Virus record (IMG/VR): IMGVR_UViG_3300009514_000374
Location: 77,008-141,007 of that record
DNA length: 64,000 bases
Source of the DNA: a virus
Reading direction: 5' to 3' (one strand)
Both the position numbers and the translations under genes were made by a program. How positions within the stretch are numbered: the first letter of the stretch is position 1; the number at the start of each line of letters is the position of its first letter. The notes under the pieces were generated by a model that did not search any database, was not told the DNA's origin, and worked only from the letters and a program-made list of their open reading frames with translations. Shown here piece after piece: positions 1 through 64,000 of the stretch.

Positions 1-100
1 CCGATGTGCCGGGAACGTCAGCACGGACGACAGCCGGCTTCTCGCTTGATTTCGGTGCGGCCCAAACAACGACGGTGGGCGTCACCGTGCGGAGGATCTA

Positions 101-676
101 ATGAGCGGACAAGACGATTTCTGGAGCGACCTGAGCCTGAGCCCCTTCACGGGGCCAACCTCGATGGATCACCATCTGTCGGAGGATACGATCGGTGGCC
201 CTAAGTTCTCCTCGCTGCAAGACCTGACCGACCGAGGACGGGATGCGAATGGGCTGGACCTTGGGGTTCCCGCTGGCACGCGCGTTGTGGCCGTCACGAA
301 CATCGGTTCGGTCCTGACACACCCCGATCTCCCCGAGCCTGACGTGGAGGGCACGGTCGTCACGGTGCGCACGGCTCAGGGCGACCTGACCAGTCTCAAC
401 GACGAGGTTTTCGTCAAGTGGGACGACGGTAAGCTCCGCGCCATCCACAGACATTTCCTGCGTCGTGCAAAGACGAGTCGCAAGCGCGCGTCGGCGTTTT
501 GCGTTCGCGCCAGCGGCATCGGAGACATCAGCCAGTTTTTCACTCGTGCGAACGATGGGAAGGCGAACGACCTCGTTCACAAGAGCACGAAAGACCTGTG
601 GAGCTTTGAGCAGAGCGACGACGGGATCGTGATTTCTCGTCTGTTCGATGACACCGGGGAACCCTTGAAAGGCTAG
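101..676 (+). CDS. Hypothetical protein, probably virion-associated
   Basis: 191-aa ORF with GGAGG RBS at 91-95, GC3-biased codons, coupled to the next gene; lies in the head module. Confidence 0.6.
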   Translation: MSGQDDFWSDLSLSPFTGPTSMDHHLSEDTIGGPKFSSLQDLTDRGRDANGLDLGVPAGTRVVAVTNIGSVLTHPDLPEPDVEGTVVTVRTAQGDLTSLNDEVFVKWDDGKLRAIHRHFLRRAKTSRKRASAFCVRASGIGDISQFFTRANDGKANDLVHKSTKDLWSFEQSDDGIVISRLFDDTGEPLKG

Positions 677-678
677 CC

Positions 679-1944
679 GTGAACATCGGCAATCCACTTA
701 GCTGGTCCCTTGAGGGGATGAATGCCCGCAACTTGCGGCCGGGGGATCCTCGTATCTCGTGGATGTACTACGACGACGACAATTGGGAGTTTGAGGCGCA
801 CGCGGAACGAAACGAGCGCGAAGATCGTCGTCTGATCGGGTTCCACCTATTCGTGCGGCCAAAGGGTGCTGATCTTGACGAGCGGAAACGGATCAAATTC
901 GATCTCCCCAACGAGCGCACTGTGGCGCGTACCGCTGAACAGTGGCTTCGCCAACACGGGCGCACTGCTAAGGCGCCCAAGGTACCAAAGCCAACCAAGA
1001 GGCTGACACCCAAGGCCCCTCCGAAAGCCAAGCCCGCCAAGGCGCCCAAGGCCCCGAAGCCCAAGAAGGCGCCTTCTCCCGTGCAAAAAGCTGTGCGCAC
1101 GGTTCAAAAGGGCGTTCGGCAGTTTGAACGGGGGCGGTCTAAATCACCAGCGGCGAAGGGGATCCGCACCCTCACACAGCTTGGGGAGCGTGCGCACGGT
1201 TTGCTGATGCAGCACAAGGGAGACACGGATCTCTCTATAGGAAACCCCCGTACAGGAGCGCCAATGACGCAAATCGATCCATCTCGGCTCGCCGAACGCC
1301 ATGAATGGCGGGAATTGGCGCGTGAAGCGGAGCCTTTGCTCTCCGAAGCCAAGGCGATTCTCAAGGCCGAGGGTCGAATCAAGGCCGCGAATCGGATCAA
1401 ACTCGCTGGCGAGGTCATTTTCAAAAAGGATCGCGGAGGCGACAAGGACCAGTGGGCCTACGCCGACGTGGCCCCGTCCGAGCGCATGGTGCCCGGCGAT
1501 TTCAATTTCTCGCCCAAGAACGCCAAGCCGCTCGCCAAAGTGCTTCGCGCGAGCCTGGCCGCGCTCGGGCATGTTCTGTCGGCGTACCACACCTTCGCCA
1601 AGATCAAGAGTGCGCGGGTAAGCCCTGACGGTAACCTCGGCGGCAAGGGCTACATCCAGAAAATCGCCGACATGCGGCGACAGTACATGAATGTCGTGGA
1701 AGCGTTGTCGGCTCTGACCGACACGATCTACGACGAGGTTCACGCCCCACATTGGGCTGCGGTTTCTCGCCAAGAGGACCCGCAGGACGCGGCTCAGGTG
1801 AAGGAGATGCTCGGCGACGCCGAGGAAATCCGTGAGGATCCCGAAGGGTGGGCCAAGGATCAGATCAAAGACGAATTCGGTGACGACCAAGGTGCAAAGA
1901 AAACTGCGTCCTTGGAAGCCGCCTATTGGGAAGGTGTCGTATGA
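679..1944 (+). CDS. Hypothetical head-region protein with Lys/Pro/Ala linker; probable internal start at 1264
   Basis: 421-aa ORF; KAP repeats about 970-1075; in-frame ATG 1264 preceded by AGGAG (1254-1258) and CTATAG (1235-1240). Confidence 0.6.
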   Translation: MNIGNPLSWSLEGMNARNLRPGDPRISWMYYDDDNWEFEAHAERNEREDRRLIGFHLFVRPKGADLDERKRIKFDLPNERTVARTAEQWLRQHGRTAKAPKVPKPTKRLTPKAPPKAKPAKAPKAPKPKKAPSPVQKAVRTVQKGVRQFERGRSKSPAAKGIRTLTQLGERAHGLLMQHKGDTDLSIGNPRTGAPMTQIDPSRLAERHEWRELAREAEPLLSEAKAILKAEGRIKAANRIKLAGEVIFKKDRGGDKDQWAYADVAPSERMVPGDFNFSPKNAKPLAKVLRASLAALGHVLSAYHTFAKIKSARVSPDGNLGGKGYIQKIADMRRQYMNVVEALSALTDTIYDEVHAPHWAAVSRQEDPQDAAQVKEMLGDAEEIREDPEGWAKDQIKDEFGDDQGAKKTASLEAAYWEGVV

Positions 1945-3887
1945 CCGCCAAGCTGCCGACCGACGAGAACACCCCGGACATGGGGTCCAGCTTTCTTCTG
2001 GACACCTTCGATTTCGCCGATGAAATGAACGAGGGCGTTCTCGACGGAGCCGCGCAGCCGGAAGCCTACGGGCTCTCGGGACTCCCTGACGGTGTGGTGA
2101 CGAGCGAGGGACACGAGGACCTTGACGTTCCCGATTTCTTGCAAGACACCGAGGAAGGAATGGACCTCGGAGAGCTTGGGATGCTTGCCAGTGTTTCTGG
2201 GCTCCCCCAAGACGAGGACTCTGAGGATCGAGCCCATCAGGACAATGTATCCAACGTGGTCGATTTCTCCTGGCTGGAGGACACCCATCAGGATCCCGGC
2301 CGTCTCCCCAACCTCAACACGACAACCGTGATCCCCGAGCTTGTTGAGGCATGGGGCACGCGCACCGATGGGATTGAGCGTGTTCCGATGCAGGAGCACT
2401 CGGCAAGCGTCGAGCCCAAAAAGGCTTCCAACGCGGACCTCCGCCGGGTGCTGGCTCGTGCGATGCGTCGTTCGGCCTATGGCGACAACATGGACGAGAT
2501 CAAGGTGGAGATCGTCCGTGACCTCGGCCACGAGGCGAAGCGTGTTGCCAAGGCAGTGAAGGCCATGGAGGCTGAGCACGGCCTGGTCGGCAACGTCTAC
2601 ATCCGTGCGACTGCGTTCCCTGGTATCGACCAGGCCAAGTGGGCCAAGCACGTCAAGGCCAAGTGCCCAAATGCCCGTTACCTGATTGCGTGTGGCTCGT
2701 GCGATGCGTGCAAGGGCGGGTGCCCCAAGGACTGTGCCTGCAATCGTTCGCTCGGCCTCAAGGCGGTCGCCAGCGTTCCGTGGGACAAGGCTTACGACCA
2801 CTACGCCCCGCAGTTGGAGATCACGGGTCGGCTCGATCGCATGGCGACCGTGATGGACAAGCGCCTGTCACTCCGCCAAGCGTTCCTGTCTCCAACCCGA
2901 GATACCAGCGCGAAGATCTACGACGAGCGGCCGATCCACAAGACCCCGGTTGAGCGCGTCACGATGGCCGAGGCCAAGGCCGAGTTCGCTGCTGCGCAAC
3001 CGGAGGCCCGAGAGGTCGTTCGCCAAGCTGAGCGAGCCCACGCGGCCAAGGTCAAGAAGGTCCAAGCCAAGCTCGGCCAGTGGGTCAAGGCCAGTCTGCT
3101 TTCGGCGGACGAGGCCAAGAAGCTGCTCACCGCTTCCGCGAAGCAGCCCGAGGCGGTTCTGAAAGCTGCGAGCCGTGTCATCACTGCCCGTAAGAAGCAG
3201 GCGTCTTACCAAGGCGACGGCAAGCACTACGACCCCCGCGTGTCGGCGAAGGCCGCCTTCGCTGAGCTTCGGGAGGCCGCACAAGCGCCCGAGGATCCGG
3301 CCTTCCCCAAGCTGGCTGGCGAAACGCTCCACGAGGCCCAAAAGATGATCCGGTACGCCCGTCAGGCGATGTCGGAAGGCTTCATGGGCAAGGATCTGAA
3401 AGACCTGCTCGCGGGTCGGTTCAGCAAGAAGCTCCGCAAGGCTGCCAAGGAGCAGCTTGTCCAGATCCGCAAGCAACACGAGGGCCTGTCGGGTGTCGCG
3501 TATGTGGACACGGCGGCCTACGCCTCCAAGACGGGAGCGACGGGTTGTGAGCAGGGCGCGGCGAAGCACCGCGCCAACGCCATCCCAACCGCCCTGGAGA
3601 TGGATCGGTGTGCCTCGTGCGTGTACCGCAACCAGGACAACCGCTGCCAAAAGTACAACAAGCCGCTCGTCGCTTCCGCTCCCGTGAAGGACGAGAAAAA
3701 GTACCAAGCGGAGCAGATTCGTTTGGCGGACGCGCCCGACCAAGAGGTCACGGCGTCGATGTTCAGCCCGAGTGAATTCGATCTGACCAACAACAACTTG
3801 GAGGATTTCTCCATCCAAGATGCGCCTGCGCTGGACGACCTCGCCGAGTACACGTTCGGGGGCACGATCATGCACGACGAGGGGTAA
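1941..3887 (+). CDS. Large hypothetical head-region protein with two Cys-rich repeat domains
   Basis: ATG 1941 overlaps the upstream stop (ATGA); repeated EHGLVGNVYI / QHEGLSGVAYV, each followed by a Cys cluster. Confidence 0.65.
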   Translation: MTAKLPTDENTPDMGSSFLLDTFDFADEMNEGVLDGAAQPEAYGLSGLPDGVVTSEGHEDLDVPDFLQDTEEGMDLGELGMLASVSGLPQDEDSEDRAHQDNVSNVVDFSWLEDTHQDPGRLPNLNTTTVIPELVEAWGTRTDGIERVPMQEHSASVEPKKASNADLRRVLARAMRRSAYGDNMDEIKVEIVRDLGHEAKRVAKAVKAMEAEHGLVGNVYIRATAFPGIDQAKWAKHVKAKCPNARYLIACGSCDACKGGCPKDCACNRSLGLKAVASVPWDKAYDHYAPQLEITGRLDRMATVMDKRLSLRQAFLSPTRDTSAKIYDERPIHKTPVERVTMAEAKAEFAAAQPEAREVVRQAERAHAAKVKKVQAKLGQWVKASLLSADEAKKLLTASAKQPEAVLKAASRVITARKKQASYQGDGKHYDPRVSAKAAFAELREAAQAPEDPAFPKLAGETLHEAQKMIRYARQAMSEGFMGKDLKDLLAGRFSKKLRKAAKEQLVQIRKQHEGLSGVAYVDTAAYASKTGATGCEQGAAKHRANAIPTALEMDRCASCVYRNQDNRCQKYNKPLVASAPVKDEKKYQAEQIRLADAPDQEVTASMFSPSEFDLTNNNLEDFSIQDAPALDDLAEYTFGGTIMHDEG

Positions 3888-3890
3888 ACC

Positions 3891-4220
3891 GTGTCTCTAC
3901 GCAAGAAACTGATTCGACTCGCTCACCAGAAACCTGAGCTTCGCCCTCACTTGCTGCCGCTGCTCAAGACGGCGATGTACGGCAAGGCGTGGATCACGAA
4001 TTTCAACCGGGCCACGAACATGCTGTGGGTCGGCGTGCAGGGCTACGACGGCATGGTTCGGATGTCGATCAGTGGATCGGGCATGGTCACGTCGCATGGG
4101 CGCCATCCCTCACAGGTGTCTCACAAAGCGCACCAGATCGTTTCCAAGTTTCGGAATGAAGGATTCCCTCGCATTCCACCGCACGGCCACTGGCCGCCCG
4201 AGGTGAAGCCGGACAAATGA
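3891..4220 (+). CDS. Small protein with N-terminal LRKKLIRLA..KPELR module
   Basis: 109-aa ORF; its first 28 aa recur at 6523 and 38619. Confidence 0.65.
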   Translation: MSLRKKLIRLAHQKPELRPHLLPLLKTAMYGKAWITNFNRATNMLWVGVQGYDGMVRMSISGSGMVTSHGRHPSQVSHKAHQIVSKFRNEGFPRIPPHGHWPPEVKPDK

Positions 4221-5512
4221 CCAAGCAGGCATATTGGGAAGGGGTAGACCCCCTTCCCGGCGGCAACATGGACGAGGGCGACATCCACACTTGTCGGTCC
4301 CTGCTTGTCGATGTGCTCGCGTGCCTACGTGCTCAGTCGTGGAACTACCAGACGGCTCACTGGCAGACGGCCGGTGTGCCTGCCTACGGCAACCACCTGC
4401 TCTTTGAGCGCCTCTACAAATCGGTTCAAGACGAGATCGATACGCTTGCGGAGAAGCTCGTTGGCTACTTTGGCCTCCATGCTGTTGACCCATGCGACGT
4501 GATGGACAGGGCTCACAAGCTCGTCAAGCAGTGGAAGGCGTATTCGACCTGCCATGTCGAGCGTGGGCTCCACGCCGAGGAACATTTCCAATCGGGCGTG
4601 TCCAATGCGTACCACCAGATCAAGCAGAAGGGGCGCATGACCCTCGGGCTTGACGATTTTCTGATGGCGGCTGCGAACAACCACGAGTCGCACACGTACC
4701 TGCTCCAGCAGCTTCTCGTGGACATAAACAAGCTCAACGACGCCTACAAGGAGATGGGCGAGGCTCCGTACAAGGACATGACTCCGCCGTACAAGACGGC
4801 CACGCTGGAGGACGGCGTGGACTGGAGTGCGTGGAAGGGCCTCGATGGCAAGTGGAACATCGAGGGCGATGTGACCGCCGCTGAGTTGGAGCGCGTTGAG
4901 GGATTGATCAAGGCCGACCTTTCCGAAAAGTGCGGCACGCCGCACGGCGGGTGGGGTGGTGAGATGTCCTCGATGGAAAAATCGTGGGGAGGCTTCTCGT
5001 CCTTTCGTCCGGTGCGCCGTGGAGAGCGCGAGGATCAGATCCCTGGCGGTCTTGGCGACAAGGCCAAGACGGACGATTTTGATATTGAGCAAGTGCTGAA
5101 AGGAGTCGATGTCGAGCTTGAGCACACGACCGACCCTGACATCGCCCTGGAGATCGCACTTGATCATCTCACCGAGCACGACGACTACTACACGCGACTG
5201 GAGAAGGTAGAGAAGCACGCGGCCATTGGTGACCGTGCTGCACCCTCTGTCGAATACTTGTTCCGCGACGATCCCAAGCGCTACGAGTTGACGGAATTCG
5301 TCAAATCGAAAGCCGTGACCAACCTCGACAATGACCCGGCGACACCGCCAACGCCCGTAGAGATCAAGGACGAGCCCGGAGGTAAGGCTCTCTCTACTTT
5401 GCATCGGTACGTGGTCGATACCGAGGAACCCGCTGCTAAGGATGCAGAGGGCATCGAGGAACACCCACCCCTGTCCGATTTCAAGGACTGGACGACCGTG
5501 AGAGAGAAATAA
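4217..5512 (+). CDS. Dps/ferritin-like domain fused to a DUF5661-like domain
   Basis: AHWQTAG..NHLLFERLY..EIDTLAEK matches the Dps ferroxidase-centre pattern; KGVDVELEHTTDPDIALEIALDHL..YYTRL resembles phage DUF5661. Confidence 0.75.
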   Translation: MTKQAYWEGVDPLPGGNMDEGDIHTCRSLLVDVLACLRAQSWNYQTAHWQTAGVPAYGNHLLFERLYKSVQDEIDTLAEKLVGYFGLHAVDPCDVMDRAHKLVKQWKAYSTCHVERGLHAEEHFQSGVSNAYHQIKQKGRMTLGLDDFLMAAANNHESHTYLLQQLLVDINKLNDAYKEMGEAPYKDMTPPYKTATLEDGVDWSAWKGLDGKWNIEGDVTAAELERVEGLIKADLSEKCGTPHGGWGGEMSSMEKSWGGFSSFRPVRRGEREDQIPGGLGDKAKTDDFDIEQVLKGVDVELEHTTDPDIALEIALDHLTEHDDYYTRLEKVEKHAAIGDRAAPSVEYLFRDDPKRYELTEFVKSKAVTNLDNDPATPPTPVEIKDEPGGKALSTLHRYVVDTEEPAAKDAEGIEEHPPLSDFKDWTTVREK

Positions 5513-6091
5513 ATGTCCGTTGAAAAGCTATTTCCAAGCATCCATGCTCGCGGTGGCGCACAGCCCCCTTTCACGATCCTCGTCGCCAACCTGACCTCGC
5601 CGGGCGACCCGAGTGTGGGTCGCAACCCCGTGCGGGCTCGTAACGGGTTCCGGCAGCAGAACACAACCCCTGTGGGCCATGCTCCGCATGGCACGGTGGT
5701 TGGAGCGCGTACCGGGACACTGCTCGGCGGCGCCTTCACTCGTAGCGGGGGCACTGTCACGATCGCCAGCGACGATTTCACTGTCCCGGCCGAGGTACTG
5801 GTCGGCCCGTTCGTACTCGTGACTGACGAGGATTTCGATGCGGATGGCCTTGGGGTCAACGTCGTGGCAACCAATCTTGCGGCGGCCATTGATGCCCTGC
5901 CTGGCTACAATGCCGTCGCGGCTCTCGCTGTCGTCACGGTGACGGGGCCGCTTGGCGCCAAGATCGATCCGATCGCACAGCGTTGGCAGTTCCGCACGTT
6001 TGGTGCGGTTGCCAACTTTACCACCATCACGCCTGACGGCGGGTTCCTGACGGGAGGGCTGCCCGAGCCGAGGGCGATGGAGATTCTGTGA
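5513..6091 (+). CDS. Hypothetical virion structural protein
   Basis: 192 aa, Gly/Ala/Thr/Val-rich, coupled to both neighbours. Confidence 0.5.
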   Translation: MSVEKLFPSIHARGGAQPPFTILVANLTSPGDPSVGRNPVRARNGFRQQNTTPVGHAPHGTVVGARTGTLLGGAFTRSGGTVTIASDDFTVPAEVLVGPFVLVTDEDFDADGLGVNVVATNLAAAIDALPGYNAVAALAVVTVTGPLGAKIDPIAQRWQFRTFGAVANFTTITPDGGFLTGGLPEPRAMEIL

Positions 6092-6640
6092 ATGCTTCCG
6101 CCGTGGGTTCGACCTCCCGATGCTTCTTGGACGGAGAAGCAGGTAGCCAAGGCGATCCTTCGGCATCTCAGTCCCGATCTGCTGCACAAGGATTGGGGGC
6201 CAGGCGGCAAGCACTACAAGCCAGGGCGGCACGAGCATTTCGGGTACTGCAACGTCGCCAGTCAAGCCTTCTACTGGCTGATGGGTGCCCGCGAGGCGGG
6301 CTACAAGGCCATGCGGGTGAAGCACGAGGGAGGCACCCATTGGTGGATCCAGTCTCCCAAAGGCAAGGTCTGGGATCTGACCAAAGAGCAATTCACGACC
6401 CCTGTGCCTTACGCCCAAGGGCGTGCGGCGGGGTTCCCCGGCCGAGGGTATTTCCCGACCCTCGCTGCCAAGAAACTGATTGAGAAGGCTCGGGCCGACC
6501 TGGAGAGACGAGGCAAAAAAGCTATGAAAGACCTACGCAAGAACCTGATCCGCCTCGCGCATTCCAAGCCCGAGCTTCGCGCTGATCTGCTTCCGTTGAT
6601 CACGGCTGCCGACCCGACCAAATCAAAGATGGTGCGCTGA
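6092..6640 (+). CDS. Transglutaminase/papain-like Cys-His-Asp protein with C-terminal KPELR module
   Basis: GYCNVASQA..THWWI..VWDLT gives a Cys-His-Asp order; C-terminal MKDLRKNLIRLAHSKPELRADLLPLI. Confidence 0.5.
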   Translation: MLPPWVRPPDASWTEKQVAKAILRHLSPDLLHKDWGPGGKHYKPGRHEHFGYCNVASQAFYWLMGAREAGYKAMRVKHEGGTHWWIQSPKGKVWDLTKEQFTTPVPYAQGRAAGFPGRGYFPTLAAKKLIEKARADLERRGKKAMKDLRKNLIRLAHSKPELRADLLPLITAADPTKSKMVR

Positions 6641-7335
6641 TGGAAACGAAGAAACTAGAACGCGACGAGCTACTGCGCCTGATCCCGAATGGGGCTAAGC
6701 GTGTTGCGGTCGTGGATGAATTGGGCAAGGAAAAGTGGCGCAAGGTTGACGAGGTTTTGGACACGGACCTGATCCAATTCAAGGCCGGGAAGCCTCGCAC
6801 GATGAAGCGCGACCCTGGTCGCAAGAAGGATCCGACCGCCGCACCGGCCGTGAGCGAGCACGTCGAGGGGTTGATCAAGGCCAAGTACAAGGCGTTGGAC
6901 GAGGACCCGCTCACGACGGTCATCGGACGTGACCCCGAGTCGATCGACGTGCTTCACGAGGTCATGCGGGGCATCGCGCAAGAGTCTGCATCGCTGGAGT
7001 TTGAGCGCAAAGAGGCCGAGCGGAAGGGCGAGGACACGCGCCAGGTTTCCGTGAGCCGTCTGCAAGCCCTCAAGGCCGTGGGCGACACCTGGATCAAGCG
7101 CGCCGAACAGCTACAGGCCAAGGGCGTGAACCTGAGCAGTCCTGAATTCAAGTTGCTGTTCGGATTCATCGTCCGCACGTTCCGTGAGGTCATGGTCGAT
7201 GCCGGCCTTCGACGTGAGAACATTGACCGGATCTTCTCCCTGCTTTCGCAACGCCTGGAGGACGAAACGTGGGAGGACGAGGCCCGTGCTGCGATGCGCG
7301 GCCAAGCCCGACCTGATGGGGTAGTGGAGCACTAA
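6640..7335 (+). CDS. Probable terminase small subunit
   Basis: 231-aa helical protein immediately upstream of the large terminase; positional inference only. Confidence 0.5.
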   Translation: METKKLERDELLRLIPNGAKRVAVVDELGKEKWRKVDEVLDTDLIQFKAGKPRTMKRDPGRKKDPTAAPAVSEHVEGLIKAKYKALDEDPLTTVIGRDPESIDVLHEVMRGIAQESASLEFERKEAERKGEDTRQVSVSRLQALKAVGDTWIKRAEQLQAKGVNLSSPEFKLLFGFIVRTFREVMVDAGLRRENIDRIFSLLSQRLEDETWEDEARAAMRGQARPDGVVEH

Positions 7336-7336
7336 G

Positions 7337-9373
7337 ATGGGCCTTGGGCTTGGGAACATTGTCCTCGATGAAGGGCGCGATGCTGACAGCACCGCCGAAA
7401 TCGCGGACATTATCACCTTCATCGAATCGGATTGGGGACTCGGCCAAACGCTGTTCCCGGTTCAGAAGGTGATCCTCAAGGCCCACTACGGCATCCCTTT
7501 GGACGACGTGCCCGAGGGTATGGACGAGGGGCAGCTTGAGCTACTGGAGCACCACAAGTTGCTCAAGCTCGCGCAGGTCGAGAACCCTCTCATTGACCCT
7601 ACGGCCAACGAGAAATACCTGATCCGCTACATCCTGCGGAAACACATCCACGTCACGGATTTCCGCAAGCATCCCATCCCTGACGTGGCCGAGTGGATGT
7701 CCGAAGCCGAGTACCTTCGCCATCTGTACGCGGAAGGTCGGTCGAACATCGCCGAGGTAATCGAGGGGCAGGAGCGCCGGGAGATGATCCTGAGCGTTGG
7801 CCGTCGCTCGGGTAAGACGACCATCTCAGCCTGCATCGCTGCCTACGAGACATACAAGCTGCTCTCCAAGGGCAACCCACAGCAGTTCTATGGTCTGCCG
7901 GATGGCAACACGATCCAGTTGATCTCGGTCGCTACGGACAAGGACCAGGCGGGTCTGCTCTACCGCGACGTTGCCAAGTATTTCGCGCAGTGTGAATTCT
8001 TCCGCACCTATCAAGCCAACGCCACGCAGTCCTTTGCTCGTTTCCAGACGCCCTCGGACATCGAGCGTCACGGCCGGTACGCGGACAATCCTAACGCTTC
8101 GGCCGCCTCGATCAACGTCACCTTCCGGTCTTGTATCGCTAAGGGACTCCGTGGTGCTGGTAACATCGTGATCATTCTTGACGAGGTTGCCCACTTTACG
8201 GACGGCGGGCAGTCCTCGGCCGACGAGGTGTACCAAGCGGTCAAGCCCTCGCTGGCTGCCTTCACTGAAAAGAACCCCTACAACAAGGCCGAGCCCATCG
8301 GACCCGTCGAAGGACGGATGATCCTGATCTCGTCGCCGCTTGGCCGTCAGGGCAAATTCTACGAGCAGTTCCAGATCGCCATGAGAGGCGGCAAGGCGTC
8401 GCAGACGATGCTCGCCATCGAGGCACCAACGTGGGAGGTCAACCCGACCATCCCGGCTGAGTTCTTTGAGTCGGAGTACGTGAAGGACACCAACATGTTC
8501 TTTACGGAGTACGGCGGCAAGTTCTCCGACCGTACTCTCGGCTGGATCGAGGACGCCCGCGACCTGCTCAACTGCGTGGACCCCAACCTCAAGCCTCGGA
8601 CCCGTGGCCTTCCCCGTGCGCCCTATTTCATCGGGCTCGACGTTGGCCTCGTGAACGACGGCACGGCGGTTGCCATCGGCCACATTGAGCAGGAGAAGAT
8701 CGTTCTCGACTACATCGATCAGATCAAGGCGGGCGAGGGCGAGTACGCCAACTACGAGCGCCTGGAATTTGAGGACGTGTCAAAATGGATCCACGACCTC
8801 TCGCGGAAATTCCTGATCGATGAAGGCATGTTCGACCAGTGGGCGGGTATTCCGTTGGAGCAGGCGTTGCTCAAGAAGGGCCTGAAACAGATCAAGGCCA
8901 CGCACTTTACTCAGGTGCTCAACAGCCAGGTCTTTCGGAATTTCAAGGACATGCTGTTCGACAGCCGCCTCGTTCTGTACGACTACACGGACGAGCAACG
9001 CGAGAAGCTGCGTGACAAAGAGGGCAAGGCACCGGACCACATGCCCTACTTGACCGAGCTATTGACGCTCCAGGCTGACTACCGGAGCAAGTACGTCGTG
9101 AACGTGTCCGCGCCGAACATCGCCGGGGCACACGACGACCTTTCCGACGCGCTTGTACGCATGGTTTGGCTCGCCAGCCAAAAGCTCTCCAACCGGGCGT
9201 ACATCGCTGGACGGGGCCGACAGACCGGGCCGAACCGGCATCGGATCTCGGCGGGCAAGCAGCGGAAACAGATCCTCGCCTCCAAGAAGGGGGGCAGCAT
9301 GGAGCAGCGGCAGCTACGTCGTGTAGGCCGGCAAGGTTTCATGCCTGTTCGTGGTGGAAGGCTCAAGGGGTGA
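7337..9373 (+). CDS. terL: Terminase large subunit
   Basis: Walker A GRRSGKT, Walker B IILDEVAHF, coupling motif ISSP, nuclease motifs GLDVG and HDDLSDA. Confidence 0.93.
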   Translation: MGLGLGNIVLDEGRDADSTAEIADIITFIESDWGLGQTLFPVQKVILKAHYGIPLDDVPEGMDEGQLELLEHHKLLKLAQVENPLIDPTANEKYLIRYILRKHIHVTDFRKHPIPDVAEWMSEAEYLRHLYAEGRSNIAEVIEGQERREMILSVGRRSGKTTISACIAAYETYKLLSKGNPQQFYGLPDGNTIQLISVATDKDQAGLLYRDVAKYFAQCEFFRTYQANATQSFARFQTPSDIERHGRYADNPNASAASINVTFRSCIAKGLRGAGNIVIILDEVAHFTDGGQSSADEVYQAVKPSLAAFTEKNPYNKAEPIGPVEGRMILISSPLGRQGKFYEQFQIAMRGGKASQTMLAIEAPTWEVNPTIPAEFFESEYVKDTNMFFTEYGGKFSDRTLGWIEDARDLLNCVDPNLKPRTRGLPRAPYFIGLDVGLVNDGTAVAIGHIEQEKIVLDYIDQIKAGEGEYANYERLEFEDVSKWIHDLSRKFLIDEGMFDQWAGIPLEQALLKKGLKQIKATHFTQVLNSQVFRNFKDMLFDSRLVLYDYTDEQREKLRDKEGKAPDHMPYLTELLTLQADYRSKYVVNVSAPNIAGAHDDLSDALVRMVWLASQKLSNRAYIAGRGRQTGPNRHRISAGKQRKQILASKKGGSMEQRQLRRVGRQGFMPVRGGRLKG

Positions 9374-9374
9374 G

Positions 9375-9623
9375 ATGTCGAAAAGCATCCAACCCGATGA
9401 TCCAGTCCGGGCGGACTACCGAATGATCAAGACCTTGCTGGACGGCAAGAAGGTCCAGCATCTCCCCCACGAGTACGACCATGTTCTCAAGGTCTTTGGT
9501 CGGATGGGTGGTTCGTGGGAGGCAGTGTTTCGGGGGTCCGTTGCCCAGACCGCTCTCCTGAAACGAATCCTCAAGGTAGGGATCAAGAAGGGCTACATCT
9601 CCAAGGCTCCCAAGTGGGGGTAG
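9375..9623 (+). CDS. Small hypothetical protein
   Basis: ATG 9375 after AAGGGGTGA; lies between terminase and portal. Confidence 0.5.
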   Translation: MSKSIQPDDPVRADYRMIKTLLDGKKVQHLPHEYDHVLKVFGRMGGSWEAVFRGSVAQTALLKRILKVGIKKGYISKAPKWG

Positions 9624-9635
9624 AGTGCAGGGCCG

Positions 9636-9980
9636 ATGCCGAAAGGACCGCAGACCGAGGAACGTGCTGAGCGTCAGGCGAGGGACCAGGAGATCCGTCT
9701 TGCCGCGCAGGCACGGGAAAACATCGAGATGCACAAAGCGGCTGACGCGCATCTCGACGTGGCTGCGGCGGCGCTACGCAACGCCCTAAGATCGCTCCAG
9801 AACGTCCGTGTGGCGCGTCGTACTGCGGAAGGCCAGGTGCTCAAACGCAAGCTCAGGGCCGTTGAGCAGGCTGCTGCGGCTCTCAAGCCCATCGGAAGGG
9901 ATGCTGGCCGGGTTCGGGCGACCGGGCCGGACTATTCCGACCCCGATTTGTCTATGGGAGGGCCAGGGGTGAATGGCTAA
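9636..9980 (+). CDS. Small hypothetical coiled-coil protein
   Basis: 114-aa ORF overlapping the portal start. Confidence 0.45.
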   Translation: MPKGPQTEERAERQARDQEIRLAAQARENIEMHKAADAHLDVAAAALRNALRSLQNVRVARRTAEGQVLKRKLRAVEQAAAALKPIGRDAGRVRATGPDYSDPDLSMGGPGVNG

Positions 9981-11973
9981 GAAACGCCAAAAGCGGCGTC
10001 GAAAGACCGCTCCACGGCGCTATATCGCCGGATCGGGGGACATCCCCAAGAACGAGGACGCCCAAACGGTTGCCAGCGTGCCGGACAAGCATAAGCGGCC
10101 TCAGTTGTCGGTTGGCAAGCCGCAGCCGATCGTCCTTGGGTCGATGCGATCCAAGGTGGCGAATATCGGCGCAGGCGGATCGGGTTTCGGGGGCGGTGGG
10201 ATCGGAGGACCCGGATCGGGTAACACGGGTGCTTTCGGATCCGGGCTTGGTTCGGTTGGCGGCTCGGCGATCGGAAGCGGCGGGAATTTCTACTCGCCCG
10301 AGCTTTCGACCGATTTCCTTGAGCTACCGCAGAGCCTAGACGAGCAGCGTAACTACTTTCGGTTTTTCTACCGCGCTGACCCGTTCGTCGGGCAGGCGAT
10401 GGACATTCACCGCGAGCTTCCGCTGTCGAAGATCCGGCTTGGTCGCCCCGAGGCCAAGGACAAGGATCTTGCTCAGCAGTCGCTCGATTTCTGCAAGCGG
10501 TGGACGAAGATCGTTGGGCTGCTCCAACGGCTGTCGGAAGGGCTGCACGAGTACAACGTCATTGGCGAAACGCACTGGTTCATCGAGGACGACAACCCCG
10601 ATATGCCGGAGGACGTTCGATACGAGATCAAGAACATTCTCCACGAGGATGGCAACTTGGAGGAGACCAAGGAGCTTTGGCCGGACGCGGACGAGCGCGC
10701 CTCCGCGTGGATGAAAAAGAACTACAAGGGGTGGACGCAGGTTCGCATCCTTCCGCCTGAGCAGATTCACATGGACTCGTTCCCGATGTCGGACGAGATC
10801 CTGGTATCGCTCATTCCCGACTCCAAGACTAAGAGTGTGATCGAGCAGGCCGACCAGGGTGACCAGCGTGCGGTCAAGGTCATGGAGTCGATGCCGCCTG
10901 ACATCGTGATGGCGGTGCGGCACGGCGAGAACGTCCCGCTCAATACGGACCCAGACGCAGGGTCGTTCTACTACTACATGGCGAACAAGGTGAGCCAGTA
11001 CGAGCCGCGAGGGCACTCTCGGCTTGAACGGTGTATCCGTACCCTCGTCTACAAGGACAAGCTGCGCCAGGCGCAGACCTCCATCTCGTCGCGGCACATG
11101 ACGCCTATCCGGCTCGTGTACGCCGAGAACATGAACGAAGCGGACACCGAGGCGCTGCGTGATCAGATCGACCTCGCGCTCCAAGACCCCGACTACTCGA
11201 TCGTCACCAACTTTCAGGTGACGTGGGAGGAAATGACGCCGCAAGGGCGTCTGCTGGAGCTTTCGTCCGAGTACGACCTGATCAACCGGGAGCTTTATGC
11301 GGGTCTTGGAGTGACAGAGAGCCTGCTCTCAGGTGAGTCGAGCTACAGCGGCGATCGGATCAACCTGGAGGTGATCAACGTCCGCTACATGCTCGTCCGT
11401 GAGTTCCTACAGGATTTCGTGGAGAAGAACCTGTTTGAGCCGATGTGTCGGCGCATGGGGTTCATCGAGACGGACGATTGGGGCAACGATGTCGTCGTTT
11501 GCCCGAAGCTCTCGTTCACGAGGCTGGCCCTCCGCGACAACCAGGACGTGTACGACGCCCTGTTCAACCTCTACCAGAAGGGCTCGTTGCCGATTAGCGT
11601 GATCTACGACCTGCTCAACGTGGATGGGGAGGGTGCGACCGAGGAATTGCAACGCGATTTCGCCACGTTCAAGGACCCCACCTACAACGAGGTACTGCGT
11701 GGCCTGTACTCGCAGGCGGGGACCAAGCTCGGCGACCAGTCGAATTTCGTGGAGAAGCAGGCCGAATACCTCGGACTGGACTACAAAGAGGAAGCCGAGG
11801 GGATGCAGCGGTTCGGATCGCAACAGGCGCCCTCGCAGCCCCAAGGTCAGCCCGCCGGGATGGACGTGTTGGCTTCTCTCGTGGCTGAGCGGATCGCCGG
11901 CCAGGTCGCCGATTTGGTCGCCGACAAGATCGTGGAAAAGCTACAAAAGCGGTCTCCTGAGAGCACCGAGTAG
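9973..11973 (+). CDS. Portal protein
   Basis: 666 aa downstream of terL; FYRADPFVGQAMDIH, EYNVIGE, RGHSRLERCIRTL, LGVTESLLSG and FEPMC segments follow the portal-family order. Confidence 0.85.
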   Translation: MAKKRQKRRRKTAPRRYIAGSGDIPKNEDAQTVASVPDKHKRPQLSVGKPQPIVLGSMRSKVANIGAGGSGFGGGGIGGPGSGNTGAFGSGLGSVGGSAIGSGGNFYSPELSTDFLELPQSLDEQRNYFRFFYRADPFVGQAMDIHRELPLSKIRLGRPEAKDKDLAQQSLDFCKRWTKIVGLLQRLSEGLHEYNVIGETHWFIEDDNPDMPEDVRYEIKNILHEDGNLEETKELWPDADERASAWMKKNYKGWTQVRILPPEQIHMDSFPMSDEILVSLIPDSKTKSVIEQADQGDQRAVKVMESMPPDIVMAVRHGENVPLNTDPDAGSFYYYMANKVSQYEPRGHSRLERCIRTLVYKDKLRQAQTSISSRHMTPIRLVYAENMNEADTEALRDQIDLALQDPDYSIVTNFQVTWEEMTPQGRLLELSSEYDLINRELYAGLGVTESLLSGESSYSGDRINLEVINVRYMLVREFLQDFVEKNLFEPMCRRMGFIETDDWGNDVVVCPKLSFTRLALRDNQDVYDALFNLYQKGSLPISVIYDLLNVDGEGATEELQRDFATFKDPTYNEVLRGLYSQAGTKLGDQSNFVEKQAEYLGLDYKEEAEGMQRFGSQQAPSQPQGQPAGMDVLASLVAERIAGQVADLVADKIVEKLQKRSPESTE

Positions 11974-12023
11974 TCCCTTCGTAATCCGCTATTCGGGCTA
12001 TGGGCGTGCCTCTAGCGAAGGCT

Positions 12024-15000
12024 ATGGCCCACAAGCCCACAAAGGCGCGGACAGCGTACACCGTCGAACCCACTGAGGGTGGCGTTGTGATCTGGCCCGA
12101 GAATCGGATCGAGCAGGCGTTTATCGACACGTTTGCCGCTCGGGTTGCGGGTCAGAGGCTTGGCGTGGCGAAGGGTCACAATATCGACCTGTCCGAAGAT
12201 CCAATTCACCCGGACGAGGACGACGAGGACGAGTGGAAGGTGGACGAGGAACCGATGTCCATGGGGCATTCGGAGCTTCCCGGCGCCGAGGGCCGGACGG
12301 CGCGGGACTGGACCGCGCCAGGCAGAATCCTCGGCTTTAAGATCCGGTACGACGCCGAAAATGTAATGAGCCACCATCCCATCGTGATGGCCTTCGACGG
12401 GGAGACGGAGATTGGTTTCGTTGAGTTGGTCATGCTCGATGACCCTCCCTCTCATTGCGAGGACGAGTGGACTGAGGTTAGGGACGAGTTGGAACGACGG
12501 GGTGCCCTTGGTGTCTACACCTACGCGGTAGTGGAGTCCTGGCTGGCGGACGAGTATCACCACAACCGTATCGGGGTGGGGATGTACGAGGCGGCGATGG
12601 CTGCTCTGTCAGACCCCCAGGAGCCAGTCATCCTGGTTGCGAGTCGGTGCAGAGGCGGCCCTACGAGCCATCAAGCGAGTCGTGTGTGGGAGTCCATGGC
12701 GCGTCGCTACGTGTCCTCGGGACAGGTTGTTTCGTCCGTTCCCAAGGCCAAAGCTCGGGTGGCGAATGTGGCTCGCCGCTTCATGGCGAAGGCGACGGGC
12801 ACCCGTGCCGGCGACGGCTCCAGCGTGGGGTTGTTCATCCGCCTGCCGAAGCACCTGGCGACGCAATTCCCTGGCCTCGGAGAGAACGACTCGTCTCCAA
12901 GCCACGTCACGTTTCTCTACATCGGGGATTTCAAGGACAAGGACGAGCAGGCCCGGTTGGTCGTCACTCTGCGCGACATCCTTCGACGCTGGTGGCCCAA
13001 GTGTAAGGCAAGCCTCGGTGACCTGGAGTATTTCGACCACCCCGACAAGAACCGCCGCGTCCCGCATGTGTCCGTCGATTTCGACAAGGATCTGTCGGGG
13101 TTCAAGCAGCGGGTCATGCAGGAGCTTCGGGACGAGGGCTTTGAGGTCGGTGACAAGTTCCCCGAGTTCAAGCCACACGTCACGCTCGCGTACATGCCAG
13201 GCATGGACGGGGAGTGGGACAAGCCCGTGCCAGAAGGCTCGTGGGATGTCACTGAGATGGAGATATGGGGGATGCCCCGCGTACACACGATTCCAATTGG
13301 CAAAGCGTCGAGTCAACGAGTGGCTTCTTTGTGGCTTGAGGGGAGCACCCACGCGAAATCGGTTGCTTTGATGCGGTTCCTGTCCCGATTGGCTCAGCGT
13401 CTCGGGGTTGCCCGTCACACCTACGTCGTTGGCGGGGCCATTCGGAATTTCCTGATCGAGCAACCGATCAAGGACATCGACGTAGTGATCGACTCGGTTG
13501 CTGCGGGCAAGGATTCCGAGTGGTTTGCCGAGCAGGTTGCGCGTGCCATTCCGGCGCCAACAAACCTGACGACGAACCAGTACGGCGTTGCCATCCTGAC
13601 CGTGAAGGGGGATTGGGATCTGGACGGCGAAAGCCTCAAGGGCGAGGTGATCGAAATCGCCAACGCTCGCAAGGAGAGCTACGGCGGTGCGGAGGGTAAG
13701 GGCTACAAACCACACATGGTTGAGCCGACAACCATTGACGAGGATGTCTACCGGCGCGAATTCACGTTCAACTGCATGGGAGGGGATACTCTGATTCCCA
13801 CCAAGCGGGGTATCCTTCGCATTGATGAGATCGCGTCTCGTGAGAACGGGGACCGGCAAGATATTCATTTGACAGTGGCGGGACAGGACGGTCCTTCGGA
13901 GGCTGTGGGATGGCAGTACAGCGGGTACGCGCCGACTCTGCGGGTGACCTCCGAGTGGGGACACACCTTCACCTGCACCCACCACCACCCCGTTCTGGTT
14001 CTGCGGGGGCATGACCATGAGTGGGTTCAGGCAGATCAGCTTGCAGAGGGCGACCTGCTTTGCGTGCCCGTGCGGCAGGTGTCGAGGCGAGACCCTCTCG
14101 CTTTGGATTTGCCTGACCCGGTGCAGCCCAAGAGGGGCAGGCTCAAGGGTGCTCGGAAGCCTGAGATAATGACGCCGGAGTTGGCGTTTTTGATCGGGTG
14201 TGTGGTGGCAGAGGGTTCCAACACCCACAAGCGGGTGTCTTTCAGTAACTCCGACCCCAATCTCATTTCCCGCTACGCCGAGTGCTTCCACGCCACTTTT
14301 GGATTTCTCCCCTCCCGTAATAAGGTGGTGAGCAAAGGCTCTGTCCGTGTCCTACGGGGGGTGGAATTTGTCGCCAACCATGACGGCTACGACATTTACG
14401 CCGACAGTAAAGCAGTGGTGGGCTGGTTGGAAGACCTCGGCTTGTACTGCGGAGGCTCCAAGGACGGGAAATCCGCTTCCCATCACAAGGTTGTTCCGTG
14501 GTCGATCCTACAAGCGGACGCGCGTAGCCAGTGGGCGTTTCTTGCGGCTTATCTTGAAGGGGACGGATCTATCCGGCCGGATACCGGGCGCATCACATAC
14601 TGTTCGGCCTCCCCGAAAGTGCGTCAACAGTTGCAGGTGCTCCTGGGAGCGCACGGCATCTTGAGCAAGGTGAAGGATAGGTTTGTCTACCTTAGCGCCG
14701 TGGATTCGGCTCTCTTGTGGGAGAAGGTTCGCCCGTGGATGGTTACCAAGGGGTTCGACTACACGCGAGACAGCAAGTCCCGTAACCGTTACGGAATTCC
14801 CGCAGATCACATCCGGGGGTTTCTTGCGGGCCGTAAACAAGCTCGTTCCGTGTACGCCACGGACGAGGGCGGGCTCCGGTCCCTTCCAGACGCTCACGAG
14901 CCTGTCCGTAAGGTTCAGCGGCTTCTACACGACGCCTACGCTCGGGGAGATTTCGACGGGCTCCTGTCGAGTCTCAAGATCATTAGCGGAGACGAACACG

Positions 15001-15881
15001 CCAAGCTACAGCGGTTGTTTGACCTGGGCTACCAGTATGTCGAGGTTGCGTCAGTTGAAGATGCTGGAGATCAGGACGTATTCGACATTTCGATGGGTGA
15101 GGGGGTAGAGCCCGCTTTTGTGGCGAACGGTGTGGTGGTTCACAACACGCTCATGTGGCGGTTGCTGGACCTGACCCACGGACCCGAGAAGGCCGAGGTA
15201 ATCGACCTGACCGGCTGTGGTCGCCGGGATCTGGAGCAGGGCGTTCTCAAATGCCCGCGTGACCCCGACATCGTGTTCGCGGACGACGCGACTCGTATCC
15301 TTCGGGCGATCAAATTCACCGGCAAGTACGGATTCAAGATCCCGCCTGACCTGGCCGCCGCGATCAAGCGCAACGCTCCGAAGATGAAGCAGATGCCCTA
15401 CGAGGCGTTGAAAGACATCCTCGTGGATAACATCTTGCCCGAGCCGACCGCTCGCAAATCGCTCCAGCAGATGAAGGATCTCGGCATCCTCGATGTGCTG
15501 CACGACATGATTCAGGAGCAGAAGCCGTTTGCTTCGGCCATCGCCAAGGTGCTCGGTCGGGAGCGTCGGGTTCAGGTTCTACTCGACTGGCTGCATCTTG
15601 GCCTGCCCGCCAAGACCCCGCTGCATTTCCTTGGGGCGCATGAGCGAGTCCGAGTCCGCGAGATCACGGTTCCGATGGACGAGGACAAGGCGACTGATTG
15701 GATGCACCGGCTGATCAAGCCTCCGGTCAACAATAACGAGGTCATCGAAGCTCACTCGCTCGTTGGGCGGGACCGCGCGATGATCATGCCGCTTGCTCGC
15801 AAGCTGATTCTCGTAGACCCCGACCTCGCCTACGACGGCCGCGCCCTGACGCGCGAGGTGATTGAAAGGTGGGTGCGGTGA
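12024..15881 (+). CDS. Polyprotein: GNAT-like + 2H phosphoesterase + class II CCA/poly(A)-polymerase nucleotidyltransferase (intein-containing)
   Basis: GNAT-like WLADEYHHNRIGVGMY; two HVT motifs (12903, 13176); YVVGGAIRN, KDIDV, EDVYRREFTFN, DATRILRAIKF. Start is 12024 (GAAGG RBS) or 12000. Confidence 0.85.
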   Translation: MAHKPTKARTAYTVEPTEGGVVIWPENRIEQAFIDTFAARVAGQRLGVAKGHNIDLSEDPIHPDEDDEDEWKVDEEPMSMGHSELPGAEGRTARDWTAPGRILGFKIRYDAENVMSHHPIVMAFDGETEIGFVELVMLDDPPSHCEDEWTEVRDELERRGALGVYTYAVVESWLADEYHHNRIGVGMYEAAMAALSDPQEPVILVASRCRGGPTSHQASRVWESMARRYVSSGQVVSSVPKAKARVANVARRFMAKATGTRAGDGSSVGLFIRLPKHLATQFPGLGENDSSPSHVTFLYIGDFKDKDEQARLVVTLRDILRRWWPKCKASLGDLEYFDHPDKNRRVPHVSVDFDKDLSGFKQRVMQELRDEGFEVGDKFPEFKPHVTLAYMPGMDGEWDKPVPEGSWDVTEMEIWGMPRVHTIPIGKASSQRVASLWLEGSTHAKSVALMRFLSRLAQRLGVARHTYVVGGAIRNFLIEQPIKDIDVVIDSVAAGKDSEWFAEQVARAIPAPTNLTTNQYGVAILTVKGDWDLDGESLKGEVIEIANARKESYGGAEGKGYKPHMVEPTTIDEDVYRREFTFNCMGGDTLIPTKRGILRIDEIASRENGDRQDIHLTVAGQDGPSEAVGWQYSGYAPTLRVTSEWGHTFTCTHHHPVLVLRGHDHEWVQADQLAEGDLLCVPVRQVSRRDPLALDLPDPVQPKRGRLKGARKPEIMTPELAFLIGCVVAEGSNTHKRVSFSNSDPNLISRYAECFHATFGFLPSRNKVVSKGSVRVLRGVEFVANHDGYDIYADSKAVVGWLEDLGLYCGGSKDGKSASHHKVVPWSILQADARSQWAFLAAYLEGDGSIRPDTGRITYCSASPKVRQQLQVLLGAHGILSKVKDRFVYLSAVDSALLWEKVRPWMVTKGFDYTRDSKSRNRYGIPADHIRGFLAGRKQARSVYATDEGGLRSLPDAHEPVRKVQRLLHDAYARGDFDGLLSSLKIISGDEHAKLQRLFDLGYQYVEVASVEDAGDQDVFDISMGEGVEPAFVANGVVVHNTLMWRLLDLTHGPEKAEVIDLTGCGRRDLEQGVLKCPRDPDIVFADDATRILRAIKFTGKYGFKIPPDLAAAIKRNAPKMKQMPYEALKDILVDNILPEPTARKSLQQMKDLGILDVLHDMIQEQKPFASAIAKVLGRERRVQVLLDWLHLGLPAKTPLHFLGAHERVRVREITVPMDEDKATDWMHRLIKPPVNNNEVIEAHSLVGRDRAMIMPLARKLILVDPDLAYDGRALTREVIERWVR
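13773..15146 (+). mobile_element. Intein with LAGLIDADG homing endonuclease (458 aa)
   Basis: Begins CMGGDTLIPT; block B TCTHHHPVL; endonuclease blocks LIGCVVAEG and FLAAYLEGDG; ends FVANGVVVHN followed by Thr+1. Confidence 0.93.
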
Positions 15882-16963
15882 AGCCATCGGCAAACCGCGT
15901 CGCGTCGCTCCACCGCGCTGGCTATTTCAGCGTCGGCGACCTGATCTTGTTTGGAAAGTACAAGAACAAGAAGGGCAAGATCGTCGGGTTTGGCCGCACG
16001 GAAAAGAACGTGCCTACGGTCATTGTCGAACCCATCCCCAAGGGCCGCAAAAAGAACAAGGAGATCGGCCTGTTCAAGATCTGGCATGGCGTGCCTGAGA
16101 AGCGTGCGATGACGATGGAGGCTCGTGTAGCTCACCGCTATGCTTTTGAGCACCCAAGCGAGAAGGCTCGCCAGCAGTACCTCAAAGATCACCCCGGAGC
16201 CGATCCTAAGAAGCACCATGTCAAGGGGCCGTCGAAGCCGAGCAAGGTCAAGAGTCTCGTAGATCGGGCGCTCGCCAAGGTGAAGGGCGCGAAGGACCAC
16301 ATGGTCGCTGCGGTTCGTGCGGCCCCGGCCGAGGTTCACTCGTTCCTGTTCGACAAGGCCCATCGGAACAAGCGGACCAAGGAGCTTGCCGCGAAGCTCA
16401 AGGAGAACGCACCCAAGGCTAAGAAGGCTCTGTTCAGCGCCCTCAAGCGCGAGCTTTCGTCGTTCCCGAAAGCGGGGGCCATCCTCAAGCGGGTCGCAAC
16501 GGGAGGCAAGCTCCAAAAGGGCGATGTCAAGACCCTCTATGGTGTCGGCGTCTACATCGCGGGCACTGTTCTTGGCGCGATGTCGGGAGGGGCTGCGGGC
16601 GCGGCTTTGTTTGGGGCCTCCAAGGCGCTCCTGCACAGCCTCAGTTTGCACGCTTCGATCAAGGCAGTCAGCCATCTCGCCGACGAGGGGTTCCTTGGCT
16701 ACGAGGCGGTGGAGAGTGGCGCGATGGCGACGGGCCTGGCCGATGCGTTGCCGGTGAACACGAGTGACCTGCCTGGCTTGGGCAAGGTGTTTGACGTGCT
16801 CAAAGAGGTGGTCACAGCAGCCGACGAGAAGGACGACGAATACCTGCGCAAGTTTGTTGAGGCCATGTACGACGACATTGTGAAGCAACTGGAGCAGGGC
16901 ATCAGCGACGCTGACATTCGGGACGTTCTCGTTCACGGGGTTCAGCCAAAGGGGGCCGCATGA
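15878..16963 (+). CDS. Hypothetical head-associated protein (SH3-like N-terminus, hydrophobic helices)
   Basis: GTG overlaps the upstream TGA; FSVGDLILFGKYKNKKGKIVGFG; two R-V-A motifs. Confidence 0.6.
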   Translation: MKPSANRVASLHRAGYFSVGDLILFGKYKNKKGKIVGFGRTEKNVPTVIVEPIPKGRKKNKEIGLFKIWHGVPEKRAMTMEARVAHRYAFEHPSEKARQQYLKDHPGADPKKHHVKGPSKPSKVKSLVDRALAKVKGAKDHMVAAVRAAPAEVHSFLFDKAHRNKRTKELAAKLKENAPKAKKALFSALKRELSSFPKAGAILKRVATGGKLQKGDVKTLYGVGVYIAGTVLGAMSGGAAGAALFGASKALLHSLSLHASIKAVSHLADEGFLGYEAVESGAMATGLADALPVNTSDLPGLGKVFDVLKEVVTAADEKDDEYLRKFVEAMYDDIVKQLEQGISDADIRDVLVHGVQPKGAA

Positions 16964-19900
16964 GCGCAGCACGCATCGCCGCCCTTCACATGGCGAAGGC
17001 CAGGTACAAGGACAAAAAGGTCGTCAAGGACTCGGACGGGAAGGATATGACCGTGTACGAGTACAGTGACCGCCAGGTTTCCAAGCGGAACAACGACAAG
17101 GCCGATCGTGTGCAGAAGCTCCGGTCCCTTCGATCCGATCTCGTGAAGCGGGTCAAGAAGGACTACAAGGCCAAGGATCTCAAGACGCGGCTCACGGCGT
17201 TGGCCGTGGGTTTGATCGACCATACCTACGAGCGTGTTGGCAACGACGAGAGTGCGGGCGAAGGCCACTTTGGCGTGACCGGCTGGCTCGTCAAGCATGT
17301 CTCGTTCTCGGGCGGCAAGGCGACGATCCGGTACGTCGGTAAGAGTGCAGTCAAGCAGACCAAGGTCGTGACTGATCCGGGGGCGGTCAAGCTGCTCAAA
17401 GAAGCGGTCAAGGGCAAGAGCCCCGGCGATCAGATCTTCACCTGCGACGACGCGGGCGAGAAGGTGTGCGTGACCTCGGCCGAGGTCAATGCCTACCTGC
17501 CGGAAGGGATCACGGCAAAGGATCTACGAGGGCTTCACGCGAACGAGGAAATGCTCGTCAAGCTCAAGGCGCAGCGTAAGGGTCCGCTCCCGAGTGACAA
17601 GAAAAAGCGCGAAAAGAAGCTCAAGGACGAATTCAAGCGGGCGCTGGAGGAAACGGCCAAGGTGGTCGGCCACGAGCCGAGCACGCTCCGTAGCCAGTAC
17701 CTCGTCCCTGCGATGGAGGACGCCTACATGAAGGACGGCACGGTGATCGACAAGCTCAACGAAAAACGCTCGTCGCTGGAGGCCGCGTGGGATCACTTGG
17801 CGACCAAGACGGACGAGGAAAAGAAGGACGAGGACGCTGATAAGAACGTCCGCAAGGACCCGAAAAAGAAGCCTCCGCGCTACGACCTCCGTGACAACAA
17901 GATTCACGATCCTGATCTCAATGGGGATCCCGACATGAAGGACGAGGCCAAGGCCGACAAGGACCCTGATCTCTCCCTCAACTACAAGCGAGTTGCGCGA
18001 CGGTTCTTTGCGCGCAAGACCTCACCTACGGAATCCGGCGCCAAGGCGCTGTGGGAGCGGCACAAGCAAAAGAGCCCCGGCACCAAGCTCAATTGGCAGG
18101 ATTTCTTTGAGCGCAAGGACAAGGGCACCATCCAAGAGGTTCGGGACGCGATCAAGCCCAAGGACAAGCCCAAAGACGAGCCCGCGAAGCCCAAGAAGCC
18201 CAAGGCCCCGGAGGACGAGGGCGAGGCTAAGGAGAAGCCCGAGGACGAGGACAAGGCCAAGAAGAAGCCCGCCGAAGGCGAGGCGCCCACTGAGGATCCG
18301 CAGGCTGAGCAAGCCGCCAAGGAGAAGGAGCACAAGGAGCGTGTTCAGAGTGCCGTGACCGATTCGGCGCAGGCATACGACTCCGTGTTCGGCGGAGGCC
18401 GTGTCCAGGTTCCCCGCGAGGTAAGCCGATACCTTCCCCAAGCCCTCTCCAACATGACGCCGGAGCAGGTCGAGAGTTTCAACCAGGCCACGCAACAGCG
18501 CGCTCAGGCGATGCAGAACGAGGGTTTGCGTGGTGAAAATGTGGTCGAACGGGCTGAACGGACGCTGGATGACTACAGCGACGAGCAGATCGAGAACATC
18601 TCTGATCCAGCACGGCTGGCACAGGTAGTTGCTGATCTTACGTTCTCCGAGCACGTCCTGTCCCTCGACAAGAAGCGGCAAAAAGGCGTGAAGCGGGCGC
18701 TTAGCAAAGCGTTCGACCAGATCGAGAAGCAGTTGCAAAAGGAAACCAAGGACGGGCGGTACCGCCTGCCTTCGGAAATTCGACGCACGATCTCAGACCA
18801 GATGGGGAGCTTGGAGCCCGATCAGATCCAACAGTTCGTCCAGGGCGTGACGGAAAACCTGGCGGACAATGCGACCAAGTACGACGACAGCGATGAATCT
18901 GTCGAGCGCGCCCAAGGTGATCTTGAGGAATTCTCCGAGCTAATCGAGGGAGTTTCGGATCCGAATGTGATGGCGCAAGAGGTCGCTTCGCAGATTCGCG
19001 CGAAGCGGGTCGTAGAGAAGCACAAGCTCAAGCAAGGCGACCGCAAGCGGGCGATGCGGAAGGTGAACCAGGCGCTTGCACGCTCTATGGGCGTTCTCGT
19101 GTCTGAGCTTCCCCGTGACCTGAGAGGCAAGCTCGATGCGGCCATGGAGCACATGGACCCCTCGGATGTTCTGTCCGTGTCCGAGGCCGTGACCGACGAG
19201 GCAGGCAAGCTCATGGCTCGGTACGGGGAGAACCCCGAGGATCCGGGCCTGCTTGCAGAGGCCGTGCAGATGGCGTCCGTGGACAAGCTCAACACCACTG
19301 ACCCTCGGACGCTCGCGCAACAGGCGGCTTTGCTGCTCATGGCTCACGGGAAGCTGGCGAGCCCGTTTGAGGTTGGCGGGACCGAGGTTAGCAACGTCCA
19401 AAAATCCCCCGAGGAATTGAAAGCTCGCGGGCAGGCTGCGTTCGACAAATTCGCTGCGCTACCGCAGGAGCTTCGGGACACCGCTGCCAAGGATCTGCAT
19501 CGCCGGATCAAGGCCACGAAAAAGGACACCCCCGAGCACGCTGAGTTGAATCGGATCTTGGATGGCCTTGCTCTCGCGGCTTGGACTGATCCTGAGAACG
19601 AGAGAATTCCCTCGATCCCCGGCCGCGCCACGAGCGCAAGGTTTGTCGAGATCGCTAAGGCGATGCGGGCAGACGGCAAGATCCATGAATTGCTCGACGC
19701 GGCCACGGACCAAAATTCGTCGGCAGCGATCGGATCCATGCGTGACGCCATGGCGCGCATGAGCGACGACTCCCTGATCCGGGCCATGAAGGACAGCCAG
19801 CCGGAGCTTGCGAAAGCCCTGGAGGACTCCATGGCGGGTGGCATCGAGGCCCAATACCTCACGTCCGAAAAGACCGAAATCCTCCGTGACGTGATGCGGG

Positions 19901-20928
19901 ACATCGCCGTGGACGAAATGGCCTTCATGGATGCCGTGATCGGGGATGCGATGGAGGCCGGAGGCAAGGACAAGAGCGTGATGAATTTCCTCGACCCCAA
20001 CGAGCGCGGGAAATTCATCAAAAAACTCACCGAGAAGCGGTCAAAACACTCCAAGGGGTTTCTGGAGCTACTTAAAAACTTGGGAAGCAAGTTTCAGAGT
20101 CTCAGACCCACGAAAACGGCCGACCAAAACTCGGGTTGGGGAGTTTCAAATCTACGGTCGGAAGAATTCAAAATTAAGCTCCGCCAGGAAAACCTGCGTG
20201 GTGTCCTCAATTTCGTGCAGGCGGAATTTGGGGAACTGCCAAATTCGCCTGCGGTACTCGCAATTCAGCGGTTTTTGGAAACTGGAAATCCCGATTTCCT
20301 GAATTCGGAACCCGCAAAGGGCGAGTTTGGTCAAGAGGACGAGAATTCGGGGAAAAAATCGTCCTCCAAATTTCAATCTTCCCCCTATACCGGAGCACTA
20401 CTAAGTGCAGGGCTCGACGCCTGCGCTGGACGCTCCGTTGCGCCGTCAAGGAGAACACCAATGTCAGAAGCTCTAAAGCAGGCGAAGCTGCTCACCTCTC
20501 ATTTCGACAACGTGGCCGAGCTGGTTCAAAAGAACGCGGCCCTCTTTCAGATTCCCGAGAAGATCGCGTTCGACTTTGCGAAGCGCTGCGATCTGATTTC
20601 GGATCATCTGGAGAAGCACGCTGGTCAGTGGACGATGGACCCCAAGGGGAATTTCAACATCGGCCCCGCTCAGCCCTTCAATCCGGCTGAGATCGGCGAA
20701 CAGGACGCGACGCCTCCCAAGACGGAGCCCGACGAGCCGTACATGAAAAAGAATTTCATCCAAGAGGAATTCGATGAACTGCGGGAGGTTCAGCAGACCG
20801 GCGGTTTCAGCAACGCGCGTGCAGCGGCTCAGGTCAACGCGACCTTCGCCAAGATGGCCGCCAAGGTTGCTGAGCTTGAGGCCAAGCTCGCTGCAAGCGA
20901 GATCCCGACCGCTGACACCGCCGAGTAG
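16960..20928 (+). CDS. DNA topoisomerase IB catalytic domain fused to a long helical extension; probable nested gene from 20461
   Basis: Catalytic pentad in order: ERVGN (R), YVGKS (K), AKDLR (R), VGH (H), LRSQY (Y), within the first ~270 aa. Confidence 0.85.
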   Translation: MSAARIAALHMAKARYKDKKVVKDSDGKDMTVYEYSDRQVSKRNNDKADRVQKLRSLRSDLVKRVKKDYKAKDLKTRLTALAVGLIDHTYERVGNDESAGEGHFGVTGWLVKHVSFSGGKATIRYVGKSAVKQTKVVTDPGAVKLLKEAVKGKSPGDQIFTCDDAGEKVCVTSAEVNAYLPEGITAKDLRGLHANEEMLVKLKAQRKGPLPSDKKKREKKLKDEFKRALEETAKVVGHEPSTLRSQYLVPAMEDAYMKDGTVIDKLNEKRSSLEAAWDHLATKTDEEKKDEDADKNVRKDPKKKPPRYDLRDNKIHDPDLNGDPDMKDEAKADKDPDLSLNYKRVARRFFARKTSPTESGAKALWERHKQKSPGTKLNWQDFFERKDKGTIQEVRDAIKPKDKPKDEPAKPKKPKAPEDEGEAKEKPEDEDKAKKKPAEGEAPTEDPQAEQAAKEKEHKERVQSAVTDSAQAYDSVFGGGRVQVPREVSRYLPQALSNMTPEQVESFNQATQQRAQAMQNEGLRGENVVERAERTLDDYSDEQIENISDPARLAQVVADLTFSEHVLSLDKKRQKGVKRALSKAFDQIEKQLQKETKDGRYRLPSEIRRTISDQMGSLEPDQIQQFVQGVTENLADNATKYDDSDESVERAQGDLEEFSELIEGVSDPNVMAQEVASQIRAKRVVEKHKLKQGDRKRAMRKVNQALARSMGVLVSELPRDLRGKLDAAMEHMDPSDVLSVSEAVTDEAGKLMARYGENPEDPGLLAEAVQMASVDKLNTTDPRTLAQQAALLLMAHGKLASPFEVGGTEVSNVQKSPEELKARGQAAFDKFAALPQELRDTAAKDLHRRIKATKKDTPEHAELNRILDGLALAAWTDPENERIPSIPGRATSARFVEIAKAMRADGKIHELLDAATDQNSSAAIGSMRDAMARMSDDSLIRAMKDSQPELAKALEDSMAGGIEAQYLTSEKTEILRDVMRDIAVDEMAFMDAVIGDAMEAGGKDKSVMNFLDPNERGKFIKKLTEKRSKHSKGFLELLKNLGSKFQSLRPTKTADQNSGWGVSNLRSEEFKIKLRQENLRGVLNFVQAEFGELPNSPAVLAIQRFLETGNPDFLNSEPAKGEFGQEDENSGKKSSSKFQSSPYTGALLSAGLDACAGRSVAPSRRTPMSEALKQAKLLTSHFDNVAELVQKNAALFQIPEKIAFDFAKRCDLISDHLEKHAGQWTMDPKGNFNIGPAQPFNPAEIGEQDATPPKTEPDEPYMKKNFIQEEFDELREVQQTGGFSNARAAAQVNATFAKMAAKVAELEAKLAASEIPTADTAE

Positions 20929-20932
20929 GTGC

Positions 20933-21493
20933 ATGAAGCACGAGGCCGCCACTCGCTACCAGGAGCTTTCCACCGAGTATTCGGTGGGCGATGTCGTCCA
21001 ATTGTTGGAAGGCTCGCTCAGCGATCGAGGGAGAGTGGTGCAAGTGTTTCCGGCGATCGGCATGGTGGACGTGGCCCTCGGCGGGACAACCACACGGTTT
21101 CCCGTCGAGGATCTGCTTCGCCTCAACCCCGAAGAAATGGCCGAGGTGCCCGCTGCTGTGGAGCACAACGAGGTTCCGGGGGGTGAAGGGACGGTTCCCG
21201 TTTCAGGCGGCTCGACACGCGGCACTCCCATCCCGAAGCACGGTTCCGTGCTGCGGGTTGCGGAGGCGTTCGTCAAGAAATCGATCTATTGGGCCAGCCG
21301 TGACCGGCAGTACCGCGCCACAAGGGGCGAGATCGAGTCAGGCGAGTATGGCTGCCCCAAGTGCAAGGCTGCCGCGCTTGCACAGACGATCTACAAGCGC
21401 CGTGAAGGCAAGAGCGCCAGCCTGATGTGCTGCCCTTCGTGCCTGTTCACGATCAAGCGTGAGGATTTCCTGCCAGCGGAGGGGGCTGCCTAG
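20933..21493 (+). CDS. Hypothetical protein, SH3-like + Zn ribbon
   Basis: YSVGDVVQL..GRVVQV; CPKC..CPSC; ATG 20933 after GAGTAGG. Confidence 0.6.
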   Translation: MKHEAATRYQELSTEYSVGDVVQLLEGSLSDRGRVVQVFPAIGMVDVALGGTTTRFPVEDLLRLNPEEMAEVPAAVEHNEVPGGEGTVPVSGGSTRGTPIPKHGSVLRVAEAFVKKSIYWASRDRQYRATRGEIESGEYGCPKCKAAALAQTIYKRREGKSASLMCCPSCLFTIKREDFLPAEGAA

Positions 21494-22948
21494 ATGGCTT
21501 TCCTACGCTACGCGCGGGCCAAGGTCGTCAAGCCCCACTGCTCTGGACAGCGGTGGCGCAGGGTCCGTACTGCCTCGACGGCAGCGCCCTCGGCCAACCT
21601 GATCACTCAGGCCAACGAAATTCTCGGCTCGGAATTCGACCCGAGCAAGTATCTCCTGACCCACGCGACGATCGTGTGCTCGGTGGATACGTCAGAGGTT
21701 CCAGGGGTCAAGACCGGCTCTGTTATGGATCCCATGACGGGCAAGCGGGTCAACCGCAAGTGGGCCAACTACCGCGTTGCTCCCGAGTGCGACCAGTTCA
21801 TCAACAACAACAACGACTGTTGGGACCGGGGCGTGCTGCTCAAGAGCTATCGCACGTTCGTCGGCGCCCACAACTTTGTTGAGCACGTTCAGATCGAGGA
21901 ACAGTCCAAGGGCCGGATCATCGACGCGGTAGCCCGCGACATCGGCCCCTCGGTCTACACGGACATCCTGATTGCCACCAGCCGTGACCACACCCAACTG
22001 GTCAAGGACATCGAGGCAGGCAAGATGGCTACCCTCTCGATGGGTTGCTCGGTCACTGAGACGATCTGCACGAAATGCGGAAACGTCGCGGCCGATGAAA
22101 CCGAGATGTGTAACCACATCAAATACGAGAAGGGGAACTACTTTTTCGATGACCGGGGCGGCAAGCACCGGATTGCCGAGCTTTGCGGCCATCCGAGCAT
22201 CGACCCCAACGGAGGCGTGACTTTCATCGAGGCGTCGTGGGTCGCTACCCCGGCGTTTGGCGGTGCGGTCATGCGGAACATCCTCACGCCGAGCCAGGCC
22301 GTCGCCGACAAGGCAGCCAAGGTTCTCGCTTCGCCTCCGCCTGAGTGGCAGGACGGTGGAATCGACAAGGCTGCGCGCATCGTTCAGGTGCCCGCTGTCG
22401 TGGCCGAGGGTGAATTCGATTTCGGGGACGAGGGCGAAGGCGAAGGCGACGAGGGCGGTGGCGAAATGCCAGACGCTCCGGCGCAAGAGGCTCCCGCAGC
22501 CCCCGAAAAGAAGGACCAACTCCAACAGCTTGAGGACGAGATGTACTCGGAGATGGCTAAGCGAGTGAAGGATCGCATGAAGCGTGATCTCGCCGGTCCT
22601 GAACCCTCCCTGGGAGAGCCTTCACACTCAACTGGTGAGGACGTGATCAAGCAAGGGCGCAAGAAGCAAGCGTATGCCTCTTTCGTCAACAACTTGGTCC
22701 GTACCGCAGATTCCGATGCAGCCCTGATCGATGGGCTGGCTCGGGCTAATCAGCAAATGGGAATTCAAATCGTCCGCGACCTGTACGTGGCGTCTCTCAA
22801 TGTAGGCGCCACGTCCGAGTACGCTTCTTTGGTCGAGTACGTTGGCGCTTGTCGCAAAGCGCTCGGCCGCAAACCAACTCACGGAGAGGCTACACAAATG
22901 GTGCGTCTTGGGAAGCTCCTCTCCAAGTGGAAACAGCAACCCAAGTAG
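21494..22948 (+). CDS. Prohead maturation protease (HK97/assemblin fold) with Zn-finger insert
   Basis: NFVEH..KGRIIDA (His), LSMGC (Ser), CTKC..CNH, FIEASWVATPAF; upstream of scaffold and capsid genes. Confidence 0.85.
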   Translation: MAFLRYARAKVVKPHCSGQRWRRVRTASTAAPSANLITQANEILGSEFDPSKYLLTHATIVCSVDTSEVPGVKTGSVMDPMTGKRVNRKWANYRVAPECDQFINNNNDCWDRGVLLKSYRTFVGAHNFVEHVQIEEQSKGRIIDAVARDIGPSVYTDILIATSRDHTQLVKDIEAGKMATLSMGCSVTETICTKCGNVAADETEMCNHIKYEKGNYFFDDRGGKHRIAELCGHPSIDPNGGVTFIEASWVATPAFGGAVMRNILTPSQAVADKAAKVLASPPPEWQDGGIDKAARIVQVPAVVAEGEFDFGDEGEGEGDEGGGEMPDAPAQEAPAAPEKKDQLQQLEDEMYSEMAKRVKDRMKRDLAGPEPSLGEPSHSTGEDVIKQGRKKQAYASFVNNLVRTADSDAALIDGLARANQQMGIQIVRDLYVASLNVGATSEYASLVEYVGACRKALGRKPTHGEATQMVRLGKLLSKWKQQPK

Positions 22949-22969
22949 CCCAAAAGGGAGAACACGATC

Positions 22970-24262
22970 ATGGCACGTCAACGCCTTACTCAGCAAAGCA
23001 AGAACGCTTCTCCGCCCCCGCAGATGCCTGCGAACGATCGGACGGAGAAATCAGAACACCCCGCCGCGCAGCCCGATCCGGGCAAGGACGACTACAAGAC
23101 CGGCGACCCCTCCACTTGGGCCGAGGACGTTCACCCTGGCCCCTACGACACGAGCCCCGCTCCGGCGACTCCAGGCTACGACGAGGCTGCGGATCATCCC
23201 GCCGCCAAGCCGGGCAAGCCCATGAAGGCGTCGGACGAGGAAGCGTATCGCAGGGCGACCGAGAAAAAGGCCGCCAAGTGCATCCGTATCGCTCAGGCTC
23301 TCATGCCCGAGGCTGCGGTGTCTGCGATCGAGGATCAAGCCCTCGATTTCATGGACCTCCCCGACAGCCAGATCCACAACACCCTCGATCGCCTTGGCCT
23401 TACGGCTGCTGACGACGAGGACGAGGATGACGACGAGGACGAGGGCAACGGCAAAGAAGCCAGCCACGCTCTCACCGCTCGCCTCGACAAGATGGAGAGG
23501 ATGCTGACTCGGATCATGGAAGCCGGGAACCTCTTTGCCGAGAACGGCATGGACATGGATCCCATGGACGACATGATGGGCATGGACGAGGGCATGGACG
23601 AGGACGCCATGCTTGAGGAAATGCTGGCCGACGACCATGCCGGCCGCCCTCCGAATGACGCTCAGTACGGATACGGAGTTGTCGGCGAGGACGACGACCC
23701 CGAGGTCGAGGAAATGCTCGCCGAGATGATGGGCGGCCACTACGCTGGCGAGATGCCCGAGGGCCTCAAGAAGCATCTTGAGGAAAAGGAAAAGGGCAAG
23801 TCGGACGACGACTCGGACGACGACTCGGACGACGACAACGGCAAAGAAGCAAAGGCCGCTGACGACGACGAGAACGGCGACGAGGACGAGGGTGACGACG
23901 AGGAGGGCAAGGAAGCCTCGATCCAGATGCTCTCCGACGAGCAAGACCCGATGGGCCTGATGGACCAAACCCCGGCCGGCGACGACGACCTGAGCGTCCT
24001 GTACGAAAAGTTCGCGGGTGACGACGAGGACGACGAGGACGAGGACGAGGACGACGACGACGATGGAGACGAGGACGAGGACGAGGCCGAGGCCAGCAAG
24101 AAGGCCAAGACCAAGACCGCCTCGCTCCGTCCGCAGCCCAAGAAGCCCTCCAAGGGACCAAAGAAGCTCGGGCAGGTAAGCAAGACGGCATCTTCGGAGG
24201 TCGCTGAGCTTGCTTCCCTCTGGAAGACTGACCCGGACGTTTCGTCCGTGTTCAACGGGTAG
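22970..24262 (+). CDS. Probable capsid scaffolding protein (very acidic)
   Basis: Long D/E tracts; lies between protease and capsid genes; GGGAG RBS. Confidence 0.7.
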   Translation: MARQRLTQQSKNASPPPQMPANDRTEKSEHPAAQPDPGKDDYKTGDPSTWAEDVHPGPYDTSPAPATPGYDEAADHPAAKPGKPMKASDEEAYRRATEKKAAKCIRIAQALMPEAAVSAIEDQALDFMDLPDSQIHNTLDRLGLTAADDEDEDDDEDEGNGKEASHALTARLDKMERMLTRIMEAGNLFAENGMDMDPMDDMMGMDEGMDEDAMLEEMLADDHAGRPPNDAQYGYGVVGEDDDPEVEEMLAEMMGGHYAGEMPEGLKKHLEEKEKGKSDDDSDDDSDDDNGKEAKAADDDENGDEDEGDDEEGKEASIQMLSDEQDPMGLMDQTPAGDDDLSVLYEKFAGDDEDDEDEDEDDDDDGDEDEDEAEASKKAKTKTASLRPQPKKPSKGPKKLGQVSKTASSEVAELASLWKTDPDVSSVFNG

Positions 24263-24279
24263 TTCCTATCCGTTCCAGG

Positions 24280-24310
24280 CGCTCCCACTTTTTCACGAAA
24301 AGTGGGAGCG
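24280..24310 (+). other. 13-bp perfect hairpin after the scaffold gene (terminator-like or processing site)
   Basis: CGCTCCCACTTTT-tcacg-AAAAGTGGGAGCG; no downstream U-tract. Confidence 0.55.
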
Positions 24311-24318
24311 GTCCTCGG

Positions 24319-24346
24319 TAAAGAGCCAATAGATCCGACAGATAGA
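24319..24346 (+). promoter_or_regulatory. Candidate late promoter of the capsid operon
   Basis: TAA-N5-CAATAG-N8-GATAG, matching a motif repeated before other virion-type genes. Confidence 0.55.
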
Positions 24347-24457
24347 TAGAAGGGGGGAGTGCGGTTGTCTCAAAGGTGTCCATGGTGGGCACGAACCGTC
24401 CCCCGGATCGATCACCAGCCCTTGTAAACAGGGAGTAGGAAAGGCCAAAGGAACAAG

Positions 24458-25120
24458 ATGGCTCTACTTGGACAAGCGAGTGGTGGTTTCACGGAGTCGT
24501 CCTCGGCTCTCCGAATTCTGCACGTCGGAATTCGCAACACCATCGGGGTGTTGACTGAGGACAGCTTCACGCAGACCAACCCTCCCCTCACCACGGCGGC
24601 TGCCGACATCAGCACCCAGGTTGACACCTCGGTTCTCGGTGTACTCAGCGGTTCTGTCGCCTTCACCCGCAACGATGCGGGATCGAATTTCGTTGGCGGG
24701 CCTGCCGAGCCCGGCGGCGCTGCGGCTTCGCAGATTCGACCCCTCGGTTGCTTCATCAACACGGCAGTTGGCAACGCCTTTGAAAACCAGCCTGGCCCCG
24801 CAAGTGGCAAGGGTCCGTATGTCTCAGGACAGGGAACCTACGGCAACGGTCTCTTTGAGACTCAGGTGATCGAGGCGGCTGCGGGCGCTCTGGCTCAAGG
24901 AGACGATCTCGTCTACTCGACCGGACAGGAGCTTATTGCATCGCGCAATGGGTACCTGATGCCTCGCCTGACCACTCAAACCGGCGCTGCGATCGATCTG
25001 GACCTGGCGGCTCACGCCCTCCAGCCCGCGAACGGCGCTCCTGCTTCCGATCTGATCGGTGTCCTCAAGATGCCGCCGGACGCGGAGATGAACGAGTTGG
25101 TCTACGACCAACGGATCTAG
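24458..25120 (+). CDS. Probable capsid decoration/cement protein
   Basis: 220 aa immediately before the MCP; PLGCFIN, ASGKGPYV and IGVLKMPP are typical of trimeric decoration proteins. Confidence 0.7.
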   Translation: MALLGQASGGFTESSSALRILHVGIRNTIGVLTEDSFTQTNPPLTTAAADISTQVDTSVLGVLSGSVAFTRNDAGSNFVGGPAEPGGAAASQIRPLGCFINTAVGNAFENQPGPASGKGPYVSGQGTYGNGLFETQVIEAAAGALAQGDDLVYSTGQELIASRNGYLMPRLTTQTGAAIDLDLAAHALQPANGAPASDLIGVLKMPPDAEMNELVYDQRI

Positions 25121-25130
25121 GAGTAGAACG

Positions 25131-26003
25131 ATGACCGTATCTAACGCTACCAAGCAAAAGATCATCTCGGACTACATCAAGACTCCGACTGGTCGCGCCA
25201 AGCTGGCTGCCTCGATGACGCAGCCTCTCCGCACCCGACGTGACTACACGTCTGTTGGGCGCCGTACCTTCCTTGTCGAGCAGTTGCCAGATGGCGCGCT
25301 CCCGATCTACGACAAGGATCCCGATGTCACGGCCTACGTCGTCGGCGAGGAAGGCGAGAACATTCTCGCCATCACCAAGCCACGTCGCGTGATCTTCCCG
25401 CTGTTTGAGATTGCCTCCAACCCGGAGATCCCTCTCACTCAGATCAAGGAGCGCAGGTTCGATCTGATCGAGCGCGCGCAAGACCTTGCTCGGGCTCAGA
25501 TCCAGGCCGCCGAGGACGAGCGTGTGTTCGCTATCCTCGACGCCATCGCAACTGTCGGTTTCGATTCGCTTCCGGGCGGACTCAACCCCGACATTCCGGT
25601 TGTCGCTCCCATCTCGGGTGCGGTGCTGGCTGACGCCTTCTCGCTCATTGAGCGCCACGACCTCCGGGTCGCGCGCGTCTACATGAACGCGAGGGACTAC
25701 GCCGACATCCGCAAGTTCGGTCGGGACATTCTCGACATCGAGAGCCAGGCGACGCTGCTCAAGACTGGTCTGCAAGCTACCCTCTGGGGTGCCCAGATCA
25801 TCACGAGCCGCCTCGTTCCGGTCGGCACGGTGTACGTCTGCTGCGAGCCCGAGATGTTTGGCCGCATCCCGGTTCGTACGGAATTGACCGTCTTGAGCGC
25901 GGACGACCCCCGCGCCCGTACCATCGGTTTCTCGGTTTTCGAGAACCTCGGCATCGGCGCCTACAACCCGCGCGGCCTGACGCGTCTGACCATCACCCGC
26001 TAG
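25131..26003 (+). CDS. Major capsid protein (HK97 fold, encapsulin-like, no delta domain)
   Basis: GRAKLAASMTQPLR..DY..VGRR..VEQLPDGALPIYDKD, FDLIERAQ, LWGAQII; AGGAG RBS; strongly biased codons; terminator follows. Confidence 0.88.
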   Translation: MTVSNATKQKIISDYIKTPTGRAKLAASMTQPLRTRRDYTSVGRRTFLVEQLPDGALPIYDKDPDVTAYVVGEEGENILAITKPRRVIFPLFEIASNPEIPLTQIKERRFDLIERAQDLARAQIQAAEDERVFAILDAIATVGFDSLPGGLNPDIPVVAPISGAVLADAFSLIERHDLRVARVYMNARDYADIRKFGRDILDIESQATLLKTGLQATLWGAQIITSRLVPVGTVYVCCEPEMFGRIPVRTELTVLSADDPRARTIGFSVFENLGIGAYNPRGLTRLTITR

Positions 26004-26023
26004 TCGTAGCGAGTGACGGAGAG

Positions 26024-26057
26024 AAGCCCGCCCGGCGAAAGCCTGGCGGGCTTTTCA
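26024..26057 (+). terminator. Rho-independent terminator
   Basis: AAGCCCGCC-c-GGC-GAAA-GCC-t-GGCGGGCTT followed by TTCATT, after the MCP. Confidence 0.85.
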
Positions 26058-26111
26058 TTGGTTCTGGTCCGATGATTAGGTTTTTGCCGGCCCGTTCGGT
26101 AACATGCCGTC

Positions 26112-28604
26112 ATGTCGGAACCGAGTGGCGAAACCGAAGCGAACAAGCCCTATGCCCTTCACGGGAAGCTGACGGTCGAGAAGCTGCGTGAGATGTACGA
26201 GGTCGAGCTACTGACCGACCAAGAGATTGCCGACCACTACGGGGTTTCAGATGCCGCTGTGAGCGGCCGGAGGAAACGGGCAGGCATCGCTACCATGTCG
26301 GCTCGGCAACGCCGTGAGCGGAAAGCAGGGCGCTCGGGACCGTTCCTAGACGACCTGACTCCGACCGAGCTTGCGGACCTCTATAGCCGCATGGGTGATC
26401 GGCAGATCGCCGCGACGTACGGGGTCAAGAAACCTGCGATCTCCAGGCTCCGAGACAAGTGGGGGATCGGAGCTATCTCCAAAGCCGAGCGTGCGACCTC
26501 CAGGGAGCCTCTGACTGACGAGCAAAAGGAGATCGTGATCGGGGTGATGCTTGGGGACGGGCACTTGCTTTCGCGTGGAGTGTTCAAGGTCAGTCATTCG
26601 CAGCACCAGTACGAATACCTGTGCCACGTCCACGCGGCGCTGTCCTCCATCGCCAAGCCACTCTACTACGACGAGAAGGAGATGGCCGAGTCGGGAGAGC
26701 TTTGCCCTGGCTTCGGGTTTCGCACGGTTCAACATTCCTGGCTCAAGGCGATGCGTCGCCTGTTCTATCCCGAGGGCGAGCGGGTGTTTCCGGCCTCGGT
26801 GCTGGATAACCTGACGGAGCGTTCGCTGGCCTACTGGTACTTTGACGACGGCTACGAGAGCGATGGGTTGCCTCGGTTCGCCCTCGGCAAAATCTCACGT
26901 TCCGCAGCCGAGGATGTCGTACAGCGAATCGGGAGGCGCTTTGGGTTCAAGACCTACGTGGGGTCGCCGGTTCCGAATTGCCAGATCATGTCGATGCGGG
27001 CTGTGTCGTCTGAGCGGTTTTTTCGGATAGTCGTGGATTTCGCGTCGCCGGATATGCTCTACAAGGTCCCTGAGCGGTTCTGGCCTGCGCACGCTCGGCC
27101 TACAGTGAAGGTCAGGACGGTTGACCCGATCCAGCTTCCCAAGGAACTTCGGGGGACGGACCCGAGCTTGGAGGATGGCCTGTTGGCGTTTTGGCGGAAG
27201 CAGGGGTTCCCCTACCACGTTGCTCGGCCTGAGCACCTTCGTATCCTGGCGAATCTGGAGGCGAACCAAGTGCTCCAGGGGGACTCGCTGAAAATTCGGC
27301 ATGTTGGGCAGTCGTCGTGCCAGGCTTTCATGCCGCACATTTGGGAGGCGCATAGCTTTGCGACACCGAGTCCCAAGGCACTGTTCGACAACGACGACCG
27401 GCTGCGGGAGGTGATCCGGCGAGGGCTCGCTGCGGGCATCGTGTTCAGCGCGGCAGGAATGCGTCAGGCTTTGAGGCGCTACCGTCTTACGAGCGTCTAC
27501 AATTTCCGCCCGGCCGTTGCGAAGGTCTTGGTCGATCGGTTCTGTCCGAGTGGGGGGACGGTTTTCGACCCGTGTGCGGGTTGGGGTGGCCGCATGTTGG
27601 GCACGTTGTTGTCGAGGGCGAACGCTCGTTACGTCTGCTGCGAGCCTAGCTCCAAGACGGTACGGGGTCTGCACGAAATGAAGATGTGGGTCGAGGGGCA
27701 TGTAGTCGGTGCTGCGGATCGGGTGACGATCAACCCCGTCCCTGCGGAAACCTTCGACCCTCCCGAGGCGGATATGGTGTTGACCTCGCCGCCGTATTGG
27801 AAGCGGGAGGTTTACGCGGACGAGGACACACAGTCGTCGGCTCGCTACTCGACCTACGAGGCATGGGTCGATTCGTTCCTGCGGCCCATGATCGCTCGGA
27901 GCATCGCTGCCTTGAAATCGGGGGGCTGGCTCGTCCTGAACGTGGACGATTTTGCGATCGGGGAGACTAAGTACCGCTTGGTTCAGGACGTGAAGGACAT
28001 CGTAGCGGAGCACGGGCTCCGCGACCCTGACGAGTTTCGGTATGAGATGCCGTCCTTCACTACCGAGGACAACTACGAGCCGGTGCTGGCTTGGCCGAAA
28101 GGGTTGGGCGTCGAGACTGCTCATTCGGATCCGGTTGCAGTTGCGGTCGGACAGCCTGAGCAGAAGGTCACGGCTCGGACGCCGCTGGCGAAGATCTGTA
28201 TTCAGTGCCGGAGGCGGTTTGAGACTCTGCGCGCGGACACGAAATACTGCTCGGATGCGTGCGGCTCTCAGTACCGGAAGCAGAAGCGCGGCGGGAAGCC
28301 ACGAAAGACTCACCGGACCATCCAGTGCAAGGCGTGCGAGAATTCGTTTGCGATTCCGTTGACCGGGGGAGTGCCCAAGCACTGTCCCTCGTGTGCGATC
28401 GACATCGCGGAGAATCGTGAGCTTGCGGCACGGACCAAGGCGTGTGCGTACCGCCACTGTGGGCGCAAATTCTTGGATACCTCGACCAAGAACATCGCCA
28501 AGTTCTGCCACGTCGAGCATCGACGGCGGGAGAAGCTGTTTCGGTCGGGAAGGGCGGCAGACCTGTCGCATTTCCGCAACCCGGACCCGGTGCTCGATCG
28601 GTAG
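26112..28604 (+). CDS. Fusion: HTH repeats + LAGLIDADG endonuclease + amino-DNA methyltransferase + Zn fingers
   Basis: IGVMLGDG and LAYWYFDDG; FDPCAGWGG (motif I) then TSPPY (motif IV); several C-terminal CxxC pairs. Confidence 0.82.
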   Translation: MSEPSGETEANKPYALHGKLTVEKLREMYEVELLTDQEIADHYGVSDAAVSGRRKRAGIATMSARQRRERKAGRSGPFLDDLTPTELADLYSRMGDRQIAATYGVKKPAISRLRDKWGIGAISKAERATSREPLTDEQKEIVIGVMLGDGHLLSRGVFKVSHSQHQYEYLCHVHAALSSIAKPLYYDEKEMAESGELCPGFGFRTVQHSWLKAMRRLFYPEGERVFPASVLDNLTERSLAYWYFDDGYESDGLPRFALGKISRSAAEDVVQRIGRRFGFKTYVGSPVPNCQIMSMRAVSSERFFRIVVDFASPDMLYKVPERFWPAHARPTVKVRTVDPIQLPKELRGTDPSLEDGLLAFWRKQGFPYHVARPEHLRILANLEANQVLQGDSLKIRHVGQSSCQAFMPHIWEAHSFATPSPKALFDNDDRLREVIRRGLAAGIVFSAAGMRQALRRYRLTSVYNFRPAVAKVLVDRFCPSGGTVFDPCAGWGGRMLGTLLSRANARYVCCEPSSKTVRGLHEMKMWVEGHVVGAADRVTINPVPAETFDPPEADMVLTSPPYWKREVYADEDTQSSARYSTYEAWVDSFLRPMIARSIAALKSGGWLVLNVDDFAIGETKYRLVQDVKDIVAEHGLRDPDEFRYEMPSFTTEDNYEPVLAWPKGLGVETAHSDPVAVAVGQPEQKVTARTPLAKICIQCRRRFETLRADTKYCSDACGSQYRKQKRGGKPRKTHRTIQCKACENSFAIPLTGGVPKHCPSCAIDIAENRELAARTKACAYRHCGRKFLDTSTKNIAKFCHVEHRRREKLFRSGRAADLSHFRNPDPVLDR

Positions 28605-28626
28605 CTTGTTGGAGTAAGGATCCCTA

Positions 28627-28986
28627 ATGGACGCGGAACAACCAAGCGACTTTGACCGGGGGCTCACTTGGGCTTTCGTATCGGATCTGTACGAGCGGGG
28701 CTTGTTGCCCGAGCCTGACCTGGAGGCCGTGGAGGCGTTCAGGAGCCAGCCTGCTTCGGTCCAGGCGGAGCAAGAGGCTCGACTGTGCTACCTGGCGTTG
28801 CGCCGTCTGGTACCGGCCAGGGGCGAGCTAGAGCCCGGCGAGGAACCCCCTGACGATGGGGAGCAGTACGTGCAGATCACGGCCGAGGGGTTGGCGGTCT
28901 TGCATCACCTGATCGGGGAGTCGGAAGCGGTGCCGGACGTGACCAAGGCCGAGGTCTTGGAGATGTTGGGTTCTACCGATCGGTAA
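28627..28986 (+). CDS. Hypothetical protein
   Basis: 119-aa ORF with an upstream GTAA promoter-like motif. Confidence 0.5.
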   Translation: MDAEQPSDFDRGLTWAFVSDLYERGLLPEPDLEAVEAFRSQPASVQAEQEARLCYLALRRLVPARGELEPGEEPPDDGEQYVQITAEGLAVLHHLIGESEAVPDVTKAEVLEMLGSTDR

Positions 28987-29002
28987 GTTCAAAAACATGG
29001 TT

Positions 29003-29024
29003 CGTTGGCGTAATTTTCAGTATG
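29003..29024 (+). promoter_or_regulatory. Candidate leaderless promoter
   Basis: CGTTGGCGTAATTTTCAGTATG, nearly identical to 34303-34323. Confidence 0.55.
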
Positions 29025-29249
29025 CAAGAATTCCAGCCCGATGACGTACTCCAAGTGGTGTGTAATCCGATCTACGTGGGCATCCCCCCCTTTCCTCCGC
29101 TGATGGCTCGGGAGGCGTGGATAGAAGCAAATCTCGTAGCCCTTGAGGAAATGGGGGCGGAGCAGTATCTCAACCAGCTTTTGGATTCCCTTCATAGCAG
29201 CATGGCATGGGCGGCCGAGGAAATGGCCCCGGACCCCGCTGACGAATAG
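29022..29249 (+). CDS. Small hypothetical protein
   Basis: 75-aa ORF, NPIYVGIPPFPP. Confidence 0.5.
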   Translation: MQEFQPDDVLQVVCNPIYVGIPPFPPLMAREAWIEANLVALEEMGAEQYLNQLLDSLHSSMAWAAEEMAPDPADE

Positions 29250-29286
29250 TTGTCCAGAAGCGCCCTTTCGTGGCGTAAAGAGAAGC

Positions 29287-29898
29287 ATGGAGCCCTACGT
29301 CGTTCTCAAAGCCACGGTTGAGCCCTTGCTGAACCCCCCTGACAACCCGTGGACTCCCATTTCCGCGCGAATTTTTCTGTGTAGCGCGGATGGCGGGGAA
29401 ACAGAGATCGGGGAAACATCTTGGGTACGTTTGGACCCTGGTCATGGACGCGAGCTTTGGGACCTCTTTGACGATGAAAGCGCGGGAACGCATGAAGCCT
29501 ACTGCGCCTTGAGGGAAAACGGCGTACTGGATAACGACGATCCTAGCTTTTGTGGGGTGGGCATCGGGTACAGCTATTTCTTGTGCGGGGTGGAGACGGT
29601 CATTGACCCGGAGTATCGGGGGCATGGGTATGGGCTGGAGGCGCTGGCTGCCTTCTTGCGGTTTTTTGCCTCTGAGAGTAACGGGCTGGTCGTCATCCGA
29701 CCGGCCCCTTTGCCGGAGGGGCCGGAGGAACAGGACGTGGTTGCTTTGCGTGCTGCGGGGGTCAAGAGGCTCCAAGGCTACTGGTCCCGGTTGGGGTTTG
29801 ATCAGGTCGGAGATACGGAATTTTTCATGTCTGAGACGGATATGAGACATCCGTGGAATTCAAGTGAGCCGGTTCGTGAAGCTGTCGGGCATGGTTGA
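29287..29898 (+). CDS. GNAT-family acetyltransferase
   Basis: IDPEYRGHGYG acetyl-CoA motif and LQGYWSRLGF. Confidence 0.7.
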   Translation: MEPYVVLKATVEPLLNPPDNPWTPISARIFLCSADGGETEIGETSWVRLDPGHGRELWDLFDDESAGTHEAYCALRENGVLDNDDPSFCGVGIGYSYFLCGVETVIDPEYRGHGYGLEALAAFLRFFASESNGLVVIRPAPLPEGPEEQDVVALRAAGVKRLQGYWSRLGFDQVGDTEFFMSETDMRHPWNSSEPVREAVGHG

Positions 29899-30544
29899 GC
29901 GGACACTCTTTGACGAGTGGGGCATCACCCCGGCGGAGTACAGCGATCTGCTGGCGCGCAACGCCAACTTGCGCGGAATTTCCCAAGGATATGTGGCAGA
30001 GGACAAGCTGCAAGCGCGCCTGCTTGATCACCCCGAGGTATCCGCGTGCGTGAAAATGGCCGATCAGGATCGGAACCATCCCTATGATTTCCTCGTAACG
30101 TACAGGGGGTCGAAGATCAGGGTGGAGTCCAAGGGGCCTCAGTCGGGGAAGGTGACGCGCTTGGGGAATCCCCAAATCTGCCGGGCCATTTGGAAATACG
30201 ACACCACCGGGCGGCGGAAGATCAAGGTGGGAGGCTGCGAGATCGACAAGTACAATCGGCCTTTCGGGGAGTGTGACGTGAATGCCGTCCCTCTCTTTGA
30301 CGTGATCGGGCGGTGGGAATTCGCCTTCATCTTGAACCGAGATCTGAAACCCACGACCTCGCCTCAAATCCCCGCTGAGATCCGCCATCTTGTATGCAAG
30401 ATCGATCAGACGGTACGTTGGCCTCCGTTGCCTCCCTACTATGACAACCCGTTCGGCTTGTTTGACACGTTGGTCGCGGAAGGCGTTGAGGGTGTGAAGG
30501 TGACGCACCCCGAACCCGACTACCCGTTCCTGTGGGCGACCTAG
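29864..30544 (+). CDS. PD-(D/E)XK restriction-endonuclease-like protein
   Basis: GYVAE..PYDFLVTY..IRVESK; alternative start at 29891. Confidence 0.65.
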   Translation: MSRFVKLSGMVERTLFDEWGITPAEYSDLLARNANLRGISQGYVAEDKLQARLLDHPEVSACVKMADQDRNHPYDFLVTYRGSKIRVESKGPQSGKVTRLGNPQICRAIWKYDTTGRRKIKVGGCEIDKYNRPFGECDVNAVPLFDVIGRWEFAFILNRDLKPTTSPQIPAEIRHLVCKIDQTVRWPPLPPYYDNPFGLFDTLVAEGVEGVKVTHPEPDYPFLWAT

Positions 30545-30560
30545 CTCGGTACCATCACCC

Positions 30561-30671
30561 TGAGCAACTGCCCCGACAGGGGGTGAACCCGGAGGGCAAA
30601 ACAGCACCTACGATGGGCAAGCCCCGCGATCGGATACGGTAAACGAGGGACGCCTCGGGCATCTCCGCTCA
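30561..30671 (+). ncRNA. Candidate structured ncRNA 1 (unassigned)
   Basis: Intergenic; TGAGC/GCTCA closing stem, several internal hairpins; promoter-like GCTCGGTAC 11 nt upstream. Confidence 0.45.
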
Positions 30672-30701
30672 ATTTCCCCCTTGGTTGGCGTAAGGTGTTT
30701 C

Positions 30702-30857
30702 GGACGGAAGTGAGATGGGCAGTCAACCGGGATGCGGTTCCGATCCCGGCCCTCCCTGCTCGGGAAAAGGCCAAAGGCCGACGAGGGCGCCCCCGCAGCG
30801 CGATGCTCGTAGGCAATGAAGCGACCAAACCGCACAGAAGGCAAGAGCAGGCCGTCC
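30702..30857 (+). ncRNA. Candidate structured ncRNA 2 (unassigned)
   Basis: GGACGG/CCGTCC closing stem; CCTGCTC/GAGCAGG, CCGGGAT/ATCCCGG, ACGAG/CTCGT; GTTGGCGTAA promoter motif 11 nt upstream. Confidence 0.55.
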
Positions 30858-30868
30858 ACTAATTTCTG

Positions 30869-31267
30869 ATGGCTCACCGAGAAAAGACCGAAGCTGAGAA
30901 GCACGTCGTCACGCTCAAGCACTGGCGATGGATGCCGGGGATGCTGCCCACCCACGGCAGCAGGATCATCTACTGTGTCGGCGAGCGCGCCTTTGTTGCG
31001 TATTGGGACGATGAAGCGAACGATGGCGACGGAGATGGAGATGCGCATTGGTTCGGCACTGGCCTTCCCGACCTTACGGATCCAGCGACCCTTGGCTGTC
31101 TCCGTGCCCTCGTGCGTGAAGCCTGGAGGTCGCCGACCGCGAACACGATCTTTGTCGATGGTCAGTGGCAGTGTTGGGTCAAGAACGAGGACACGCCGCG
31201 CGGGCTTCATTTCGACGGGGCCACGGAGCAGGACGCTCTCGTTGCAGCCTTGGAGGCCGCCGCGTGA
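30869..31267 (+). CDS. Hypothetical phage protein
   Basis: 132 aa; WRWMPGM..PDLTDPATLGCL..ALVAALEAA. Confidence 0.6.
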   Translation: MAHREKTEAEKHVVTLKHWRWMPGMLPTHGSRIIYCVGERAFVAYWDDEANDGDGDGDAHWFGTGLPDLTDPATLGCLRALVREAWRSPTANTIFVDGQWQCWVKNEDTPRGLHFDGATEQDALVAALEAAA

Positions 31268-31572
31268 AGGTGATCCGAGAGATCGAGAAGCTCGACACCG
31301 GGCGGCATCTCGTATCGCTCAGCGTGATCGAGAGCGGTAAGGGGATCACGATCGTTGCGGCGGAGGATGCTCCTGACGATTGGAAGCTGCTCGTTGCGTG
31401 CGGACGGCCGGGCACCATGAGAGTGCTCCGACGTGGTGAGCCTGACCTTGCCGCGTGTGAGACGTGGGCGCGTTGGGTCGGCGAGCAGGTGCTCGTCAAG
31501 GGCCGTACCCCCGAGGCCGTGTTCGCAGATATGGCCCGAGATCGAGGCGAGGATGCTGAACACCAGCACTGA
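31264..31572 (+). CDS. Hypothetical protein
   Basis: GTGA overlap with the upstream stop; GGAGG RBS. Confidence 0.55.
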   Translation: MKVIREIEKLDTGRHLVSLSVIESGKGITIVAAEDAPDDWKLLVACGRPGTMRVLRRGEPDLAACETWARWVGEQVLVKGRTPEAVFADMARDRGEDAEHQH

Positions 31573-31592
31573 CGTAGGATAGGACTACACAA

Positions 31593-31889
31593 ATGACTGA
31601 CAGGCACGCCTATTGGAAGCGAGAATTCCAGCGCATGTTGGACGACGTGGATCGGAGCCGTGGCGAGGTAGGCACGCACGAGGCGATCATTCACTTGCTG
31701 GTCGAGGCCGAAAAGCTCGGAGCCTCTGAGGCCGAGCAGCTTCGCGTTCAATTGGCTGGTTGCGGTGTCGCATCGCTCGACGGGTCGGAAGCGCAGGCGT
31801 GCGCGAAGGGGGCCTACGGATGGTCCCCGGCCTACCAGAGCGTGCTCGATCTCCGCCGAAAGTACGACGAGCTTCGGAATGCTAAGTGA
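31593..31889 (+). CDS. Hypothetical protein
   Basis: 98-aa ORF with AGGA RBS. Confidence 0.55.
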
Positions 31890-32361
31890 GTCCAGCACGA
31901 TCGTGGCCCGCAAGGCCGAGCGCATGGAGGCGTGGCGGGCAGCGAACCCTCGCCAGGCGTGGGCGCTCGATCGCATGGAGGGCTGGTACAAGGCCGAGTG
32001 TGTCGAGGCCATCCACAGCGACCTCGTGGACGACGAACGGTTGGGCAACCTGTGGATGATCGCCGATCAGCTTGAGACGGTGATCAAGGAGAGTGCGGAA
32101 GGCGAAACCTGTTGCGTCTCGTGCGATCGGGCAGTGACCTACACGGTCGAGGTGATCGAGGGGTCCAACGAACCGAACGACGAGGACCGGAAGGTCTACG
32201 GTCAGGTGCATCGCGTCACTTGGATCTGCCAGGTCTGCGACGGCTACGTGTGCCGCTGGTGTGCGTTCCGAAACCCTGACGATCCGCTCACCATCCACGA
32301 GAACACCTACTGCGGTGAGGCGTGTTGGAAGGCTGATGGTAGTCCCACGGAGATCTGGTGA
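31879..32361 (+). CDS. Cys-rich (Zn-finger) hypothetical protein
   Basis: CVSC, CQVC, CRWC and CGEAC. Confidence 0.55.
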
Positions 32362-32575
32362 TGGCTGGTACATCGTCCGTGACGACGACGGTGTTCAAGA
32401 GGTCATGGAGTACGACTCCTGCGGGGGGTACGACGGGCGGTGTGGTGGTTGTGCTGAGTGCCTTGCGATGCAAGCAGAGCACGCGGGATGGGCTGTCGAG
32501 CGCACCAAAGATCCGAAACACGCGGCTGTCGCTCTAGTGCTCTGTAAGGTCAAAGAGCCCGAAGCCTACGGCTGA
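32336..32575 (+). CDS. Small Cys-containing hypothetical protein
   Basis: SCGGYDGRCGGCAEC; start uncertain. Confidence 0.45.
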   Translation: MVVPRRSGDGWYIVRDDDGVQEVMEYDSCGGYDGRCGGCAECLAMQAEHAGWAVERTKDPKHAAVALVLCKVKEPEAYG

Positions 32576-32621
32576 TTAGCGATTCTACAACCGGGATCCG
32601 GTTGTGCGAGTAGCATCCCAC

Positions 32622-33620
32622 ATGCTACGCGCGATTCTCGATTTTCTGTTCGCTCTCTTTCGTGGTTCCCCGGACGAGGACGAGACTCCGCGCGCGGTTG
32701 AGGGGCAAGACCCGCCGGCTAAGCCGGCCGTTCCTGACAGCGAGGACGAGCCTGTAGTCGTCCCGAGCCCTGAGCCGGAACCGGAACCCGAGCCCGAGCC
32801 GGACCCATATCGGACGGAGCCGGAGATCGAGGAACCGGGCAGGATGAAGATCAGCGCGTGGGCGGGGAACGCCTCGCTGAATAACCCGGAGCGTGACGTG
32901 GCGTTCGCTACCAGCATCGGGCTCACTCGTCTCGATGTGATCGTGAACGACCACTCGGGTTGGAGGGAGCCTCACGATTTCACCATGCGCAAAGAAGCGA
33001 AGATCGAGAAGCTGGTCAAGCTCGCGCAAGCGGCTGGTTTGGAGGTCCACTTTATGTCGTGGATCATGCCGCACCGGCAGTACGTCGAGGGGGCGGCTGA
33101 GCAACTGGTCCCGCTGTGCAACCGGCTCGGCATCACGTCTCTCCAGTGGGACGCGGAGGAACCCTGGATGAAAGCGACCGACGCGATGGCCTACCCGGAT
33201 GCGGCCAAGTTGATCGCCGAGAAATTCAAGGGCCTCGACTGCCCGATGGGGGTCAACGGGATCGGGTACGCGTCGGCTACCAAGTTCGGCCCGCTCGCCG
33301 ATGTCTGCGAGTACGTGGTGCCACAGTGCTACGCCACGAGCAGCAACACGCTCGACCCGACGACCTGTGTGCCGAAATTCGTTCGCCGATACCGATCCAA
33401 GTTTGGCGTAAACAAACCCGTGCAGGTTGGGCTTGCCGCGTACCGTCAGCCTCCCAAGGGCTTCACCACCGAGGCTGCGATGGCGGCTAGCTTCGGGAGC
33501 GCCGAGGCCATCGAAGGCTGCGACGCTGTGATCTACTGGTCCCTTGGCTGGATCCGCAAGACGCCGAGCGTTGCGGCTGCGATCAAGAAGCTCGCTACCA
33601 AGGGGCAACTGGTGGCCTAG
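32622..33620 (+). CDS. Membrane-anchored TIM-barrel glycoside-hydrolase-like protein (possible lysin)
   Basis: Short hydrophobic N-terminus, Pro-Glu linker, WDAEE acidic pair, VPQCY, IYWS. Confidence 0.5.
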   Translation: MLRAILDFLFALFRGSPDEDETPRAVEGQDPPAKPAVPDSEDEPVVVPSPEPEPEPEPEPDPYRTEPEIEEPGRMKISAWAGNASLNNPERDVAFATSIGLTRLDVIVNDHSGWREPHDFTMRKEAKIEKLVKLAQAAGLEVHFMSWIMPHRQYVEGAAEQLVPLCNRLGITSLQWDAEEPWMKATDAMAYPDAAKLIAEKFKGLDCPMGVNGIGYASATKFGPLADVCEYVVPQCYATSSNTLDPTTCVPKFVRRYRSKFGVNKPVQVGLAAYRQPPKGFTTEAAMAASFGSAEAIEGCDAVIYWSLGWIRKTPSVAAAIKKLATKGQLVA

Positions 33621-34297
33621 TGCTGATCGGGATCGATGAAGCGGGCCGAGGCCCTGTGCTTGGGCCGATGGTCTTGGCGGTCGTGGTGATCGCTCCCGAA
33701 GCCGAGGACGAATTCAAGGCCCTCGGGATCAAGGACTCCAAGAAATACGGATCTGGCAAGAAGGGCCATGAGCGTCGAGCCCGAGCGCGGGATCTGATCA
33801 TGGAGAAGGCCGCGTGCTATGCGATCGAGATCGTGTACCCGAGCGTGATTGACCAGTGGGTTCACGACCGCTCCCTGAATGCCCTGGAGCGCCACATCGC
33901 AGAGAAGCTCCTGAGAGGCGTAGACGCCACACAGGGCGACCTGATTGTGGCGGACGGCGAGGGTCTGTTCGGCCCGCTCAGGGCGTTCTGGCCGTCCCTG
34001 AGCGCCGAGGACAAGGCCGATACGAACCATGTCTCGGTGGCGGCAGCCTCGGTGCTGGCGAAAACGGAGCGTGATGCCCGCATGGCTGAGATCTCGGCCA
34101 AATACGAGCGTGAGGGCTACCCGCCGCTCAGGGGCGGCGGCTACGTGAATGAGTGGTCGATCCGATTCATGGAGGACTACGCTGAGAAGCATGGCGGTGA
34201 GCTACCTCCAGAGGCGCGCAAATCGTGGAAATGGCAGCGCACGCGGGCAGAGGCGTTGCCAGGTGGAGACATCCTCGACCTGTTCGGCTCAGACTGA
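33620..34297 (+). CDS. rnhB: Ribonuclease HII
   Basis: GIDEAGRGPVLGPMV, DSKK, KAD, VAAASVLAK. Confidence 0.93.
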   Translation: MLIGIDEAGRGPVLGPMVLAVVVIAPEAEDEFKALGIKDSKKYGSGKKGHERRARARDLIMEKAACYAIEIVYPSVIDQWVHDRSLNALERHIAEKLLRGVDATQGDLIVADGEGLFGPLRAFWPSLSAEDKADTNHVSVAAASVLAKTERDARMAEISAKYEREGYPPLRGGGYVNEWSIRFMEDYAEKHGGELPPEARKSWKWQRTRAEALPGGDILDLFGSD

Positions 34298-34320
34298 ACG
34301 ACCGTTGGCGTAAGATCAGT

Positions 34321-35127
34321 ATGCGGATCTTTCTGGTAAGGCATGGGCAGAGTCGTTCCAACGCGGATTGGACGGAGAACACTCGCGTTGCGGACCACGC
34401 GATCGAGTTGACAGATGCGGGCCACGAGCAGGCCCGCAAGGCGGGCATGGCCCTCGCCGAGTACCTACGCGAGCATCACCTTGATCGGGCGCCTGTTTCT
34501 GCCTCGCACACGGGCTACCACATCCCGAAGATCCGGTTGTGGCACAGCCCGTACAAGCGCACGCGACAGACGGCGGCGGGTTTGGAGGAAACGTGCCTCT
34601 TGCCTGGTCTTGGCTCCGACCCGTCGATGAATCGCACACAGTATCGCATCCCCGTCGATGATCGGACCTTTCAGCTTCGCCAGGATTCGGAGTCGTGGTT
34701 TTGGGACAAGCGGGAGCACATGCTCCTGGCCGAGCAGCAGTTCGGAGTGTTCGACGGCCTGAGCGACGAGGAACGGGAGAAGGAGTACCCGCGCGAGCAC
34801 GCCTACTACGAAAAGTGCAAGCGGTTTGAGGGCAAGCTCTGGCCGAAGATGCCGCTCGGCGAGTCTCGCTTTGAGGTTTGCCAGCGAGTGCATCAGGCGT
34901 TCGGGTCGTTTCACCGTGATGCAACCAAGCACGGCATCGAGAACATTGTCGTGGTCGGCCACGGTACGACCAATCGGGCGTTCGTTCAGATGTGGCTGCA
35001 CAAGCCTTGGGAGTGGATGCACGAGGAACCGAATCCGCTCAACTGCTCGATCCGCTTGATTGAGGATGGCGAGGACATCGGCTACATCTTCGACGGGTTC
35101 AAGGGCGGACAGCACAAGGGGCAGTGA
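34321..35127 (+). CDS. Histidine phosphatase (phosphoglycerate mutase family)
   Basis: LVRHGQS, SPYKRTRQT, GES, VVGHG. Confidence 0.9.
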   Translation: MRIFLVRHGQSRSNADWTENTRVADHAIELTDAGHEQARKAGMALAEYLREHHLDRAPVSASHTGYHIPKIRLWHSPYKRTRQTAAGLEETCLLPGLGSDPSMNRTQYRIPVDDRTFQLRQDSESWFWDKREHMLLAEQQFGVFDGLSDEEREKEYPREHAYYEKCKRFEGKLWPKMPLGESRFEVCQRVHQAFGSFHRDATKHGIENIVVVGHGTTNRAFVQMWLHKPWEWMHEEPNPLNCSIRLIEDGEDIGYIFDGFKGGQHKGQ

Positions 35128-35131
35128 TTCG

Positions 35132-35479
35132 ATGAAAGCCTCTGACGTAAAGGAGATCGTCAATTGGCTCCGCAGTTGGAAGGACGGGCCTCGTCAGCCA
35201 GACTGGACGTTCAAGGCGGCTGACGCCATCGAGGCTCGATTCATGCCCAAGGTCGAGGTTCCCGAGGGAGCCAAGCACGAGCTAGAGAACGACGCCTGCT
35301 ACGCCTTCCGGTGTGGCGCGTGCAAGCGCTACTGGACCGAGGCTTGGGGGTCGATGGACGACGTGTCGGGGCTCGACCCCGAACCGGGCATGGAGGTTGA
35401 GTGCCAGCACTGTGGTACCGAGCTTCGCTTGGCGTGTTGGGATCCAGACATGGAAGGGATGTACGACGAGGATGGGTAA
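35132..35479 (+). CDS. Zn-ribbon hypothetical protein
   Basis: CGAC..CQHC. Confidence 0.55.
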   Translation: MKASDVKEIVNWLRSWKDGPRQPDWTFKAADAIEARFMPKVEVPEGAKHELENDACYAFRCGACKRYWTEAWGSMDDVSGLDPEPGMEVECQHCGTELRLACWDPDMEGMYDEDG

Positions 35480-36212
35480 TGCGTGGGATGATTTCGAGTT
35501 TGAGGCTAACGACCTAAGCGCCTACTCTAGTGAACAGCTTTTGGCCGAGCTTGCCCGCAGGGGGGTGAAGCGTGCGGGCAACGTGCCCCATGCGGAGCTT
35601 GAGGGGGTGTCTCGGACGATGACCTGTGAGATTCGTGGGGATGTATGCGAGGTTCAGTTGCCCTCTTTGAGTGAAGCCGATGGGCAGTTATCGGCCGTAG
35701 CCTACCAAGAAGCGCTTTTTCGTCGGGCGTTTGGCCGAGGTGGTTCAAGATGCCTGTGTGACAGCCGAGCCGGTGTTGAGAGCCGATCGATTGCCGGAAG
35801 CTCAGCCGCGACCTTGTGTTGGATGTGTCACCGTTACCGTGAAAATGGTGGGCGGTGGATTGATATGACAAGAACGGATAGTGAGGGGCCTCCCAAATGG
35901 GTCCAGTCAAAGGCGCGTCAATGGACGATTTTGCGACGCTGGAATTTGATTTCACGACCCGAGGGGCAGGACAGTAAAACCACGTCTCATGGGGTTTGGA
36001 AGCCGGAGCCCCTTGCCTACGAGTTCATCGCGGGCAACGTAAAAGTGCCCGATGAAATCCACACCTACAAGAACAAGGTGATTGGGCGGTCGAGGAAGCT
36101 CGTGAGCATCCAAGATGTCGTAGGCAACCAGTTTGTCCTTGAAAAAGTGTTGCGAGGCGAATTTGCGGCTGAGAATTTTCGCTTTGAGACTCGCCGTAAA
36201 AAACGCTCATAG
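35472..36212 (+). CDS. Hypothetical, possibly DNA-binding protein (lower GC)
   Basis: ORF overlaps the upstream stop; LRRWNLI..GVWK suggests a winged helix; atypical codons. Confidence 0.5.
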   Translation: MGNAWDDFEFEANDLSAYSSEQLLAELARRGVKRAGNVPHAELEGVSRTMTCEIRGDVCEVQLPSLSEADGQLSAVAYQEALFRRAFGRGGSRCLCDSRAGVESRSIAGSSAATLCWMCHRYRENGGRWIDMTRTDSEGPPKWVQSKARQWTILRRWNLISRPEGQDSKTTSHGVWKPEPLAYEFIAGNVKVPDEIHTYKNKVIGRSRKLVSIQDVVGNQFVLEKVLRGEFAAENFRFETRRKKRS

Positions 36213-36253
36213 GCTCAACTTGGCTCGCCGCGAAGCTCGGGTAGAATCTAGTC

Positions 36254-36748
36254 ATGCACGGGATTGGCGATCTTCTCGACGCCGCCTTTGCGGCGAAACG
36301 AACCATGAAATTCACCTGGCTAGACCGACCTCTCAATGCAGGAGCAGCCGTGAGCGAAGCGACCCTTGTGGGAGTGCGCTGCATACCCTTGGGCGCCGTG
36401 GGCTACGAGAACGACCTCGACCTGATTGCTCGGGAGCAGGGGTACACACAACGCGACGAGATACATTTGTCGCCGCTCACGCCTGACCTGACTCGGATCT
36501 GCGCGACCTACTCCGAGGAACATCGCCACACGGAGGACGAGGTTCGATTCGTCGTGGACGGGGAAGGCAGCTTCGATGTGAGATCTCAGGACGACGACTG
36601 GATTCGGATCCACGTCGAGCCCGGTGATTTCCTGATCCTGCCCGCAGGTCTTTATCACAGGTTCCACCTGACCGAGACTAAGGACATCCGGGTGATCCGC
36701 ATGTTCAAGGACAAGCAGGGCTGGACACCGATCTACCGAGGCGAGTAG
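36254..36748 (+). CDS. mtnD: Acireductone dioxygenase (ARD cupin)
   Basis: EHRHTEDEVRFVVDGEGSFDVR..WIRIHVEPGDFLILPAGLYHRF; start 36254 or 36305. Confidence 0.88.
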   Translation: MHGIGDLLDAAFAAKRTMKFTWLDRPLNAGAAVSEATLVGVRCIPLGAVGYENDLDLIAREQGYTQRDEIHLSPLTPDLTRICATYSEEHRHTEDEVRFVVDGEGSFDVRSQDDDWIRIHVEPGDFLILPAGLYHRFHLTETKDIRVIRMFKDKQGWTPIYRGE

Positions 36749-36752
36749 AGTA

Positions 36753-36889
36753 GGGGCGTTGCAACACGCGGCCTGGCCCCGGCCTCCAACAAGCTCCGCA
36801 GACCACGTTCTGAGCCAGGCGGGACGAGCAGGATAGATGCCTGTGCTGGTCACGAACCGCGTCCGTGAAGCCGAACGCTGCGCCCTCCA
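36753..36889 (+). ncRNA. Candidate structured ncRNA 3 ending in CCA (unassigned)
   Basis: GGGCG/CGCCC closing stem + TCCA; ACGCGG/CCGCGT, GCCTGGC/GCCAGGC, GAC.AGCA/TGCT.GTC. Confidence 0.45.
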
Positions 36890-36910
36890 GTGAGATTGCG
36901 GAGAGGGTAC

Positions 36911-36940
36911 TTGACATCCACCCCTGAGTCCTTCTAGGCT
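36911..36940 (+). promoter_or_regulatory. Sigma70-like promoter
   Basis: TTGACA-18 nt-TAGGCT upstream of ORF 37024. Confidence 0.65.
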
Positions 36941-37023
36941 CCCAACTCGTGCTGATTGCACCACAACTTGTTTTGCGAGGACGGGCGCCGCCGTAGCCGA
37001 TTTCCTAACTGGAAATCGCAGCT

Positions 37024-37335
37024 ATGAGCAACAACCTCGTCCCCAACAACAAGAGCCACAACCCCAACCTTCGCGGAGCGATCCGCAAGAGCAACGACCC
37101 CCGCTACAAGCGGGTGCTCGTCGGGTACCGCATGGTGCCCATGGCGTCGTCTCATGTGGAGACGCCAGCGGGTAAGACCCGTTGCCAGCTTTGCTGGTTG
37201 CTCAACGCGACGACGCCGACGCCGGGCCAGAAGGCGAAGGACCACTTTTGCCGGTGGAACATCGCGGCCGAGGGACCGCGCGACCCGAACCCGCCCATGC
37301 GGCAGGTGCCGGTGTATCGGTGGGTCGAAAAGTGA
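37024..37335 (+). CDS. Hypothetical protein
   Basis: 103-aa ORF downstream of the sigma70-like promoter; CQLC..HFC. Confidence 0.5.
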   Translation: MSNNLVPNNKSHNPNLRGAIRKSNDPRYKRVLVGYRMVPMASSHVETPAGKTRCQLCWLLNATTPTPGQKAKDHFCRWNIAAEGPRDPNPPMRQVPVYRWVEK

Positions 37336-37339
37336 CCCG

Positions 37340-37609
37340 CTAGGTGTCTTTCATCTGGCCCTGCGAGTAGAGGTCGTGGTCGCGTTCGATGAAGGCCACG
37401 GTCTCTGGATCGCAAAACCAGTGGAAGGCCAGCATCTCACGCTCGGCGTGTTCGATGACCTTCGCTCGTGGGTAGCCCTGCGAGCGGAGGTCGGCGTGTT
37501 CACGTTTCAATTGATCCGCAACCTCGGGTGGGAGATCCGCAAATGCGTTCTCTTCCTCCCACTCAAAGTGGCATTTCAGACAGCACGATGGTTTCGCAGA
37601 GGCCATCAC
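37340..37609 (-). CDS. Small hemerythrin/HHE-like protein
   Basis: HFEWEEENAF..LKREH..EHAERE..DH resembles HHE metal ligands; fills the gap between + strand genes. Confidence 0.5.
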   Translation of the reverse strand: MMASAKPSCCLKCHFEWEEENAFADLPPEVADQLKREHADLRSQGYPRAKVIEHAEREMLAFHWFCDPETVAFIERDHDLYSQGQMKDT

Positions 37610-37642
37610 TCAATCCGACCTATAGACGGGGTAAGGTGACTC

Positions 37643-37876
37643 GTGGACCGACGTAAGCGAATGATCTCTCGCAGGAATGCCAAACAGCGGAAGGCCGAGG
37701 CCGGAGAACCGCTTTCCCGCAACGGGTATTGGGGCGCGGGCAAGACCGAACCGGGCAACAACAGCCCGAAGCCGGGCTCCAAGCTGATTTTCAAGCCGGG
37801 TACGGCCGCCATCGCGGGTGTTTGGGAGCCGGGGTCGGACGGTGACCCTCCGGCCACCCCACACGAACAGCCGTAG
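37643..37876 (+). CDS. Small hypothetical protein
   Basis: 77-aa ORF with AAGGTGA RBS. Confidence 0.35.
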   Translation: MDRRKRMISRRNAKQRKAEAGEPLSRNGYWGAGKTEPGNNSPKPGSKLIFKPGTAAIAGVWEPGSDGDPPATPHEQP

Positions 37877-37901
37877 ATCAGGCTATACGGGTCCACTGGT
37901 A

Positions 37902-38573
37902 GTGGACCCGTCCGCGAAAACGGTTGCTGCGCGCCACATGCGGCGCACCGCTGCGCGTGAGATCGAAGCCTCGATCAACAAGGCGATCGTCCCGCTCACG
38001 GCGCATTGGAAGCCTGCGGGTGCGCCCGTGACGAACGAGGACAAGGCCCGAGCCCGTCTCTCCGACGCCGAGATGGCGGAGTGGCTGGAGGAAATGCGGC
38101 CCGAAGCACGGATCGGACACATCCGAGGTGTGTTTGGGATCGAAATGGGCCGCCATCGCCAGTGGCTTGCGCTGGAGATCCCCATTGTCGTTGGGGACGA
38201 TGGGAAGGTCGTCACCTACGGTCCCATGTTCGGTGAGCACGATGTTCGGTTCATCCGAGGCAGCGAGAAGCCATTTCGGACGGAGCCACAGCTAGCCGAG
38301 GCGATCGTGTATCTCCTGGCCGGTCAGGGCTCCCTGGATGGCCCCCTGACCGTCAGAGCCAAGGCGACGGTGTGGGAGAGCCTGATGGGTGCGCTCAAGG
38401 TGAGCGTCGGTGAGGGTTTCTGGAAAGTGAAGCCGGGCCATGGCTACGCGGCTCAGGACATTCGCCCCAAGGCTTCCCCGTTCGTGGAGCGGATGGTCGG
38501 CCATCTCACGGCTGAGTGGGCTCGGGAAACCGGCTACTCACCCATGCTTTCGCCTGCATGGCAAAGCGCCTGA
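37902..38573 (+). CDS. Hypothetical protein with N-terminal PSAKTVAARH motif
   Basis: In-frame GTG 37902 (or ATG 37938) after a late-promoter-like motif. Confidence 0.55.
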   Translation: MDPSAKTVAARHMRRTAAREIEASINKAIVPLTAHWKPAGAPVTNEDKARARLSDAEMAEWLEEMRPEARIGHIRGVFGIEMGRHRQWLALEIPIVVGDDGKVVTYGPMFGEHDVRFIRGSEKPFRTEPQLAEAIVYLLAGQGSLDGPLTVRAKATVWESLMGALKVSVGEGFWKVKPGHGYAAQDIRPKASPFVERMVGHLTAEWARETGYSPMLSPAWQSA

Positions 38574-38618
38574 TGCGCCGCTAGTTTCTCTATGCCCAGA
38601 CCCCGATAGGAGCCGCCG

Positions 38619-38990
38619 ATGTCCCTACGCAAGAAGCTGATCCGACTCGCCTACGAGAAGCCCGAGCTTCGATCCGATCTGATTCCGCTGATCAAGGTCG
38701 CTGCTCGTGTCGGCGACTCCACTTGGCGATCGATGCTCAAGGATCTGGAACGAGGCAAGCCGGGCAACTGGAGCTTCGACGGCCGTGGGCTTCGGGAGTT
38801 GGAGAACTGGATCGTGGAGCAAGGTGGCAAGGCAATTTCGCCTTCGTCACGTTTCTCCGAAGGCGACCAGATCAACTACACCCTGAACGGGATCAGCCTT
38901 GAGGGTACCTCGGGAAATTTCATGGGTCCGTTCACGCAGGTTCAGGCGCAGCGCGGCATGTGGCGCGGCACTCCGTATCTCGGTGATTAA
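38619..38990 (+). CDS. Small protein with N-terminal LRKKLIRLA..KPELR module
   Basis: AGGAG RBS; first 28 aa homologous to ORF 3891. Confidence 0.65.
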   Translation: MSLRKKLIRLAYEKPELRSDLIPLIKVAARVGDSTWRSMLKDLERGKPGNWSFDGRGLRELENWIVEQGGKAISPSSRFSEGDQINYTLNGISLEGTSGNFMGPFTQVQAQRGMWRGTPYLGD

Positions 38991-39736
38991 TGGCTAGTCC
39001 GATCAAGCTCCGCGACGGTTCCGAGGTTCAAGACAAGCGCCTGGCACGGTTGCGGGAATTCGATGAACGCTCACGGAAACATCCTGTGAGAGCCACGGTG
39101 TCGGCCAAGGCACCGCGCAGTTACACTTGGCGTTGCGACACGTATCTCGATCAGGGAAGCGAAGGCGCGTGTGTGGGCTTCTCCATGGCACATGAGCTTG
39201 CGGCCCGCCCTGCCGAGGTGAAAAACCTCGATGCTAAGTTTGCCCGCGAGCAGGTCTATTGGGAGGCGCAGCGGACTGACCCGTGGGAGGGAGGCTCGTA
39301 CCCTGGAGCCTCCCCGATTTACGAAGGCACGTCGGTCCTTGCTGGCGTGAAGGTCCTGCGGAAGCTCGGGTACATCGAGTCCTACAAGTGGGCGTTTGGC
39401 TTGGACGACCTCGTGATGGCTGTGGGCTACGCAGGCCCCGCTGTCCTTGGGATTGCCTGGTACGACGGCATGTTCGACGTGATGCCGTGCGGACATCTCC
39501 ATGTGCTTGGAGAGGCGGCTGGAGGGCACGCGATCTTGTGCAAAGGCGTGAACGTCGCTGACCGCACCTTTACCCTTCATAATTCGTGGGGAGAGTCTTG
39601 GGGTCGGGGGGGTGATGCCTTGATCTCGTGGGACGAGATGGATCGTTTGCTTCACGAACAGGGTGAAGCAGTGATTCCTATGGGGCGTGTTCGTTCCCCG
39701 TTGGTGCGTGCGCTTAGTCGGCTCGTGGGTCGATAA
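38990..39736 (+). CDS. Papain-family (C1) cysteine peptidase
   Basis: DQGSEGACVGF (Gln, Cys), GGHAI (His), HNSWGESWG (Asn). Confidence 0.9.
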   Translation: MASPIKLRDGSEVQDKRLARLREFDERSRKHPVRATVSAKAPRSYTWRCDTYLDQGSEGACVGFSMAHELAARPAEVKNLDAKFAREQVYWEAQRTDPWEGGSYPGASPIYEGTSVLAGVKVLRKLGYIESYKWAFGLDDLVMAVGYAGPAVLGIAWYDGMFDVMPCGHLHVLGEAAGGHAILCKGVNVADRTFTLHNSWGESWGRGGDALISWDEMDRLLHEQGEAVIPMGRVRSPLVRALSRLVGR

Positions 39737-39783
39737 TCTGCCGAAAGCGTGCGCCGCCACACGATCCAATTCACAATTGGATC

Positions 39784-40326
39784 GTGTTTCGTAGGTTGTT
39801 CGTGTATGTCCTTGTGCTCTTTTGCATCGGATGCGCACACGCACCCGCGCCACGCCCGTTCATCTTCCATATCGCACTCCACGTTCCCACCGACGCTGAC
39901 TACGAGGACGACGTTGCGTTCGCCATCGAGACGTTCGCCAAGCATGGCGTCGAGGTACGAGTGGACTACACGACTGAGGCCGAGGATTTCGTTCTCGATC
40001 GTGAGATGCAAAAGAAGATGTCCCGCTCGGCCTCCTTGGGCGGTCCTGTTCCGGTGTACTACGTGGACACGATCGTTCTGCGCAAGGGGGACGACGACAA
40101 GGAGTACAACGGGCTGCACTGGATACGGAACCGGAAGAACTACATCGCCGTCGCAAAGGATGCGAAACCAAGCACTCTCGCCCACGAGATCGGGCACGCT
40201 CTTGGCCTCGGGCATCTCACGGATGCCAAGGACAATATCATGTGCGGAGATCGTGGCGAGAACCCTGGCTTCACGGAATGGCAGGGCAAGGTAATGCGGC
40301 GCGGCCGAGCCTTGAAAGCTCGGTAG
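39784..40326 (+). CDS. Metzincin (matrixin-like) metalloprotease, probable lipoprotein
   Basis: HEIGHALGLGH plus Met-turn NIM; signal peptide ending IGC. Confidence 0.8.
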   Translation: MFRRLFVYVLVLFCIGCAHAPAPRPFIFHIALHVPTDADYEDDVAFAIETFAKHGVEVRVDYTTEAEDFVLDREMQKKMSRSASLGGPVPVYYVDTIVLRKGDDDKEYNGLHWIRNRKNYIAVAKDAKPSTLAHEIGHALGLGHLTDAKDNIMCGDRGENPGFTEWQGKVMRRGRALKAR

Positions 40327-40335
40327 AGTGTCCGC

Positions 40336-40890
40336 GTGGCGGTTTTCTTGCCCGATAAATTCGTGTACCTGGCGACTCCTTACACGGGGTCGATGGCCGC
40401 GAAAAGGGTGTTGGAGAAGATTCCCGGCACATTCGTTAGCCCACACCACCACGACCCGTGGGAGTATGTGAAGGAGCGGTGGGGAAATCGCATGACGGGC
40501 AACGAGCTTGTGTTTGCGTGCGTGCGCAACCCCTACGACTGGTTCGCAACGGCTTTCATCCGTTGGAGCCCGAGCATGAAGATCGACACCCTTGCCGAAT
40601 TTGTGCGTGTCTTCGATCGAGACCCCTTCATCCAGAACGGCCGGATGTTTTGGCAGATCGTGGATGGCGTACAGGTGTGGAAATACGAAACGCTGGAGCG
40701 TGACCTGAACGTGCTCATGGAAGTTAACGAATTGCCGCCTGTGGAGTTGGATCGGACGAACGTAACCGGCCGCAAGCAGAAGCCGTGGCCGGACTATTGG
40801 GATGCCGAAGCCGGGAAAGCGTTGCAAGAGCGGTTCGGAGACGAGCTTGTGCCCTACGGTTATCCGTCGCTAAAATGGAGTACACCATGA
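40336..40890 (+). CDS. Sulfotransferase-family protein
   Basis: PYTGS 5'-PSB-like loop, VRNPYDW 3'-PB motif, KYETLERD. Confidence 0.7.
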   Translation: MAVFLPDKFVYLATPYTGSMAAKRVLEKIPGTFVSPHHHDPWEYVKERWGNRMTGNELVFACVRNPYDWFATAFIRWSPSMKIDTLAEFVRVFDRDPFIQNGRMFWQIVDGVQVWKYETLERDLNVLMEVNELPPVELDRTNVTGRKQKPWPDYWDAEAGKALQERFGDELVPYGYPSLKWSTP

Positions 40891-41300
40891 CGCCTGATGA
40901 GATCTACGAACGCTTGGGGCTGATCGAGCCTATCGTGCATCGAGTTGCAGCCAAGCATCGAGTCCGGCAACTGCAAGGTGCCGGAGAGTTGCCTGACTAC
41001 TCCACGGGTCGGCGGTCAGGAAAGACGACGGAGACGATCATCAGGGCGCTGGCGGCCTTGTCCGAAACGGACAAGGTTGTGATGATCGTGGACAGCCTGC
41101 AACACAAGCAGTCGCTTCGGCAGGCGCAACGGTGGGCGAGTGAGCTTGGCCTGGACGCCTCTCGGCTCCGAGTCAGCAACGGCCGGAATTACGGGTTCCA
41201 TCGAGGATGGGATCGAGATCGAATTTTTGTGGACCCGGATGCGTGGCAGGACATGGACCTGCACGACCGCGCGTACCTCAACACCGTAGATCCGCGCTAG
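40887..41300 (+). CDS. Small P-loop protein (terminase-like Walker A)
   Basis: GRRSGKTT; possible degenerate Walker B IFVDPD. Confidence 0.55.
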   Translation: MTPDEIYERLGLIEPIVHRVAAKHRVRQLQGAGELPDYSTGRRSGKTTETIIRALAALSETDKVVMIVDSLQHKQSLRQAQRWASELGLDASRLRVSNGRNYGFHRGWDRDRIFVDPDAWQDMDLHDRAYLNTVDPR

Positions 41301-41363
41301 AGGGCCTATAGGGAGGCCACGGTAGGAGTCCTGCGCTTTGCGCGGATCCCACGCCGAGGCCCC

Positions 41364-42002
41364 ATGCGCAAACAGATCGTCCCGTTTCTGCTGCTCGCGT
41401 TCGTGTTTCTGACTGGCTGTAAGGCCCTCAGTGCCCGTGTGCTGCCTCCGCCGACTTACGACGAGCAGTGCCAGCCGAGCGACAAGCGCTTCATGGAGTG
41501 GGCCTTGGACACCCAAGACCTCGTTCCGATCGAGGAAATCTCGGCGGATCCAGAGGAATCGCTGGATCAGGTGATGGCTGAGCTTGATCGAGTTGGGCTC
41601 AAGATCGTGCCCAAGGGCGAGGTCGGGAACCCGCAGTGGGATGGCTTCACGACGACCTTCCCCGATTTCATCCTCGTCAGCGGAGATTGGGAAGGGAGGG
41701 GCGACGCGTCCAAGGCCGCTCTGCTTTGGCACGAGCTTGTCCACAAGGAGCAGTGGGACCGTCTCGGCCGCGAGGCGATGATCGCCCGGTACGCGACGGC
41801 TGCGGGCCGATGGTCCCTGGAGGTCGCGGCGTACCGGCAGTCGTTCCGTGTGCAACGGTTGTTCGGCATCCCCGAGGCTCAGATCCAAAGGAACATGAAG
41901 GCGCGTGCCGAGTCTCTCTACGAAAAGTACCTGCTCGGCTCGTCCATGCCGGAGTGTACGCAGCAAACCTCGATCGACATTTGGATGCTGGACGCCGCAT
42001 GA
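41364..42002 (+). CDS. Lipoprotein with HExxH zinc-peptidase motif
   Basis: Lipobox LTGC; WHELVH..SLEVAAY. Confidence 0.7.
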   Translation: MRKQIVPFLLLAFVFLTGCKALSARVLPPPTYDEQCQPSDKRFMEWALDTQDLVPIEEISADPEESLDQVMAELDRVGLKIVPKGEVGNPQWDGFTTTFPDFILVSGDWEGRGDASKAALLWHELVHKEQWDRLGREAMIARYATAAGRWSLEVAAYRQSFRVQRLFGIPEAQIQRNMKARAESLYEKYLLGSSMPECTQQTSIDIWMLDAA

Positions 42003-42307
42003 AGCCTTCCGCGAAACGTATTGCTGCTCGATGGCCGGGCAAGGAAACCCCTGACCTGGAGGGCATGGGTGACGCTCTTGACGACCTGGCTGCCGACGAG
42101 CGAGAGATCGAGGTCATTGAAACGAACATCGCGGATCTCCGGCAAGCCAAGGTTGCATCGGGGAGGCGTCGTCTCGATCTGGTAAACACGGTCACGACAT
42201 CGCTGGTCGTGCTCATGGCGAACATGGGCGACGATCCTGCCTTGCGCTCGCGTTCACGGACCCTGCGCAACCAACTCAAACTGCTGCTCGGCGATGTCCA
42301 AGACTGA
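41999..42307 (+). CDS. Small protein with N-terminal MKPSAKRIAARW motif
   Basis: ATGA overlap; N-terminus parallels that of ORF 15878. Confidence 0.55.
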   Translation: MKPSAKRIAARWPGKETPDLEGMGDALDDLAADEREIEVIETNIADLRQAKVASGRRRLDLVNTVTTSLVVLMANMGDDPALRSRSRTLRNQLKLLLGDVQD

Positions 42308-42986
42308 GATCATCACGCTTGCGGGCCTGAAAGCTCGTTACCCGGAGAGCGGGCTGCGTCACTGGCTCTACGAATTTGCCGAGGACGAGATCGACATCGG
42401 TTGGTGGCACGACATCGAGTTTGCTCCGACGCACAAGGTCGAATTCTTCTTGGCTGGTTCGCGCTCCGTTGCGTTCGTGGACTATGTGCTGTTGGAGTGC
42501 CCCGAGCACCACAACACGGATCGGCGAGTGGCGTACCTGCCTCAGAACCGAGGCGAGGATCCAGAATTTGCCCGCTTCCGTGCCTCGGCCTACGCACGCA
42601 ACCGGGACACGAACAAGTGGTGGCATCTCCAGAATCACGACCCGGAATGGGTGAAGGGTCGCGTCAAGGCGACACCTGTCACGTACATGCGTGAGCTTCC
42701 CGTTGAGCTTCGGCCCAACGAGGTTGTAGGCGGTTACGTGTATTTCATCCAAGGTGCGGTCGGAGGCCCGATCAAGATCGGGTGGTCGCAGGACGTGGAC
42801 AAGCGAGTGGCCGAGCTACAGACCGGGAACCCAGAACCTCTGAGCGTGATCAACATGATTCCGGGGACCAAAAACGACGAGCGGAGGCTTCACGACCTGT
42901 TGGGGCACCTGCGCATTTCCGGGGAATGGTTCATGGATCATCCCGACGTTAGGAGATGGACCCGTGAGATCCAATTCGCGTCCTGA
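42294..42986 (+). CDS. GIY-YIG (T5orf172/MUG113-like) nuclease domain protein
   Basis: YVYFIQ..IKIGWS..KRVAELQTGNP..ERRLH..GEWF. Confidence 0.8.
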   Translation: MSKTEIITLAGLKARYPESGLRHWLYEFAEDEIDIGWWHDIEFAPTHKVEFFLAGSRSVAFVDYVLLECPEHHNTDRRVAYLPQNRGEDPEFARFRASAYARNRDTNKWWHLQNHDPEWVKGRVKATPVTYMRELPVELRPNEVVGGYVYFIQGAVGGPIKIGWSQDVDKRVAELQTGNPEPLSVINMIPGTKNDERRLHDLLGHLRISGEWFMDHPDVRRWTREIQFAS

Positions 42987-43185
42987 TCCAATTCGCGTCG
43001 CCCGCAGGTTCCTGGCTTCCCCGAAACCCTACGGCGTTGAGCCCTTGCGGACCCGCTACGACTACGGCGATAGGCTCAAGCCAGTGGGCGAGAATTCCAC
43101 CGGGCACTCCAAAGTGCCTGGCGACGAGGACGAGGACGGCGAGGACGGCGAGGACGAGGACGAGGACGAGAAATGGTCCCGTTAG
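42964..43185 (+). CDS. Small acidic protein with IRVARRF motif
   Basis: 73-aa ORF; D/E tail; start uncertain. Confidence 0.45.
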   Translation: MRSNSRPDPIRVARRFLASPKPYGVEPLRTRYDYGDRLKPVGENSTGHSKVPGDEDEDGEDGEDEDEDEKWSR

Positions 43186-43204
43186 CGCACCGAGCGCGTG
43201 ACGG

Positions 43205-43232
43205 TACTCAGCCGATAGTCCTTCACTGGTAG
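43205..43232 (+). promoter_or_regulatory. Candidate late promoter of the fibre operon
   Basis: TAC-N5-CGATAG-N9-GGTAG. Confidence 0.55.
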
Positions 43233-43247
43233 GGAACGGGCGCCCGT

Positions 43248-45053
43248 GTGCCCAACCGGCCAGTGAGCAACATCGTAGCCGTCTTGATCGTTCGGTGTAC
43301 CCACACCGGCTTCTACAAGGACGGACGCCCAAATCCGGCGTCAGTGACCTTGTATGACCTGGACGAGATCACGATCCAAAAGAACCGCACCCGAGCGGTC
43401 CCGGTCACGGTCGGGGGATTCGTGGACATTCCGATGTCCACGCGCACCTTCATCTCGTACCACGAGGGTGCGATCTGCAAACACGTCAAAAATGGCGAAA
43501 TTACGGCAGAGATCATCCTCCAGCTTCGGGACAAGGGCCATTGCGGTGGCCCGGCCGGGACGGGCCAGGCGCTTCGCCCGGCCGTCCTGAACATCGAACG
43601 GGTGGCGAACGAGCTTCGGCTCGTGATCCCCAACAATGTGCCTCCGACCATTCTCGATTCGGTTGGCTTTTTGGTCGGGGAGCCTTTGACCATCTCCGGG
43701 CTCACCGGGGCATTTCGATCTCTCAACGGTGAGTACCAAATCACCGAAGCGGATCCGGGAACGGGGTTGGCCGGTGCCGACGCCGGTTCGTACCTCGTTG
43801 TCGTTCCTTCTGAGGGGCCGGACATCGCGGCGGCGACTCTCACAGGAGTCAACCTGTGTCTCACTGAGGGGCGGGTCACCTCTCAATTCGGATCTGGTGG
43901 AGATGTCGGCGGCCTTGGGGATAACGTATTCGGATACGTCGGCGGGATGTTGCTTCCGCACGCTGCTGGAGGGGGTGGCGGAGCACTCACGATTCTCGAT
44001 GAAGGTATCCTGATTGACCCGGCCACCACGTCGATCAATTTCGTAGGTGCGGGCGTCGCAGCCACGGGCGGCGCCGGAGCGGTCACGGTCACGGTGGGCG
44101 GAGGCGGAGGCGGGGCTCCGGTTGGGGCGACCTATGTTACCTTGTCGCTCGATCCGACGCTCACGGCTGAGCGGGTCCTGACAGCGGGTACGGGCATCGC
44201 CCTTGTGGATGGCGGGGCGAATGGTCCCGTGACGCTCTCGGTGGATGCGACGTGGGCCGAGATCCTGCTGAACGGGGCTACGTCAGGCGGAACGAGTCCT
44301 GTCATTTCGACGGGCGACTCGCTGCTCGGACAGACAGACCTGATCCTGTCCCCCGGTGGCGGTGCTGGCGACAACGTGATCATCGACGGCCTCACCTGGC
44401 CTTCTGCTGATGGCGCGTCAGGGGAAGCTCTGCTTACGAATGGTGCGGGCATCCTGAGCTTTGGGGCTCCGGCTCCGGCCCTTCACGCAAGCACACACGT
44501 CCATTTGGGGACGGACGAGATCGATGGCGACATTCTCGACATCGACTACGTTCCGACGAACTACACGCGCGACACGACGCCGCCGCAGGTTACGAGTGTT
44601 GAGGAATTGACCGCCCACCTGGCGGGCATCGACAACGCTCTGGCGACGGCAGGAAACGCGGATACTGCGGTTCTCTCGTGGGGGAATAGCAGCGTAGGGA
44701 ACAGCACGGCGGCTCGGATTCTTGATCCTGGCTACGACAATCGCGTGGCCCCTCTCGCCTCGTCAACGGCGTTTGTGGAGCTTCGGGCACCGCGAGCGGG
44801 CACGTTGAGAAATCTGTATGTCTACCACAATGCCCCCGGAGGTACGGGAGCCACCCTCACGTACACGGTTTACGTCAACGGTGTGGCAACGGCCATCACA
44901 GTAGGGGTTGCAAGCACGGCTGCCAGCGGAGCGGACACGACTAACTCAGTGGTGGTCGCTGCGGGGGATCGAATCCGAATTCAAGTGACCAAGGCTGCCG
45001 TGGCTGGAGGTGGGTCGCGTAGGCCCGAGGTCACATTGGAGGTCGCTGCATGA
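43248..45053 (+). CDS. Virion structural/fibre protein
   Basis: 601 aa, Gly/Ala/Thr-rich with poly-Gly hinges; HASTH..GTDEI fibre-type motif. Confidence 0.65.
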   Translation: MPNRPVSNIVAVLIVRCTHTGFYKDGRPNPASVTLYDLDEITIQKNRTRAVPVTVGGFVDIPMSTRTFISYHEGAICKHVKNGEITAEIILQLRDKGHCGGPAGTGQALRPAVLNIERVANELRLVIPNNVPPTILDSVGFLVGEPLTISGLTGAFRSLNGEYQITEADPGTGLAGADAGSYLVVVPSEGPDIAAATLTGVNLCLTEGRVTSQFGSGGDVGGLGDNVFGYVGGMLLPHAAGGGGGALTILDEGILIDPATTSINFVGAGVAATGGAGAVTVTVGGGGGGAPVGATYVTLSLDPTLTAERVLTAGTGIALVDGGANGPVTLSVDATWAEILLNGATSGGTSPVISTGDSLLGQTDLILSPGGGAGDNVIIDGLTWPSADGASGEALLTNGAGILSFGAPAPALHASTHVHLGTDEIDGDILDIDYVPTNYTRDTTPPQVTSVEELTAHLAGIDNALATAGNADTAVLSWGNSSVGNSTAARILDPGYDNRVAPLASSTAFVELRAPRAGTLRNLYVYHNAPGGTGATLTYTVYVNGVATAITVGVASTAASGADTTNSVVVAAGDRIRIQVTKAAVAGGGSRRPEVTLEVAA

Positions 45054-46021
45054 GCACACGTCGTTATCGCTTGCTCGGTGTTGATCCCGACGATTTGAAC
45101 GATTTGGTCGAGGCCGCTTCTGGGTCTTCGCTCAATCTGCTGGCGAAGGCGCTGTGGGCAGAGGTCACCGTTGCGGACGGTACGCGCGACATTGACCTCG
45201 ATGACTACATGGCGACGTTGGGCTACACGCCCGACACTACCGGCCCAACGATCGTGATCACGAGCGGGCCGCACTCTGTAGGCACTGAGTCTACGGTGCT
45301 GGTCGATGCGACGGCGGGACCCATCACAGTTGACATCCCTTTGCTGAGCGCGCGCTACGGCAACGATGTCACGGTGATGAAGATCGATTCATCCTCCAAC
45401 GCGGTCACTGTTTCGCGTTCAGGGGCCGACACCATCCAGGGGGTGACGACTCAGACGCTTCTCCAAGGCGGAGAAGCCCTGCTCCTGGTCGCCAACGAAA
45501 CCAATACTGACTGGAACATCGCAGCGAGCACGCGAGCGCTCGACAGCTACTACGACAACACGGGCACGACGATCACGGCTACGAATGTCCAAGATGCTCT
45601 AAGCGACATCCTGGTAGGCGACGCTACATCGTGTCTCTTGTTCACGGCAGGTGAGAACCTGACAGCCGGGGATCTAGTTGTCCTGAATACCAGCGGGGAG
45701 GTGGTTCGCGCCGATTCTTCTATAGCCGGGGGCAATTGGAGAGTTATGGGTGTCGCTAAGGCTACGGTGCTTTCAGGAGCACAGGTTGCGGTTTCGACCA
45801 AAGCCGGGGCGATGCCGAATGTGCGCTTTGGTACGCCTCCTGGCGCAGCCAGCAACGGATCGCTGGTTTTCCTTTCCACAACCTCGGGCGTGGCGACGAC
45901 AACGCCTCCCGTTACGAGTGGCAACACAATTTACCGGATCGGCTTTTTGCAGGGAGCCGATGGAGCGACGACGACACCCGCCGTCTTGTTCTTTCCGCAG
46001 TTCACTGCACAGCGCCCTTAA
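45050..46021 (+). CDS. Virion fibre/decoration protein
   Basis: VDATAGPITV..KIDSSSNAVTV; ATNVQDAL; C-terminal domain shared with ORF 46034. Confidence 0.65.
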   Translation: MSTRRYRLLGVDPDDLNDLVEAASGSSLNLLAKALWAEVTVADGTRDIDLDDYMATLGYTPDTTGPTIVITSGPHSVGTESTVLVDATAGPITVDIPLLSARYGNDVTVMKIDSSSNAVTVSRSGADTIQGVTTQTLLQGGEALLLVANETNTDWNIAASTRALDSYYDNTGTTITATNVQDALSDILVGDATSCLLFTAGENLTAGDLVVLNTSGEVVRADSSIAGGNWRVMGVAKATVLSGAQVAVSTKAGAMPNVRFGTPPGAASNGSLVFLSTTSGVATTTPPVTSGNTIYRIGFLQGADGATTTPAVLFFPQFTAQRP

Positions 46022-46033
46022 AGGAGCACCACC

Positions 46034-48745
46034 ATGGCTGGAACACAGACCGACAACCTTTTGCTGCTCGACCTCACGACGGGTCTGTCTCGGACTCCTG
46101 AAACCGGAGGCACCCCGGACGACATCGCTACCAGTGTGGATTGGGCCTGGACCTCGGGGGCGAATGTCGTCATCGACGGCAACCTCACAGTCAACGGAAC
46201 GACGACCACTGTTCACTCTGAACAGATCAACGTCCGTGACAACCACCTGTACCTGAACGCGGACTACACCACCGTCGTTGCTCAGACGGGTGGGCTCGTG
46301 ATCAACGTCCTGCCGACTGCCACCGTGGACACCGTGGCGGGGGCGTTCGTGGCGGGTATCCCTGCGGGAGCCAACCCTACGGTGATTACGGGCACGGGCG
46401 GCATCTTTGCGGCTGGCGATGTTATCCAGATCGCGGGGTCGAACAATCAGGATAACGATGGGATCTTTGAGGTTCTGAGTCACGTCGGCACGACTCTGAC
46501 GATCAAGGGTGTCGGTACGACGGGTGCGACGGTTCCGTGGGTTGTCAACCAGTTTACGGCAGATACGGTAGCTGGCGGCGACATTCGCGTCGTGAACGTG
46601 AATGTCTTGGAGGGCGATTCCACCGGAACGTGGAGCACGGCGACCGTCACGAACACGACCGGCATCACCTACGTCGATCTCACCACGCAAGGGTTGGTCG
46701 ATCTCCAAGAAGCCTACGAGCAGGGGAACACCATTACCACGTCGGCTGGAGAAGGCAACGTCACCATCGGTGGCACGGAGCTTCTCAACATCACTGCGAC
46801 GGGCGGTCTGGACCTCGACACCATCCTCGATTTCGACGGAACGGGTTTCGATGTTCAGATGACGGGAAGCAACGGCTTCTCCCTCGACGGCACGGCGGCA
46901 TCAAATGTCAGCGTCACGGCGGGCAACCTGGACCTCACGACCATCACATCGGGAGATGTGAATGTTTCGTCGGCGGGCGAACTTGACCTCGACGCCGTAA
47001 CCACGATGGTCCTGAACACGGCTGATGCGGCCGACGCGTCGGGAAATGACATCACGGTTACGGCCGCTAGCTCTACGGCTGGCACGGCAGACGGAGCCTC
47101 AATCATCCTGACGCCCGGCGACGGGTTCACTACGGGTGTTGCTGGATTCGTGAACATCACGTCGCCTGCTGACGAGGATGAAATCCTGCTCCAGCTTGAG
47201 TCCACAGGGTCCGGGGCGAACGCGGTCGGACTGTTCACGGGTACGAGCGTTCCTAGTGGCTCTGTCACGGCGGACGCCGGTTCGTTGTTCATGCGGGACA
47301 CCGGCACGGGCGGTGAGGTTTACGTCAACACGTCCACAGGTTCGGGTACCTCTTGGACGTTGCTTACGGCTGGAGGCGGAAACAGTCTCCAGGCAGCCTA
47401 CGCGGCCGGGAACACCATCGTCACAAACGCGGGCGACGGCGACCTCGATGTTTCCGGTACGGAAGCGATCAGCTTGGATGCGAGTGCAGCCTCCAATTTC
47501 ACGGTTGCGGGTGCGAACCTCGATTTGGGTACGACCACATCGGGAGATGTGAATGTCTCGGCTGCGGGCGAGCTTGATCTCGACGCCGTAACCACGATGG
47601 TCCTGAATACGGCCAATGCGGCTGATGCGTCGGCCAACGACATCACGATCACCGCTGCTAGCTCTACGGCTGGCACGGCAGATGGTGCGTCGATCATCTT
47701 GACGCCCGGTGACGGGTTCACGACCGGAGTCGCGGGCTCCGTAGACATCCTCGGCCCGAATGACGAGGACGAGGCTCTTGTCACCCTGACAACCACGGGC
47801 ACGAACGGCGATTCGGTGGGCTTGTTCGTCGGCGACAGCGACCCGAGCGGGTCGATCACGGCTCTGGCAGGTTCGCTGTTTTTCCGTGATACGGGTTCGG
47901 GAGCGGAGCTTTACCTCAACCAATCCTCGGGTTCGGGCACCACTTGGACGGCCCTTTCCACGGGTGGGGCAGTCACTCTCCAGAACGCTTATGTCAACGG
48001 CAACACGATTACCACATCGGCGGGTGAAGGCGATGTGACGCTCACTGGCACTGAGGATTTCGTTGTGACCCTCAGCGATATGCTGGTGGATACGACGGCG
48101 AGTATCAGCCTGGATGCGGACGCTGCGTCGAATTTCACGGTTGCCGGGGCGAACCTGACCCTGGAGACGACGACCTCTGGCACGGTAGACATCAACTCGG
48201 CGGCGGACATCGACATCACCTTCGCGGCAGCCAACTCGGCAGCGATGGTCGTTGACGATGGCAGCAACACGTACATGACCTTCGACTCAACGGTGGCTGA
48301 GCCCGCAGTTGAGGTTAGCCAGTTTCTCGACATCGTGGGTTCGGGAGCAGGTGTCACGCTCACAGCGGGAGAGGCCATTGTGGCGGGAGATGTGCTCACC
48401 ATCGAGGCGACCTCGGGTGATGCGATCTTGGCCGATTCCAACACCGGCACGACGCTGGATGGCCTCGCCATCGGTGTTGCGGCGTTTGCGGCTGCGGACA
48501 CGGCTCCCGTGAAGGTCTACACGGTGGCGGGCAACCTGATCCCCGTCAGCTTCTCGGCGGCCCCGGCTGCCGCAAGCAACGGCAGCCCGGTGTTCGTCAG
48601 CGCGACCCCTGGTCGCGCCACGCTGACGGCCCCCACGGGCTCCGGCAACGTCGTCTATCTCTTGGGTATTCTCCAAGGGGCGGACGGCGCGGACACGTCC
48701 CCACTGGTCTTGTTCCAGCCGCAATTCATCGCGGTGCGCCCGTAG
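46034..48745 (+). CDS. Long repetitive virion fibre protein
   Basis: 903 aa; three LQxAYxxGNTI repeats; AAGGAG RBS. Confidence 0.7.
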   Translation: MAGTQTDNLLLLDLTTGLSRTPETGGTPDDIATSVDWAWTSGANVVIDGNLTVNGTTTTVHSEQINVRDNHLYLNADYTTVVAQTGGLVINVLPTATVDTVAGAFVAGIPAGANPTVITGTGGIFAAGDVIQIAGSNNQDNDGIFEVLSHVGTTLTIKGVGTTGATVPWVVNQFTADTVAGGDIRVVNVNVLEGDSTGTWSTATVTNTTGITYVDLTTQGLVDLQEAYEQGNTITTSAGEGNVTIGGTELLNITATGGLDLDTILDFDGTGFDVQMTGSNGFSLDGTAASNVSVTAGNLDLTTITSGDVNVSSAGELDLDAVTTMVLNTADAADASGNDITVTAASSTAGTADGASIILTPGDGFTTGVAGFVNITSPADEDEILLQLESTGSGANAVGLFTGTSVPSGSVTADAGSLFMRDTGTGGEVYVNTSTGSGTSWTLLTAGGGNSLQAAYAAGNTIVTNAGDGDLDVSGTEAISLDASAASNFTVAGANLDLGTTTSGDVNVSAAGELDLDAVTTMVLNTANAADASANDITITAASSTAGTADGASIILTPGDGFTTGVAGSVDILGPNDEDEALVTLTTTGTNGDSVGLFVGDSDPSGSITALAGSLFFRDTGSGAELYLNQSSGSGTTWTALSTGGAVTLQNAYVNGNTITTSAGEGDVTLTGTEDFVVTLSDMLVDTTASISLDADAASNFTVAGANLTLETTTSGTVDINSAADIDITFAAANSAAMVVDDGSNTYMTFDSTVAEPAVEVSQFLDIVGSGAGVTLTAGEAIVAGDVLTIEATSGDAILADSNTGTTLDGLAIGVAAFAAADTAPVKVYTVAGNLIPVSFSAAPAAASNGSPVFVSATPGRATLTAPTGSGNVVYLLGILQGADGADTSPLVLFQPQFIAVRP
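46946..47721 (+). repeat. Intragenic direct repeat, 591-nt period
   Basis: 46946-47130 closely matches 47537-47721 at nucleotide level. Confidence 0.85.
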
Positions 48746-48754
48746 GAGTAACGC

Positions 48755-48967
48755 ATGAAGGTCACACTCACGGTGGAATTTGAGGTCGAGCCCGATCACG
48801 ACCTCAACGGGAAAGAGGAAGCCAACGTCAACGGAATGTTGCGACGGGTGGCTCGGAACCGTTTGGCGGCGCTTGTTGGGCGCCGGCTTGGGGGCGAGGT
48901 TCAATCTGTGGGGTGGGAGGTCACTGTCGCAGACCTCGATGTGACAGGTACCAGCAAGGTCAACTGA
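48755..48967 (+). CDS. Small hypothetical protein
   Basis: 70 aa; AGGAG RBS. Confidence 0.55.
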   Translation: MKVTLTVEFEVEPDHDLNGKEEANVNGMLRRVARNRLAALVGRRLGGEVQSVGWEVTVADLDVTGTSKVN

Positions 48968-48974
48968 GTAAGCC

Positions 48975-49778
48975 GTGGCTAACCAAATCGACAATCTGAC
49001 GCTCAACGATGACACGACGGGGTTTAACCGCTCCGTCAACGTGGCGTCGGATGATCTGTTTTTGTCGGTTGACCTCACGCTCCAGAGCGGGGGTGTGCTC
49101 ACTGCCGACAATATCAAGCGAGGTACGGCAAACCCGAACGTCGCTTTGGTAGCGGGGAACGAAGGGGATGTCTACCAACGGACCCTTGCTGGTACAGGTG
49201 AATTTTACGTCAATCTCGATGGAACCACTACCGGCTGGAGCCGGGTGGTTGCGGTCACTGGTACGGGTGTTCAAGGGGACATTCTCTATCACAACGGCAC
49301 GGACTGGACCCGGTTGCCTGCGGGGACCTCGGGGGAGTTTCTCCAAACTCTTGGTGGCGGGGCTGACCCCCAATGGATCGGGCTTGGGGCCTCTAGTGGT
49401 GGAGCCTCTACCACTTTCAAAACGACGAGCCCGGTTAGCACGACCTCGGGTACTTATGTAGATGCGCTTGGGGGCAGCAGCATCTCACCCCCGTTCGATG
49501 GAGACTACCTCGTCATTTTTGAAGGGGACATCAAAGGATCAACCGGAAACACGGTCAACCAGATCGCCATCGGTTTGAACAGCACCACGGCTGCGGCTGC
49601 TGGTACGACAGGCCGAACCATGCAAGGTAACGGAGGGGCGGACATCGCTACAGCGATCCACGTCAAGCTAACTGGCCTCACGACGGGCGACACCCTTCAC
49701 GGCATCTTTCGGAAGCTCTCCGGGCCAGGCACTACCACGATGGGTGACCGTCGCATCACGATGTTCAAGGTGACGTAA
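48975..49778 (+). CDS. Short fibre protein
   Basis: GDILYHNGTDWTRLPAGTSGEFL fibre repeat; shares its N-terminus with 46034 and its C-terminus with 49780. Confidence 0.65.
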   Translation: MANQIDNLTLNDDTTGFNRSVNVASDDLFLSVDLTLQSGGVLTADNIKRGTANPNVALVAGNEGDVYQRTLAGTGEFYVNLDGTTTGWSRVVAVTGTGVQGDILYHNGTDWTRLPAGTSGEFLQTLGGGADPQWIGLGASSGGASTTFKTTSPVSTTSGTYVDALGGSSISPPFDGDYLVIFEGDIKGSTGNTVNQIAIGLNSTTAAAAGTTGRTMQGNGGADIATAIHVKLTGLTTGDTLHGIFRKLSGPGTTTMGDRRITMFKVT

Positions 49779-49779
49779 C

Positions 49780-52700
49780 ATGGCTACGACGTACACCTAT
49801 TCGATCTCAGGGGACACGCCCAACGGCCGTGTAGCGCCTGACTCCCTTGAGCAAGAGATCAACGATTCCAGTATCTCGTCGGGCGTGTTGGAGGTTATCA
49901 GCGCGGGGTCCGCAACGGCGGACACCCTCGACATCCGGTTCGACGTGGCTTTGTCGGTACCCGACAAAGGTGTTCTTGACGGGCTTGTTTCGACCCATCT
50001 TGGCGGCTTCATTCCGCCAGAGGGGGAGACCGCTGGATTCGCTTTCGCGGCCATCGACAAAGACCTGACAACCCCACCGGGATCTCCGTCTACGGGGGAC
50101 ACCTATCTCATTCCTTCGGGGGCGACTGGTGTTTGGGCGGGTCGAACGTCTCAAATTACGAAATGGGACGGTGCGGAGTGGACATATCGTTACCCCATCT
50201 CAGGGGTGGCCGCGTGGCTCAACGACGAGAAGCGCCTGTACGTCTACGAGTCCGCGTCGAACCGTTGGGTAGCAGCAGCGGCGCAGTACAATACGGCCGC
50301 GACAAATCCCACCGTCAACGACGACGACACGCTCGGGTACATGATCGGTGCCCGGTGGGTGAACACGGCGACGAACCAAGAGTACGCGCTCATTGACAAC
50401 ACGACGGGTGCTGCCGTTTGGCGCAACCTGTCGCTGCCCACCTATAGCCGGATCGTCACGGTCGGGGCCGCAGGCGCGGATGTAGATTTCCAGTCCATCA
50501 AGACTGCCGTGGACTACGTGGTGGCACAGGGGGCCAGCAACGCGACACCGTGGATTGTTCGGGTAGCTCCGGGCTCCTACACGGAGACCAATCCGATTGC
50601 AGTTCCGGCCGGTGTCACGGTGATGTCCTTCTCGGCCGTCCGCGTGGCGACCGTGAAGGTAACTCCGGTTACGGCGACGGACCACCTTTTCACGATGACG
50701 GGAGGGGCTCTCGTCGGGCTCGATATGTCCGGCGTCACGGACGCGGCCCGAGCTTTGGTGAATATGGCGACGCCGGGGCAAGCCTCGGTCCTCCGTTACT
50801 GTGCGGTGTCAGGGTGTTCGACAGGCTTGCTCATTTCGGGAGGTGCCGCATGTGTCACGACCGGATTCACGGCCGTCGTGGCGTCCCCAGGCGTTGCCAT
50901 CACGGTCGCGGCAATCAAGGTCACGGGTTCAGGGTCTCTCTTGCTTGCGGAGGCGACCTCGATGCAGGTCCCGGCGGCGATCCTTCCGGCCTACGGAGTG
51001 AACCCGATCCAGAGAGGTCTATGGGTTGAAAGCTCTGGCGAAGTGGTCCAAACCGGCGGTGCGTATATCATCGCCCCGAAGGACACAACCCAGGTTTCCG
51101 TCCAAGCTGACTCTGGTGCCGATCTGACACTGACGGGGATCGAGTTTCAGGACTCGGAGACGGCCCTTCAAGTGCTCGCAGGAGGCAGCGACACAACCGT
51201 CCACGTTACGGGTTGCTCTTTCCACTCCAACACGACGAATTTCGATGTTCTCTCGTCCACGGCCAAGGTGTTTGTCAATGCGGCGGTCGATTCTGAGAAA
51301 AGATCGATTGTGGCGGGAGCCGTTTTTTCCGGGTTCCTACAAGAAGAAAGCGCGGAACACACGGAATTCTTCGGTGGGGTCGTCTACGAGTTCCCAACCG
51401 GGAAAGATACCGATTTTGCTCTTTTCTTTCACGACCAGCAATCCAGTGGGCTCGTAAGCGGAGGCGTCGTTACCGATGCAGGTGGTCTTACCATCGACGT
51501 GGCGGCGGGGACGGGTTGGATTCAGCGAAATGGTGCGAACGATGACGCTTTCAACGTGTCGTGGGATGCCGCAGCGGGGCTCTCCCTCACGGCGACCGCG
51601 ACCAACTACGTCTTCTACAACGGCAACACCGATGCGTTGGTAGTTTCTACGTCGCCTCCGGGGGACGAGAGCATTGGCCTCGCGGCGGTGGTCACGAGCG
51701 GATCGGGCATTCGGTACAACCACATCTACACGAACCGTGTTGATGCGCCTGATTTCAGGCTCCACGAGTACCTCGTCAACACTCGCAGGGTTTTCCACAA
51801 GAGTGGGCTCGCCCCCTCCACTGGTACAACCGTCCGCAACATAGACATTGGCTCGGGTGCCTATTACCGGGCTCTGACGACGGTTTCGTTTGCGGGGGCC
51901 GCCGACGCTACGTTCTCGTCGTTCTACGGGACGGATGCGGCGACCGAGATCGCCAGTCAGACCCTCGTCAACATTACGCAGTACGACAACGCCGGGACCT
52001 TGACGGCGATGACGGCCGGGTATTTTCGGTCAGACACGCTGATCTTGACCTCGGACGGCCGAATCAACGTGCTGTTTGGGACGGTTGAGTACAGCACCGC
52101 CGCAGGGGCCGTGGAGGAAGCCACGCTCCCTGCTGTCCCGACGTTCATGGAGCAGTCGGGGTTCCGCATCGCACGGCTGATCGTAGAAGAAGCCAACGGG
52201 ATCGTAGACATCGTTGACGAGCGTGTCCCCACGACGGGCGGCGGAGGCGGCGGCGGAATCACGGTCCACAGCCTGCTCTCGGGTCTCGGTGCGGATGACC
52301 ACACGCAGTATCTTCTTGTGGATGGTTCACGAGCCATGTCGGGCAATCTCGACATGGGTGGGAACAGCATCACCAACGTCAATCTCGTGGATGGTGTGGA
52401 TGTCTCGGCCCACGGGTCACGACATAACCCCGGCGGGATAGATGCCATCGCCACAGCCGCCCCGTCCGGTACTGGAGTCCAGGTTGGAGGCACGGCGGCC
52501 GAGGGGTCCGCCGCGAGCCTGGCTCGCAGCGATCACGCCCATACTGTCACGGCCGCTGCTCCGGTAGCCATCACAGATTCCACGAACGCCGAGGGTGCGG
52601 CTTCGACGTTTGTTCGTAGTGACCATCAGCACGCACATGGGGATCGGGGAGGGGGCACCCTCCATGCGGCAGCTACCCCATCCGTGGCAGGGTTCATTTC

Positions 52701-53520
52701 GGCCGCAGACAAGACCAAGCTCGATGGGATCGCCACTGGAGCTACCAACACCCCGCTGACCAATACGGTTCCGGTCAACGTCACCAAGGCTGCGGCGGTA
52801 GTCGGTGTCAGTACCGAAGCTGCGCGCCAAGACCACAAGCACGATGCGTCTACTGCTGCGGCTGTTGCTGCCACGGCGGGACAGGCGAATAGCGAAGGTG
52901 CCGGGACGACACTTGCCCGGTCGAGCCATACCCACGCCCATGCGGTCGGCACTCCGGTTGAGCTTACGGATTCGACCAACGGAGCCGGAGCCGCTACAAC
53001 CTTCAACCGTAGCGACCACACCCATGCTCACGGGAACAGAGGGGGAGGCTCTCTCCATGCGGTTGTGACGACCTCCGTCAACGGGTTCATGTCCGCAGCG
53101 GACAAAACCAAACTCGACGGCCTTGTGGGAACTGGCGATGCCGCTCGCTATTCGACTGTCTTTGCTTCGGGACAAGCGGACACCACCAGCGGATCTTTCG
53201 TGGATGGTCTCGGGGGAAGCACGGTTCAACCCCCCGTGAACGGCACCTACATGATCTTGTTCAATGGGAACGCTTCTGGATCGACGGGCAATACCGAGAC
53301 GGAATTCGGAATTTCCCTAAACAGCACCACGAGCATTATTCTCGATTCGTCTCGACGCGCGCAAGGGAACGGCGGCGACCGCATCCCGGCTTCGACCCAC
53401 ACCGTTGTTACAAGTCTGGTGACCACGGATGTGATCCGAGTTTTGTTCCGTAAAAGCGGGGGTTCAGGTACCTCCAGTATCTTGGACCGTCGCGTGACAT
53501 TGATTCGGGTGGTCTCCTAA
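49780..53520 (+). CDS. Large fibre/receptor-binding protein (DUF2793-like, beta-helix-like, His-repeat shaft)
   Basis: TPPGSPSTGDTYLI..GVWAG..W; DFQSIKTAV..IVRVAPGSYTE beta-helix start; repeated RSDHxH; MSAADKTKLDG. Confidence 0.75.
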   Translation: MATTYTYSISGDTPNGRVAPDSLEQEINDSSISSGVLEVISAGSATADTLDIRFDVALSVPDKGVLDGLVSTHLGGFIPPEGETAGFAFAAIDKDLTTPPGSPSTGDTYLIPSGATGVWAGRTSQITKWDGAEWTYRYPISGVAAWLNDEKRLYVYESASNRWVAAAAQYNTAATNPTVNDDDTLGYMIGARWVNTATNQEYALIDNTTGAAVWRNLSLPTYSRIVTVGAAGADVDFQSIKTAVDYVVAQGASNATPWIVRVAPGSYTETNPIAVPAGVTVMSFSAVRVATVKVTPVTATDHLFTMTGGALVGLDMSGVTDAARALVNMATPGQASVLRYCAVSGCSTGLLISGGAACVTTGFTAVVASPGVAITVAAIKVTGSGSLLLAEATSMQVPAAILPAYGVNPIQRGLWVESSGEVVQTGGAYIIAPKDTTQVSVQADSGADLTLTGIEFQDSETALQVLAGGSDTTVHVTGCSFHSNTTNFDVLSSTAKVFVNAAVDSEKRSIVAGAVFSGFLQEESAEHTEFFGGVVYEFPTGKDTDFALFFHDQQSSGLVSGGVVTDAGGLTIDVAAGTGWIQRNGANDDAFNVSWDAAAGLSLTATATNYVFYNGNTDALVVSTSPPGDESIGLAAVVTSGSGIRYNHIYTNRVDAPDFRLHEYLVNTRRVFHKSGLAPSTGTTVRNIDIGSGAYYRALTTVSFAGAADATFSSFYGTDAATEIASQTLVNITQYDNAGTLTAMTAGYFRSDTLILTSDGRINVLFGTVEYSTAAGAVEEATLPAVPTFMEQSGFRIARLIVEEANGIVDIVDERVPTTGGGGGGGITVHSLLSGLGADDHTQYLLVDGSRAMSGNLDMGGNSITNVNLVDGVDVSAHGSRHNPGGIDAIATAAPSGTGVQVGGTAAEGSAASLARSDHAHTVTAAAPVAITDSTNAEGAASTFVRSDHQHAHGDRGGGTLHAAATPSVAGFISAADKTKLDGIATGATNTPLTNTVPVNVTKAAAVVGVSTEAARQDHKHDASTAAAVAATAGQANSEGAGTTLARSSHTHAHAVGTPVELTDSTNGAGAATTFNRSDHTHAHGNRGGGSLHAVVTTSVNGFMSAADKTKLDGLVGTGDAARYSTVFASGQADTTSGSFVDGLGGSTVQPPVNGTYMILFNGNASGSTGNTETEFGISLNSTTSIILDSSRRAQGNGGDRIPASTHTVVTSLVTTDVIRVLFRKSGGSGTSSILDRRVTLIRVVS

Positions 53521-54434
53521 TGGCACAGACGTACACGTACTCGATCTCTGGTGATTTTCCGAATGGAAAGGTCGCCGTTGACGTTCTTGAGGGGGAGATC
53601 AACGATTCTGCGATCTCGACCGGAGTGTTGGAGTCCATTAACGTGGCGATCACGGGGGCGGATAACTGCGACATCACGTTCGATGTGGCTCTTTCCGCCG
53701 GAGACAAGACGACCCTGGACGGGCTCGTGGCTGCGCATCAAGGCGTGCCTTTCCTCGTAGTTACGGATGCCCCCGGATGGAATCTGGCAGTGCAGGACCG
53801 CGATCTCACGGCACCCCCTGGCTCCCCGGTGGTGGGGGAATACTACATCGTCGCATCTCCGGCGACAGGGCCATGGGCAACACACGAGGACAGCATCGTA
53901 TCGTGGAACGGGACGACCTGGCAGTACCAACGTCCGTCTACGGGGTTCGCAGCTTGGGTTGTGGACGAGTCACTTGTTGTTGTCTGGAACGGGACGGCGT
54001 GGGGTGAGTATGGGACCGGGGGCGGGAGTGCCGTATTCGGGAGCAATCTGCATCTGGCGGAGAGCACCGCTGTCAGTACGACGACGAGCGCGACGTACCA
54101 GAATAAGGTTTCGATGGTCACGGCCACGTTGGAGGCCGGCACTTACCGTTTGGAGGTGAGCTACGGATGGAACTGTGACAACGCCACGGCTGACGCTCTC
54201 TATCGAGTGACCCAGGACGGGTCTCAGTTGGGCGAGCATCACCAACAAGAGCCCAGTGACGTTGCGGGCGACTTTGGAGCTACAGGATCGAACCAAAGGT
54301 ACTACACGACCCGCGTATTTCACCTGAGCCTGTCTGCGCAATCCTACACGTTCGACCTCGACTACCAAACTGAGTATGCGGGTAACGAGGCTTCCATTTG
54401 GGATGCCTACATGAGCCTTTGGAGGCTGAGCTAA
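53520..54434 (+). CDS. Fibre-associated protein (shared N-module + DUF2793-like)
   Basis: YTYSISGD N-module; APPGSPVVGEYYIV..W. Confidence 0.7.
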   Translation: MAQTYTYSISGDFPNGKVAVDVLEGEINDSAISTGVLESINVAITGADNCDITFDVALSAGDKTTLDGLVAAHQGVPFLVVTDAPGWNLAVQDRDLTAPPGSPVVGEYYIVASPATGPWATHEDSIVSWNGTTWQYQRPSTGFAAWVVDESLVVVWNGTAWGEYGTGGGSAVFGSNLHLAESTAVSTTTSATYQNKVSMVTATLEAGTYRLEVSYGWNCDNATADALYRVTQDGSQLGEHHQQEPSDVAGDFGATGSNQRYYTTRVFHLSLSAQSYTFDLDYQTEYAGNEASIWDAYMSLWRLS

Positions 54435-55534
54435 TGGCTGCAACTGACTACACGTACAGCATCGCCAACGACACCGCGAGCGGAGCCGTTCACCCCAAAA
54501 GCCTGGACAACGAAATTCGTTCGTCGGCCATTGTGACCGCTCTCGACGGCATCACGACGGGAGGGGATGTCCTGACCGTCACGATGAAGGACTCCCTTTC
54601 CGCTGGTGACGAGACGACACTCGACGGGCTTGTGGGAGCCCACGCGGGGACGGTGACGGCCTCAACGCCGCCTCCGACAACCCTCAAGGGTGTCCCGCTT
54701 GTTCAGCCAGACTGGCGCGAGGGCACGGCGACCGATTTCATCACGTTCAACTGGTGCGACAAGACGACGTGGTACCCATCCTCGACTCAGGTGACCGACG
54801 AAACCCTGACCGACTCGGGGGATGGTCTGACCTGGAATTCAGCAAACACGAGTTGGATCTGTGTGACGTGTGGGAAGGTTTCACAGGAGCACCGGCTCCA
54901 CGACCCCTACAAAGCCACTGTTACGGTGGATGCCGTGGAGAAAACGGAAAGCTCCCCTGGCACGACCGACGCGGATTTTCAGATCAACTACGCCACAGGC
55001 GACGTGACGTTCAACGTCAGCCAAGCGGGTAAGACCGTCAAGGCGTCGTACCACTACGCGGGCAACTCCTCCTTTTACGTGACCCCCGACGCGGGTAAGA
55101 CCTTGCGCCTTACGGCGGTCGAGGTTCAATTCTCGGACGACATCGGCTTGACGGACTCGGTTCGGTTCGACATCGAAGGGTTCGTTGAGGTGTTCGCACC
55201 TCAACTGGTCAATGACGTGGACCCGGACTACGTGACCGATTTCCCAACGGGCACTCGTATTCCGCTCGGGAGCCCTCGTATCTACCAGACGATGTACGAT
55301 TTCATCGCGGAGGCGCAGCGGTCGTTTCCTGTGATTCCTGCGCTCGGTGGCGCTGGTTGGCGGGGTACGCAAAAGCCGATCTACGTGATGCGGTGGCCCT
55401 ACCAAGAAGATGCCACCCGCGACCTCGATGCTGCCAAAGGGATGCGGATCAAGATCTCTTTGGCTGCTAACACACCTTTCACCGGGGAGTTCGCCGTGGC
55501 GACCTTGTACGCCGTGTCTACCTCCAACAGCTAG
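54434..55534 (+). CDS. Virion protein with shared N-module
   Basis: YTYSIAND..LDGLVGAH; TAATG coupling. Confidence 0.65.
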   Translation: MAATDYTYSIANDTASGAVHPKSLDNEIRSSAIVTALDGITTGGDVLTVTMKDSLSAGDETTLDGLVGAHAGTVTASTPPPTTLKGVPLVQPDWREGTATDFITFNWCDKTTWYPSSTQVTDETLTDSGDGLTWNSANTSWICVTCGKVSQEHRLHDPYKATVTVDAVEKTESSPGTTDADFQINYATGDVTFNVSQAGKTVKASYHYAGNSSFYVTPDAGKTLRLTAVEVQFSDDIGLTDSVRFDIEGFVEVFAPQLVNDVDPDYVTDFPTGTRIPLGSPRIYQTMYDFIAEAQRSFPVIPALGGAGWRGTQKPIYVMRWPYQEDATRDLDAAKGMRIKISLAANTPFTGEFAVATLYAVSTSNS

Positions 55535-55543
55535 GGCTGAGCG

Positions 55544-56143
55544 ATGGCTACCGAATTCACCTACAGCATCCAAAACGATTTCCCCAACCAGGCTGTCGAT
55601 GCTTCGGTTCTGACCGTTGAGGTCGAGAACGCAACGATCGCGCCGACCCTCGACGGGATCAACATCAATGGCGATGCCGTGGCCCTTGAGTTTGATGCGG
55701 ACCTATCTGCACCCGAGGTCACGACTCTCGATGGCGTTGTCGCTGCCCATCAGGGAGTGCCGTTCAACGAAGGGCCGCAGCGAGTCAATGTGATCGCGGC
55801 ACAGGACAACGCGACGACTACCTACGCCGAAGCCGCCCGCCTCGACGCGGATCCGGTAGCCACCGACAAATACCAGCTTTTGTTCTACTGCGAGCTTCGG
55901 GTGCAGAACGGCAACAACAACGCTCGGGCGCAGTTTCAGTTGACCGTTGACGGCTCCGAGGTCGCTTCGGGCGGCATCGAAAAGCTCGGCTTCTTTGACG
56001 CGCGCAGCGGCAATCTGGTGATCTCCACGAACCGTGGGCTCAGCCCGTCGATCGTGATGAACTTTCGCCAGAATGGGAACAGCGACACAGCGCAGATCCG
56101 CCGCGTTCGGCTCGCGCTGATCCCGTTGCTGGAGGAGTCTTGA
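55544..56143 (+). CDS. Virion protein with shared N-module
   Basis: FTYSIQND..LDGVVAAHQG. Confidence 0.65.
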   Translation: MATEFTYSIQNDFPNQAVDASVLTVEVENATIAPTLDGININGDAVALEFDADLSAPEVTTLDGVVAAHQGVPFNEGPQRVNVIAAQDNATTTYAEAARLDADPVATDKYQLLFYCELRVQNGNNNARAQFQLTVDGSEVASGGIEKLGFFDARSGNLVISTNRGLSPSIVMNFRQNGNSDTAQIRRVRLALIPLLEES

Positions 56144-56583
56144 GCACGGGCATCACATACCGCGAGTTGTCGGGCTGGAAATACAGCACATCGGCTCCGT
56201 TGGAGTTTTCGACGGAGTGTTTTCCGCTCAACACGGTGCGCACAGGCCACGACTACCTCGTACTCGATCCGACCGGGAAGCTGTGTATCAAGAAGGACTA
56301 CGCATGGAATGGGCCGTCTGGCCCCGCTCGGGACACGCCCAATTTCCAGCGCGCCTCACTCGTGCATGACGCCTTCTACCAGTTGATCCGGGAGGGCCTG
56401 CTCGATCCCAAGTGGCGGTTGTACGCGGACAAACTCATGCGGCAGATGTGCTTGGAGGATGGGATGTGGAGGATCCGCGCCTGGTACAGCTACCAAGCGG
56501 TCAGGCTGTTCGGGTGGTTGAAAGTGCGGCCTGAGAAGCCTCGTCCGATCATCACCATTGAGAAGGGGGTGGTCGTCTCGTGA
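56140..56583 (+). CDS. DUF1353-like protein
   Basis: WNGPS..ASLVHDAFY..AD..M..AVRLFG; TTG start after GGAGGAG. Confidence 0.7.
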   Translation: MSTGITYRELSGWKYSTSAPLEFSTECFPLNTVRTGHDYLVLDPTGKLCIKKDYAWNGPSGPARDTPNFQRASLVHDAFYQLIREGLLDPKWRLYADKLMRQMCLEDGMWRIRAWYSYQAVRLFGWLKVRPEKPRPIITIEKGVVVS

Positions 56584-56909
56584 GCAGGCACTACACGGTT
56601 CCGATTGGAGCGGACGCTGAGCGGGTGGTTCGGAAATTCTATCTCGACGGCGCAGGCGTTCCGACACCGGGGCTCGCCGTTCCGGTGATCGTCCGTGATG
56701 AAGGCGGGAACGAGATCCTGAACAGCGCGCTTGTTGACCTGGCTATCGCTCCCGGCTGGTACAAACTCCCGACCTCCGTTGTGCTTGCCGTGCCTGGGAT
56801 CTACACCGTCGAATACGCGCCACCCGCTGGTTTCGCCCCTGACGCTGACACCGTTTTTGTCCCCGCTGATGCGGGCCGAGCAACGACGGAATTCGTCAAG
56901 GGCGGGTAG
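56580..56909 (+). CDS. Small beta-rich hypothetical protein
   Basis: 109 aa; GTGA overlap. Confidence 0.55.
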   Translation: MSRHYTVPIGADAERVVRKFYLDGAGVPTPGLAVPVIVRDEGGNEILNSALVDLAIAPGWYKLPTSVVLAVPGIYTVEYAPPAGFAPDADTVFVPADAGRATTEFVKGG

Positions 56910-56921
56910 CGTGAAGGCTGA

Positions 56922-57200
56922 ATGGGCATGAAAGGCGTACCCATCCCTTACGCGTCGAAGCTCGACATCGAGGTACCTGACGCCCTGAAAACGGGGTCAT
57001 TTGCCAATGCGTTTCGCGTGGTTGAGGAAACCGGCCCCGATTGTTTTCTCGATTTCCTGTCCTATTCGGCTCAGGAGCACCGTGCAGAGGTCGTGGCGCG
57101 CGTGCGCGTGAGGCGCGAGCTTTTGTCGGCCTTCCGTGATCTCATGGAAGAGGTTGTCGAGGATTTTGGGGATCGCATCACCGTCGCCCGTACCAATTGA
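56922..57200 (+). CDS. Small hypothetical protein (DUF3467-like)
   Basis: FANAFRV..CFLDF..VVARV. Confidence 0.5.
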   Translation: MGMKGVPIPYASKLDIEVPDALKTGSFANAFRVVEETGPDCFLDFLSYSAQEHRAEVVARVRVRRELLSAFRDLMEEVVEDFGDRITVARTN

Positions 57201-57250
57201 CTGCGGCGCGGGTAGGGTGCAACAGCCGCACACCCCACAGAGGTCGCAAG

Positions 57251-58765
57251 ATGCAATTTAAGAAGGGCGAATTTCGGAGTTACCGGGCGACGATCACGTT
57301 TCACTTGGGCACGACCCAGGAGAATGTCCAAAAGGACGAGATCGTTGAATTCGACGGCACCACTCTCCGCAAAGAGGACGGAGGTGAGGTCAAGGTATCC
57401 TCGGTGAAGGGCGCCGTCCTCAATGGATGGCTCGTTCCCGAGGGCGACACGGAAAGCGTCTACGTTCCGCAGTCGGCTAACGTCGAGGTCCACCCGGCAC
57501 AGACCCAAGGCAATGATCGCCGGAAGGAACGGATCTCCGTCACGACCGTCGCGGACGACATGGCCGAGGTCGGGACCATTTCTGGACGCAAGGCGTCGAG
57601 GGAAGCCAAGGCGAAGGCTGCGGATCAGTCGTGGGCCACGGGTGCCTCGGGCCGCACGAGCGAGCCAGAGCACGAGCCGGAGTACGAGCCGGAGTACGAG
57701 CCCCACTACGAGTCGAACCCGGACAACGATCTTGTGCGCGAGCTTGACGCGGCGTTGGGAATCGACACGACCACCAAACCCAAACCCAAGGCTCGACCGA
57801 AGCGCAAGGCTGCGGCGAAGCCTGCTCAGCCGAAGATGCCAGTGGCGACCCGCGATCAGCAAGAGGTTGGACGCGCGGTCAGGAGTAAGGTCGCCGCGTC
57901 GGAAGGTCCGATTCGCGGCGCCGAAGCCCGCACTCAAGCGACCGAAGGCGAAACGATCAAGGGGGTCAAGGCAACGGTCGGCACTAAGGCCAAGCACTTT
58001 GCGGGAGCCGACGCCCCGGCCGGTGGTGTTGAGGTCAGTGGGCAACGAGAGACACGCGAGGTCGTCAATGCCGACGCCAGCGAAGGGGTCGCCATCGCGT
58101 CGCTTGGGTCATCGAAATTCAAGACGGACGTAACGGACGGGAACCAAGGGAGGTCCGTGCGCTCGGTTCGTCCGAAGCAGGAGAGGTCGGCGTCGGCTGA
58201 GCGAAACCGTCTGCTTTCGCTTGGGCGAGCGATCGTCAACGGCGACATCGCGGGGGAGCTTTTGGAAAAGCTCGACCCGGACCAGAAGGCCAAGGCTCTG
58301 GCTCTCGTCAATGCCGAGGACTCGGGCGAGCAGGACACTGAGCCCGACTACGACAGCATGACCGTTGAGGAACGACGTGCGGCGCGACGCGCTGCGGCTG
58401 ATGCCTCGGAAGCTGCCGTGACGACGACTGGCGATGTCGAGGAAGCCCACGTCGGCGAGAATTTGGAGGATCTGCTTCCCGATGCAGTCTCGACAGGCAC
58501 CCCGGATCCAGGCGAGGCCGGGGAAGGGGACGACCCGCACTTGACCCCGGAGGAAAAGGCGGAGGCAGCGGATCCGAAGATCGAGGCGATCCGTGCTTTC
58601 GTCCCCGATTTCGATTGGGATCTGCAACGGCCGTGGAAGCACCGCGTTTCGGACGCCGTGGAAAACTACGCGGACAACGACCCCTGGATCCGAGGCATTC
58701 TCGCGGTCGAGTCGGACTCCGTGAAAAAGCACATTCAGGCGGCCCTAGACGCCCGTTCGGCTTGA
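57251..58765 (+). CDS. Hypothetical low-complexity protein
   Basis: ATG 57251 after GAGGT; EPEY repeats 57662-57710. Confidence 0.6.
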   Translation: MQFKKGEFRSYRATITFHLGTTQENVQKDEIVEFDGTTLRKEDGGEVKVSSVKGAVLNGWLVPEGDTESVYVPQSANVEVHPAQTQGNDRRKERISVTTVADDMAEVGTISGRKASREAKAKAADQSWATGASGRTSEPEHEPEYEPEYEPHYESNPDNDLVRELDAALGIDTTTKPKPKARPKRKAAAKPAQPKMPVATRDQQEVGRAVRSKVAASEGPIRGAEARTQATEGETIKGVKATVGTKAKHFAGADAPAGGVEVSGQRETREVVNADASEGVAIASLGSSKFKTDVTDGNQGRSVRSVRPKQERSASAERNRLLSLGRAIVNGDIAGELLEKLDPDQKAKALALVNAEDSGEQDTEPDYDSMTVEERRAARRAAADASEAAVTTTGDVEEAHVGENLEDLLPDAVSTGTPDPGEAGEGDDPHLTPEEKAEAADPKIEAIRAFVPDFDWDLQRPWKHRVSDAVENYADNDPWIRGILAVESDSVKKHIQAALDARSA

Positions 58766-58769
58766 TCGG

Positions 58770-58805
58770 TAGCCCGGCTATAGCCCGCCTGTGGTAGCGG
58801 GCTAT
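58770..58805 (+). promoter_or_regulatory. Candidate late promoter inside a start-codon-sequestering hairpin
   Basis: TAG-N5-CTATAG-N9-GGTAG; stem ATAGCCCGC/GCGGGCTAT overlaps ATG 58804. Confidence 0.6.
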
Positions 58806-59199
58806 GCGACGAGACGCCAACAGCAGCCAGGCCGGTTGGGCGCTTATTACCGAGGGTGTGACCTCGGCTCGGGTAGAGGCGCACCGTCTCCAGAAATTGA
58901 TCCAAATTGGGCTACGGCTGATCGAGCAGTCGAGCCACAAGGACCATTTCTACCAGATGGCGGGTGATCTGATCGTGGGCACGCCGAAACGGCTTGACGC
59001 CCTGATCAACGACCTGGATCGCACATCCTACGCCTTGACCAAGATCGGCGAGGACCATTTGCGCGACCGTCTTTCCATCACGGATCGCGCGCTCGTTGAC
59101 GATGGGGTGCAAAACCCGAAGCCCTTTGGAGGGAGTCGTCCTCGCACGGCGGCTGAGCGCGTCGCCCGCAGGTGGGAAGCTCGCTCTAAGGGAGGCTGA
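58804..59199 (+). CDS. Hypothetical protein with C-terminal RTAAERVARRW
   Basis: 131-aa ORF. Confidence 0.6.
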   Translation: MRRDANSSQAGWALITEGVTSARVEAHRLQKLIQIGLRLIEQSSHKDHFYQMAGDLIVGTPKRLDALINDLDRTSYALTKIGEDHLRDRLSITDRALVDDGVQNPKPFGGSRPRTAAERVARRWEARSKGG

Positions 59200-59203
59200 G
59201 AGC

Positions 59204-61459
59204 GTGTCAGCGCGTGATGTAGCTGCCCGGTGGCTCGCCTACCTTGACGACGACTCGGAGGGCCTGGACGAGCGTGAGGCGTACTCCAAGGTTCCTGGCG
59301 ACCAGTTCGGGACCAAGACCGTCGTTACCCCGAAATCGGAGAAGGGCCTCAAGACCCAGGACTACGAGTCCGAGGGCGACGAGAACAGCCCCGATGTGGC
59401 GCGGTTGCCGCAAAAGCAGCCCGAGCCACGGACCAAAGAGCGGGGCCGCGCCCTGCCCCCAAAGCATCGTGAGGATCGGGATCGCCACATTGAGCGGTTC
59501 GTACTCAACGTGCCTGATGCCGAGCCTGACTCGCGCTCGCGGACCAAGACAAAGGTTCCGATCCGATCTCCCGGCACGCCAGGGGAGCAGTACGGGCACC
59601 CGACCAAATACGACTACAACATGCCGACGCGCCGGGCTGGTTTGAAATCGGTTTTCCCACGCAAGCGCCAAAAAAACCAAGGCGGCGACGCGAAGCTCTA
59701 CCACCGGCAATACTACATCCGGCACAAATCTCCGATCACGCTTCGCATGAAGCGGAGGTACACAAAGCTCAAGGGCAAGATGCTCTACAAGCGGGACAAG
59801 AGGTACCGCAGGCAGTACCCGCTACGCTATGAGCGACGAGGCATCGGTGTCCGCACAAACAAGGAGCGATCCCGCAAGTGGCGTCGGGATCAGGTACGCA
59901 AGAAAAACCTCAACCGAGGCAAGGAGCGCGCAAAGGATCGCAAGGCATCCGAGTACGAGTGGAACCTCCCTGCGTACTTGGAAAACGGCGACCTGATGCC
60001 GATCAACATCCGTCATTTCGACGTGGATGGGCGCAACGTGGTCTACGAGGATGCGCGCGGGGGAGGCCCGCAGACGCTCTCGCTCGACCTGTTCCTTTCG
60101 CGTGTACTGCCTGAAAACGAAGACGACGTGGACGAAATTCTGGATGCCTTGGAGTGGAATTTCGGCGACGAGATTTACGACTGGCAGGACTCGACTGAGG
60201 ATAAGACGGCTGTGTACGACACGTTCGTTCGCAAGCAGGAGCCTCCGGGGCCGACCAAGACGCGACGTGACCGAGGCAAATACCACCCACACAAAAAGAA
60301 GCCGAGCGACCCGGCACATCGAGGCCAGCCGCACGCGAACCCTGATCTGATGGATCGCGGGTTCACGCAGCCAGCCGTCGAGCAGCAGTCGGGCTCGGCG
60401 AAGGTGATCCCTGACCGCAACAACTCGACGGGCGACCTGTCATGGCGCAACAAGGACCGGCCGTGGGATGACCGAGGCTACAAGGTCGCAGGCATGACGG
60501 TGAAATGGGGGAGTGTGCCTCCGCAGTGGGTCTACGCGACAAAGATGCCCGGCTACGAAACCCTGGCGATCGAGGTCGAAGGCGGAGGTCTTTATGCGGA
60601 GGCAACCGCCGTTCGTCACTGCAAGGCGGACCTCGCATCGCTGAGTGAACAAGTGGGGCAGCCCTTGAAAGCTCTGGTCGTGCAAAAGACGTTCTTGCCA
60701 GAGGGAATGAGAGGACAGGGCCTCGGTAAAAAGCTCTACGAAACGGCTGCCCGAGAAGCGGCGAAAAAGGGGTACGCCCTAGCCCCCAACGATTGCTGGC
60801 ACGGCGGCCCTGGTTCGGGAATGACGAGCCCCGATGCTCGCAGAGTATGGGCGAGCCTGCGCAGACAATTCGTTTCGGAAGGGTTGTTGCTGTGGGGCGG
60901 ACGCTCGCCTCGGGCTGCGATGCACCGACAAGCCGACACCATCGCCATGATCCGTCGCCGTTGTGAGCGAGCAATCTTGGAGCGATCCAAAAAATACAAG
61001 CCGGTGCTCGCCAAGTTTGAGCGCCGCCGCCTGACCTGGCGGTGGGATGTGGGTGACTGGAAAGTGAGCCTTCGGGCGATGCCCAAGACTGGCGCCAAGG
61101 CGACCAACATCACGGAGATGGACGTGAGGGTGTCCTGTTCGTGCCCCTACTATCGCTGGCAGGGGCCGGAGCATTGGGGCAAGGAGAACGGTTGGCAGTA
61201 TGGCCGCCCCCGAGGCACAGCGACGTTCCCCAAGATCAAGGACCCCCGGTTCCGCCATGCGGCCTGCAAGCACGCGGTAGCCGTTTTTGATTGGATCCGG
61301 GGCAACAAGCTCAAGATCCCCGAGGATATGCGGCGTCTGGGGGCGAGCCGGTATTTGGCCGATAGTTTGCACACCTATGAGATGGAGCCTTTCCAGGCAG
61401 ATCCAGCAATTCCAGAGCCCTCGCGCGTGGCGCGACGGTTCTTGGTCAAGAGGAAATAG
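59204..61459 (+). CDS. Multi-domain protein: basic region + GNAT-like + SWIM-like Zn finger
   Basis: GTG 59204 after GGAGG; LPEGMRGQGLGKKLY..SPDARRVW; CSCP..CKH. Confidence 0.7.
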   Translation: MSARDVAARWLAYLDDDSEGLDEREAYSKVPGDQFGTKTVVTPKSEKGLKTQDYESEGDENSPDVARLPQKQPEPRTKERGRALPPKHREDRDRHIERFVLNVPDAEPDSRSRTKTKVPIRSPGTPGEQYGHPTKYDYNMPTRRAGLKSVFPRKRQKNQGGDAKLYHRQYYIRHKSPITLRMKRRYTKLKGKMLYKRDKRYRRQYPLRYERRGIGVRTNKERSRKWRRDQVRKKNLNRGKERAKDRKASEYEWNLPAYLENGDLMPINIRHFDVDGRNVVYEDARGGGPQTLSLDLFLSRVLPENEDDVDEILDALEWNFGDEIYDWQDSTEDKTAVYDTFVRKQEPPGPTKTRRDRGKYHPHKKKPSDPAHRGQPHANPDLMDRGFTQPAVEQQSGSAKVIPDRNNSTGDLSWRNKDRPWDDRGYKVAGMTVKWGSVPPQWVYATKMPGYETLAIEVEGGGLYAEATAVRHCKADLASLSEQVGQPLKALVVQKTFLPEGMRGQGLGKKLYETAAREAAKKGYALAPNDCWHGGPGSGMTSPDARRVWASLRRQFVSEGLLLWGGRSPRAAMHRQADTIAMIRRRCERAILERSKKYKPVLAKFERRRLTWRWDVGDWKVSLRAMPKTGAKATNITEMDVRVSCSCPYYRWQGPEHWGKENGWQYGRPRGTATFPKIKDPRFRHAACKHAVAVFDWIRGNKLKIPEDMRRLGASRYLADSLHTYEMEPFQADPAIPEPSRVARRFLVKRK

Positions 61460-61462
61460 ACG

Positions 61463-61852
61463 ATGCCCACCTACGCATACCAATGCCGCGACTGCGGAAT
61501 CGAATTCGAGAAGATGGTCCCCCTTGCCCAATACCAAGATCCGCAAGGCTGCGAAGATTGCGGATCGGATCAGACCGACAAGCTGCTCAAGGCTCCCGGC
61601 ATGATTTTTAAGGGTGACGGTTGGGCCTCCAAGAACAACCGTGTCCGAGGTCAGATGCGCGAGAAAAACAAGCGCCTTGCCGCCAAGGAGCGGGAGCAGA
61701 AGGGCGATGGCATGATTCCGTCCCTGGCTCCAAACGTCGAGGGGGAGCGTGTCAGTTCTTGGTCGGAAGCCTCCAAGCTCGCCGCGAGCAAGGGCAAGGA
61801 CACCACGGGCTACGACAAGCTGGCCCATAAAGCGAAGGCCGGGAGCGTATGA
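61463..61852 (+). CDS. FmdB-family Zn-ribbon protein
   Basis: MPTYAYQCRDCG..CEDCG..IFKGDGW. Confidence 0.85.
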   Translation: MPTYAYQCRDCGIEFEKMVPLAQYQDPQGCEDCGSDQTDKLLKAPGMIFKGDGWASKNNRVRGQMREKNKRLAAKEREQKGDGMIPSLAPNVEGERVSSWSEASKLAASKGKDTTGYDKLAHKAKAGSV

Positions 61853-62616
61853 CCAACATCTTTCCAATGATCGTTGACCGATCTGAAAACTACGCCTCGG
61901 TGTATTTTCGGGATCGGCCGGGTATCCGGGGGTATCGCGTTCGTGTGGCGAAGACGTTGGACGAGGCTTACGGGCCTCTCAACGGCGTGGGGGTGACGGG
62001 CACAACTGCCTTGTTCGACGTACCCGCGCCAGGGGGTTTCTATCGGTCACGCTCGATTCGTGAGCGTGGGTGGGGGATCTTGGAGGAAGCCACTCGGGGG
62101 CAAACGCGGGCTATGTTCGATCTGGACGAGCTTCGCGTCGGCGCCGAGGCAACGGTTCCTCCAGATCGGGACGTTGCGTTCGTCCGCGTGCAGGTGGCAA
62201 CGGACGCAACGGGGGGTTTCCCACTCGGCTTCCCTGGAGGTGCCTTTCCCGGCACCCTCCTTAATCAGGGGCCGATCCTTGTGCTGCAAAACCCCGGCTG
62301 GTTCAGTACCCCACGGCCAGCCTTGACCGTTTCAGGCACCGCTCCTGATCTTGGAGCCCTGGCCGCCCCCGGTCTCATTCCCCCTGCCGAGTCCATGCAC
62401 TTTCGCGTTCCGGCCTACGGTGACTCGTTGGTGTTCATCAATCACGGCGCATCCCCGATCTTCTTGTCGATGGGTCCAGGTATCCCCTTCATGCAGATCG
62501 ATGCCGGAGAGAACTTTTCCCATACCTCGGGGCAGAAGGATTCCCTTCTGATCGCCGCCAATGGCGCCAACCCGACCTTCTCAGCACTGATTTCCACCGT
62601 GGCAGGAGCCCGCTAA
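61849..62616 (+). CDS. Hypothetical virion protein
   Basis: 255 aa; ATGA overlap. Confidence 0.55.
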   Translation: MTNIFPMIVDRSENYASVYFRDRPGIRGYRVRVAKTLDEAYGPLNGVGVTGTTALFDVPAPGGFYRSRSIRERGWGILEEATRGQTRAMFDLDELRVGAEATVPPDRDVAFVRVQVATDATGGFPLGFPGGAFPGTLLNQGPILVLQNPGWFSTPRPALTVSGTAPDLGALAAPGLIPPAESMHFRVPAYGDSLVFINHGASPIFLSMGPGIPFMQIDAGENFSHTSGQKDSLLIAANGANPTFSALISTVAGAR

Positions 62617-62645
62617 CGACGTTCTTGCCATCTCTAGGGGGTCGA

Positions 62646-62679
62646 TAGTCCCTCTATAGCCTGGCCTCCTACGAGGCCA
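62646..62679 (+). promoter_or_regulatory. Candidate late promoter
   Basis: TAG-N5-CTATAG followed by hairpin TGGCCTC-CTAC-GAGGCCA. Confidence 0.55.
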
Positions 62680-62700
62680 ACCCAACCTGGAGAAACCGAT

Positions 62701-63369
62701 ATGCCGTTCGTGATCATGGCTCGCACCGACATCCCTGATGGAGTCCTTCAATTGACCGAATTGAAGCCCAACGACTCCCAACGGAACTACATCTACGAAA
62801 CTGAGGGGCAGACTCAGTACGTCAAGAACATTCCGACGCAGAGCACCATCGCTGTGACGGGCGCTGGTCCGATCACAACGAATGCGGACTACGTGGGCCT
62901 GGCGGCGTACCTCGTGGATCACGTCGAGAATCAGACGGCGGGTGAGTCTCTGACTCCGGCCATCGCCAATGCTGCCGGTGCGGCAATCGTGGCTGCGGCA
63001 CAGGCCGGAACGGTGCTCGACTCGGCGGCCATCGTTGCGATTCTCGTGGGGGCGGGTGCAGGTGCGGGCACTGGCGTGGACACGTTCGCTTCGACGGGCT
63101 CGGTGGAAGAGGTGCTTGGCATCCTCGCGGGTCGTGTCTACTTGCTTCCGGGTGGCTCCACGGTTGAGGACGGCGGAAACCTTTTCGTGGCTGCGGTCGC
63201 GGGCTCCTTCACGAACGACGGCGAGTACAAGCAGATCTTCGATACCTCGGCTTTCAAGATCTCCAACGGCGCCGGGCAAATCGCCAATTTCAAGGCCGCA
63301 ACTTTCAACTACGCGGATGCCCTCGGCGCCGCTCTTTCGGTCTACGCGGACGACGGGACCGTTCTGTAA
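62701..63369 (+). CDS. Virion structural protein (paralog 1)
   Basis: GGAGA RBS; Ala/Gly-rich; homologous to the next ORF. Confidence 0.65.
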   Translation: MPFVIMARTDIPDGVLQLTELKPNDSQRNYIYETEGQTQYVKNIPTQSTIAVTGAGPITTNADYVGLAAYLVDHVENQTAGESLTPAIANAAGAAIVAAAQAGTVLDSAAIVAILVGAGAGAGTGVDTFASTGSVEEVLGILAGRVYLLPGGSTVEDGGNLFVAAVAGSFTNDGEYKQIFDTSAFKISNGAGQIANFKAATFNYADALGAALSVYADDGTVL

Positions 63370-63407
63370 CCTCCCCTTTCAAACGGGCAAACACCAGGAG
63401 AAACCAA

Positions 63408-64000
63408 ATGCCTCATATCATCTTGAAACGGGACGACATTCCCGCAGGAACGCTCCAGGTTCTCGACCTGGAGCCCAATGAGTCTCAGCGCAACCTGATC
63501 TACGATCCCCCCGGTCAGTCCAAGTACGTCGATCCCGTCGTGCGTGCGACTCCCGTGGTGGTCACGCCAGGTGGCGGTATCCTCAACGTGCGTGACGAGG
63601 TTTCGGGCCTTGAGGCTTGGTTCCTTGCCAACGTGGCCGATGGCGGCGGTGCGTCGCTGACGGCGGCGGAGTGCGTGACCAATGCCGACGATGTGCTTGG
63701 GCTTCTCGCCTTTGGCGACCTGACCACGGCGGCAGGTGCTCTCACGGTGGCGGCCATCAATGGTGCCCTCACCACGGGCTCCATCGGTGCTGGTCAACTC
63801 CAAGCGCTACTCGACGTGCTGTCGGGTCAGACGTTCACCATTCCGGCTGGTACTCAGGTTGAGGCGGCAGGTGCCCTGGACGTTTCCCCGGCCATCGGTG
63901 CGGACGGCGGCCCGTTCTACGGCGGGATTCGTCGGACCTACGACACCTCGTCTCTCGTCCTTTCGTTCAATACCGGGCACCTTGCCGGGTACACGGACGC
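63408..64000 (+). CDS. Virion structural protein (paralog 2), truncated by the window end
   Basis: MPHIILKRDDIPAGTLQVLDLEPNESQRNLIYDPPGQSKYV aligns with ORF 62701; absent from the ORF track because it has no stop in the window. Confidence 0.7.
   Translation, partial: MPHIILKRDDIPAGTLQVLDLEPNESQRNLIYDPPGQSKYVDPVVRATPVVVTPGGGILNVRDEVSGLEAWFLANVADGGGASLTAAECVTNADDVLGLLAFGDLTTAAGALTVAAINGALTTGSIGAGQLQALLDVLSGQTFTIPAGTQVEAAGALDVSPAIGADGGPFYGGIRRTYDTSSLVLSFNTGHLAGYTD

Follow-up and report, generated by a model that had tools for sequence, protein, structure and literature searches.

Encapsulin cargo-loading peptides attach to the luminal side of a shell protein with the HK97 fold, and in herpesviruses, whose proteases cut at Ala|Ser, the scaffold ends in a C-terminal capsid-binding tail. 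The internal proteins IPI-III and Alt of phage T4 carry a capsid targeting sequence (CTS; Mullaney and Black; PMC7411985), which binds the core of the prohead and is cut off by a prohead protease of the gp21 type (PMC7411985), and the first 30 residues of phage P1 DarB suffice as a capsid-targeting signal (PMC9024508). Polyvalent proteins, multi-enzyme chains encoded beside head genes, are predicted to be packaged and injected, and the available text of Iyer et al. 2017 (PMC5512222) argues that such multi-enzyme architecture marks virion-delivered polyvalent proteins.

The window analysed here is a stretch of 64,000 nucleotides from IMG/VR virus record IMGVR_UViG_3300009514_000374 (positions 77,008 to 141,007), for which an earlier note had proposed a cargo-addressing peptide at about 15 sites in unrelated proteins. 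All 15 of the listed peptides were present in the gene calls at the places given, 12 of them as strong sites (12765, 13317, 15896, 16124, 16972, 17989, 37920, 42017, 42994, 59158, 59216 and 61424) and three as weak sites (1285, RLAERH; 12141, RVAGQR; 21254, RVAEAF); these sites and the genes of the window described below are on the plus strand. Tag-like counterparts of the weak sites at 1285 and 21254 occur in orthologues.

The tag comprises ~14 residues with the consensus K-P-S-A-x-R-V-A-x-R-Y-L-A-R, and a logo pooled from 50 sites reads [RK]-P-S-A-x-R-V-A-x-R-[YFHW]-[LM]-A-[RK]. Position +2 is Ala in all 50 pooled sites, position 0 is R/K in 43 (86%), and position +3 is A/S/G in 27 (54%) and Arg in 14, with further conservation of S-A at −3/−2, R at +4, an aromatic residue at +5 and L/M at +6. 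Both tags around a 2H domain were modeled by AF2 as helices with pLDDT ~40, compared to 80–93 in the adjoining domain, and the mean hydrophobic moment was 0.49 for tags vs. 0.30 for random 11-mers; the predicted structure is an amphipathic helix, short and free, that lies at an exposed terminus or within an inter-domain linker. We found no published account of this motif in the literature. Longer lineage-specific tags were also seen, LIRLAH..PELR..LLPLL in the present phage and MRRSASEVIRNLExRIARLERQA in relative G005.

The proteome is Arg- and Ala-rich and the pattern was chosen after seeing the data, both of which would favor an origin by chance, by composition or as a DNA-level repeat without peptide function. 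The comparison with composition shuffles suggested in the earlier note nevertheless showed clear enrichment, as the regular expression R[VI]A.[RL][FWHY] matched 13 times in the complete 141-kb record (157 proteins called, 43,231 aa) and 0.46 ± 0.65 times (maximum 4) in 1000 per-protein shuffles. A relaxed 7-mer, [RK][VI]A..[FWHY][LM], gave 8, 15 and 20 matches in three genomes vs. 0.5, 1.8 and 1.3 expected. The underlying DNA differs, as had been noted: where two copies share an amino acid, they also share its codon in 25% of comparisons, close to the prediction from genome-wide codon usage. Since codons are scrambled, the signal under selection lies at the protein level, not in the DNA.

A scoring matrix trained on the present genome and then applied to relatives yielded 22 matches in G003 (GC 0.58) compared to 4 in reversed and 2 in shuffled sequences, and 10 matches in G005 (GC 0.45) compared to 0 and 0, giving about 10–22 scored sites per complete genome. 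Among capsid-gene flanks of relatives (GC 0.33–0.65) the tag occurred in 30 of 34 (57 matches vs. 5), whereas no match was found in ~90 kb sampled from the related phage Tunturi_5 (GC 0.59) or in 41 kb sampled from phage G. Because the tag is found across relatives of 33–65% GC and is absent from the Tunturi_5 sample, it is not an artefact of GC or of Arg/Ala content. Terminal tags are kept in orthologues across a clade with a median protein identity of 40–50%, and the tag is retained while flanking sequence diverges; it is modular, moving with domains such that it is N-terminal in one genome and internal after fusion in another. The shuffles, independent genomes and scrambled codons, together with a terminal bias at p values down to 2 × 10−9, refute the readings based on chance, composition or DNA repeats, to which we attach next to no credence.

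This bias was apparent in all three genomes tested, with 13 of 18 sites within 15 residues of a protein end in the present phage and 14 of 22 and 6 of 10 in the others, where 11–12% were expected (binomial p = 2 × 10−9, 2 × 10−8 and 3 × 10−4). The first 15 residues hold 10 of the 18 sites, each of those within the first 11, and the sites away from either end lie in the linkers of giant multi-enzyme proteins whose genes stand between those for portal and prohead protease. The location at termini or domain boundaries described in the earlier note was thus borne out, but with the correction that most copies sit at extreme N-termini. Four genes have a reading frame that is closed 0–3 codons upstream of the start, such that the position of the tag is independent of start-codon choice. 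A degradation signal at the protein terminus, through which an AAA+ protease of phage or host would time the removal of a set of phage proteins, could also be placed in this way, as degrons are found at either terminus of unrelated proteins, and the distantly related phage G has genes for ClpX and ClpP (PMC12484599). However, internal linker copies would be unable to act as terminal degrons, and the C-terminal copies stop 3–11 residues before the stop codon and are followed by variable tails. To our knowledge the motif is also unlike known ClpX or ssrA-type signals, and we regard a degradation signal as very improbable.

The heaviest carriers are encoded downstream of the portal protein (9973–11973; phrog_16240, E = 1 × 10−26), which forms the upstream border of a putative cargo polyprotein block. 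The 1293-aa protein at 12000–15881 contains a 2H domain (residues 299–400), a nucleotidyltransferase (474–593) and an intein. The weak look-alike RVAGQR (12141–12158, score 4.7) in this protein has no aromatic residue and is probably not a tag. The core NVARRF (12765–12782, residue 256), by comparison, lies in the linker that leads into the 2H phosphoesterase domain. It lines up with the tag at the N-terminus of the G003 orthologue and is a predicted helix in the AF2 model (pLDDT ~40). RVASLW (13317–13334, residue 440), a predicted free helix in the same type of model, occupies the 2H/nucleotidyltransferase joint, which reads RVAARY or RVATHW in L071, L074 and L076. The 364-aa protein at 15869–16963, whose frame closes 1 codon before the start, has the N-terminus MGAVKPSANRVASLH with RVASLH at residue 10 (15896–15913), and an internal RVAHRY at residue 86 (16124–16141) that aligns with KVARMY of G003 protein 455522–458551.

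Within the 1322-aa protein at 16960–20928, a topoisomerase IB with a long tail, RIAALH (16972–16989) is found at residue 5, with QVAALY at residue 8 of the G003 orthologue, and RVARRF (17989–18006) at residue 344, after the catalytic core (42–245), with LNYKHVAALY at the orthologous site in L014, L017 and G003. In L074 and L076, the tag stands between a 2H domain and sequence that matches this topoisomerase IB protein at its N-terminus. Just upstream of the protease gene, the tag-like RVAEAF (21254–21271, weak score 5.9) lies inside a conserved 186-aa protein (20933–21493), and orthologues of the site read RVAEAY, RVASAYM or RVASKYM, some of them fused to the upstream giant protein.

Other carriers are spread over the window. 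A degenerate RLAERH (1285–1302), with a score of only 1.6, sits at a domain joint of protein 679–1944, residues 196–392 of which match G005 protein 11335–11958, which begins with the tag NPRAVAERYM. TVAARH (37920–37937) and RIAARW (42017–42034) are each at residue 7, of a 223-aa (37902–38573) and a 102-aa (41999–42307) protein, respectively, and RVARRF (42994–43011) is at residue 11 of a 73-aa protein (42964–43185), with an acidic tail after the tag. RVARRW (59158–59175) lies 7 residues before the end of a 131-aa protein (58804–59199), with SAERVARRW at the equivalent place in the G003 orthologue. The adjacent 751-aa protein (59204–61459; weak GNAT match) carries DVAARW (59216–59233) at residue 5 and RVARRF (61424–61441) 5 residues before its end, and its G003 orthologue starts with MADPKRVAARYL and ends with SARRVAAKRLGKHI.

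Pfam assignments agreed with the proposal of a modular tag on unrelated enzymes, giving 2H phosphoesterase, poly(A)/CCA-type nucleotidyltransferase, topoisomerase IB and sub-threshold GNAT. Carriers also include ADP-ribosyltransferase-like enzymes and, on marginal Pfam matches, an alpha/beta hydrolase and a C39-like peptidase outside the window, and single-domain carriers dispersed over the genome are tagged as well. Comparison of tag carriers with proven virion proteins gave no homologue among them, with many carriers being of no known function, and no cultured tag-bearing phage with a virion proteome was found. Co-regulation of carriers with structural genes was weakly suggested in the present genome; its promoter motif was not seen in G003. 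About half of the carriers are far from structural genes, and a short amphipathic helix that recurs at termini or in linkers of many unrelated carriers is typical of hub-binding motifs, as would be the case if the tag docked on a non-capsid hub (a phage or host chaperone, polymerase, clamp-like factor or assembly factory) that gathers phage enzymes at one place in the cell. We consider such a hub rather improbable, as the heaviest carriers lie between portal and protease, the tag core matches a protease-type site and no recognised replication or transcription protein bears the tag. The carriers moreover have substrates as different as DNA, tRNA ends, cyclic phosphates and proteins, which makes one cellular workplace unlikely.

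We found the protease-type site in the prohead protease itself (484 aa, 21494–22948; phrog_18299), of which residues 24–28 are VRTAS and the family consensus is [VI]-R-[VTI]-A-[SA], with R25 invariant and A27 conserved in at least 90% in an alignment of 25 relatives. The AF2 model shows residues 1–33 and 266–341 as disordered and the catalytic domain at pLDDT 84–96, with T4 gp21 (5JBL, probability 0.98, E = 2 × 10−3) and herpesvirus proteases as best fold matches. A K-A-A-[KR] site follows the catalytic domain, where K-x-A is conserved in the family, and the C-terminal part is a helical domain. The acidic scaffold protein (22970–24262) has 7 K-x-A-[SGA] sites vs. 0.9 expected; K-T-A-S is conserved in relatives ~25–30 residues before a conserved C-terminal tail, and the N-domain consensus includes KAAKCIRIA. 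The invariant tag core R-V-A-(S/A) recurs as the conserved site of the protease’s disordered N-terminal peptide and fits the K/R-x-A-S sites of the scaffold. This match between the tag and the phage’s own protease site is new in the present analysis, and ties the tag to events inside the procapsid. With Ala at the presumed P1 and a conserved R/K, the tag resembles a gp21/assemblin-type site, and its composition (Ala at +2, R/K at 0 and, in 27 of 50 sites, A/S/G at +3) fits putative cleavage at K/R-x-A|S.

Given that a K/R-x-Ala protease-type site lies within the tag, a pure cleavage site is a serious rival explanation, in which the tag would be the preferred substrate of the prohead protease for cutting polyproteins, head entry would depend on something else, and terminal copies would be joints left by module splitting or short propeptides to be trimmed. 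The core shared with the protease N-terminus and the fit to scaffold sites are as expected in that case, internal copies are exactly at domain borders, gene fusions and splits happen at tags, and neighboring genes may end and start with a tag (58804/59204; G003 393702/394197). However, only the 3–4-residue core is shared, the full tag being absent from scaffold, capsid protein and protease, and the five further conserved tag positions missing from the protease and scaffold sites indicate that the tag is more than a minimal cut site. A cut would also be near useless for the ~60–70% of copies that lie no more than 15 residues from an end, unless the peptide itself serves a purpose, yet terminal copies are conserved in orthologues and across the clade, and small stand-alone carriers would in any case have to enter the procapsid by some route before they could meet the protease. 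Cleavage as the sole function is therefore, in our view, possible but unlikely; if it were the case, the motif would still reveal which sequence a gp21/assemblin-type protease of an uncultured phage group recognises.

The HK97-fold major capsid protein (290 aa, 25131–26003; phrog_2522, E = 2 × 10−49) has no delta domain and is a homologue of phage G gp27 (PDB 6WKK). Its identity is 94.5% to G003, 91.7% to G005 and 92–95% across the clade, compared to median protein identities of 51% to G003 and 40% to G005. The earlier observation that the tag is missing from the major capsid protein, terminase, RNase HII, phosphatase and long fibres holds with one exception, the capsid look-alike RVARVYM. We rejected it as a tag since it aligns with a segment conserved in gp27 of that structure, and we take this segment to be a structural beta-strand.

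Our preferred reading, at a probability of roughly 0.5, is that the tag is a docking helix with a built-in protease site, which brings cargo into the procapsid and later sets it free. We infer that the helix would dock its carrier onto a conserved internal component during procapsid assembly, for which the hyper-conserved capsid protein is the best candidate receptor and the protease or scaffold are alternatives, and that single enzymes and multi-enzyme polyproteins would be enclosed through this docking. The gp21/assemblin-like prohead protease would then cut the central R-V-A|x, which would destroy the dock, split the polyproteins and free the enzymes to exit with the DNA. Counting against this reading, the Arg at +3 in 14 of 50 sites may be unsuited to a protease of the Ala|Ser type, cutting within the tag would trim only 6–12 residues from many proteins, which fits plain processing or a relic as well, and the C-terminal and internal copies are without counterpart in the T4 system.

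If docking and release are true, the tag would be the most widely used capsid-loading signal yet seen, with one short peptide working at either end or within a chain, used by about 10–20 or more proteins per genome and conserved over a very large clade of uncultured 370–620-kb phages. The injected arsenal, including 2H phosphoesterase, tRNA nucleotidyltransferase, topoisomerase IB, ART-like enzymes, acetyltransferase and peptidases, would be readable directly from sequence, the extreme conservation of the capsid protein would have a testable reason, and a compact tag would be at hand for packing foreign proteins into HK97-type shells. More speculatively, and doubtful in our estimation, hundreds of huge phages related to phage G could use one common programmable capsid-loading code, in which the tag docks on the capsid inner face, the protease cuts the dock to free dozens of enzymes, and longer tags form further address classes. 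Docking on the capsid face would, if true, explain a capsid protein frozen at 92–95% vs. a proteome at 40–50%.

The comparisons with T4 and encapsulins drawn in the earlier note stand as functional analogies only, and neither consensus sequence is present. Similar to the T4 CTS, the tag is a short peptide common to unrelated proteins, often at the N-terminus, and the protease belongs to the T4 gp21 fold family. In contrast to the CTS, the tag is unlike MKTYQEFIAE, has no L/I-x-E cut site or Glu-terminated motif, would be cut in its middle and not at the peptide end, and occurs on many more proteins, not just at N-termini but also at C-termini, in linkers and in tandem. P1 DarB likewise relies on an N-terminal peptide, by which a large anti-defence enzyme or a foreign protein used as reporter would enter an HK97-type head, although the P1 signal is known on one protein only and without a described consensus, whereas one consensus is on many proteins here. 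Encapsulin cargo-loading peptides are also short and terminal and serve diverse cargo, and the small capsid protein here, with no delta domain, adds to the likeness, but they are Gly- and hydrophobic-rich while the present tag is basic and predicted to be helical, and the present genome is that of a true tailed phage with terminase, portal, scaffold, protease and tail-fibre genes. Herpesvirus assemblin release and maturation sites (V/L-x-Ala|Ser) share the Ala at the presumed P1 and, in 27 of 50 tags, the small residue after it, and the scaffold K-x-A-S ~25–30 residues before a conserved tail and the protease fold match add to the likeness; the putative P3 is Arg/Lys here, and the tag adds an upstream S-A and a downstream R-aromatic-L/M. 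The domain architectures described in the available text of Iyer et al. 2017 (PMC5512222) come with no mention of a shared short address or joint peptide. Like polyvalent proteins, the multi-enzyme chains here (2H, nucleotidyltransferase, GNAT, ART-like, peptidase and ParB-like) lie near head genes and combine at least two conflict-type domains per chain, but the tag extends beyond them to single-domain proteins dispersed over the genome.

All 15 peptides that an earlier note had listed as sharing the motif R-[VI]-A-x-[RL]-[FWHY] were recovered in gene calls, 12 of them high-scoring and 3 weak, and its pattern matched 13 times in the 141-kb record compared to 0.46 times in shuffled sequences. 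A position matrix set about 18–19 sites off from the background by a clear gap, and the tripeptide R-[VIL]-A was over-represented. The logo pooled from 50 sites, [RK]-P-S-A-x-R-V-A-x-R-[YFHW]-[LM]-A-[RK], has an invariant Ala, Val at 90% and an aromatic residue at 96%. At the conserved R, V and A, the mix of synonymous codons matched that predicted from genome codon usage, which bears out the claim that the underlying DNA differs and indicates that selection acts on the peptide. A DNA repeat was rejected as an explanation, as the additional DNA matches were acidic Asp/Glu-rich low-complexity runs and the tag codons are scrambled. An artefactual origin of the tag is essentially excluded.

The proposed placement at termini or domain boundaries was also apparent, with 10 of the 18 scored sites at most 11 residues from the N-terminus, 3 more at most 12 from the C-terminus and the remainder in linkers, mainly of giant proteins encoded between portal and protease. 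N-terminal placement was robust, in that the frame was closed 0–3 codons upstream of the start in four genes. We consider it very improbable that these peptides, found at protein ends and in linkers alike, are degrons.

The window forms the final 64 kb of the IMG/VR record (completeness ~30%, CheckV), has a GC content of ~0.61 and carries almost all genes on the + strand. According to the gene calls, its head module comprises the terminase (7337–9373), the portal downstream of it (9973–11973), three large proteins (12000–15881, 15869–16963 and 16960–20928), a 186-aa protein, the prohead protease (21494–22948), an acidic scaffold (22970–24262), a 220-aa protein and the capsid protein (25131–26003). 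Immediately 3′ of the capsid gene, an 830-aa protein (window 26112–28604) matches LAGLIDADG homing endonuclease, HNH and DNA methyltransferase PHROG families. Outside the window, genome positions 7006–9134 (L007) contain long stretches without called genes in which sequences with tRNA-like ends (GGTTCGATTCC... CCA) occur, and are probably a tRNA cluster.

Relatives of the capsid protein are encoded on at least 560 viral contigs, the longest 619 kb, and the best 80 of these share 91–95% identity with it, while among cultured phages Tunturiibacter phage Tunturi_5 (48%) and Bacillus phage G (38%; gp27, PDB 6WKK) come closest. We retrieved two relatives whole, G003 (497 kb, GC 0.58) and G005 (376 kb, GC 0.45), with median protein identities to the present phage of 51% and 40%. 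At 12 bits or more, G003 had 22 tag sites compared to 4 in the reversed and 2 in the shuffled control, G005 had 10 compared to 0 in both, and the bias toward protein ends was seen again in each. The tag was also present in 30 of 34 capsid-gene flanks of further relatives spanning GC 0.33–0.65 (57 sites vs. 5), and was absent from ~90 kb of Tunturi_5 (GC 0.59) and from the head region of phage G. Capsid relatives at ~50% identity, sought to locate the limit of the tag, were represented only by 2–5-kb contigs. The G003 portal gene product (L136, G003 447520–450942) is 1140 aa compared to 666 aa in the present phage, which suggests fusion to additional C-terminal domains.

Carriers with orthologues retain the tag at the corresponding position, even if the architecture differs. 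In protein 12000–15881, the internal tag (residue 256) lines up with an N-terminal one in a G003 protein, and the N-terminal tag of 15869–16963 aligns with an internal site in a 927-aa protein encoded elsewhere in G003. Three sequence pieces (L071, L074 and L076) have a 2H phosphoesterase domain followed by the tag, and downstream of it L074 and L076 match the N-terminus of the topoisomerase IB protein (16960–20928). Most small carriers of the 141-kb record had no homologue in G003. Among the carrier domains named in the earlier note, 2H phosphoesterase, nucleotidyltransferase and topoisomerase IB were identified, while GNAT was only a weaker match, as were alpha/beta hydrolase and C39-like and C70-like peptidases. 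Both H-x-T motifs of the 2H phosphoesterase are intact, and the nucleotidyltransferase, of the poly(A)/CCA type, is interrupted by a LAGLIDADG intein (window 13800–15150; Pfam Intein_splicing at residues 606–1049 and LAGLIDADG_3 at 846–894 of 12000–15881). Kinship to an annotated ejection protein was rejected, as the tail of the topoisomerase IB protein had no similarity to the Tunturi_5 'DNA ejection protein'. In an AF2 model of residues 230–470 of 12000–15881, the 2H domain was confident (pLDDT 80–93) and flanked by two helices of pLDDT ~40 containing both tags, as would be expected in such a model for a free helix that folds when bound. The hydrophobic moment of the tag was moderately raised.

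We compared the tag with putative sites for the prohead protease. The scaffold has 7 K-x-A-[SGA] sites compared to 0.9 expected and stands out alone, as K-x-A was not enriched genome-wide. In all relatives seen, it carries a conserved K/R-x-A-S some 25–30 residues upstream of a conserved C-terminal tail, resembling the herpesvirus maturation site that precedes the capsid-binding tail. That scaffold end (window 24150–24262) reads K-T-A-S-S-E-[IV]-x-[DE]-L-x-x-L-W-x-x-x-P-D-V-S-x-x-F and includes K-T-A-S; it was dismissed as a tag copy, its C-terminal consensus E-[IV]-S-D-L-S-K-L-W-E-S being acidic and in another register. In an alignment of 25 proteases, the N-terminal peptide is conserved and closes with [VI]-R-[VTI]-A-[SA]-G, where R25 is invariant, and a K-x-A directly after the catalytic domain is conserved as well; in the AF2 model both sites lie in disordered segments flanking the confident catalytic domain. 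The best fold matches of this model were T4 gp21 and herpesvirus proteases, with weak E-values but agreement among the top matches. Because the scaffold K-x-A and protease N-terminal sites share its pattern, the tag core R-V-A-[A/S/R] looks like a site for the phage's own prohead protease. A pure processing site, which would account for this core, is an unlikely reading of the whole tag, which has five extra conserved positions missing from the protease's and scaffold's own sites.

The capsid protein is unusually frozen, at 94.5% identity to G003 and 91.7% to G005, where the next-best proteins reach 78% and 65%, and the full-length relatives that follow in a 50%-identity-clustered library fall straight to ~50% or less. 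Being 92–95% identical where the median protein is 40–51%, it is the obvious candidate for the tag receptor, a correlation only. Docking to a hub other than the capsid seems clearly unlikely. The reported absence of the tag from the capsid protein itself held except for one tag-like heptad, RVARVYM (window 25662–25685; RVARVFM in G005), the sole one among the core structural proteins. The heptad, which in the alignment with phage G gp27 falls on VVTKIVM, a conserved segment that we take to be a beta-strand, was treated as coincidence.

Further portable peptides were found. A longer tag, L-R-x-x-L-I-R-L-A-H-x-x-P-E-L-R-x-x-L-L-P-L-L, occurs 11 times across 8 proteins of the 141-kb record compared to 0.02 expected (window 3912–3980, 6548–6620 and 38640–38710; genome 26542–31900, 41548–42600 and 74700–75446; L008, L009, L010), located at N-termini, at C-termini or between domains, with one copy in G003 and none in G005. 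Its LIRLA core resembles the conserved protease C-tail TLIRLAKLLS; that this tail, which resembles tag A (apparently the longer tag), is free was rejected, as the model places it as a confident helix (pLDDT 79–94) within a folded C-terminal helical domain. In G005, a specific 25-residue N-terminal peptide, MRRSASEVIRNLExRIARLERQA, begins 15 otherwise different proteins compared to 0 expected (L117–L135; for example genes at 18471, 33971, 141783 and 185067), and looks like a lineage-specific address class in place of tag A.

Two intergenic motifs resemble promoters. A C-TATAG-(C/G)C motif occurs 23–108 nt before tagged or structural operons (window 37620, 41306, 58778 and 62654), and TGGCGTAA occurs 14–28 nt before untagged metabolism-type genes (window 29007, 29272 and 34307). 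This late-promoter link was not retained as support, given small numbers (5/10 vs. 0/7) and no recovery of the motif in G003. Shortly before the head operon lies the gene (genome 72249–72860) for a sigma-70 region 4 protein that shares 78% identity with its G003 counterpart.

Taken together, the protease-type core, extra conserved flanks, strong preference for protein ends, unrelated enzymes and polyproteins beside head genes point, by analogy with the T4 capsid targeting sequence (CTS), to an address-and-release tag that is loaded and then cut, to which we assign a probability of about 0.5. The tag would bring carrier enzymes and polyproteins into the head, and the prohead protease would then cut within it. 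Prohead proteases of T4, HK97 and herpesviruses work inside the procapsid, and conserved sites for such a protease thus argue that the carriers are in the head.

Literature searches found no paper on the motif, in line with the earlier note. New are the tag sequence, its use at both protein ends and in linkers, the putative cut site within it, the number of carriers and the conservation of the tag over a very large uncultured clade. The concept of such addressing is known from the T4 CTS and encapsulin loading peptides. It also has precedents in the capsid-targeting signal of P1 DarB (PMC9024508), the propeptides of SPN3US (PMC7411985) and polyvalent proteins (PMC5512222).

What the first reader, a model, noticed from the sequence alone, without database searches (positions are those of the whole stretch)
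3891..38705. Second portable 28-aa module (LRK.LIRLA..KPELR..L.PL) on three unrelated proteins
Seen: MSLRKKLIRLAHQKPELRPHLLPLLKTA (3891), MKDLRKNLIRLAHSKPELRADLLPLITAA (6523, C-terminal, with its own ATG after GAGG) and MSLRKKLIRLAYEKPELRSDLIPLIKVAA (38619, 35 kb away). The attached bodies are unrelated. Many nucleotide differences are synonymous, which implies selection on the peptide. Similarity stops at KTA / TAA / KVA. Inference: a cleavable targeting leader, i.e. address plus cut site in one cassette, that can be appended to new cargo. The copy at 38619 also has the late-promoter-like motif directly upstream, so it forms a self-contained late gene inside the accessory region.
Basis: partly seen in the sequence, partly recalled or inferred. 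Interest (0 to 1): 0.87.

Follow-up and report, generated by a model that had tools for sequence, protein, structure and literature searches.

The report
Portable cargo tag in giant phages
A 25-residue two-helix peptide is attached to thousands of otherwise unrelated proteins of a group of uncultured giant phages, with a likely protease cut site on each side where it joins another domain, so it is probably an address label that loads cargo into the phage head, although no experiment shows this yet.

Summary
The three copies are real and under selection as peptide (pS 0.34-0.55, pN 0.13). The 141-kb contig, a piece of a giant phage related to phage G, holds 15 copies on 10 genes; 3,714 protein clusters carry the module; 177 carriers from related genomes fall into 117 cargo groups. 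It is predicted to be a helical hairpin and matches no domain library or solved structure. It is not only a leader: about 80% of carriers have it N-terminally, the rest internally or C-terminally. K/R-x-A flanks it on each side that joins a domain (66-74%, 8-9% expected) and is largely missing after C-terminal copies. The same tripeptide is enriched in the putative scaffold and head protease. The same cargo families carry this tag, a shorter second tag, or none. Best reading (0.6): a head-loading tag removed by the prohead protease, working like the T4 capsid targeting sequence without being homologous. Packaging and cleavage are inferred. The separate start at 6524 is not supported. This scan noted the tag in other windows of this genome and similar, possibly the same, tags in other jumbo phages.

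The parts
3891..3974 (+). Module copy 1, N-terminal on orphan ORF 3891-4220 (109 aa), ending in KTA (3966-3974), a candidate protease site
   Evidence: no homolog of the cargo found. In relatives G002/G003 the same slot, right after the homolog of ORF 1944-3887, holds a tagged gene with another cargo
6515..6610 (+). KKA (6515-6523) followed by module copy 2 (6524-6610), near the C-terminus of ORF 6092-6640 (YunG-like, phrog_12251; Cys-His-Asp pattern seen by eye)
   Evidence: homologs carry the module C-terminally without Met, the short second tag N-terminally, or no tag
38619..38702 (+). Module copy 3, N-terminal on orphan ORF 38619-38990 (123 aa), ending in KVA (38694-38702)
   Evidence: no homolog of the cargo among proteins of 67-216 aa
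38582..38593 (+). Late-promoter-like motif TA-N6-CTAT, 25 bases upstream of ORF 38619
   Evidence: 16 of 18 occurrences in the contig are intergenic although 91% of it is coding; enriched before N-terminal carriers in relatives. That it is a promoter, and late, is inferred
21494..22948 (+). Putative head maturation protease, the candidate cutting enzyme; its C-terminal helix (22898-22912) echoes the 5-residue core of the module
   Evidence: phrog_18299, E 2e-10; K-x-A and R-x-A 1.8-1.9 times expected in 29 homologs; core present in 22/29 homologs but profile match not significant
22970..24262 (+). Putative scaffolding protein (acidic, between protease and decoration/capsid genes), rich in K/R-x-A; conserved helix at 23279-23293
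   Evidence: gene position and composition (inference); K-x-A 2.3 and R-x-A 2.5 times expected in 45 homologs, K-xx-A 0.96
25131..26003 (+). Major capsid protein, which places the phage
   Evidence: 92% to LR745208.1 (485 kb), 48% to Tunturi_5, 38% to phage G gp27, 28% to Bxz1-type mycobacteriophages; PDB 6wkk, E 1e-61; 560 IMG/VR stretches encode a relative
16124..16141 (+). Example of the short second tag (R-V-A-x-R-Y/F) in ORF 15869-16963, placed before a small repeated domain that follows the long module elsewhere in the contig

Best explanation
The module is a head-loading tag of this giant-phage clade. Late-made proteins that carry the folded hairpin dock on the assembling prohead, most likely on the scaffold core. 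The phage's maturation protease then cuts after K/R-x-A on whichever side the tag joins a domain, which frees single cargo domains inside the head, including from multi-domain precursors; at least some are probably ejected into the host. New cargo is recruited by gaining this tag or the shorter R-V-A-x-R-Y/F tag. Shown: the module, its selection, its spread, its three positions, the flanking tripeptide, tag exchange on the same cargo, the tripeptide's enrichment in scaffold and protease, and the promoter association. Predicted: the hairpin fold. Inferred: late timing, cleavage at K/R-x-A, packaging, the docking partner, ejection.
For: Flanks: in 338 copies from 150 proteins, K/R-x-A lies just upstream of 123/169 internal and 35/53 C-terminal copies (9% expected) and just downstream of 84/116 N-terminal and 121/169 internal copies (8% expected); control windows 4-12%; at module position 28 it is in 103/285 N-terminal and internal copies but 0/29 C-terminal ones. 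Repeated in genome-derived samples: 55/70 and 55/74 N-terminal copies; C-terminal copies 0/6 and 2/10 downstream. The tripeptide is enriched in scaffold (2.3-2.5x) and protease (1.8-1.9x) homologs, not in decoration, tail-region or replication proteins (0.3-1.3x), and in the matching proteins of cultured relatives: phage G gp19 10 against 3.4 expected, Tunturi_5 gp332 20 against 7.7, Myrna gp97 31 against 15.4. No copy on the 28 genes of the replication block; 1 of 83 carriers has a membrane-like stretch. Cargos include ART-PolyVal, SAM lyase, RNA ligase, WGR, GNAT-like, ParB-like and ferritin-like domains, kinds that are proposed to be head-packaged in PMC9503650. 11 of 55 cargo homologs that lack the module have the short tag next to the shared domain (about 3% expected). 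T4 precedent: PMC9026906.
Against: No proteomics exists for any phage with the module; it was not found in phage G, Tunturi_5 or Myrna. I found no paper that shows cleavage at K/R-x-A in this group. About a quarter of junctions lack the tripeptide nearby. The module's own invariant core (R9-L10-A11) fits R-x-A, which the model has to explain as a shielded or self-destruct site. Copy number ranges from 0-1 to 24 among genomes with 91-95% identical capsid proteins, so the module is not essential in this form. The likeness to the scaffold and protease helices is five residues, chosen after seeing them, with hhalign probability about 1%. The copies are related by descent, so the counts are not independent events. 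Most cargos have no known function.
Confidence: 0.6

Rival explanations
1. The hairpin is a docking or self-association tag, but for a structure other than the head interior (tail lumen, baseplate, an assembly site in the cell), or it simply makes carriers cluster with one another.
For: Amphipathic hairpin with a conserved hydrophobic face; tandem and both-end copies suit cross-linking; no direct evidence for a head location.
Against: The flanking tripeptide is shared with the head scaffold and protease and is depleted in tail-region proteins; removal of a pure oligomerisation domain from both neighbours would have no clear purpose.
Confidence: 0.17
2. The hairpin is a small basic DNA-binding unit that brings cargo in with the genome, or is released by the protease to help condense DNA in the head.
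For: Mean net charge about +2.7 and three conserved arginines; helix-turn-helix shape.
Against: No match to any DNA-binding family or solved fold; conservation is mostly hydrophobic; it exchanges with a 6-residue tag. From my own knowledge: maturation cleavage in T4-like assembly precedes DNA packaging, which would cut cargo off before DNA arrives.
Confidence: 0.1
3. The module is a degradation or chaperone signal that sets the lifetime or folding of late proteins in the cell, without packaging.
For: It works at any position, and copy number varies by lineage.
Against: It is bracketed by a site that would separate it from cargo, and that site marks head-assembly proteins.
Confidence: 0.09
4. 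It is a selfish coding DNA repeat that inserts in frame and is merely tolerated.
For: Many dispersed copies on unrelated genes.
Against: Synonymous change exceeds non-synonymous (mean pS 0.62, pN 0.28 over 15 copies); always on the coding strand of an open frame; flanks depend on protein context.
Confidence: 0.03

Closest known systems
Capsid targeting sequence (CTS) of phage T4 internal proteins IPI-III, cut by prohead protease gp21 (PMC9026906)
   Same: Short shared peptide on unrelated, poorly conserved late proteins, next to a motif that also marks core and scaffold proteins; cargo includes ADP-ribosyltransferase domains, as T4 heads carry Alt.
   Different: No sequence likeness; 25 residues with a predicted fold instead of 10-19; N-terminal, internal or C-terminal, up to 5 or more copies per protein; candidate site K/R-x-A instead of cleavage after Glu; head module of the phage G/Bxz1 type; no experiment.
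Propeptide removal in SPN3US/phiKZ-like giant phages by gp245 at A-X-E (PMC10052503)
   Same: A three-residue motif read by a head protease, often many times in one precursor.
   Different: Those propeptides are long and specific to each protein; no shared portable tag is described; different motif.
Polyvalent proteins and MuF- or portal-fused effectors (PMC5512222, PMC9503650)
   Same: Multi-domain, variable effector precursors proposed to be head-packaged and processed; shared domain types (ART-PolyVal, GNAT, ParB-like).
   Different: There the carrier is a whole domain (MuF, portal) and processing is proposed for built-in metallopeptidases; here a 25-residue tag with flanking sites. The passages I read describe no such tag.
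C-terminal helix-turn-helix of P22 scaffolding protein, which binds coat protein and is used to load foreign cargo (from memory, not tested)
   Same: About 30-residue basic helical hairpin able to act as a cargo handle.
   Different: No sequence or Foldseek match; P22 has one copy on one protein and no maturation cleavage.

Membership tests
T4-type capsid targeting sequence | Short peptide shared by unrelated proteins | tested here: met
   177 carriers, 117 cargo groups; 3,714 clusters
T4-type capsid targeting sequence | N-terminal position | tested here: not met
   N-terminal in 70/83 and 74/94 carriers, but also internal and C-terminal, including the 6524 copy
T4-type capsid targeting sequence | T4 CTS sequence with cleavage after Glu by a gp21-type protease | tested here: not met
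   Consensus differs, flanks are K/R-x-A, the protease matches phrog_18299 and the capsid protein is of the phage G type
T4-type capsid targeting sequence | Adjacent motif shared with scaffold and protease | tested here: met
   (statistical enrichment, not cleavage)
T4-type capsid targeting sequence | Carriers expressed late | tested here: inconclusive
   Shared upstream motif with structural operons; no RNA data
T4-type capsid targeting sequence | Sufficient for packaging into proheads and removed during maturation | not testable with these tools
   needs proteomics or a fusion assay
Known stand-alone DNA-binding or dimerisation domain | Significant match to a curated family or solved structure | tested here: not met
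   Pfam best E 0.05, NCBIfam 0.06, PHROGs 0.03, PDB sequence E 1.5, Foldseek PDB E above 4, BFVD E 2.5
Fragment of the phage's own scaffold or protease | Detectable homology to the scaffold core or the protease C-terminal domain | tested here: inconclusive
   Five-residue core shared (22/29 proteases, about 34/45 scaffolds; only 5 non-module matches in the 42,854-aa proteome, 2 of them these), but hhalign probability about 1%
Polyvalent proteins | Several effector domains in one chain with an MPTase, MuF or similar hub domain | tested here: inconclusive
   Multi-domain carriers and ART-PolyVal cargo exist; no hub domain appeared in the Pfam scans; most carriers are single small domains (median cargo 123 aa)

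The most novel reading that the evidence does not exclude
This megaphage clade runs a general, position-independent head-loading code: two interchangeable tags, derived from or mimicking a helix that the scaffold and protease use to join the core, plus K/R-x-A cuts that split precursors into single cargo domains. Thousands of unknown proteins could then be called injected effectors from sequence alone, and the 25-residue tag could load foreign proteins into very large capsids.
Probability: 0.35. Interest if true: 0.85.

Novelty: new variant of a known kind. Interest (0 to 1): 0.62.

Why it matters
How giant phages choose the proteins they carry in the head is understood only for T4's short leader. 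A tag that can be found with one profile would give a list of candidate head-packaged, probably injected proteins (ADP-ribosyltransferases, a SAM lyase, RNA repair enzymes and more than a hundred unknown folds in my sample) for a widespread uncultured clade with genomes up to about 620 kb. It also gives the first concrete prediction for the cleavage rule of the phage G/Bxz1-type head protease, which can be tested now in cultured phage G, Myrna or Tunturi_5.

Tried and rejected
Complex prediction (module with scaffold core) was not available; nothing was folded. Sequencing runs: none was listed, no RNA holder listed. Domain, structure and atlas searches gave only non-significant or generic hairpin matches; the best BFVD row (Caulobacter phage CcrSC, E 2.5) was not followed. 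Profile comparison of the module with scaffold and protease: not significant. A separate gene start at 6524: rejected. TAA as cut site: rejected. Cellular origin: an exact-match pattern found 4 stretches in 596 Gb of prokaryote genomes, all short MAG contigs that carry genes of this phage group, and tblastn found none in plasmids. Homologs of the 3891 and 38619 cargos: none found. The literature search found no paper with the core word and none on K-x-A cleavage in phage heads; the phage G proteomics supplement is not held; the library lacks most subscription papers. The search for homologous proteins and the search for related loci could not take the 30-residue alignment. The K-x-A figure for the capsid protein was ignored because those sequences are nearly identical. 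Host not determined.
Full report
1. Observation. The three copies are at 3891-3974, 6524-6610 and 38619-38702 on the + strand and are the only ones in the window. DNA identity between them is 66-74%, with pS 0.34-0.55 against pN 0.13, so the peptide is what is kept. The copy at 6524 is the in-frame end of ORF 6092-6640. A homolog at 60% identity keeps the C-terminal module without a Met, and Met is no commoner at internal copies than in a control window, so a separate start is not supported.

2. Setting. The window is the last 64 kb of a 141-kb virus contig. It holds terminase, portal, head protease and capsid genes. The capsid protein is 92% identical to that of the 485-kb uncultured phage LR745208.1 and 28-48% to Tunturi_5, phage G and Bxz1-type phages; close relatives in IMG/VR reach 619 kb. 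The contig is therefore probably a fragment of a giant phage (inference).

3. Spread. The contig has 15 copies on 10 genes: N-terminal, internal and C-terminal, up to three per protein. LR745208.1 has 11; nine IMG/VR genomes have 0 to 24, and the one with none has a divergent variant. A profile finds 3,714 clusters at 50% identity with E up to 0.001. In two samples taken from related genomes, 70/83 and 74/94 carriers have it N-terminally; with the module masked, the 177 carriers form 117 groups, 96 of them single. An exact pattern gave 96 stretches in viral contigs and 4 in prokaryote genomes, the latter on contigs with genes of this phage group. It was not found in phage G, Tunturi_5 or Myrna.

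4. What it is. AlphaFold2 gives two helices (3-13, 15-29; pLDDT 94), and both copies form the same hairpin in a two-copy protein with a low-confidence middle.

5. The flanking tripeptide. In 338 copies, K/R-x-A stands just upstream of 73% of internal and 66% of C-terminal copies and just downstream of 72% of N-terminal and internal copies, against 8-9% expected and 4-12% in control windows; at position 28 it is in 103/285 N-terminal and internal copies and 0/29 C-terminal ones. The genome-derived samples repeat this. The window fits: KTA after copy 1, KVA after copy 3, KKA before copy 2. The tripeptide is 2.3-2.5 times enriched in 45 scaffold-like homologs and 1.8-1.9 times in 29 proteases, while other spacings such as K-xx-A are not, and decoration, tail-region and replication proteins are not. 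Phage G gp19, Tunturi_5 gp332 and gp328 and Myrna gp97 show the same excess; their sheath and tail fibre proteins do not. Since scaffolds and head proteases are the usual substrates of maturation cleavage (PMC9026906, PMC10052503), K/R-x-A is the best candidate for this protease's site. That is inference; I found no experimental report.

6. Portability. The YunG-like domain of ORF 6092 occurs with the module behind it, with the short R-V-A-x-R-Y tag in front, or bare. An ART-PolyVal domain has the module in three relatives and the short tag in this contig and in LR745208.1. Overall 11 of 55 cargo homologs without the module have the short tag beside the shared domain, against about 3% expected. 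One conserved cargo has the module at the front in some genomes and at the back in others. The slot of ORF 3891 holds a tagged gene with another cargo in G002/G003. Named cargos are few: ART-PolyVal, SAM lyase, RNA ligase, WGR, pentapeptide repeat, GNAT-like, ParB-like and several DUFs.

7. Expression class. TA-N6-CTAT occurs 18 times in the contig, 16 times between genes and mostly 10-115 bases before a start, including starts of structural operons and ORF 38619. It precedes 21/70 and 14/74 N-terminal carriers, none of 33 others, and about 0.7% of background windows. No replication gene carries the module. Late timing is inferred.

8. Possible origin. The protease's last helix and the scaffold's conserved helix share the module's five-residue core. 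Profile comparison is not significant, so this is a lead only. The complex predictor was unavailable.

9. Mechanism and rivals. Best reading (0.6): dock on the prohead, be cut free by the head protease, leave cargo in the head. Rivals: docking elsewhere or self-association (0.17), DNA binding (0.1), degradation or folding signal (0.09), selfish repeat (0.03).

10. Comparison and novelty. It works like the T4 capsid targeting sequence but fails membership on sequence, position and cut site. I found no description in the papers searched. This scan noted the tag in other windows of this genome and similar tags in other jumbo phages, of which e1-5363095 and e1-5675126 may be this same family (sequences withheld, not checked); these notes are not independent evidence. 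Verdict: real feature, new variant of a known kind, function inferred; interest 0.62.

Noticed in passing
window 15896, 16124, 17989, 21254, 42017, 59158, 61424 and elsewhere in G000: A short second tag, R-V/I-A-x-R-Y/F/W/H, near ends and junctions of head-region proteins; it replaces the long module on homologous cargo (ART-PolyVal, DUF3293, YunG-like and others).
   Followed up: partly
window 16178; G000 28445, 29483, 30689, 41662: Another small repeated domain (about 25 aa, with an E/D-H-P-x-A-D/K core) follows either tag; present in 18 of the top 150 carriers.
   Followed up: partly
window 12000-15881: 1293-aa ORF right after the portal: by eye GNAT-like, 2H-phosphoesterase-like and CCA-type nucleotidyltransferase domains with an intein, separated by short-tag helices.
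   Followed up: no
window 16960-20928: 1322-aa ORF with a topoisomerase IB-like N-terminal part (by eye) and a C-terminal segment whose motif also follows the module in 7 of the top 150 carriers.
   Followed up: no
window 4217-5512: Ferritin/Dps-like domain plus DUF5661; homologs are common in the clade, in one case on a protein with two modules.
   Followed up: partly
G000 6240, 13260, 16788, 17209, 20610, 24959, 45037, 54443, 54858: A second promoter-like motif (GGTTTCG, 15-19 bases, CGT-A/T-A/T) upstream of accessory genes, none of them a module carrier.
   Followed up: partly
L051 3542, L062 3835, L063 5339 and 8476, L077 13559, G004 near 13100 (minus strand): Divergent or insertion-bearing variants of the module that score below the threshold; the genome with no counted copy has one on a conserved cargo, so the family is larger than counted.
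   Followed up: partly
window 25131-26003 and L014-L093: The capsid protein is 91-95% identical across genomes of 45-61% G+C whose scaffold cores are only 23-54% identical to this one.
   Followed up: no
window 26112-28604: 830-aa ORF after the capsid gene with repeated HTH-like units, a LAGLIDADG-like part and a DNA methyltransferase-like part (by eye); 44% to LR745208.1.
   Followed up: no
L179 (CAZEFW010000138.1), L177-L178, L180: Module-bearing contigs binned into Myxococcales, Actinomycetota and Acidobacteria MAGs; probably binned phage DNA, not host evidence.
   Followed up: partly

Follow-up and report, generated by a model that had tools for sequence, protein, structure and literature searches.

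The open reading frame that directly follows the portal gene in the DNA studied here (the window, a 64,000-nucleotide stretch of one viral record, analysed as a whole) encodes a GNAT-fold, a 2H phosphoesterase and a nucleotidyltransferase (NTase) domain, and comparison with relatives shows that these do not form a fixed unit but reshuffle freely. All three modules have intact catalytic motifs and are under purifying selection. Judging from the sequences, we slightly favour the reading of this protein as a polyvalent chain of separate enzymes carried in the phage head (of the type described by Iyer et al. 2017, PMC5512222), each independent of the others, over a fixed three-part repair machine; its packaging, its cutting at the junctions and the activities of its enzymes are what we infer from them.

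The gene and its modules

The features, all on the plus strand, are:
9973–11973, +: portal protein (PHROG 16240, E 1e-26; synteny across 16 loci)
12000–15881, +: whole ORF, 1293 aa (similarity to orthologue L001 begins at the first Met)
12000–12311, +: N-terminal acidic module of about 104 aa, with a degenerate tag at 12132–12158 and an R-T-A junction at 12294
12312–12749, +: module with a GNAT fold, from a phage cargo family (features, homologues, family profile)
12756–12782, +: second tag/junction, an R-V-A motif plus a helix-like tag (7.5 bits; motif in linker)
12798–13301, +: 2H phosphoesterase with a LigT/YjcG/AKAP7-like fold (Pfam, structural model)
13311–13334, +: third tag/junction, which travels with the NTase family (20.6 bits)
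13350–13772, +: NTase N-extein, motif A to motif B (motif alignment)
13773–15146, +: intein with LAGLIDADG homing endonuclease, at the end of motif B (Pfam Intein_splicing, LAGLIDADG_3)
15147–15881, +: NTase C-extein with motifs C, D and E, body and tail (motif alignment)
15869–16963, +: next tagged ORF, 364 aa
16960–20928, +: tagged ORF of 1322 aa headed by a topoisomerase IB (TopoIB) domain
21494–22948, +: candidate head maturation protease, presumed cutter of the junctions (PHROG 18299, E 2e-10)

The frame is single and would give an 835-aa chain once the intein is spliced out. Since its first Met lies at 12000 and L001 is similar from that Met, translation probably starts there and not at 12024, as originally predicted; the three enzyme domains announced in the same prediction are all present, 2H and NTase by Pfam, GNAT by features, homologues and profile. 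The neighbourhood is a head module (terminase, portal, head protease, capsid). Its capsid protein is 92% identical to that of a 485-kb huge phage and 38% identical to that of Bacillus phage G, and the best explanation of the source, a contig estimated to be 30% complete, is an uncultured jumbo phage of about 470 kb from the phage-G-like capsid lineage.

The GNAT module has no Pfam or NCBIfam match of its own. Its ESM-Atlas features match GNAT clusters (0.94, 180 of 256 shared), several of its 64 homologues match Acetyltransf_1 (PF00583), and eight of the ten matches of its family profile in the PDB are named acetyltransferases (best E 0.005), so that profile and features argue for membership of the GNAT family. 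In motif A (12555–12575) an Arg replaces the first Gly of the acetyl-CoA loop, where most members have Gly; the family consensus of this loop is R/Q-x-x-G-x-G/A, and several homologues have K, R or H like the Arg found here.

The intein (458 aa) splits the NTase in motif B, from Cys592 to His-Asn1049, with Thr1050 at position +1. It has all the standard marks of class 1 inteins (Cys1, block B His, penultimate His, terminal Asn, +1 nucleophile) and two LAGLIDADG blocks; the same insertion site is used in L025 and P0188, and L001 carries the empty allele. The predicted splicing would make the NTase splicing-dependent.

Modules reshuffle among relatives

L001 combines the N-terminal module, 2H and NTase, with neither GNAT nor intein, and P0203 has the order 2H-GNAT-NTase. 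The GNAT module is absent from all 37 NTase loci, the closest one included. The N-terminal module is 48% identical in L001 and L002, with a canonical tag in both. Further fusion partners are TopoIB, ART-PolyVal, Fic, HD, HAD_SAK, AAT-like, NUDIX and SOD domains. In several relatives the N-terminal module of the next ORF (15869–16963) follows the NTase in one fused protein, and a homologue of the TopoIB-headed ORF is joined with 2H and NTase in chains of 2100–2500 aa (L004, L010, L020 and L021).

The idea of a dedicated unit of 2H and CCA enzyme, put forward in the original prediction, is not supported by this comparison. Only 17 of 138 NTases are fused to a 2H domain (about 88% are unfused), the fusion having been gained or lost at least 11 times, and other modules of 124–729 aa stand between 2H and NTase in 11 of 34 fusions. 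The 2H domain follows the portal: it lies beside it in all three of G001, G003 and G015, at distances of 104, 29 and 34 kb from the NTase, and among the loci whose positions were compared none has the two domains side by side at a distance from the portal. The 485-kb relative (LR745208) has HAD and TopoIB in the post-portal slot and no NTase. A shared position in a cargo chain is thus poor evidence for a common pathway, and the two domains may be neighbours because the variable post-portal slot takes up both; a common goal (keeping translation alive) is conceivable even without obligate pairing.

A true coupling of the two domains has nevertheless to be weighed. A host nuclease would clip the CCA end of a tRNA and leave a 2',3'-cyclic phosphate, which the 2H domain would open, HAD_SAK or Tpt1 would dephosphorylate the end, and the NTase would rebuild it. 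The E. coli multifunctional CCA enzyme carries an HD domain and an NTase in one protein. In mammals ELAC1 and TRNT1 provide a precedent for removal of a cyclic phosphate followed by CCA rebuilding (PMC10275265). Cyclic-phosphate removal is paired with CCA addition in both these systems (the second being ANKZF1-ELAC1-TRNT1), but there the pairing is fixed and the phosphate fully removed, whereas here it is labile and the 2H domain would be expected to leave a monoester. A ThpR-type 2H domain would leave a 2'-phosphate (PMC4201822) and so call for a phosphatase. Removal of terminal 2'-phosphates is known for some Tpt1 enzymes (PMC6573784), and the two near-complete relatives each encode Tpt1 as well as a HAD_SAK phosphatase. 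HAD_SAK also occupies the post-portal slot in three cases (G012, LR745208 and, adjoining 2H, G001), P0253 has it fused to 2H, and the NTase itself is fused to an HD domain in P0153 and to a HAD_SAK RNA-repair phosphatase in P0077. Finally, NTase is the commonest partner of 2H (32 of 87 longer proteins, with a 2H profile made from NTase-selected loci), in both orders and on several branches of the tree, which fits true coupling and counts against our separate-cargo reading. However, besides the way in which 2H tracks the portal and not the NTase, the closest relative (P0087) has an N-terminal module and an NTase without any 2H domain, no phosphatase was found in the 30%-complete contig, and Tpt1 is untagged and in G006 placed among tRNA genes. 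We therefore regard coupled repair as unlikely.

Likely activities of the 2H and NTase domains

Both catalytic motifs of the 2H domain are present (His302-x-Thr and His393-x-Thr), their His and Thr being invariant in 18 members; Pfam identifies it as 2_5_RNA_ligase2 (E 1e-6), and it is 89% identical to that of L001, with 61 silent against 19 changed codons. E. coli ThpR/LigT and the D. radiodurans CPDase, which likewise have two HxT motifs, are its best matches in sequence and fold. The structural model (pLDDT 88) is closest to CPDase-type folds (Z 12–14), in agreement with a coupled role, and matches the LigT/ThpR/YjcG group at Z 12.7–14.2 (LigT and YjcG at Z 14, rmsd 2.6–3.3). On the other hand, a Tyr stands here, and in 86 of 91 domains, where the extended HxTxxR motif of ThpR has Arg130, a residue essential in that enzyme (PMC4201822), which again speaks against coupled repair, and TIGR02258 reaches 32 bits where its cut-off is 66.

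The 2H domain could instead be a degrader of cyclic oligonucleotides or 2',5'-oligoadenylates, similar to Acb1 or to VP3/ns2 and unrelated to the job of the NTase. The Tyr of its second motif resembles that of Acb1 (PMC9117128), with which it shares the 2H fold and the HxT/HxT tetrad; a weak match to the Pfam Acb1 family occurs in 10 of the 18 members (best 2e-7), its ESM-Atlas neighbours include clusters with 25% Acb1, the 2',5'-PDEs of rotavirus VP3 and AKAP7 match the model at Z 12–13, and such a role has been proposed for 2H domains linked to portal or MuF proteins (PMC5512222). Yet Acb1 structures themselves, compact folds with a C-terminal lid and an aromatic cage, match at Z 8.0–8.6 (rmsd 4.0, 125–133 residues aligned), far below the values for LigT and YjcG, so that the Acb1-type signal degradation suggested originally is weak by fold. 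Acb1 is a stand-alone protein of 144 aa, whereas the body here is larger and LigT-like; the Pfam Acb1 model (PF23474) gives 16.4 bits, under its cut-off of 27, over 16 residues; and the HAD_SAK neighbours suggest RNA ends. This reading seems to us rather improbable, if less so than coupled repair. As for the substrate itself, the domain is predicted to hydrolyse a cyclic or 2',5' phosphodiester: 2',3'-cyclic ends of RNA come close to an even chance, immune nucleotide signals are a less probable but serious candidate, and something else is doubtful.

The NTase is a class II tRNA nucleotidyltransferase, very likely of CCA type, in which Pfam finds a PolyA_pol head and an RNA-binding part. Motif A has its DxD at 13473–13481 and a third carboxylate, the class II motifs, with the catalytic Asp pair and this carboxylate among them, being invariant in 98 proteins. 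An R-x-E basic/acidic motif is followed by a full-length flexible loop (aligned to 6IBP and 3H37); loss of this motif and loop is the mark of CC-adding enzymes (PMC7947759). The template motif was originally read as EDxxR; the actual motif D is DDATR (15282–15296), of the recognised conserved DDxxR form (PMC7947759), with the consensus DDPTR in 111 of 120 family members. The RRE noted in motif B is indeed there (13752–13760) but is the family norm rather than an oddity: it occurs in 114 of 119 members, the other five, close members of the family, having RRD. All 71 cellular relatives have RRD. Both Arg residues are invariant, and it is the Asp of the class II triad that is replaced in the phage family, a replacement that also weighs against our preferred reading. 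A change in specificity, as first suggested, is possible, although RRE is a trait of the whole family and five close members keep RRD.

We made the fold comparison with a model of the intein-free orthologue L001 (pLDDT 94), which matches the T. maritima CCA enzyme 3H38 at Z 22.4 (rmsd 5.7, 295 residues aligned) and the E. coli poly(A) polymerase at Z 18.2; this model has the head-neck-body-tail fold of CCA enzymes. Like other class II CCA enzymes (3H38; gp522 of phage G, gp28 of Myrna), the NTase thus has motifs A–E, the basic/acidic motif, the loop, DDxxR and the fold, and differs from them in RRE, in a Lys that replaces the final Arg in motif E, in an identity of only about 30% to any cellular enzyme, in the absence of an HD domain, and in its portable tag and intein. 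Since all CCA motifs except RRD are kept, the fold is that of CCA enzymes and the tRNA genes of some relatives lack an encoded CCA (12 of 14 sampled in G003, 7 of 11 in G006), the NTase probably adds or restores the 3'-CCA of tRNAs; otherwise it would add A only or have an altered specificity. In the phage studied here 17 of the 20 tRNA genes encode CCA, so that tRNA maturation is not its obvious job.

The RRE-type NTase could instead be a takeover enzyme. By extending the ends of host tRNA or mRNA with A alone, or with surplus or incorrect nucleotides (poly(A)-, CCACCA- or MenT-like), it would shut down host translation or turn it to the advantage of the phage's own 20–67 tRNAs. This would agree with the RRE of the family, with its distance from cellular enzymes and with its cargo-pool neighbours, which include host-modifying ART, Fic and GNAT domains; moreover, the NCBIfam PcnB, CCA and A-adding models score it alike, all far below cut-off. 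However, motif D, the basic/acidic motif and the loop are all intact, and the beta-turn signature usually associated with poly(A) polymerases was not seen in the sequence itself. RRD also recurs in close members, and the CCA-less tRNA genes of relatives offer a plain use for CCA addition. A-adding specificity is set by the C-terminal part and so escapes a reading of the motifs (PMC7947759). We consider such a takeover very unlikely. The phage-only family with the changed motif B has more than 500 members, and the literature searched describes no assay of any of them; it offers a direct test of the role of the invariant Asp of RRD and allows one to ask whether phages inject a tRNA-repair activity.

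Tags, junctions and delivery

If the separate-cargo reading is correct, the gene would be switched on late, together with the head genes, and the short R-V-A-x-R-F/W tags would carry the spliced chain into the prohead, where the head protease would cut it at (K/R)-x-A junctions. GNAT, 2H and NTase would thus be freed, enter the cell with the DNA and act each alone, the GNAT acetylating a host target. The original prediction of an injected cargo is supported, by inference, by the head context and the enrichment of junctions, but of the address-like helices that it places before the three domains only one scores clearly. Scored with a profile made from the NTases of other phages, with 30 shuffles as control, the tag at 13311 reaches 20.6 bits, that at 12756 about equals the top of the shuffles (7.5 bits against a maximum of 9.0) and that at 12132 is at chance level (1.0 bit). 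The last site is a canonical tag in L001, where it belongs to the shared N-terminal module and has no GNAT behind it; what precedes the GNAT here is the short R-T-A junction at 12294.

The protein might also remain unpackaged, as a late or cytoplasmic multidomain protein of the usual kind, its tags being chance or linkers. This would fit the weakness of two of the three tags and the 93 records in which CCA enzymes of cultured phages are encoded by ordinary genes. Two thirds of the stand-alone NTases are located outside the head module, so that it is the tag by itself that argues for their packaging. Against this, (K/R)-[TVI]-A motifs, a pattern chosen after the data were seen, are enriched in head-module proteins (32 against 14.4 expected) and depleted in non-virion ones (6 against 11.6), and all five of those in our ORF lie in linkers. 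The tag, found on 79 of 120 NTase family members, shifts between the N end (41) and the C end (38), as a portable signal would, and the gene lies between portal and head protease. On balance we find it quite unlikely that the protein stays outside the virion.

We consider just as doubtful a more ambitious proposal: that a jumbo-phage clade packs a tRNA 3'-end rescue set (2H cyclic phosphodiesterase, HAD_SAK phosphatase and RRE-type CCA enzyme) by means of the R-V-A tag and injects it before phage genes are read, against a host defence by clipping of acceptor ends. If true, CCA enzymes would be delivered by virions, and this would hint at a host immunity based on such clipping. Jumbo phages carry CCA enzymes (PMC7824862). 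Genomes have already revealed both CCA enzymes of phages and 2H domains linked to portals; the literature searched contains no description of either as tagged head cargo.

The internal proteins of T4 and its Alt protein have a capsid-targeting sequence and are cut by gp21. A short tag and protease-type junctions on presumably injected enzymes are likewise found here, but the junctions end in Ala and not in Glu, tags are also internal or C-terminal, and the capsid lineage is another. With polyvalent proteins, which carry 2H, GNAT and ART domains close to portal or MuF, the ORF shares its place in the head module and a multidomain build from conflict enzymes that are reshuffled, at least two such domains occurring in variable architectures. 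Among virion-packaged polyvalent proteins are ones with 2H and GNAT domains, and 2H is found there in fusions with MuF or the portal (PMC5512222); the NTases of that survey are Pol-beta types of mobile elements, and CCA does not occur in its text. The present ORF differs in having no MuF domain and in modules joined by R-V-A tags. An ART-PolyVal domain is also present in this genome, and it is fused to homologues as well.

The gene and its modules

The gene directly behind the portal runs from 12000 to 15881 on the + strand (1293 aa), begins 26 bases past the portal stop and is flanked by terminase, portal, head protease and capsid genes. Pfam recognises in it a 2H domain, both the head and the RNA-binding part of PolyA_pol, and an intein carrying a LAGLIDADG endonuclease; this bears out the 2H and PolyA_pol-family domains originally predicted at this place. 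The predicted end also holds; the start, put at 12024, more likely lies at 12000, because the intein-free orthologue of a relative (L001) is similar from the first methionine onward. Between the two genes, silent and amino-acid codon changes stand at 61:19 in the 2H domain and 51:23 in the head of the class II tRNA nucleotidyltransferase (NTase).

The contig (141 kb, estimated completeness 30%) carries 20 tRNA genes. Its capsid protein shares 92% identity with that of LR745208, an uncultured phage of 485 kb, and 38% with that of Bacillus phage G. NTase-bearing relatives reach 400-500 kb, with 30-67 tRNAs. A CTAT(A)-like motif, possibly a late promoter, lies 12-45 bases 5' of the starts of several genes whose products carry a tag, that is, a short R-V-A helix-like peptide presumed to serve head loading (window 12000; genome 3036, 12148, 39077, 115626, 135811 and 139708).

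The GNAT module by itself matches no profile. Its identification is nevertheless upheld by the Atlas features, which group it with viral GNATs (0.94), by Pfam GNAT matches in several of its 64 homologues, and by the family profile, whose PDB matches are mostly acetyltransferases. These relatives emerged from a full HMMER search only; word-indexed and contig searches returned none. They too carry tags and are fused to ART-PolyVal, TopoIB, Fic, 2H or PAP2. The module is absent from all 37 NTase loci compared, including L001, in which the N-terminal module runs straight into the 2H domain, and is a recent plug-in. A conserved GNAT-2H-NTase trio can be rejected, as the only other protein with all three modules (P0203) has them in the order 2H-GNAT-NTase. 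Further tagged ORFs, at G000:12148-12918 (locus L129) and window 59096-61459, offer an ART-PolyVal and a second GNAT-like domain.

The nucleotidyltransferase and its intein

The NTase belongs to a phage family of 521 proteins that share about 30% identity with their closest cellular counterparts; a search of GTDB genomes found no member (best match 31-34%), so that no host can be assigned. Invariant throughout the family are motif A, the third carboxylate, the basic/acidic motif and the loop, together with the two arginines of motif B and, in motif D, its D and its R. Motif D reads DDxxR, so that the EDxxR described as intact is not literally present; DDxxR is one of the conserved forms (PMC7947759). 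The prediction that RRE replaces RRD in motif B is correct, and RRE proves to be the rule in the phage family (114/119, with RRD in 5/119) as against RRD in 71/71 cellular matches. We therefore reject RRE as a lesion of this one gene, since it is the family norm and the gene is under purifying selection. A CC-adding enzyme is rejected as well: such enzymes are marked by loss of the loop and the basic/acidic motif (PMC7947759), both present here. The CCA-type class has already been listed for jumbo phages (PMC7824862), and the main text of the phage G proteome paper makes no mention of that phage's NTase; relative to the literature searched, the RRE family is new.

A model of the L001 NTase (pLDDT 94) matches the T. 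maritima CCA enzyme over its full length (Z 22.4) and E. coli poly(A) polymerase less well (Z 18.2). Judged from sequence, CCA addition is the best reading of the activity; an A-adding enzyme, or one of altered specificity, would also be compatible with it. The tRNA genes compared for an encoded CCA lie here:

G000 258-964, tRNA cluster
G000 7242-9123, tRNA cluster
G000 11128-11502, tRNA cluster
L142-L144, further loci compared

The share of tRNA genes encoding CCA differs sharply within the clade: 17/20 in the window's phage and 41/44 in the related genome G007, 4/11 in G006 and 2/14 in G003 (sampled clusters for the latter two). The NTase is accordingly kept both in phages whose tRNA maturation needs it and in those where only repair would.

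The intein (Cys592-Asn1049, 13773-15146, with threonine as +1 residue) sits at the end of motif B; the site is also filled at locus L025 and in the family protein P0188, and empty in L001. Our literature search, with most subscription journals outside its coverage, gave no relevant paper on an intein within a tRNA nucleotidyltransferase, and relative to that literature the motif B intein is new. In another relative (L003:6860-6900) the NTase has the first nine intein residues only and resumes 20 residues into the C-extein, which is either the trace of a deletion or a misassembly. One shared position, around core residue 237, has NTase-gene inserts of about 1.1 kb encoding a Vsr/DUF559-like endonuclease ORF (L019:8693-9820, L028:8738-9950) and of about 25 codons with a stop (L006:8710-8790). 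These are possible introns; Rfam gave no match at the three insertions. The portal gene of L016-L018 and L020 has an in-frame insertion of about 1.6 kb around residues 355-364, probably an intein, and the L028 terminase contains an intein related to that of the window ORF.

The 2H domain and its association with the NTase

Both HxT motifs of the 2H domain are invariant. Its nearest neighbours by sequence and fold are LigT/ThpR, YjcG, AKAP7, Usb1 and rotavirus VP3 (Z 12-14), with Acb1 more distant (Z 8.0-8.6). ThpR requires an arginine three residues past the second threonine (PMC4201822), a position at which 86 of 91 2H domains of this family have tyrosine, unlike ThpR and like Acb1. By the tests run, on sequence and modelled fold, the domain would seem to belong to neither family. 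Among its viral fold neighbours are actinophage proteins with capsid-morphogenesis or structural annotations, of the portal/MuF-linked type for which a role as RNases or signal degraders has been proposed (PMC5512222); our search, again with most subscription journals outside its coverage, gave no relevant paper on a portal-associated 2H of Acb1 type. The distribution of RNA ligases is uneven (Rnl in 7/17, RtcB in 3/17), and neither was found in the window's partial contig, so that a role of 2H in anticodon repair is neither supported nor contradicted.

As a reverse scan starting from 2H gave two loci only, the linkage was examined by genome searches. The dedicated 2H+CCA repair unit originally proposed is not supported. 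Of 138 NTases, 17 are fused to 2H, N- or C-terminally, which requires 11 changes on the tree (where the window's joined NTase retained two intein residues and lacked Thr1050, which cannot alter its placement), and the sister protein P0087 lacks 2H. In 11 of 34 fusions, 124-729 aa of other modules separate the two. The commonest partner of this 2H is the NTase (32/87), followed by TopoIB (11), but the genes behind the portal come in that order too. In three related genomes the NTase lies some way off (104 kb in G001, 29 kb in G003, 34 kb in G015) and 2H remains by the portal (about two independent cases, G003 and G015 being related); the converse was not seen in these searches. LR745208 has no NTase, its variable post-portal slot being filled by HAD_SAK and TopoIB. 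We think that this lability, the constancy of 2H at the portal and the LR745208 slot together point to adjacency through a shared cargo slot.

It could still be argued that 2H, a phosphatase and the NTase jointly restore tRNA ends. A ThpR-type product bears a 2'-phosphate, so that a third enzyme of the HAD_SAK or Tpt1 kind would be expected, and HAD_SAK, an RNA end-healing phosphatase family, does fill the slot in three genomes:

L148:12205-13788 (- strand), HAD_SAK
G001:92855-93238, HAD_SAK
G012:124571-124969, HAD_SAK

Across the three, HAD_SAK is joined to TopoIB and 2H or lies close to them. It adjoins or is fused to 2H in two cases and to the NTase in a single case; a further NTase is fused to an HD domain; and both near-complete relatives have Tpt1, some members of which take off terminal phosphates (PMC6573784). 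However, neither HAD_SAK nor Tpt1 was found in the window's partial contig, and we consider joint repair unlikely.

Tags, junctions and a proposed cargo chain

The address-like helix predicted before each domain stands clearly at 13311 (20.6 bits), less so at 12756 (7.5) and not at 12132 (1.0), by a profile built from the NTase termini of other phages. Tags occur in 79 of 120 NTases, 41 at the N end and 38 at the C end. The shorter core (K/R)-[TVI]-A is found 32 times in proteins of the head module, where portal, protease and presumed scaffold have it at their ends (14.4 expected), and 6 times in non-virion proteins (11.6 expected); in the window ORF all five copies fall within the 10% that is linker. 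Since the motif was selected after the data were viewed, these counts favour head-protease junctions but do not prove them.

Domains, motifs, intein, selection and reshuffling are the established part of the picture. For the mechanism as a whole we lean slightly towards a cargo chain, which would be expressed late, spliced free of its intein, loaded by its tags, cut, and injected, after which each enzyme would act independently: the NTase would keep tRNA ends competent for charging, the 2H domain would strip cyclic phosphates from RNA or destroy nucleotide signals, and the GNAT would modify a host target. The 2H and NTase substrate readings overlap with our estimates for both this chain and joint repair. 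The chain would work like the polyvalent virion proteins (PMC5512222), and tagged cargo of the head module that includes a class II CCA-type enzyme is new relative to the literature searched.

A tagged TopoIB-headed protein, conserved in the clade, lies between portal and head protease (window 16960-20928) and is elsewhere fused with 2H and NTase in chains of 2100-2500 aa; a TopoIB, if packaged in the virion, would recall poxviruses. A second portable peptide, of the L-I-R-L-A-H type, begins or ends several unrelated proteins (window 3891, 6523 and 38619; genome 26542-28274, 41548 and 74700). Finally, a 677-aa ORF at G000:4082-6115 (- strand, locus L129) has, by eye, receiver, PAS and GGDEF/EAL-like parts, which is unusual in a phage.
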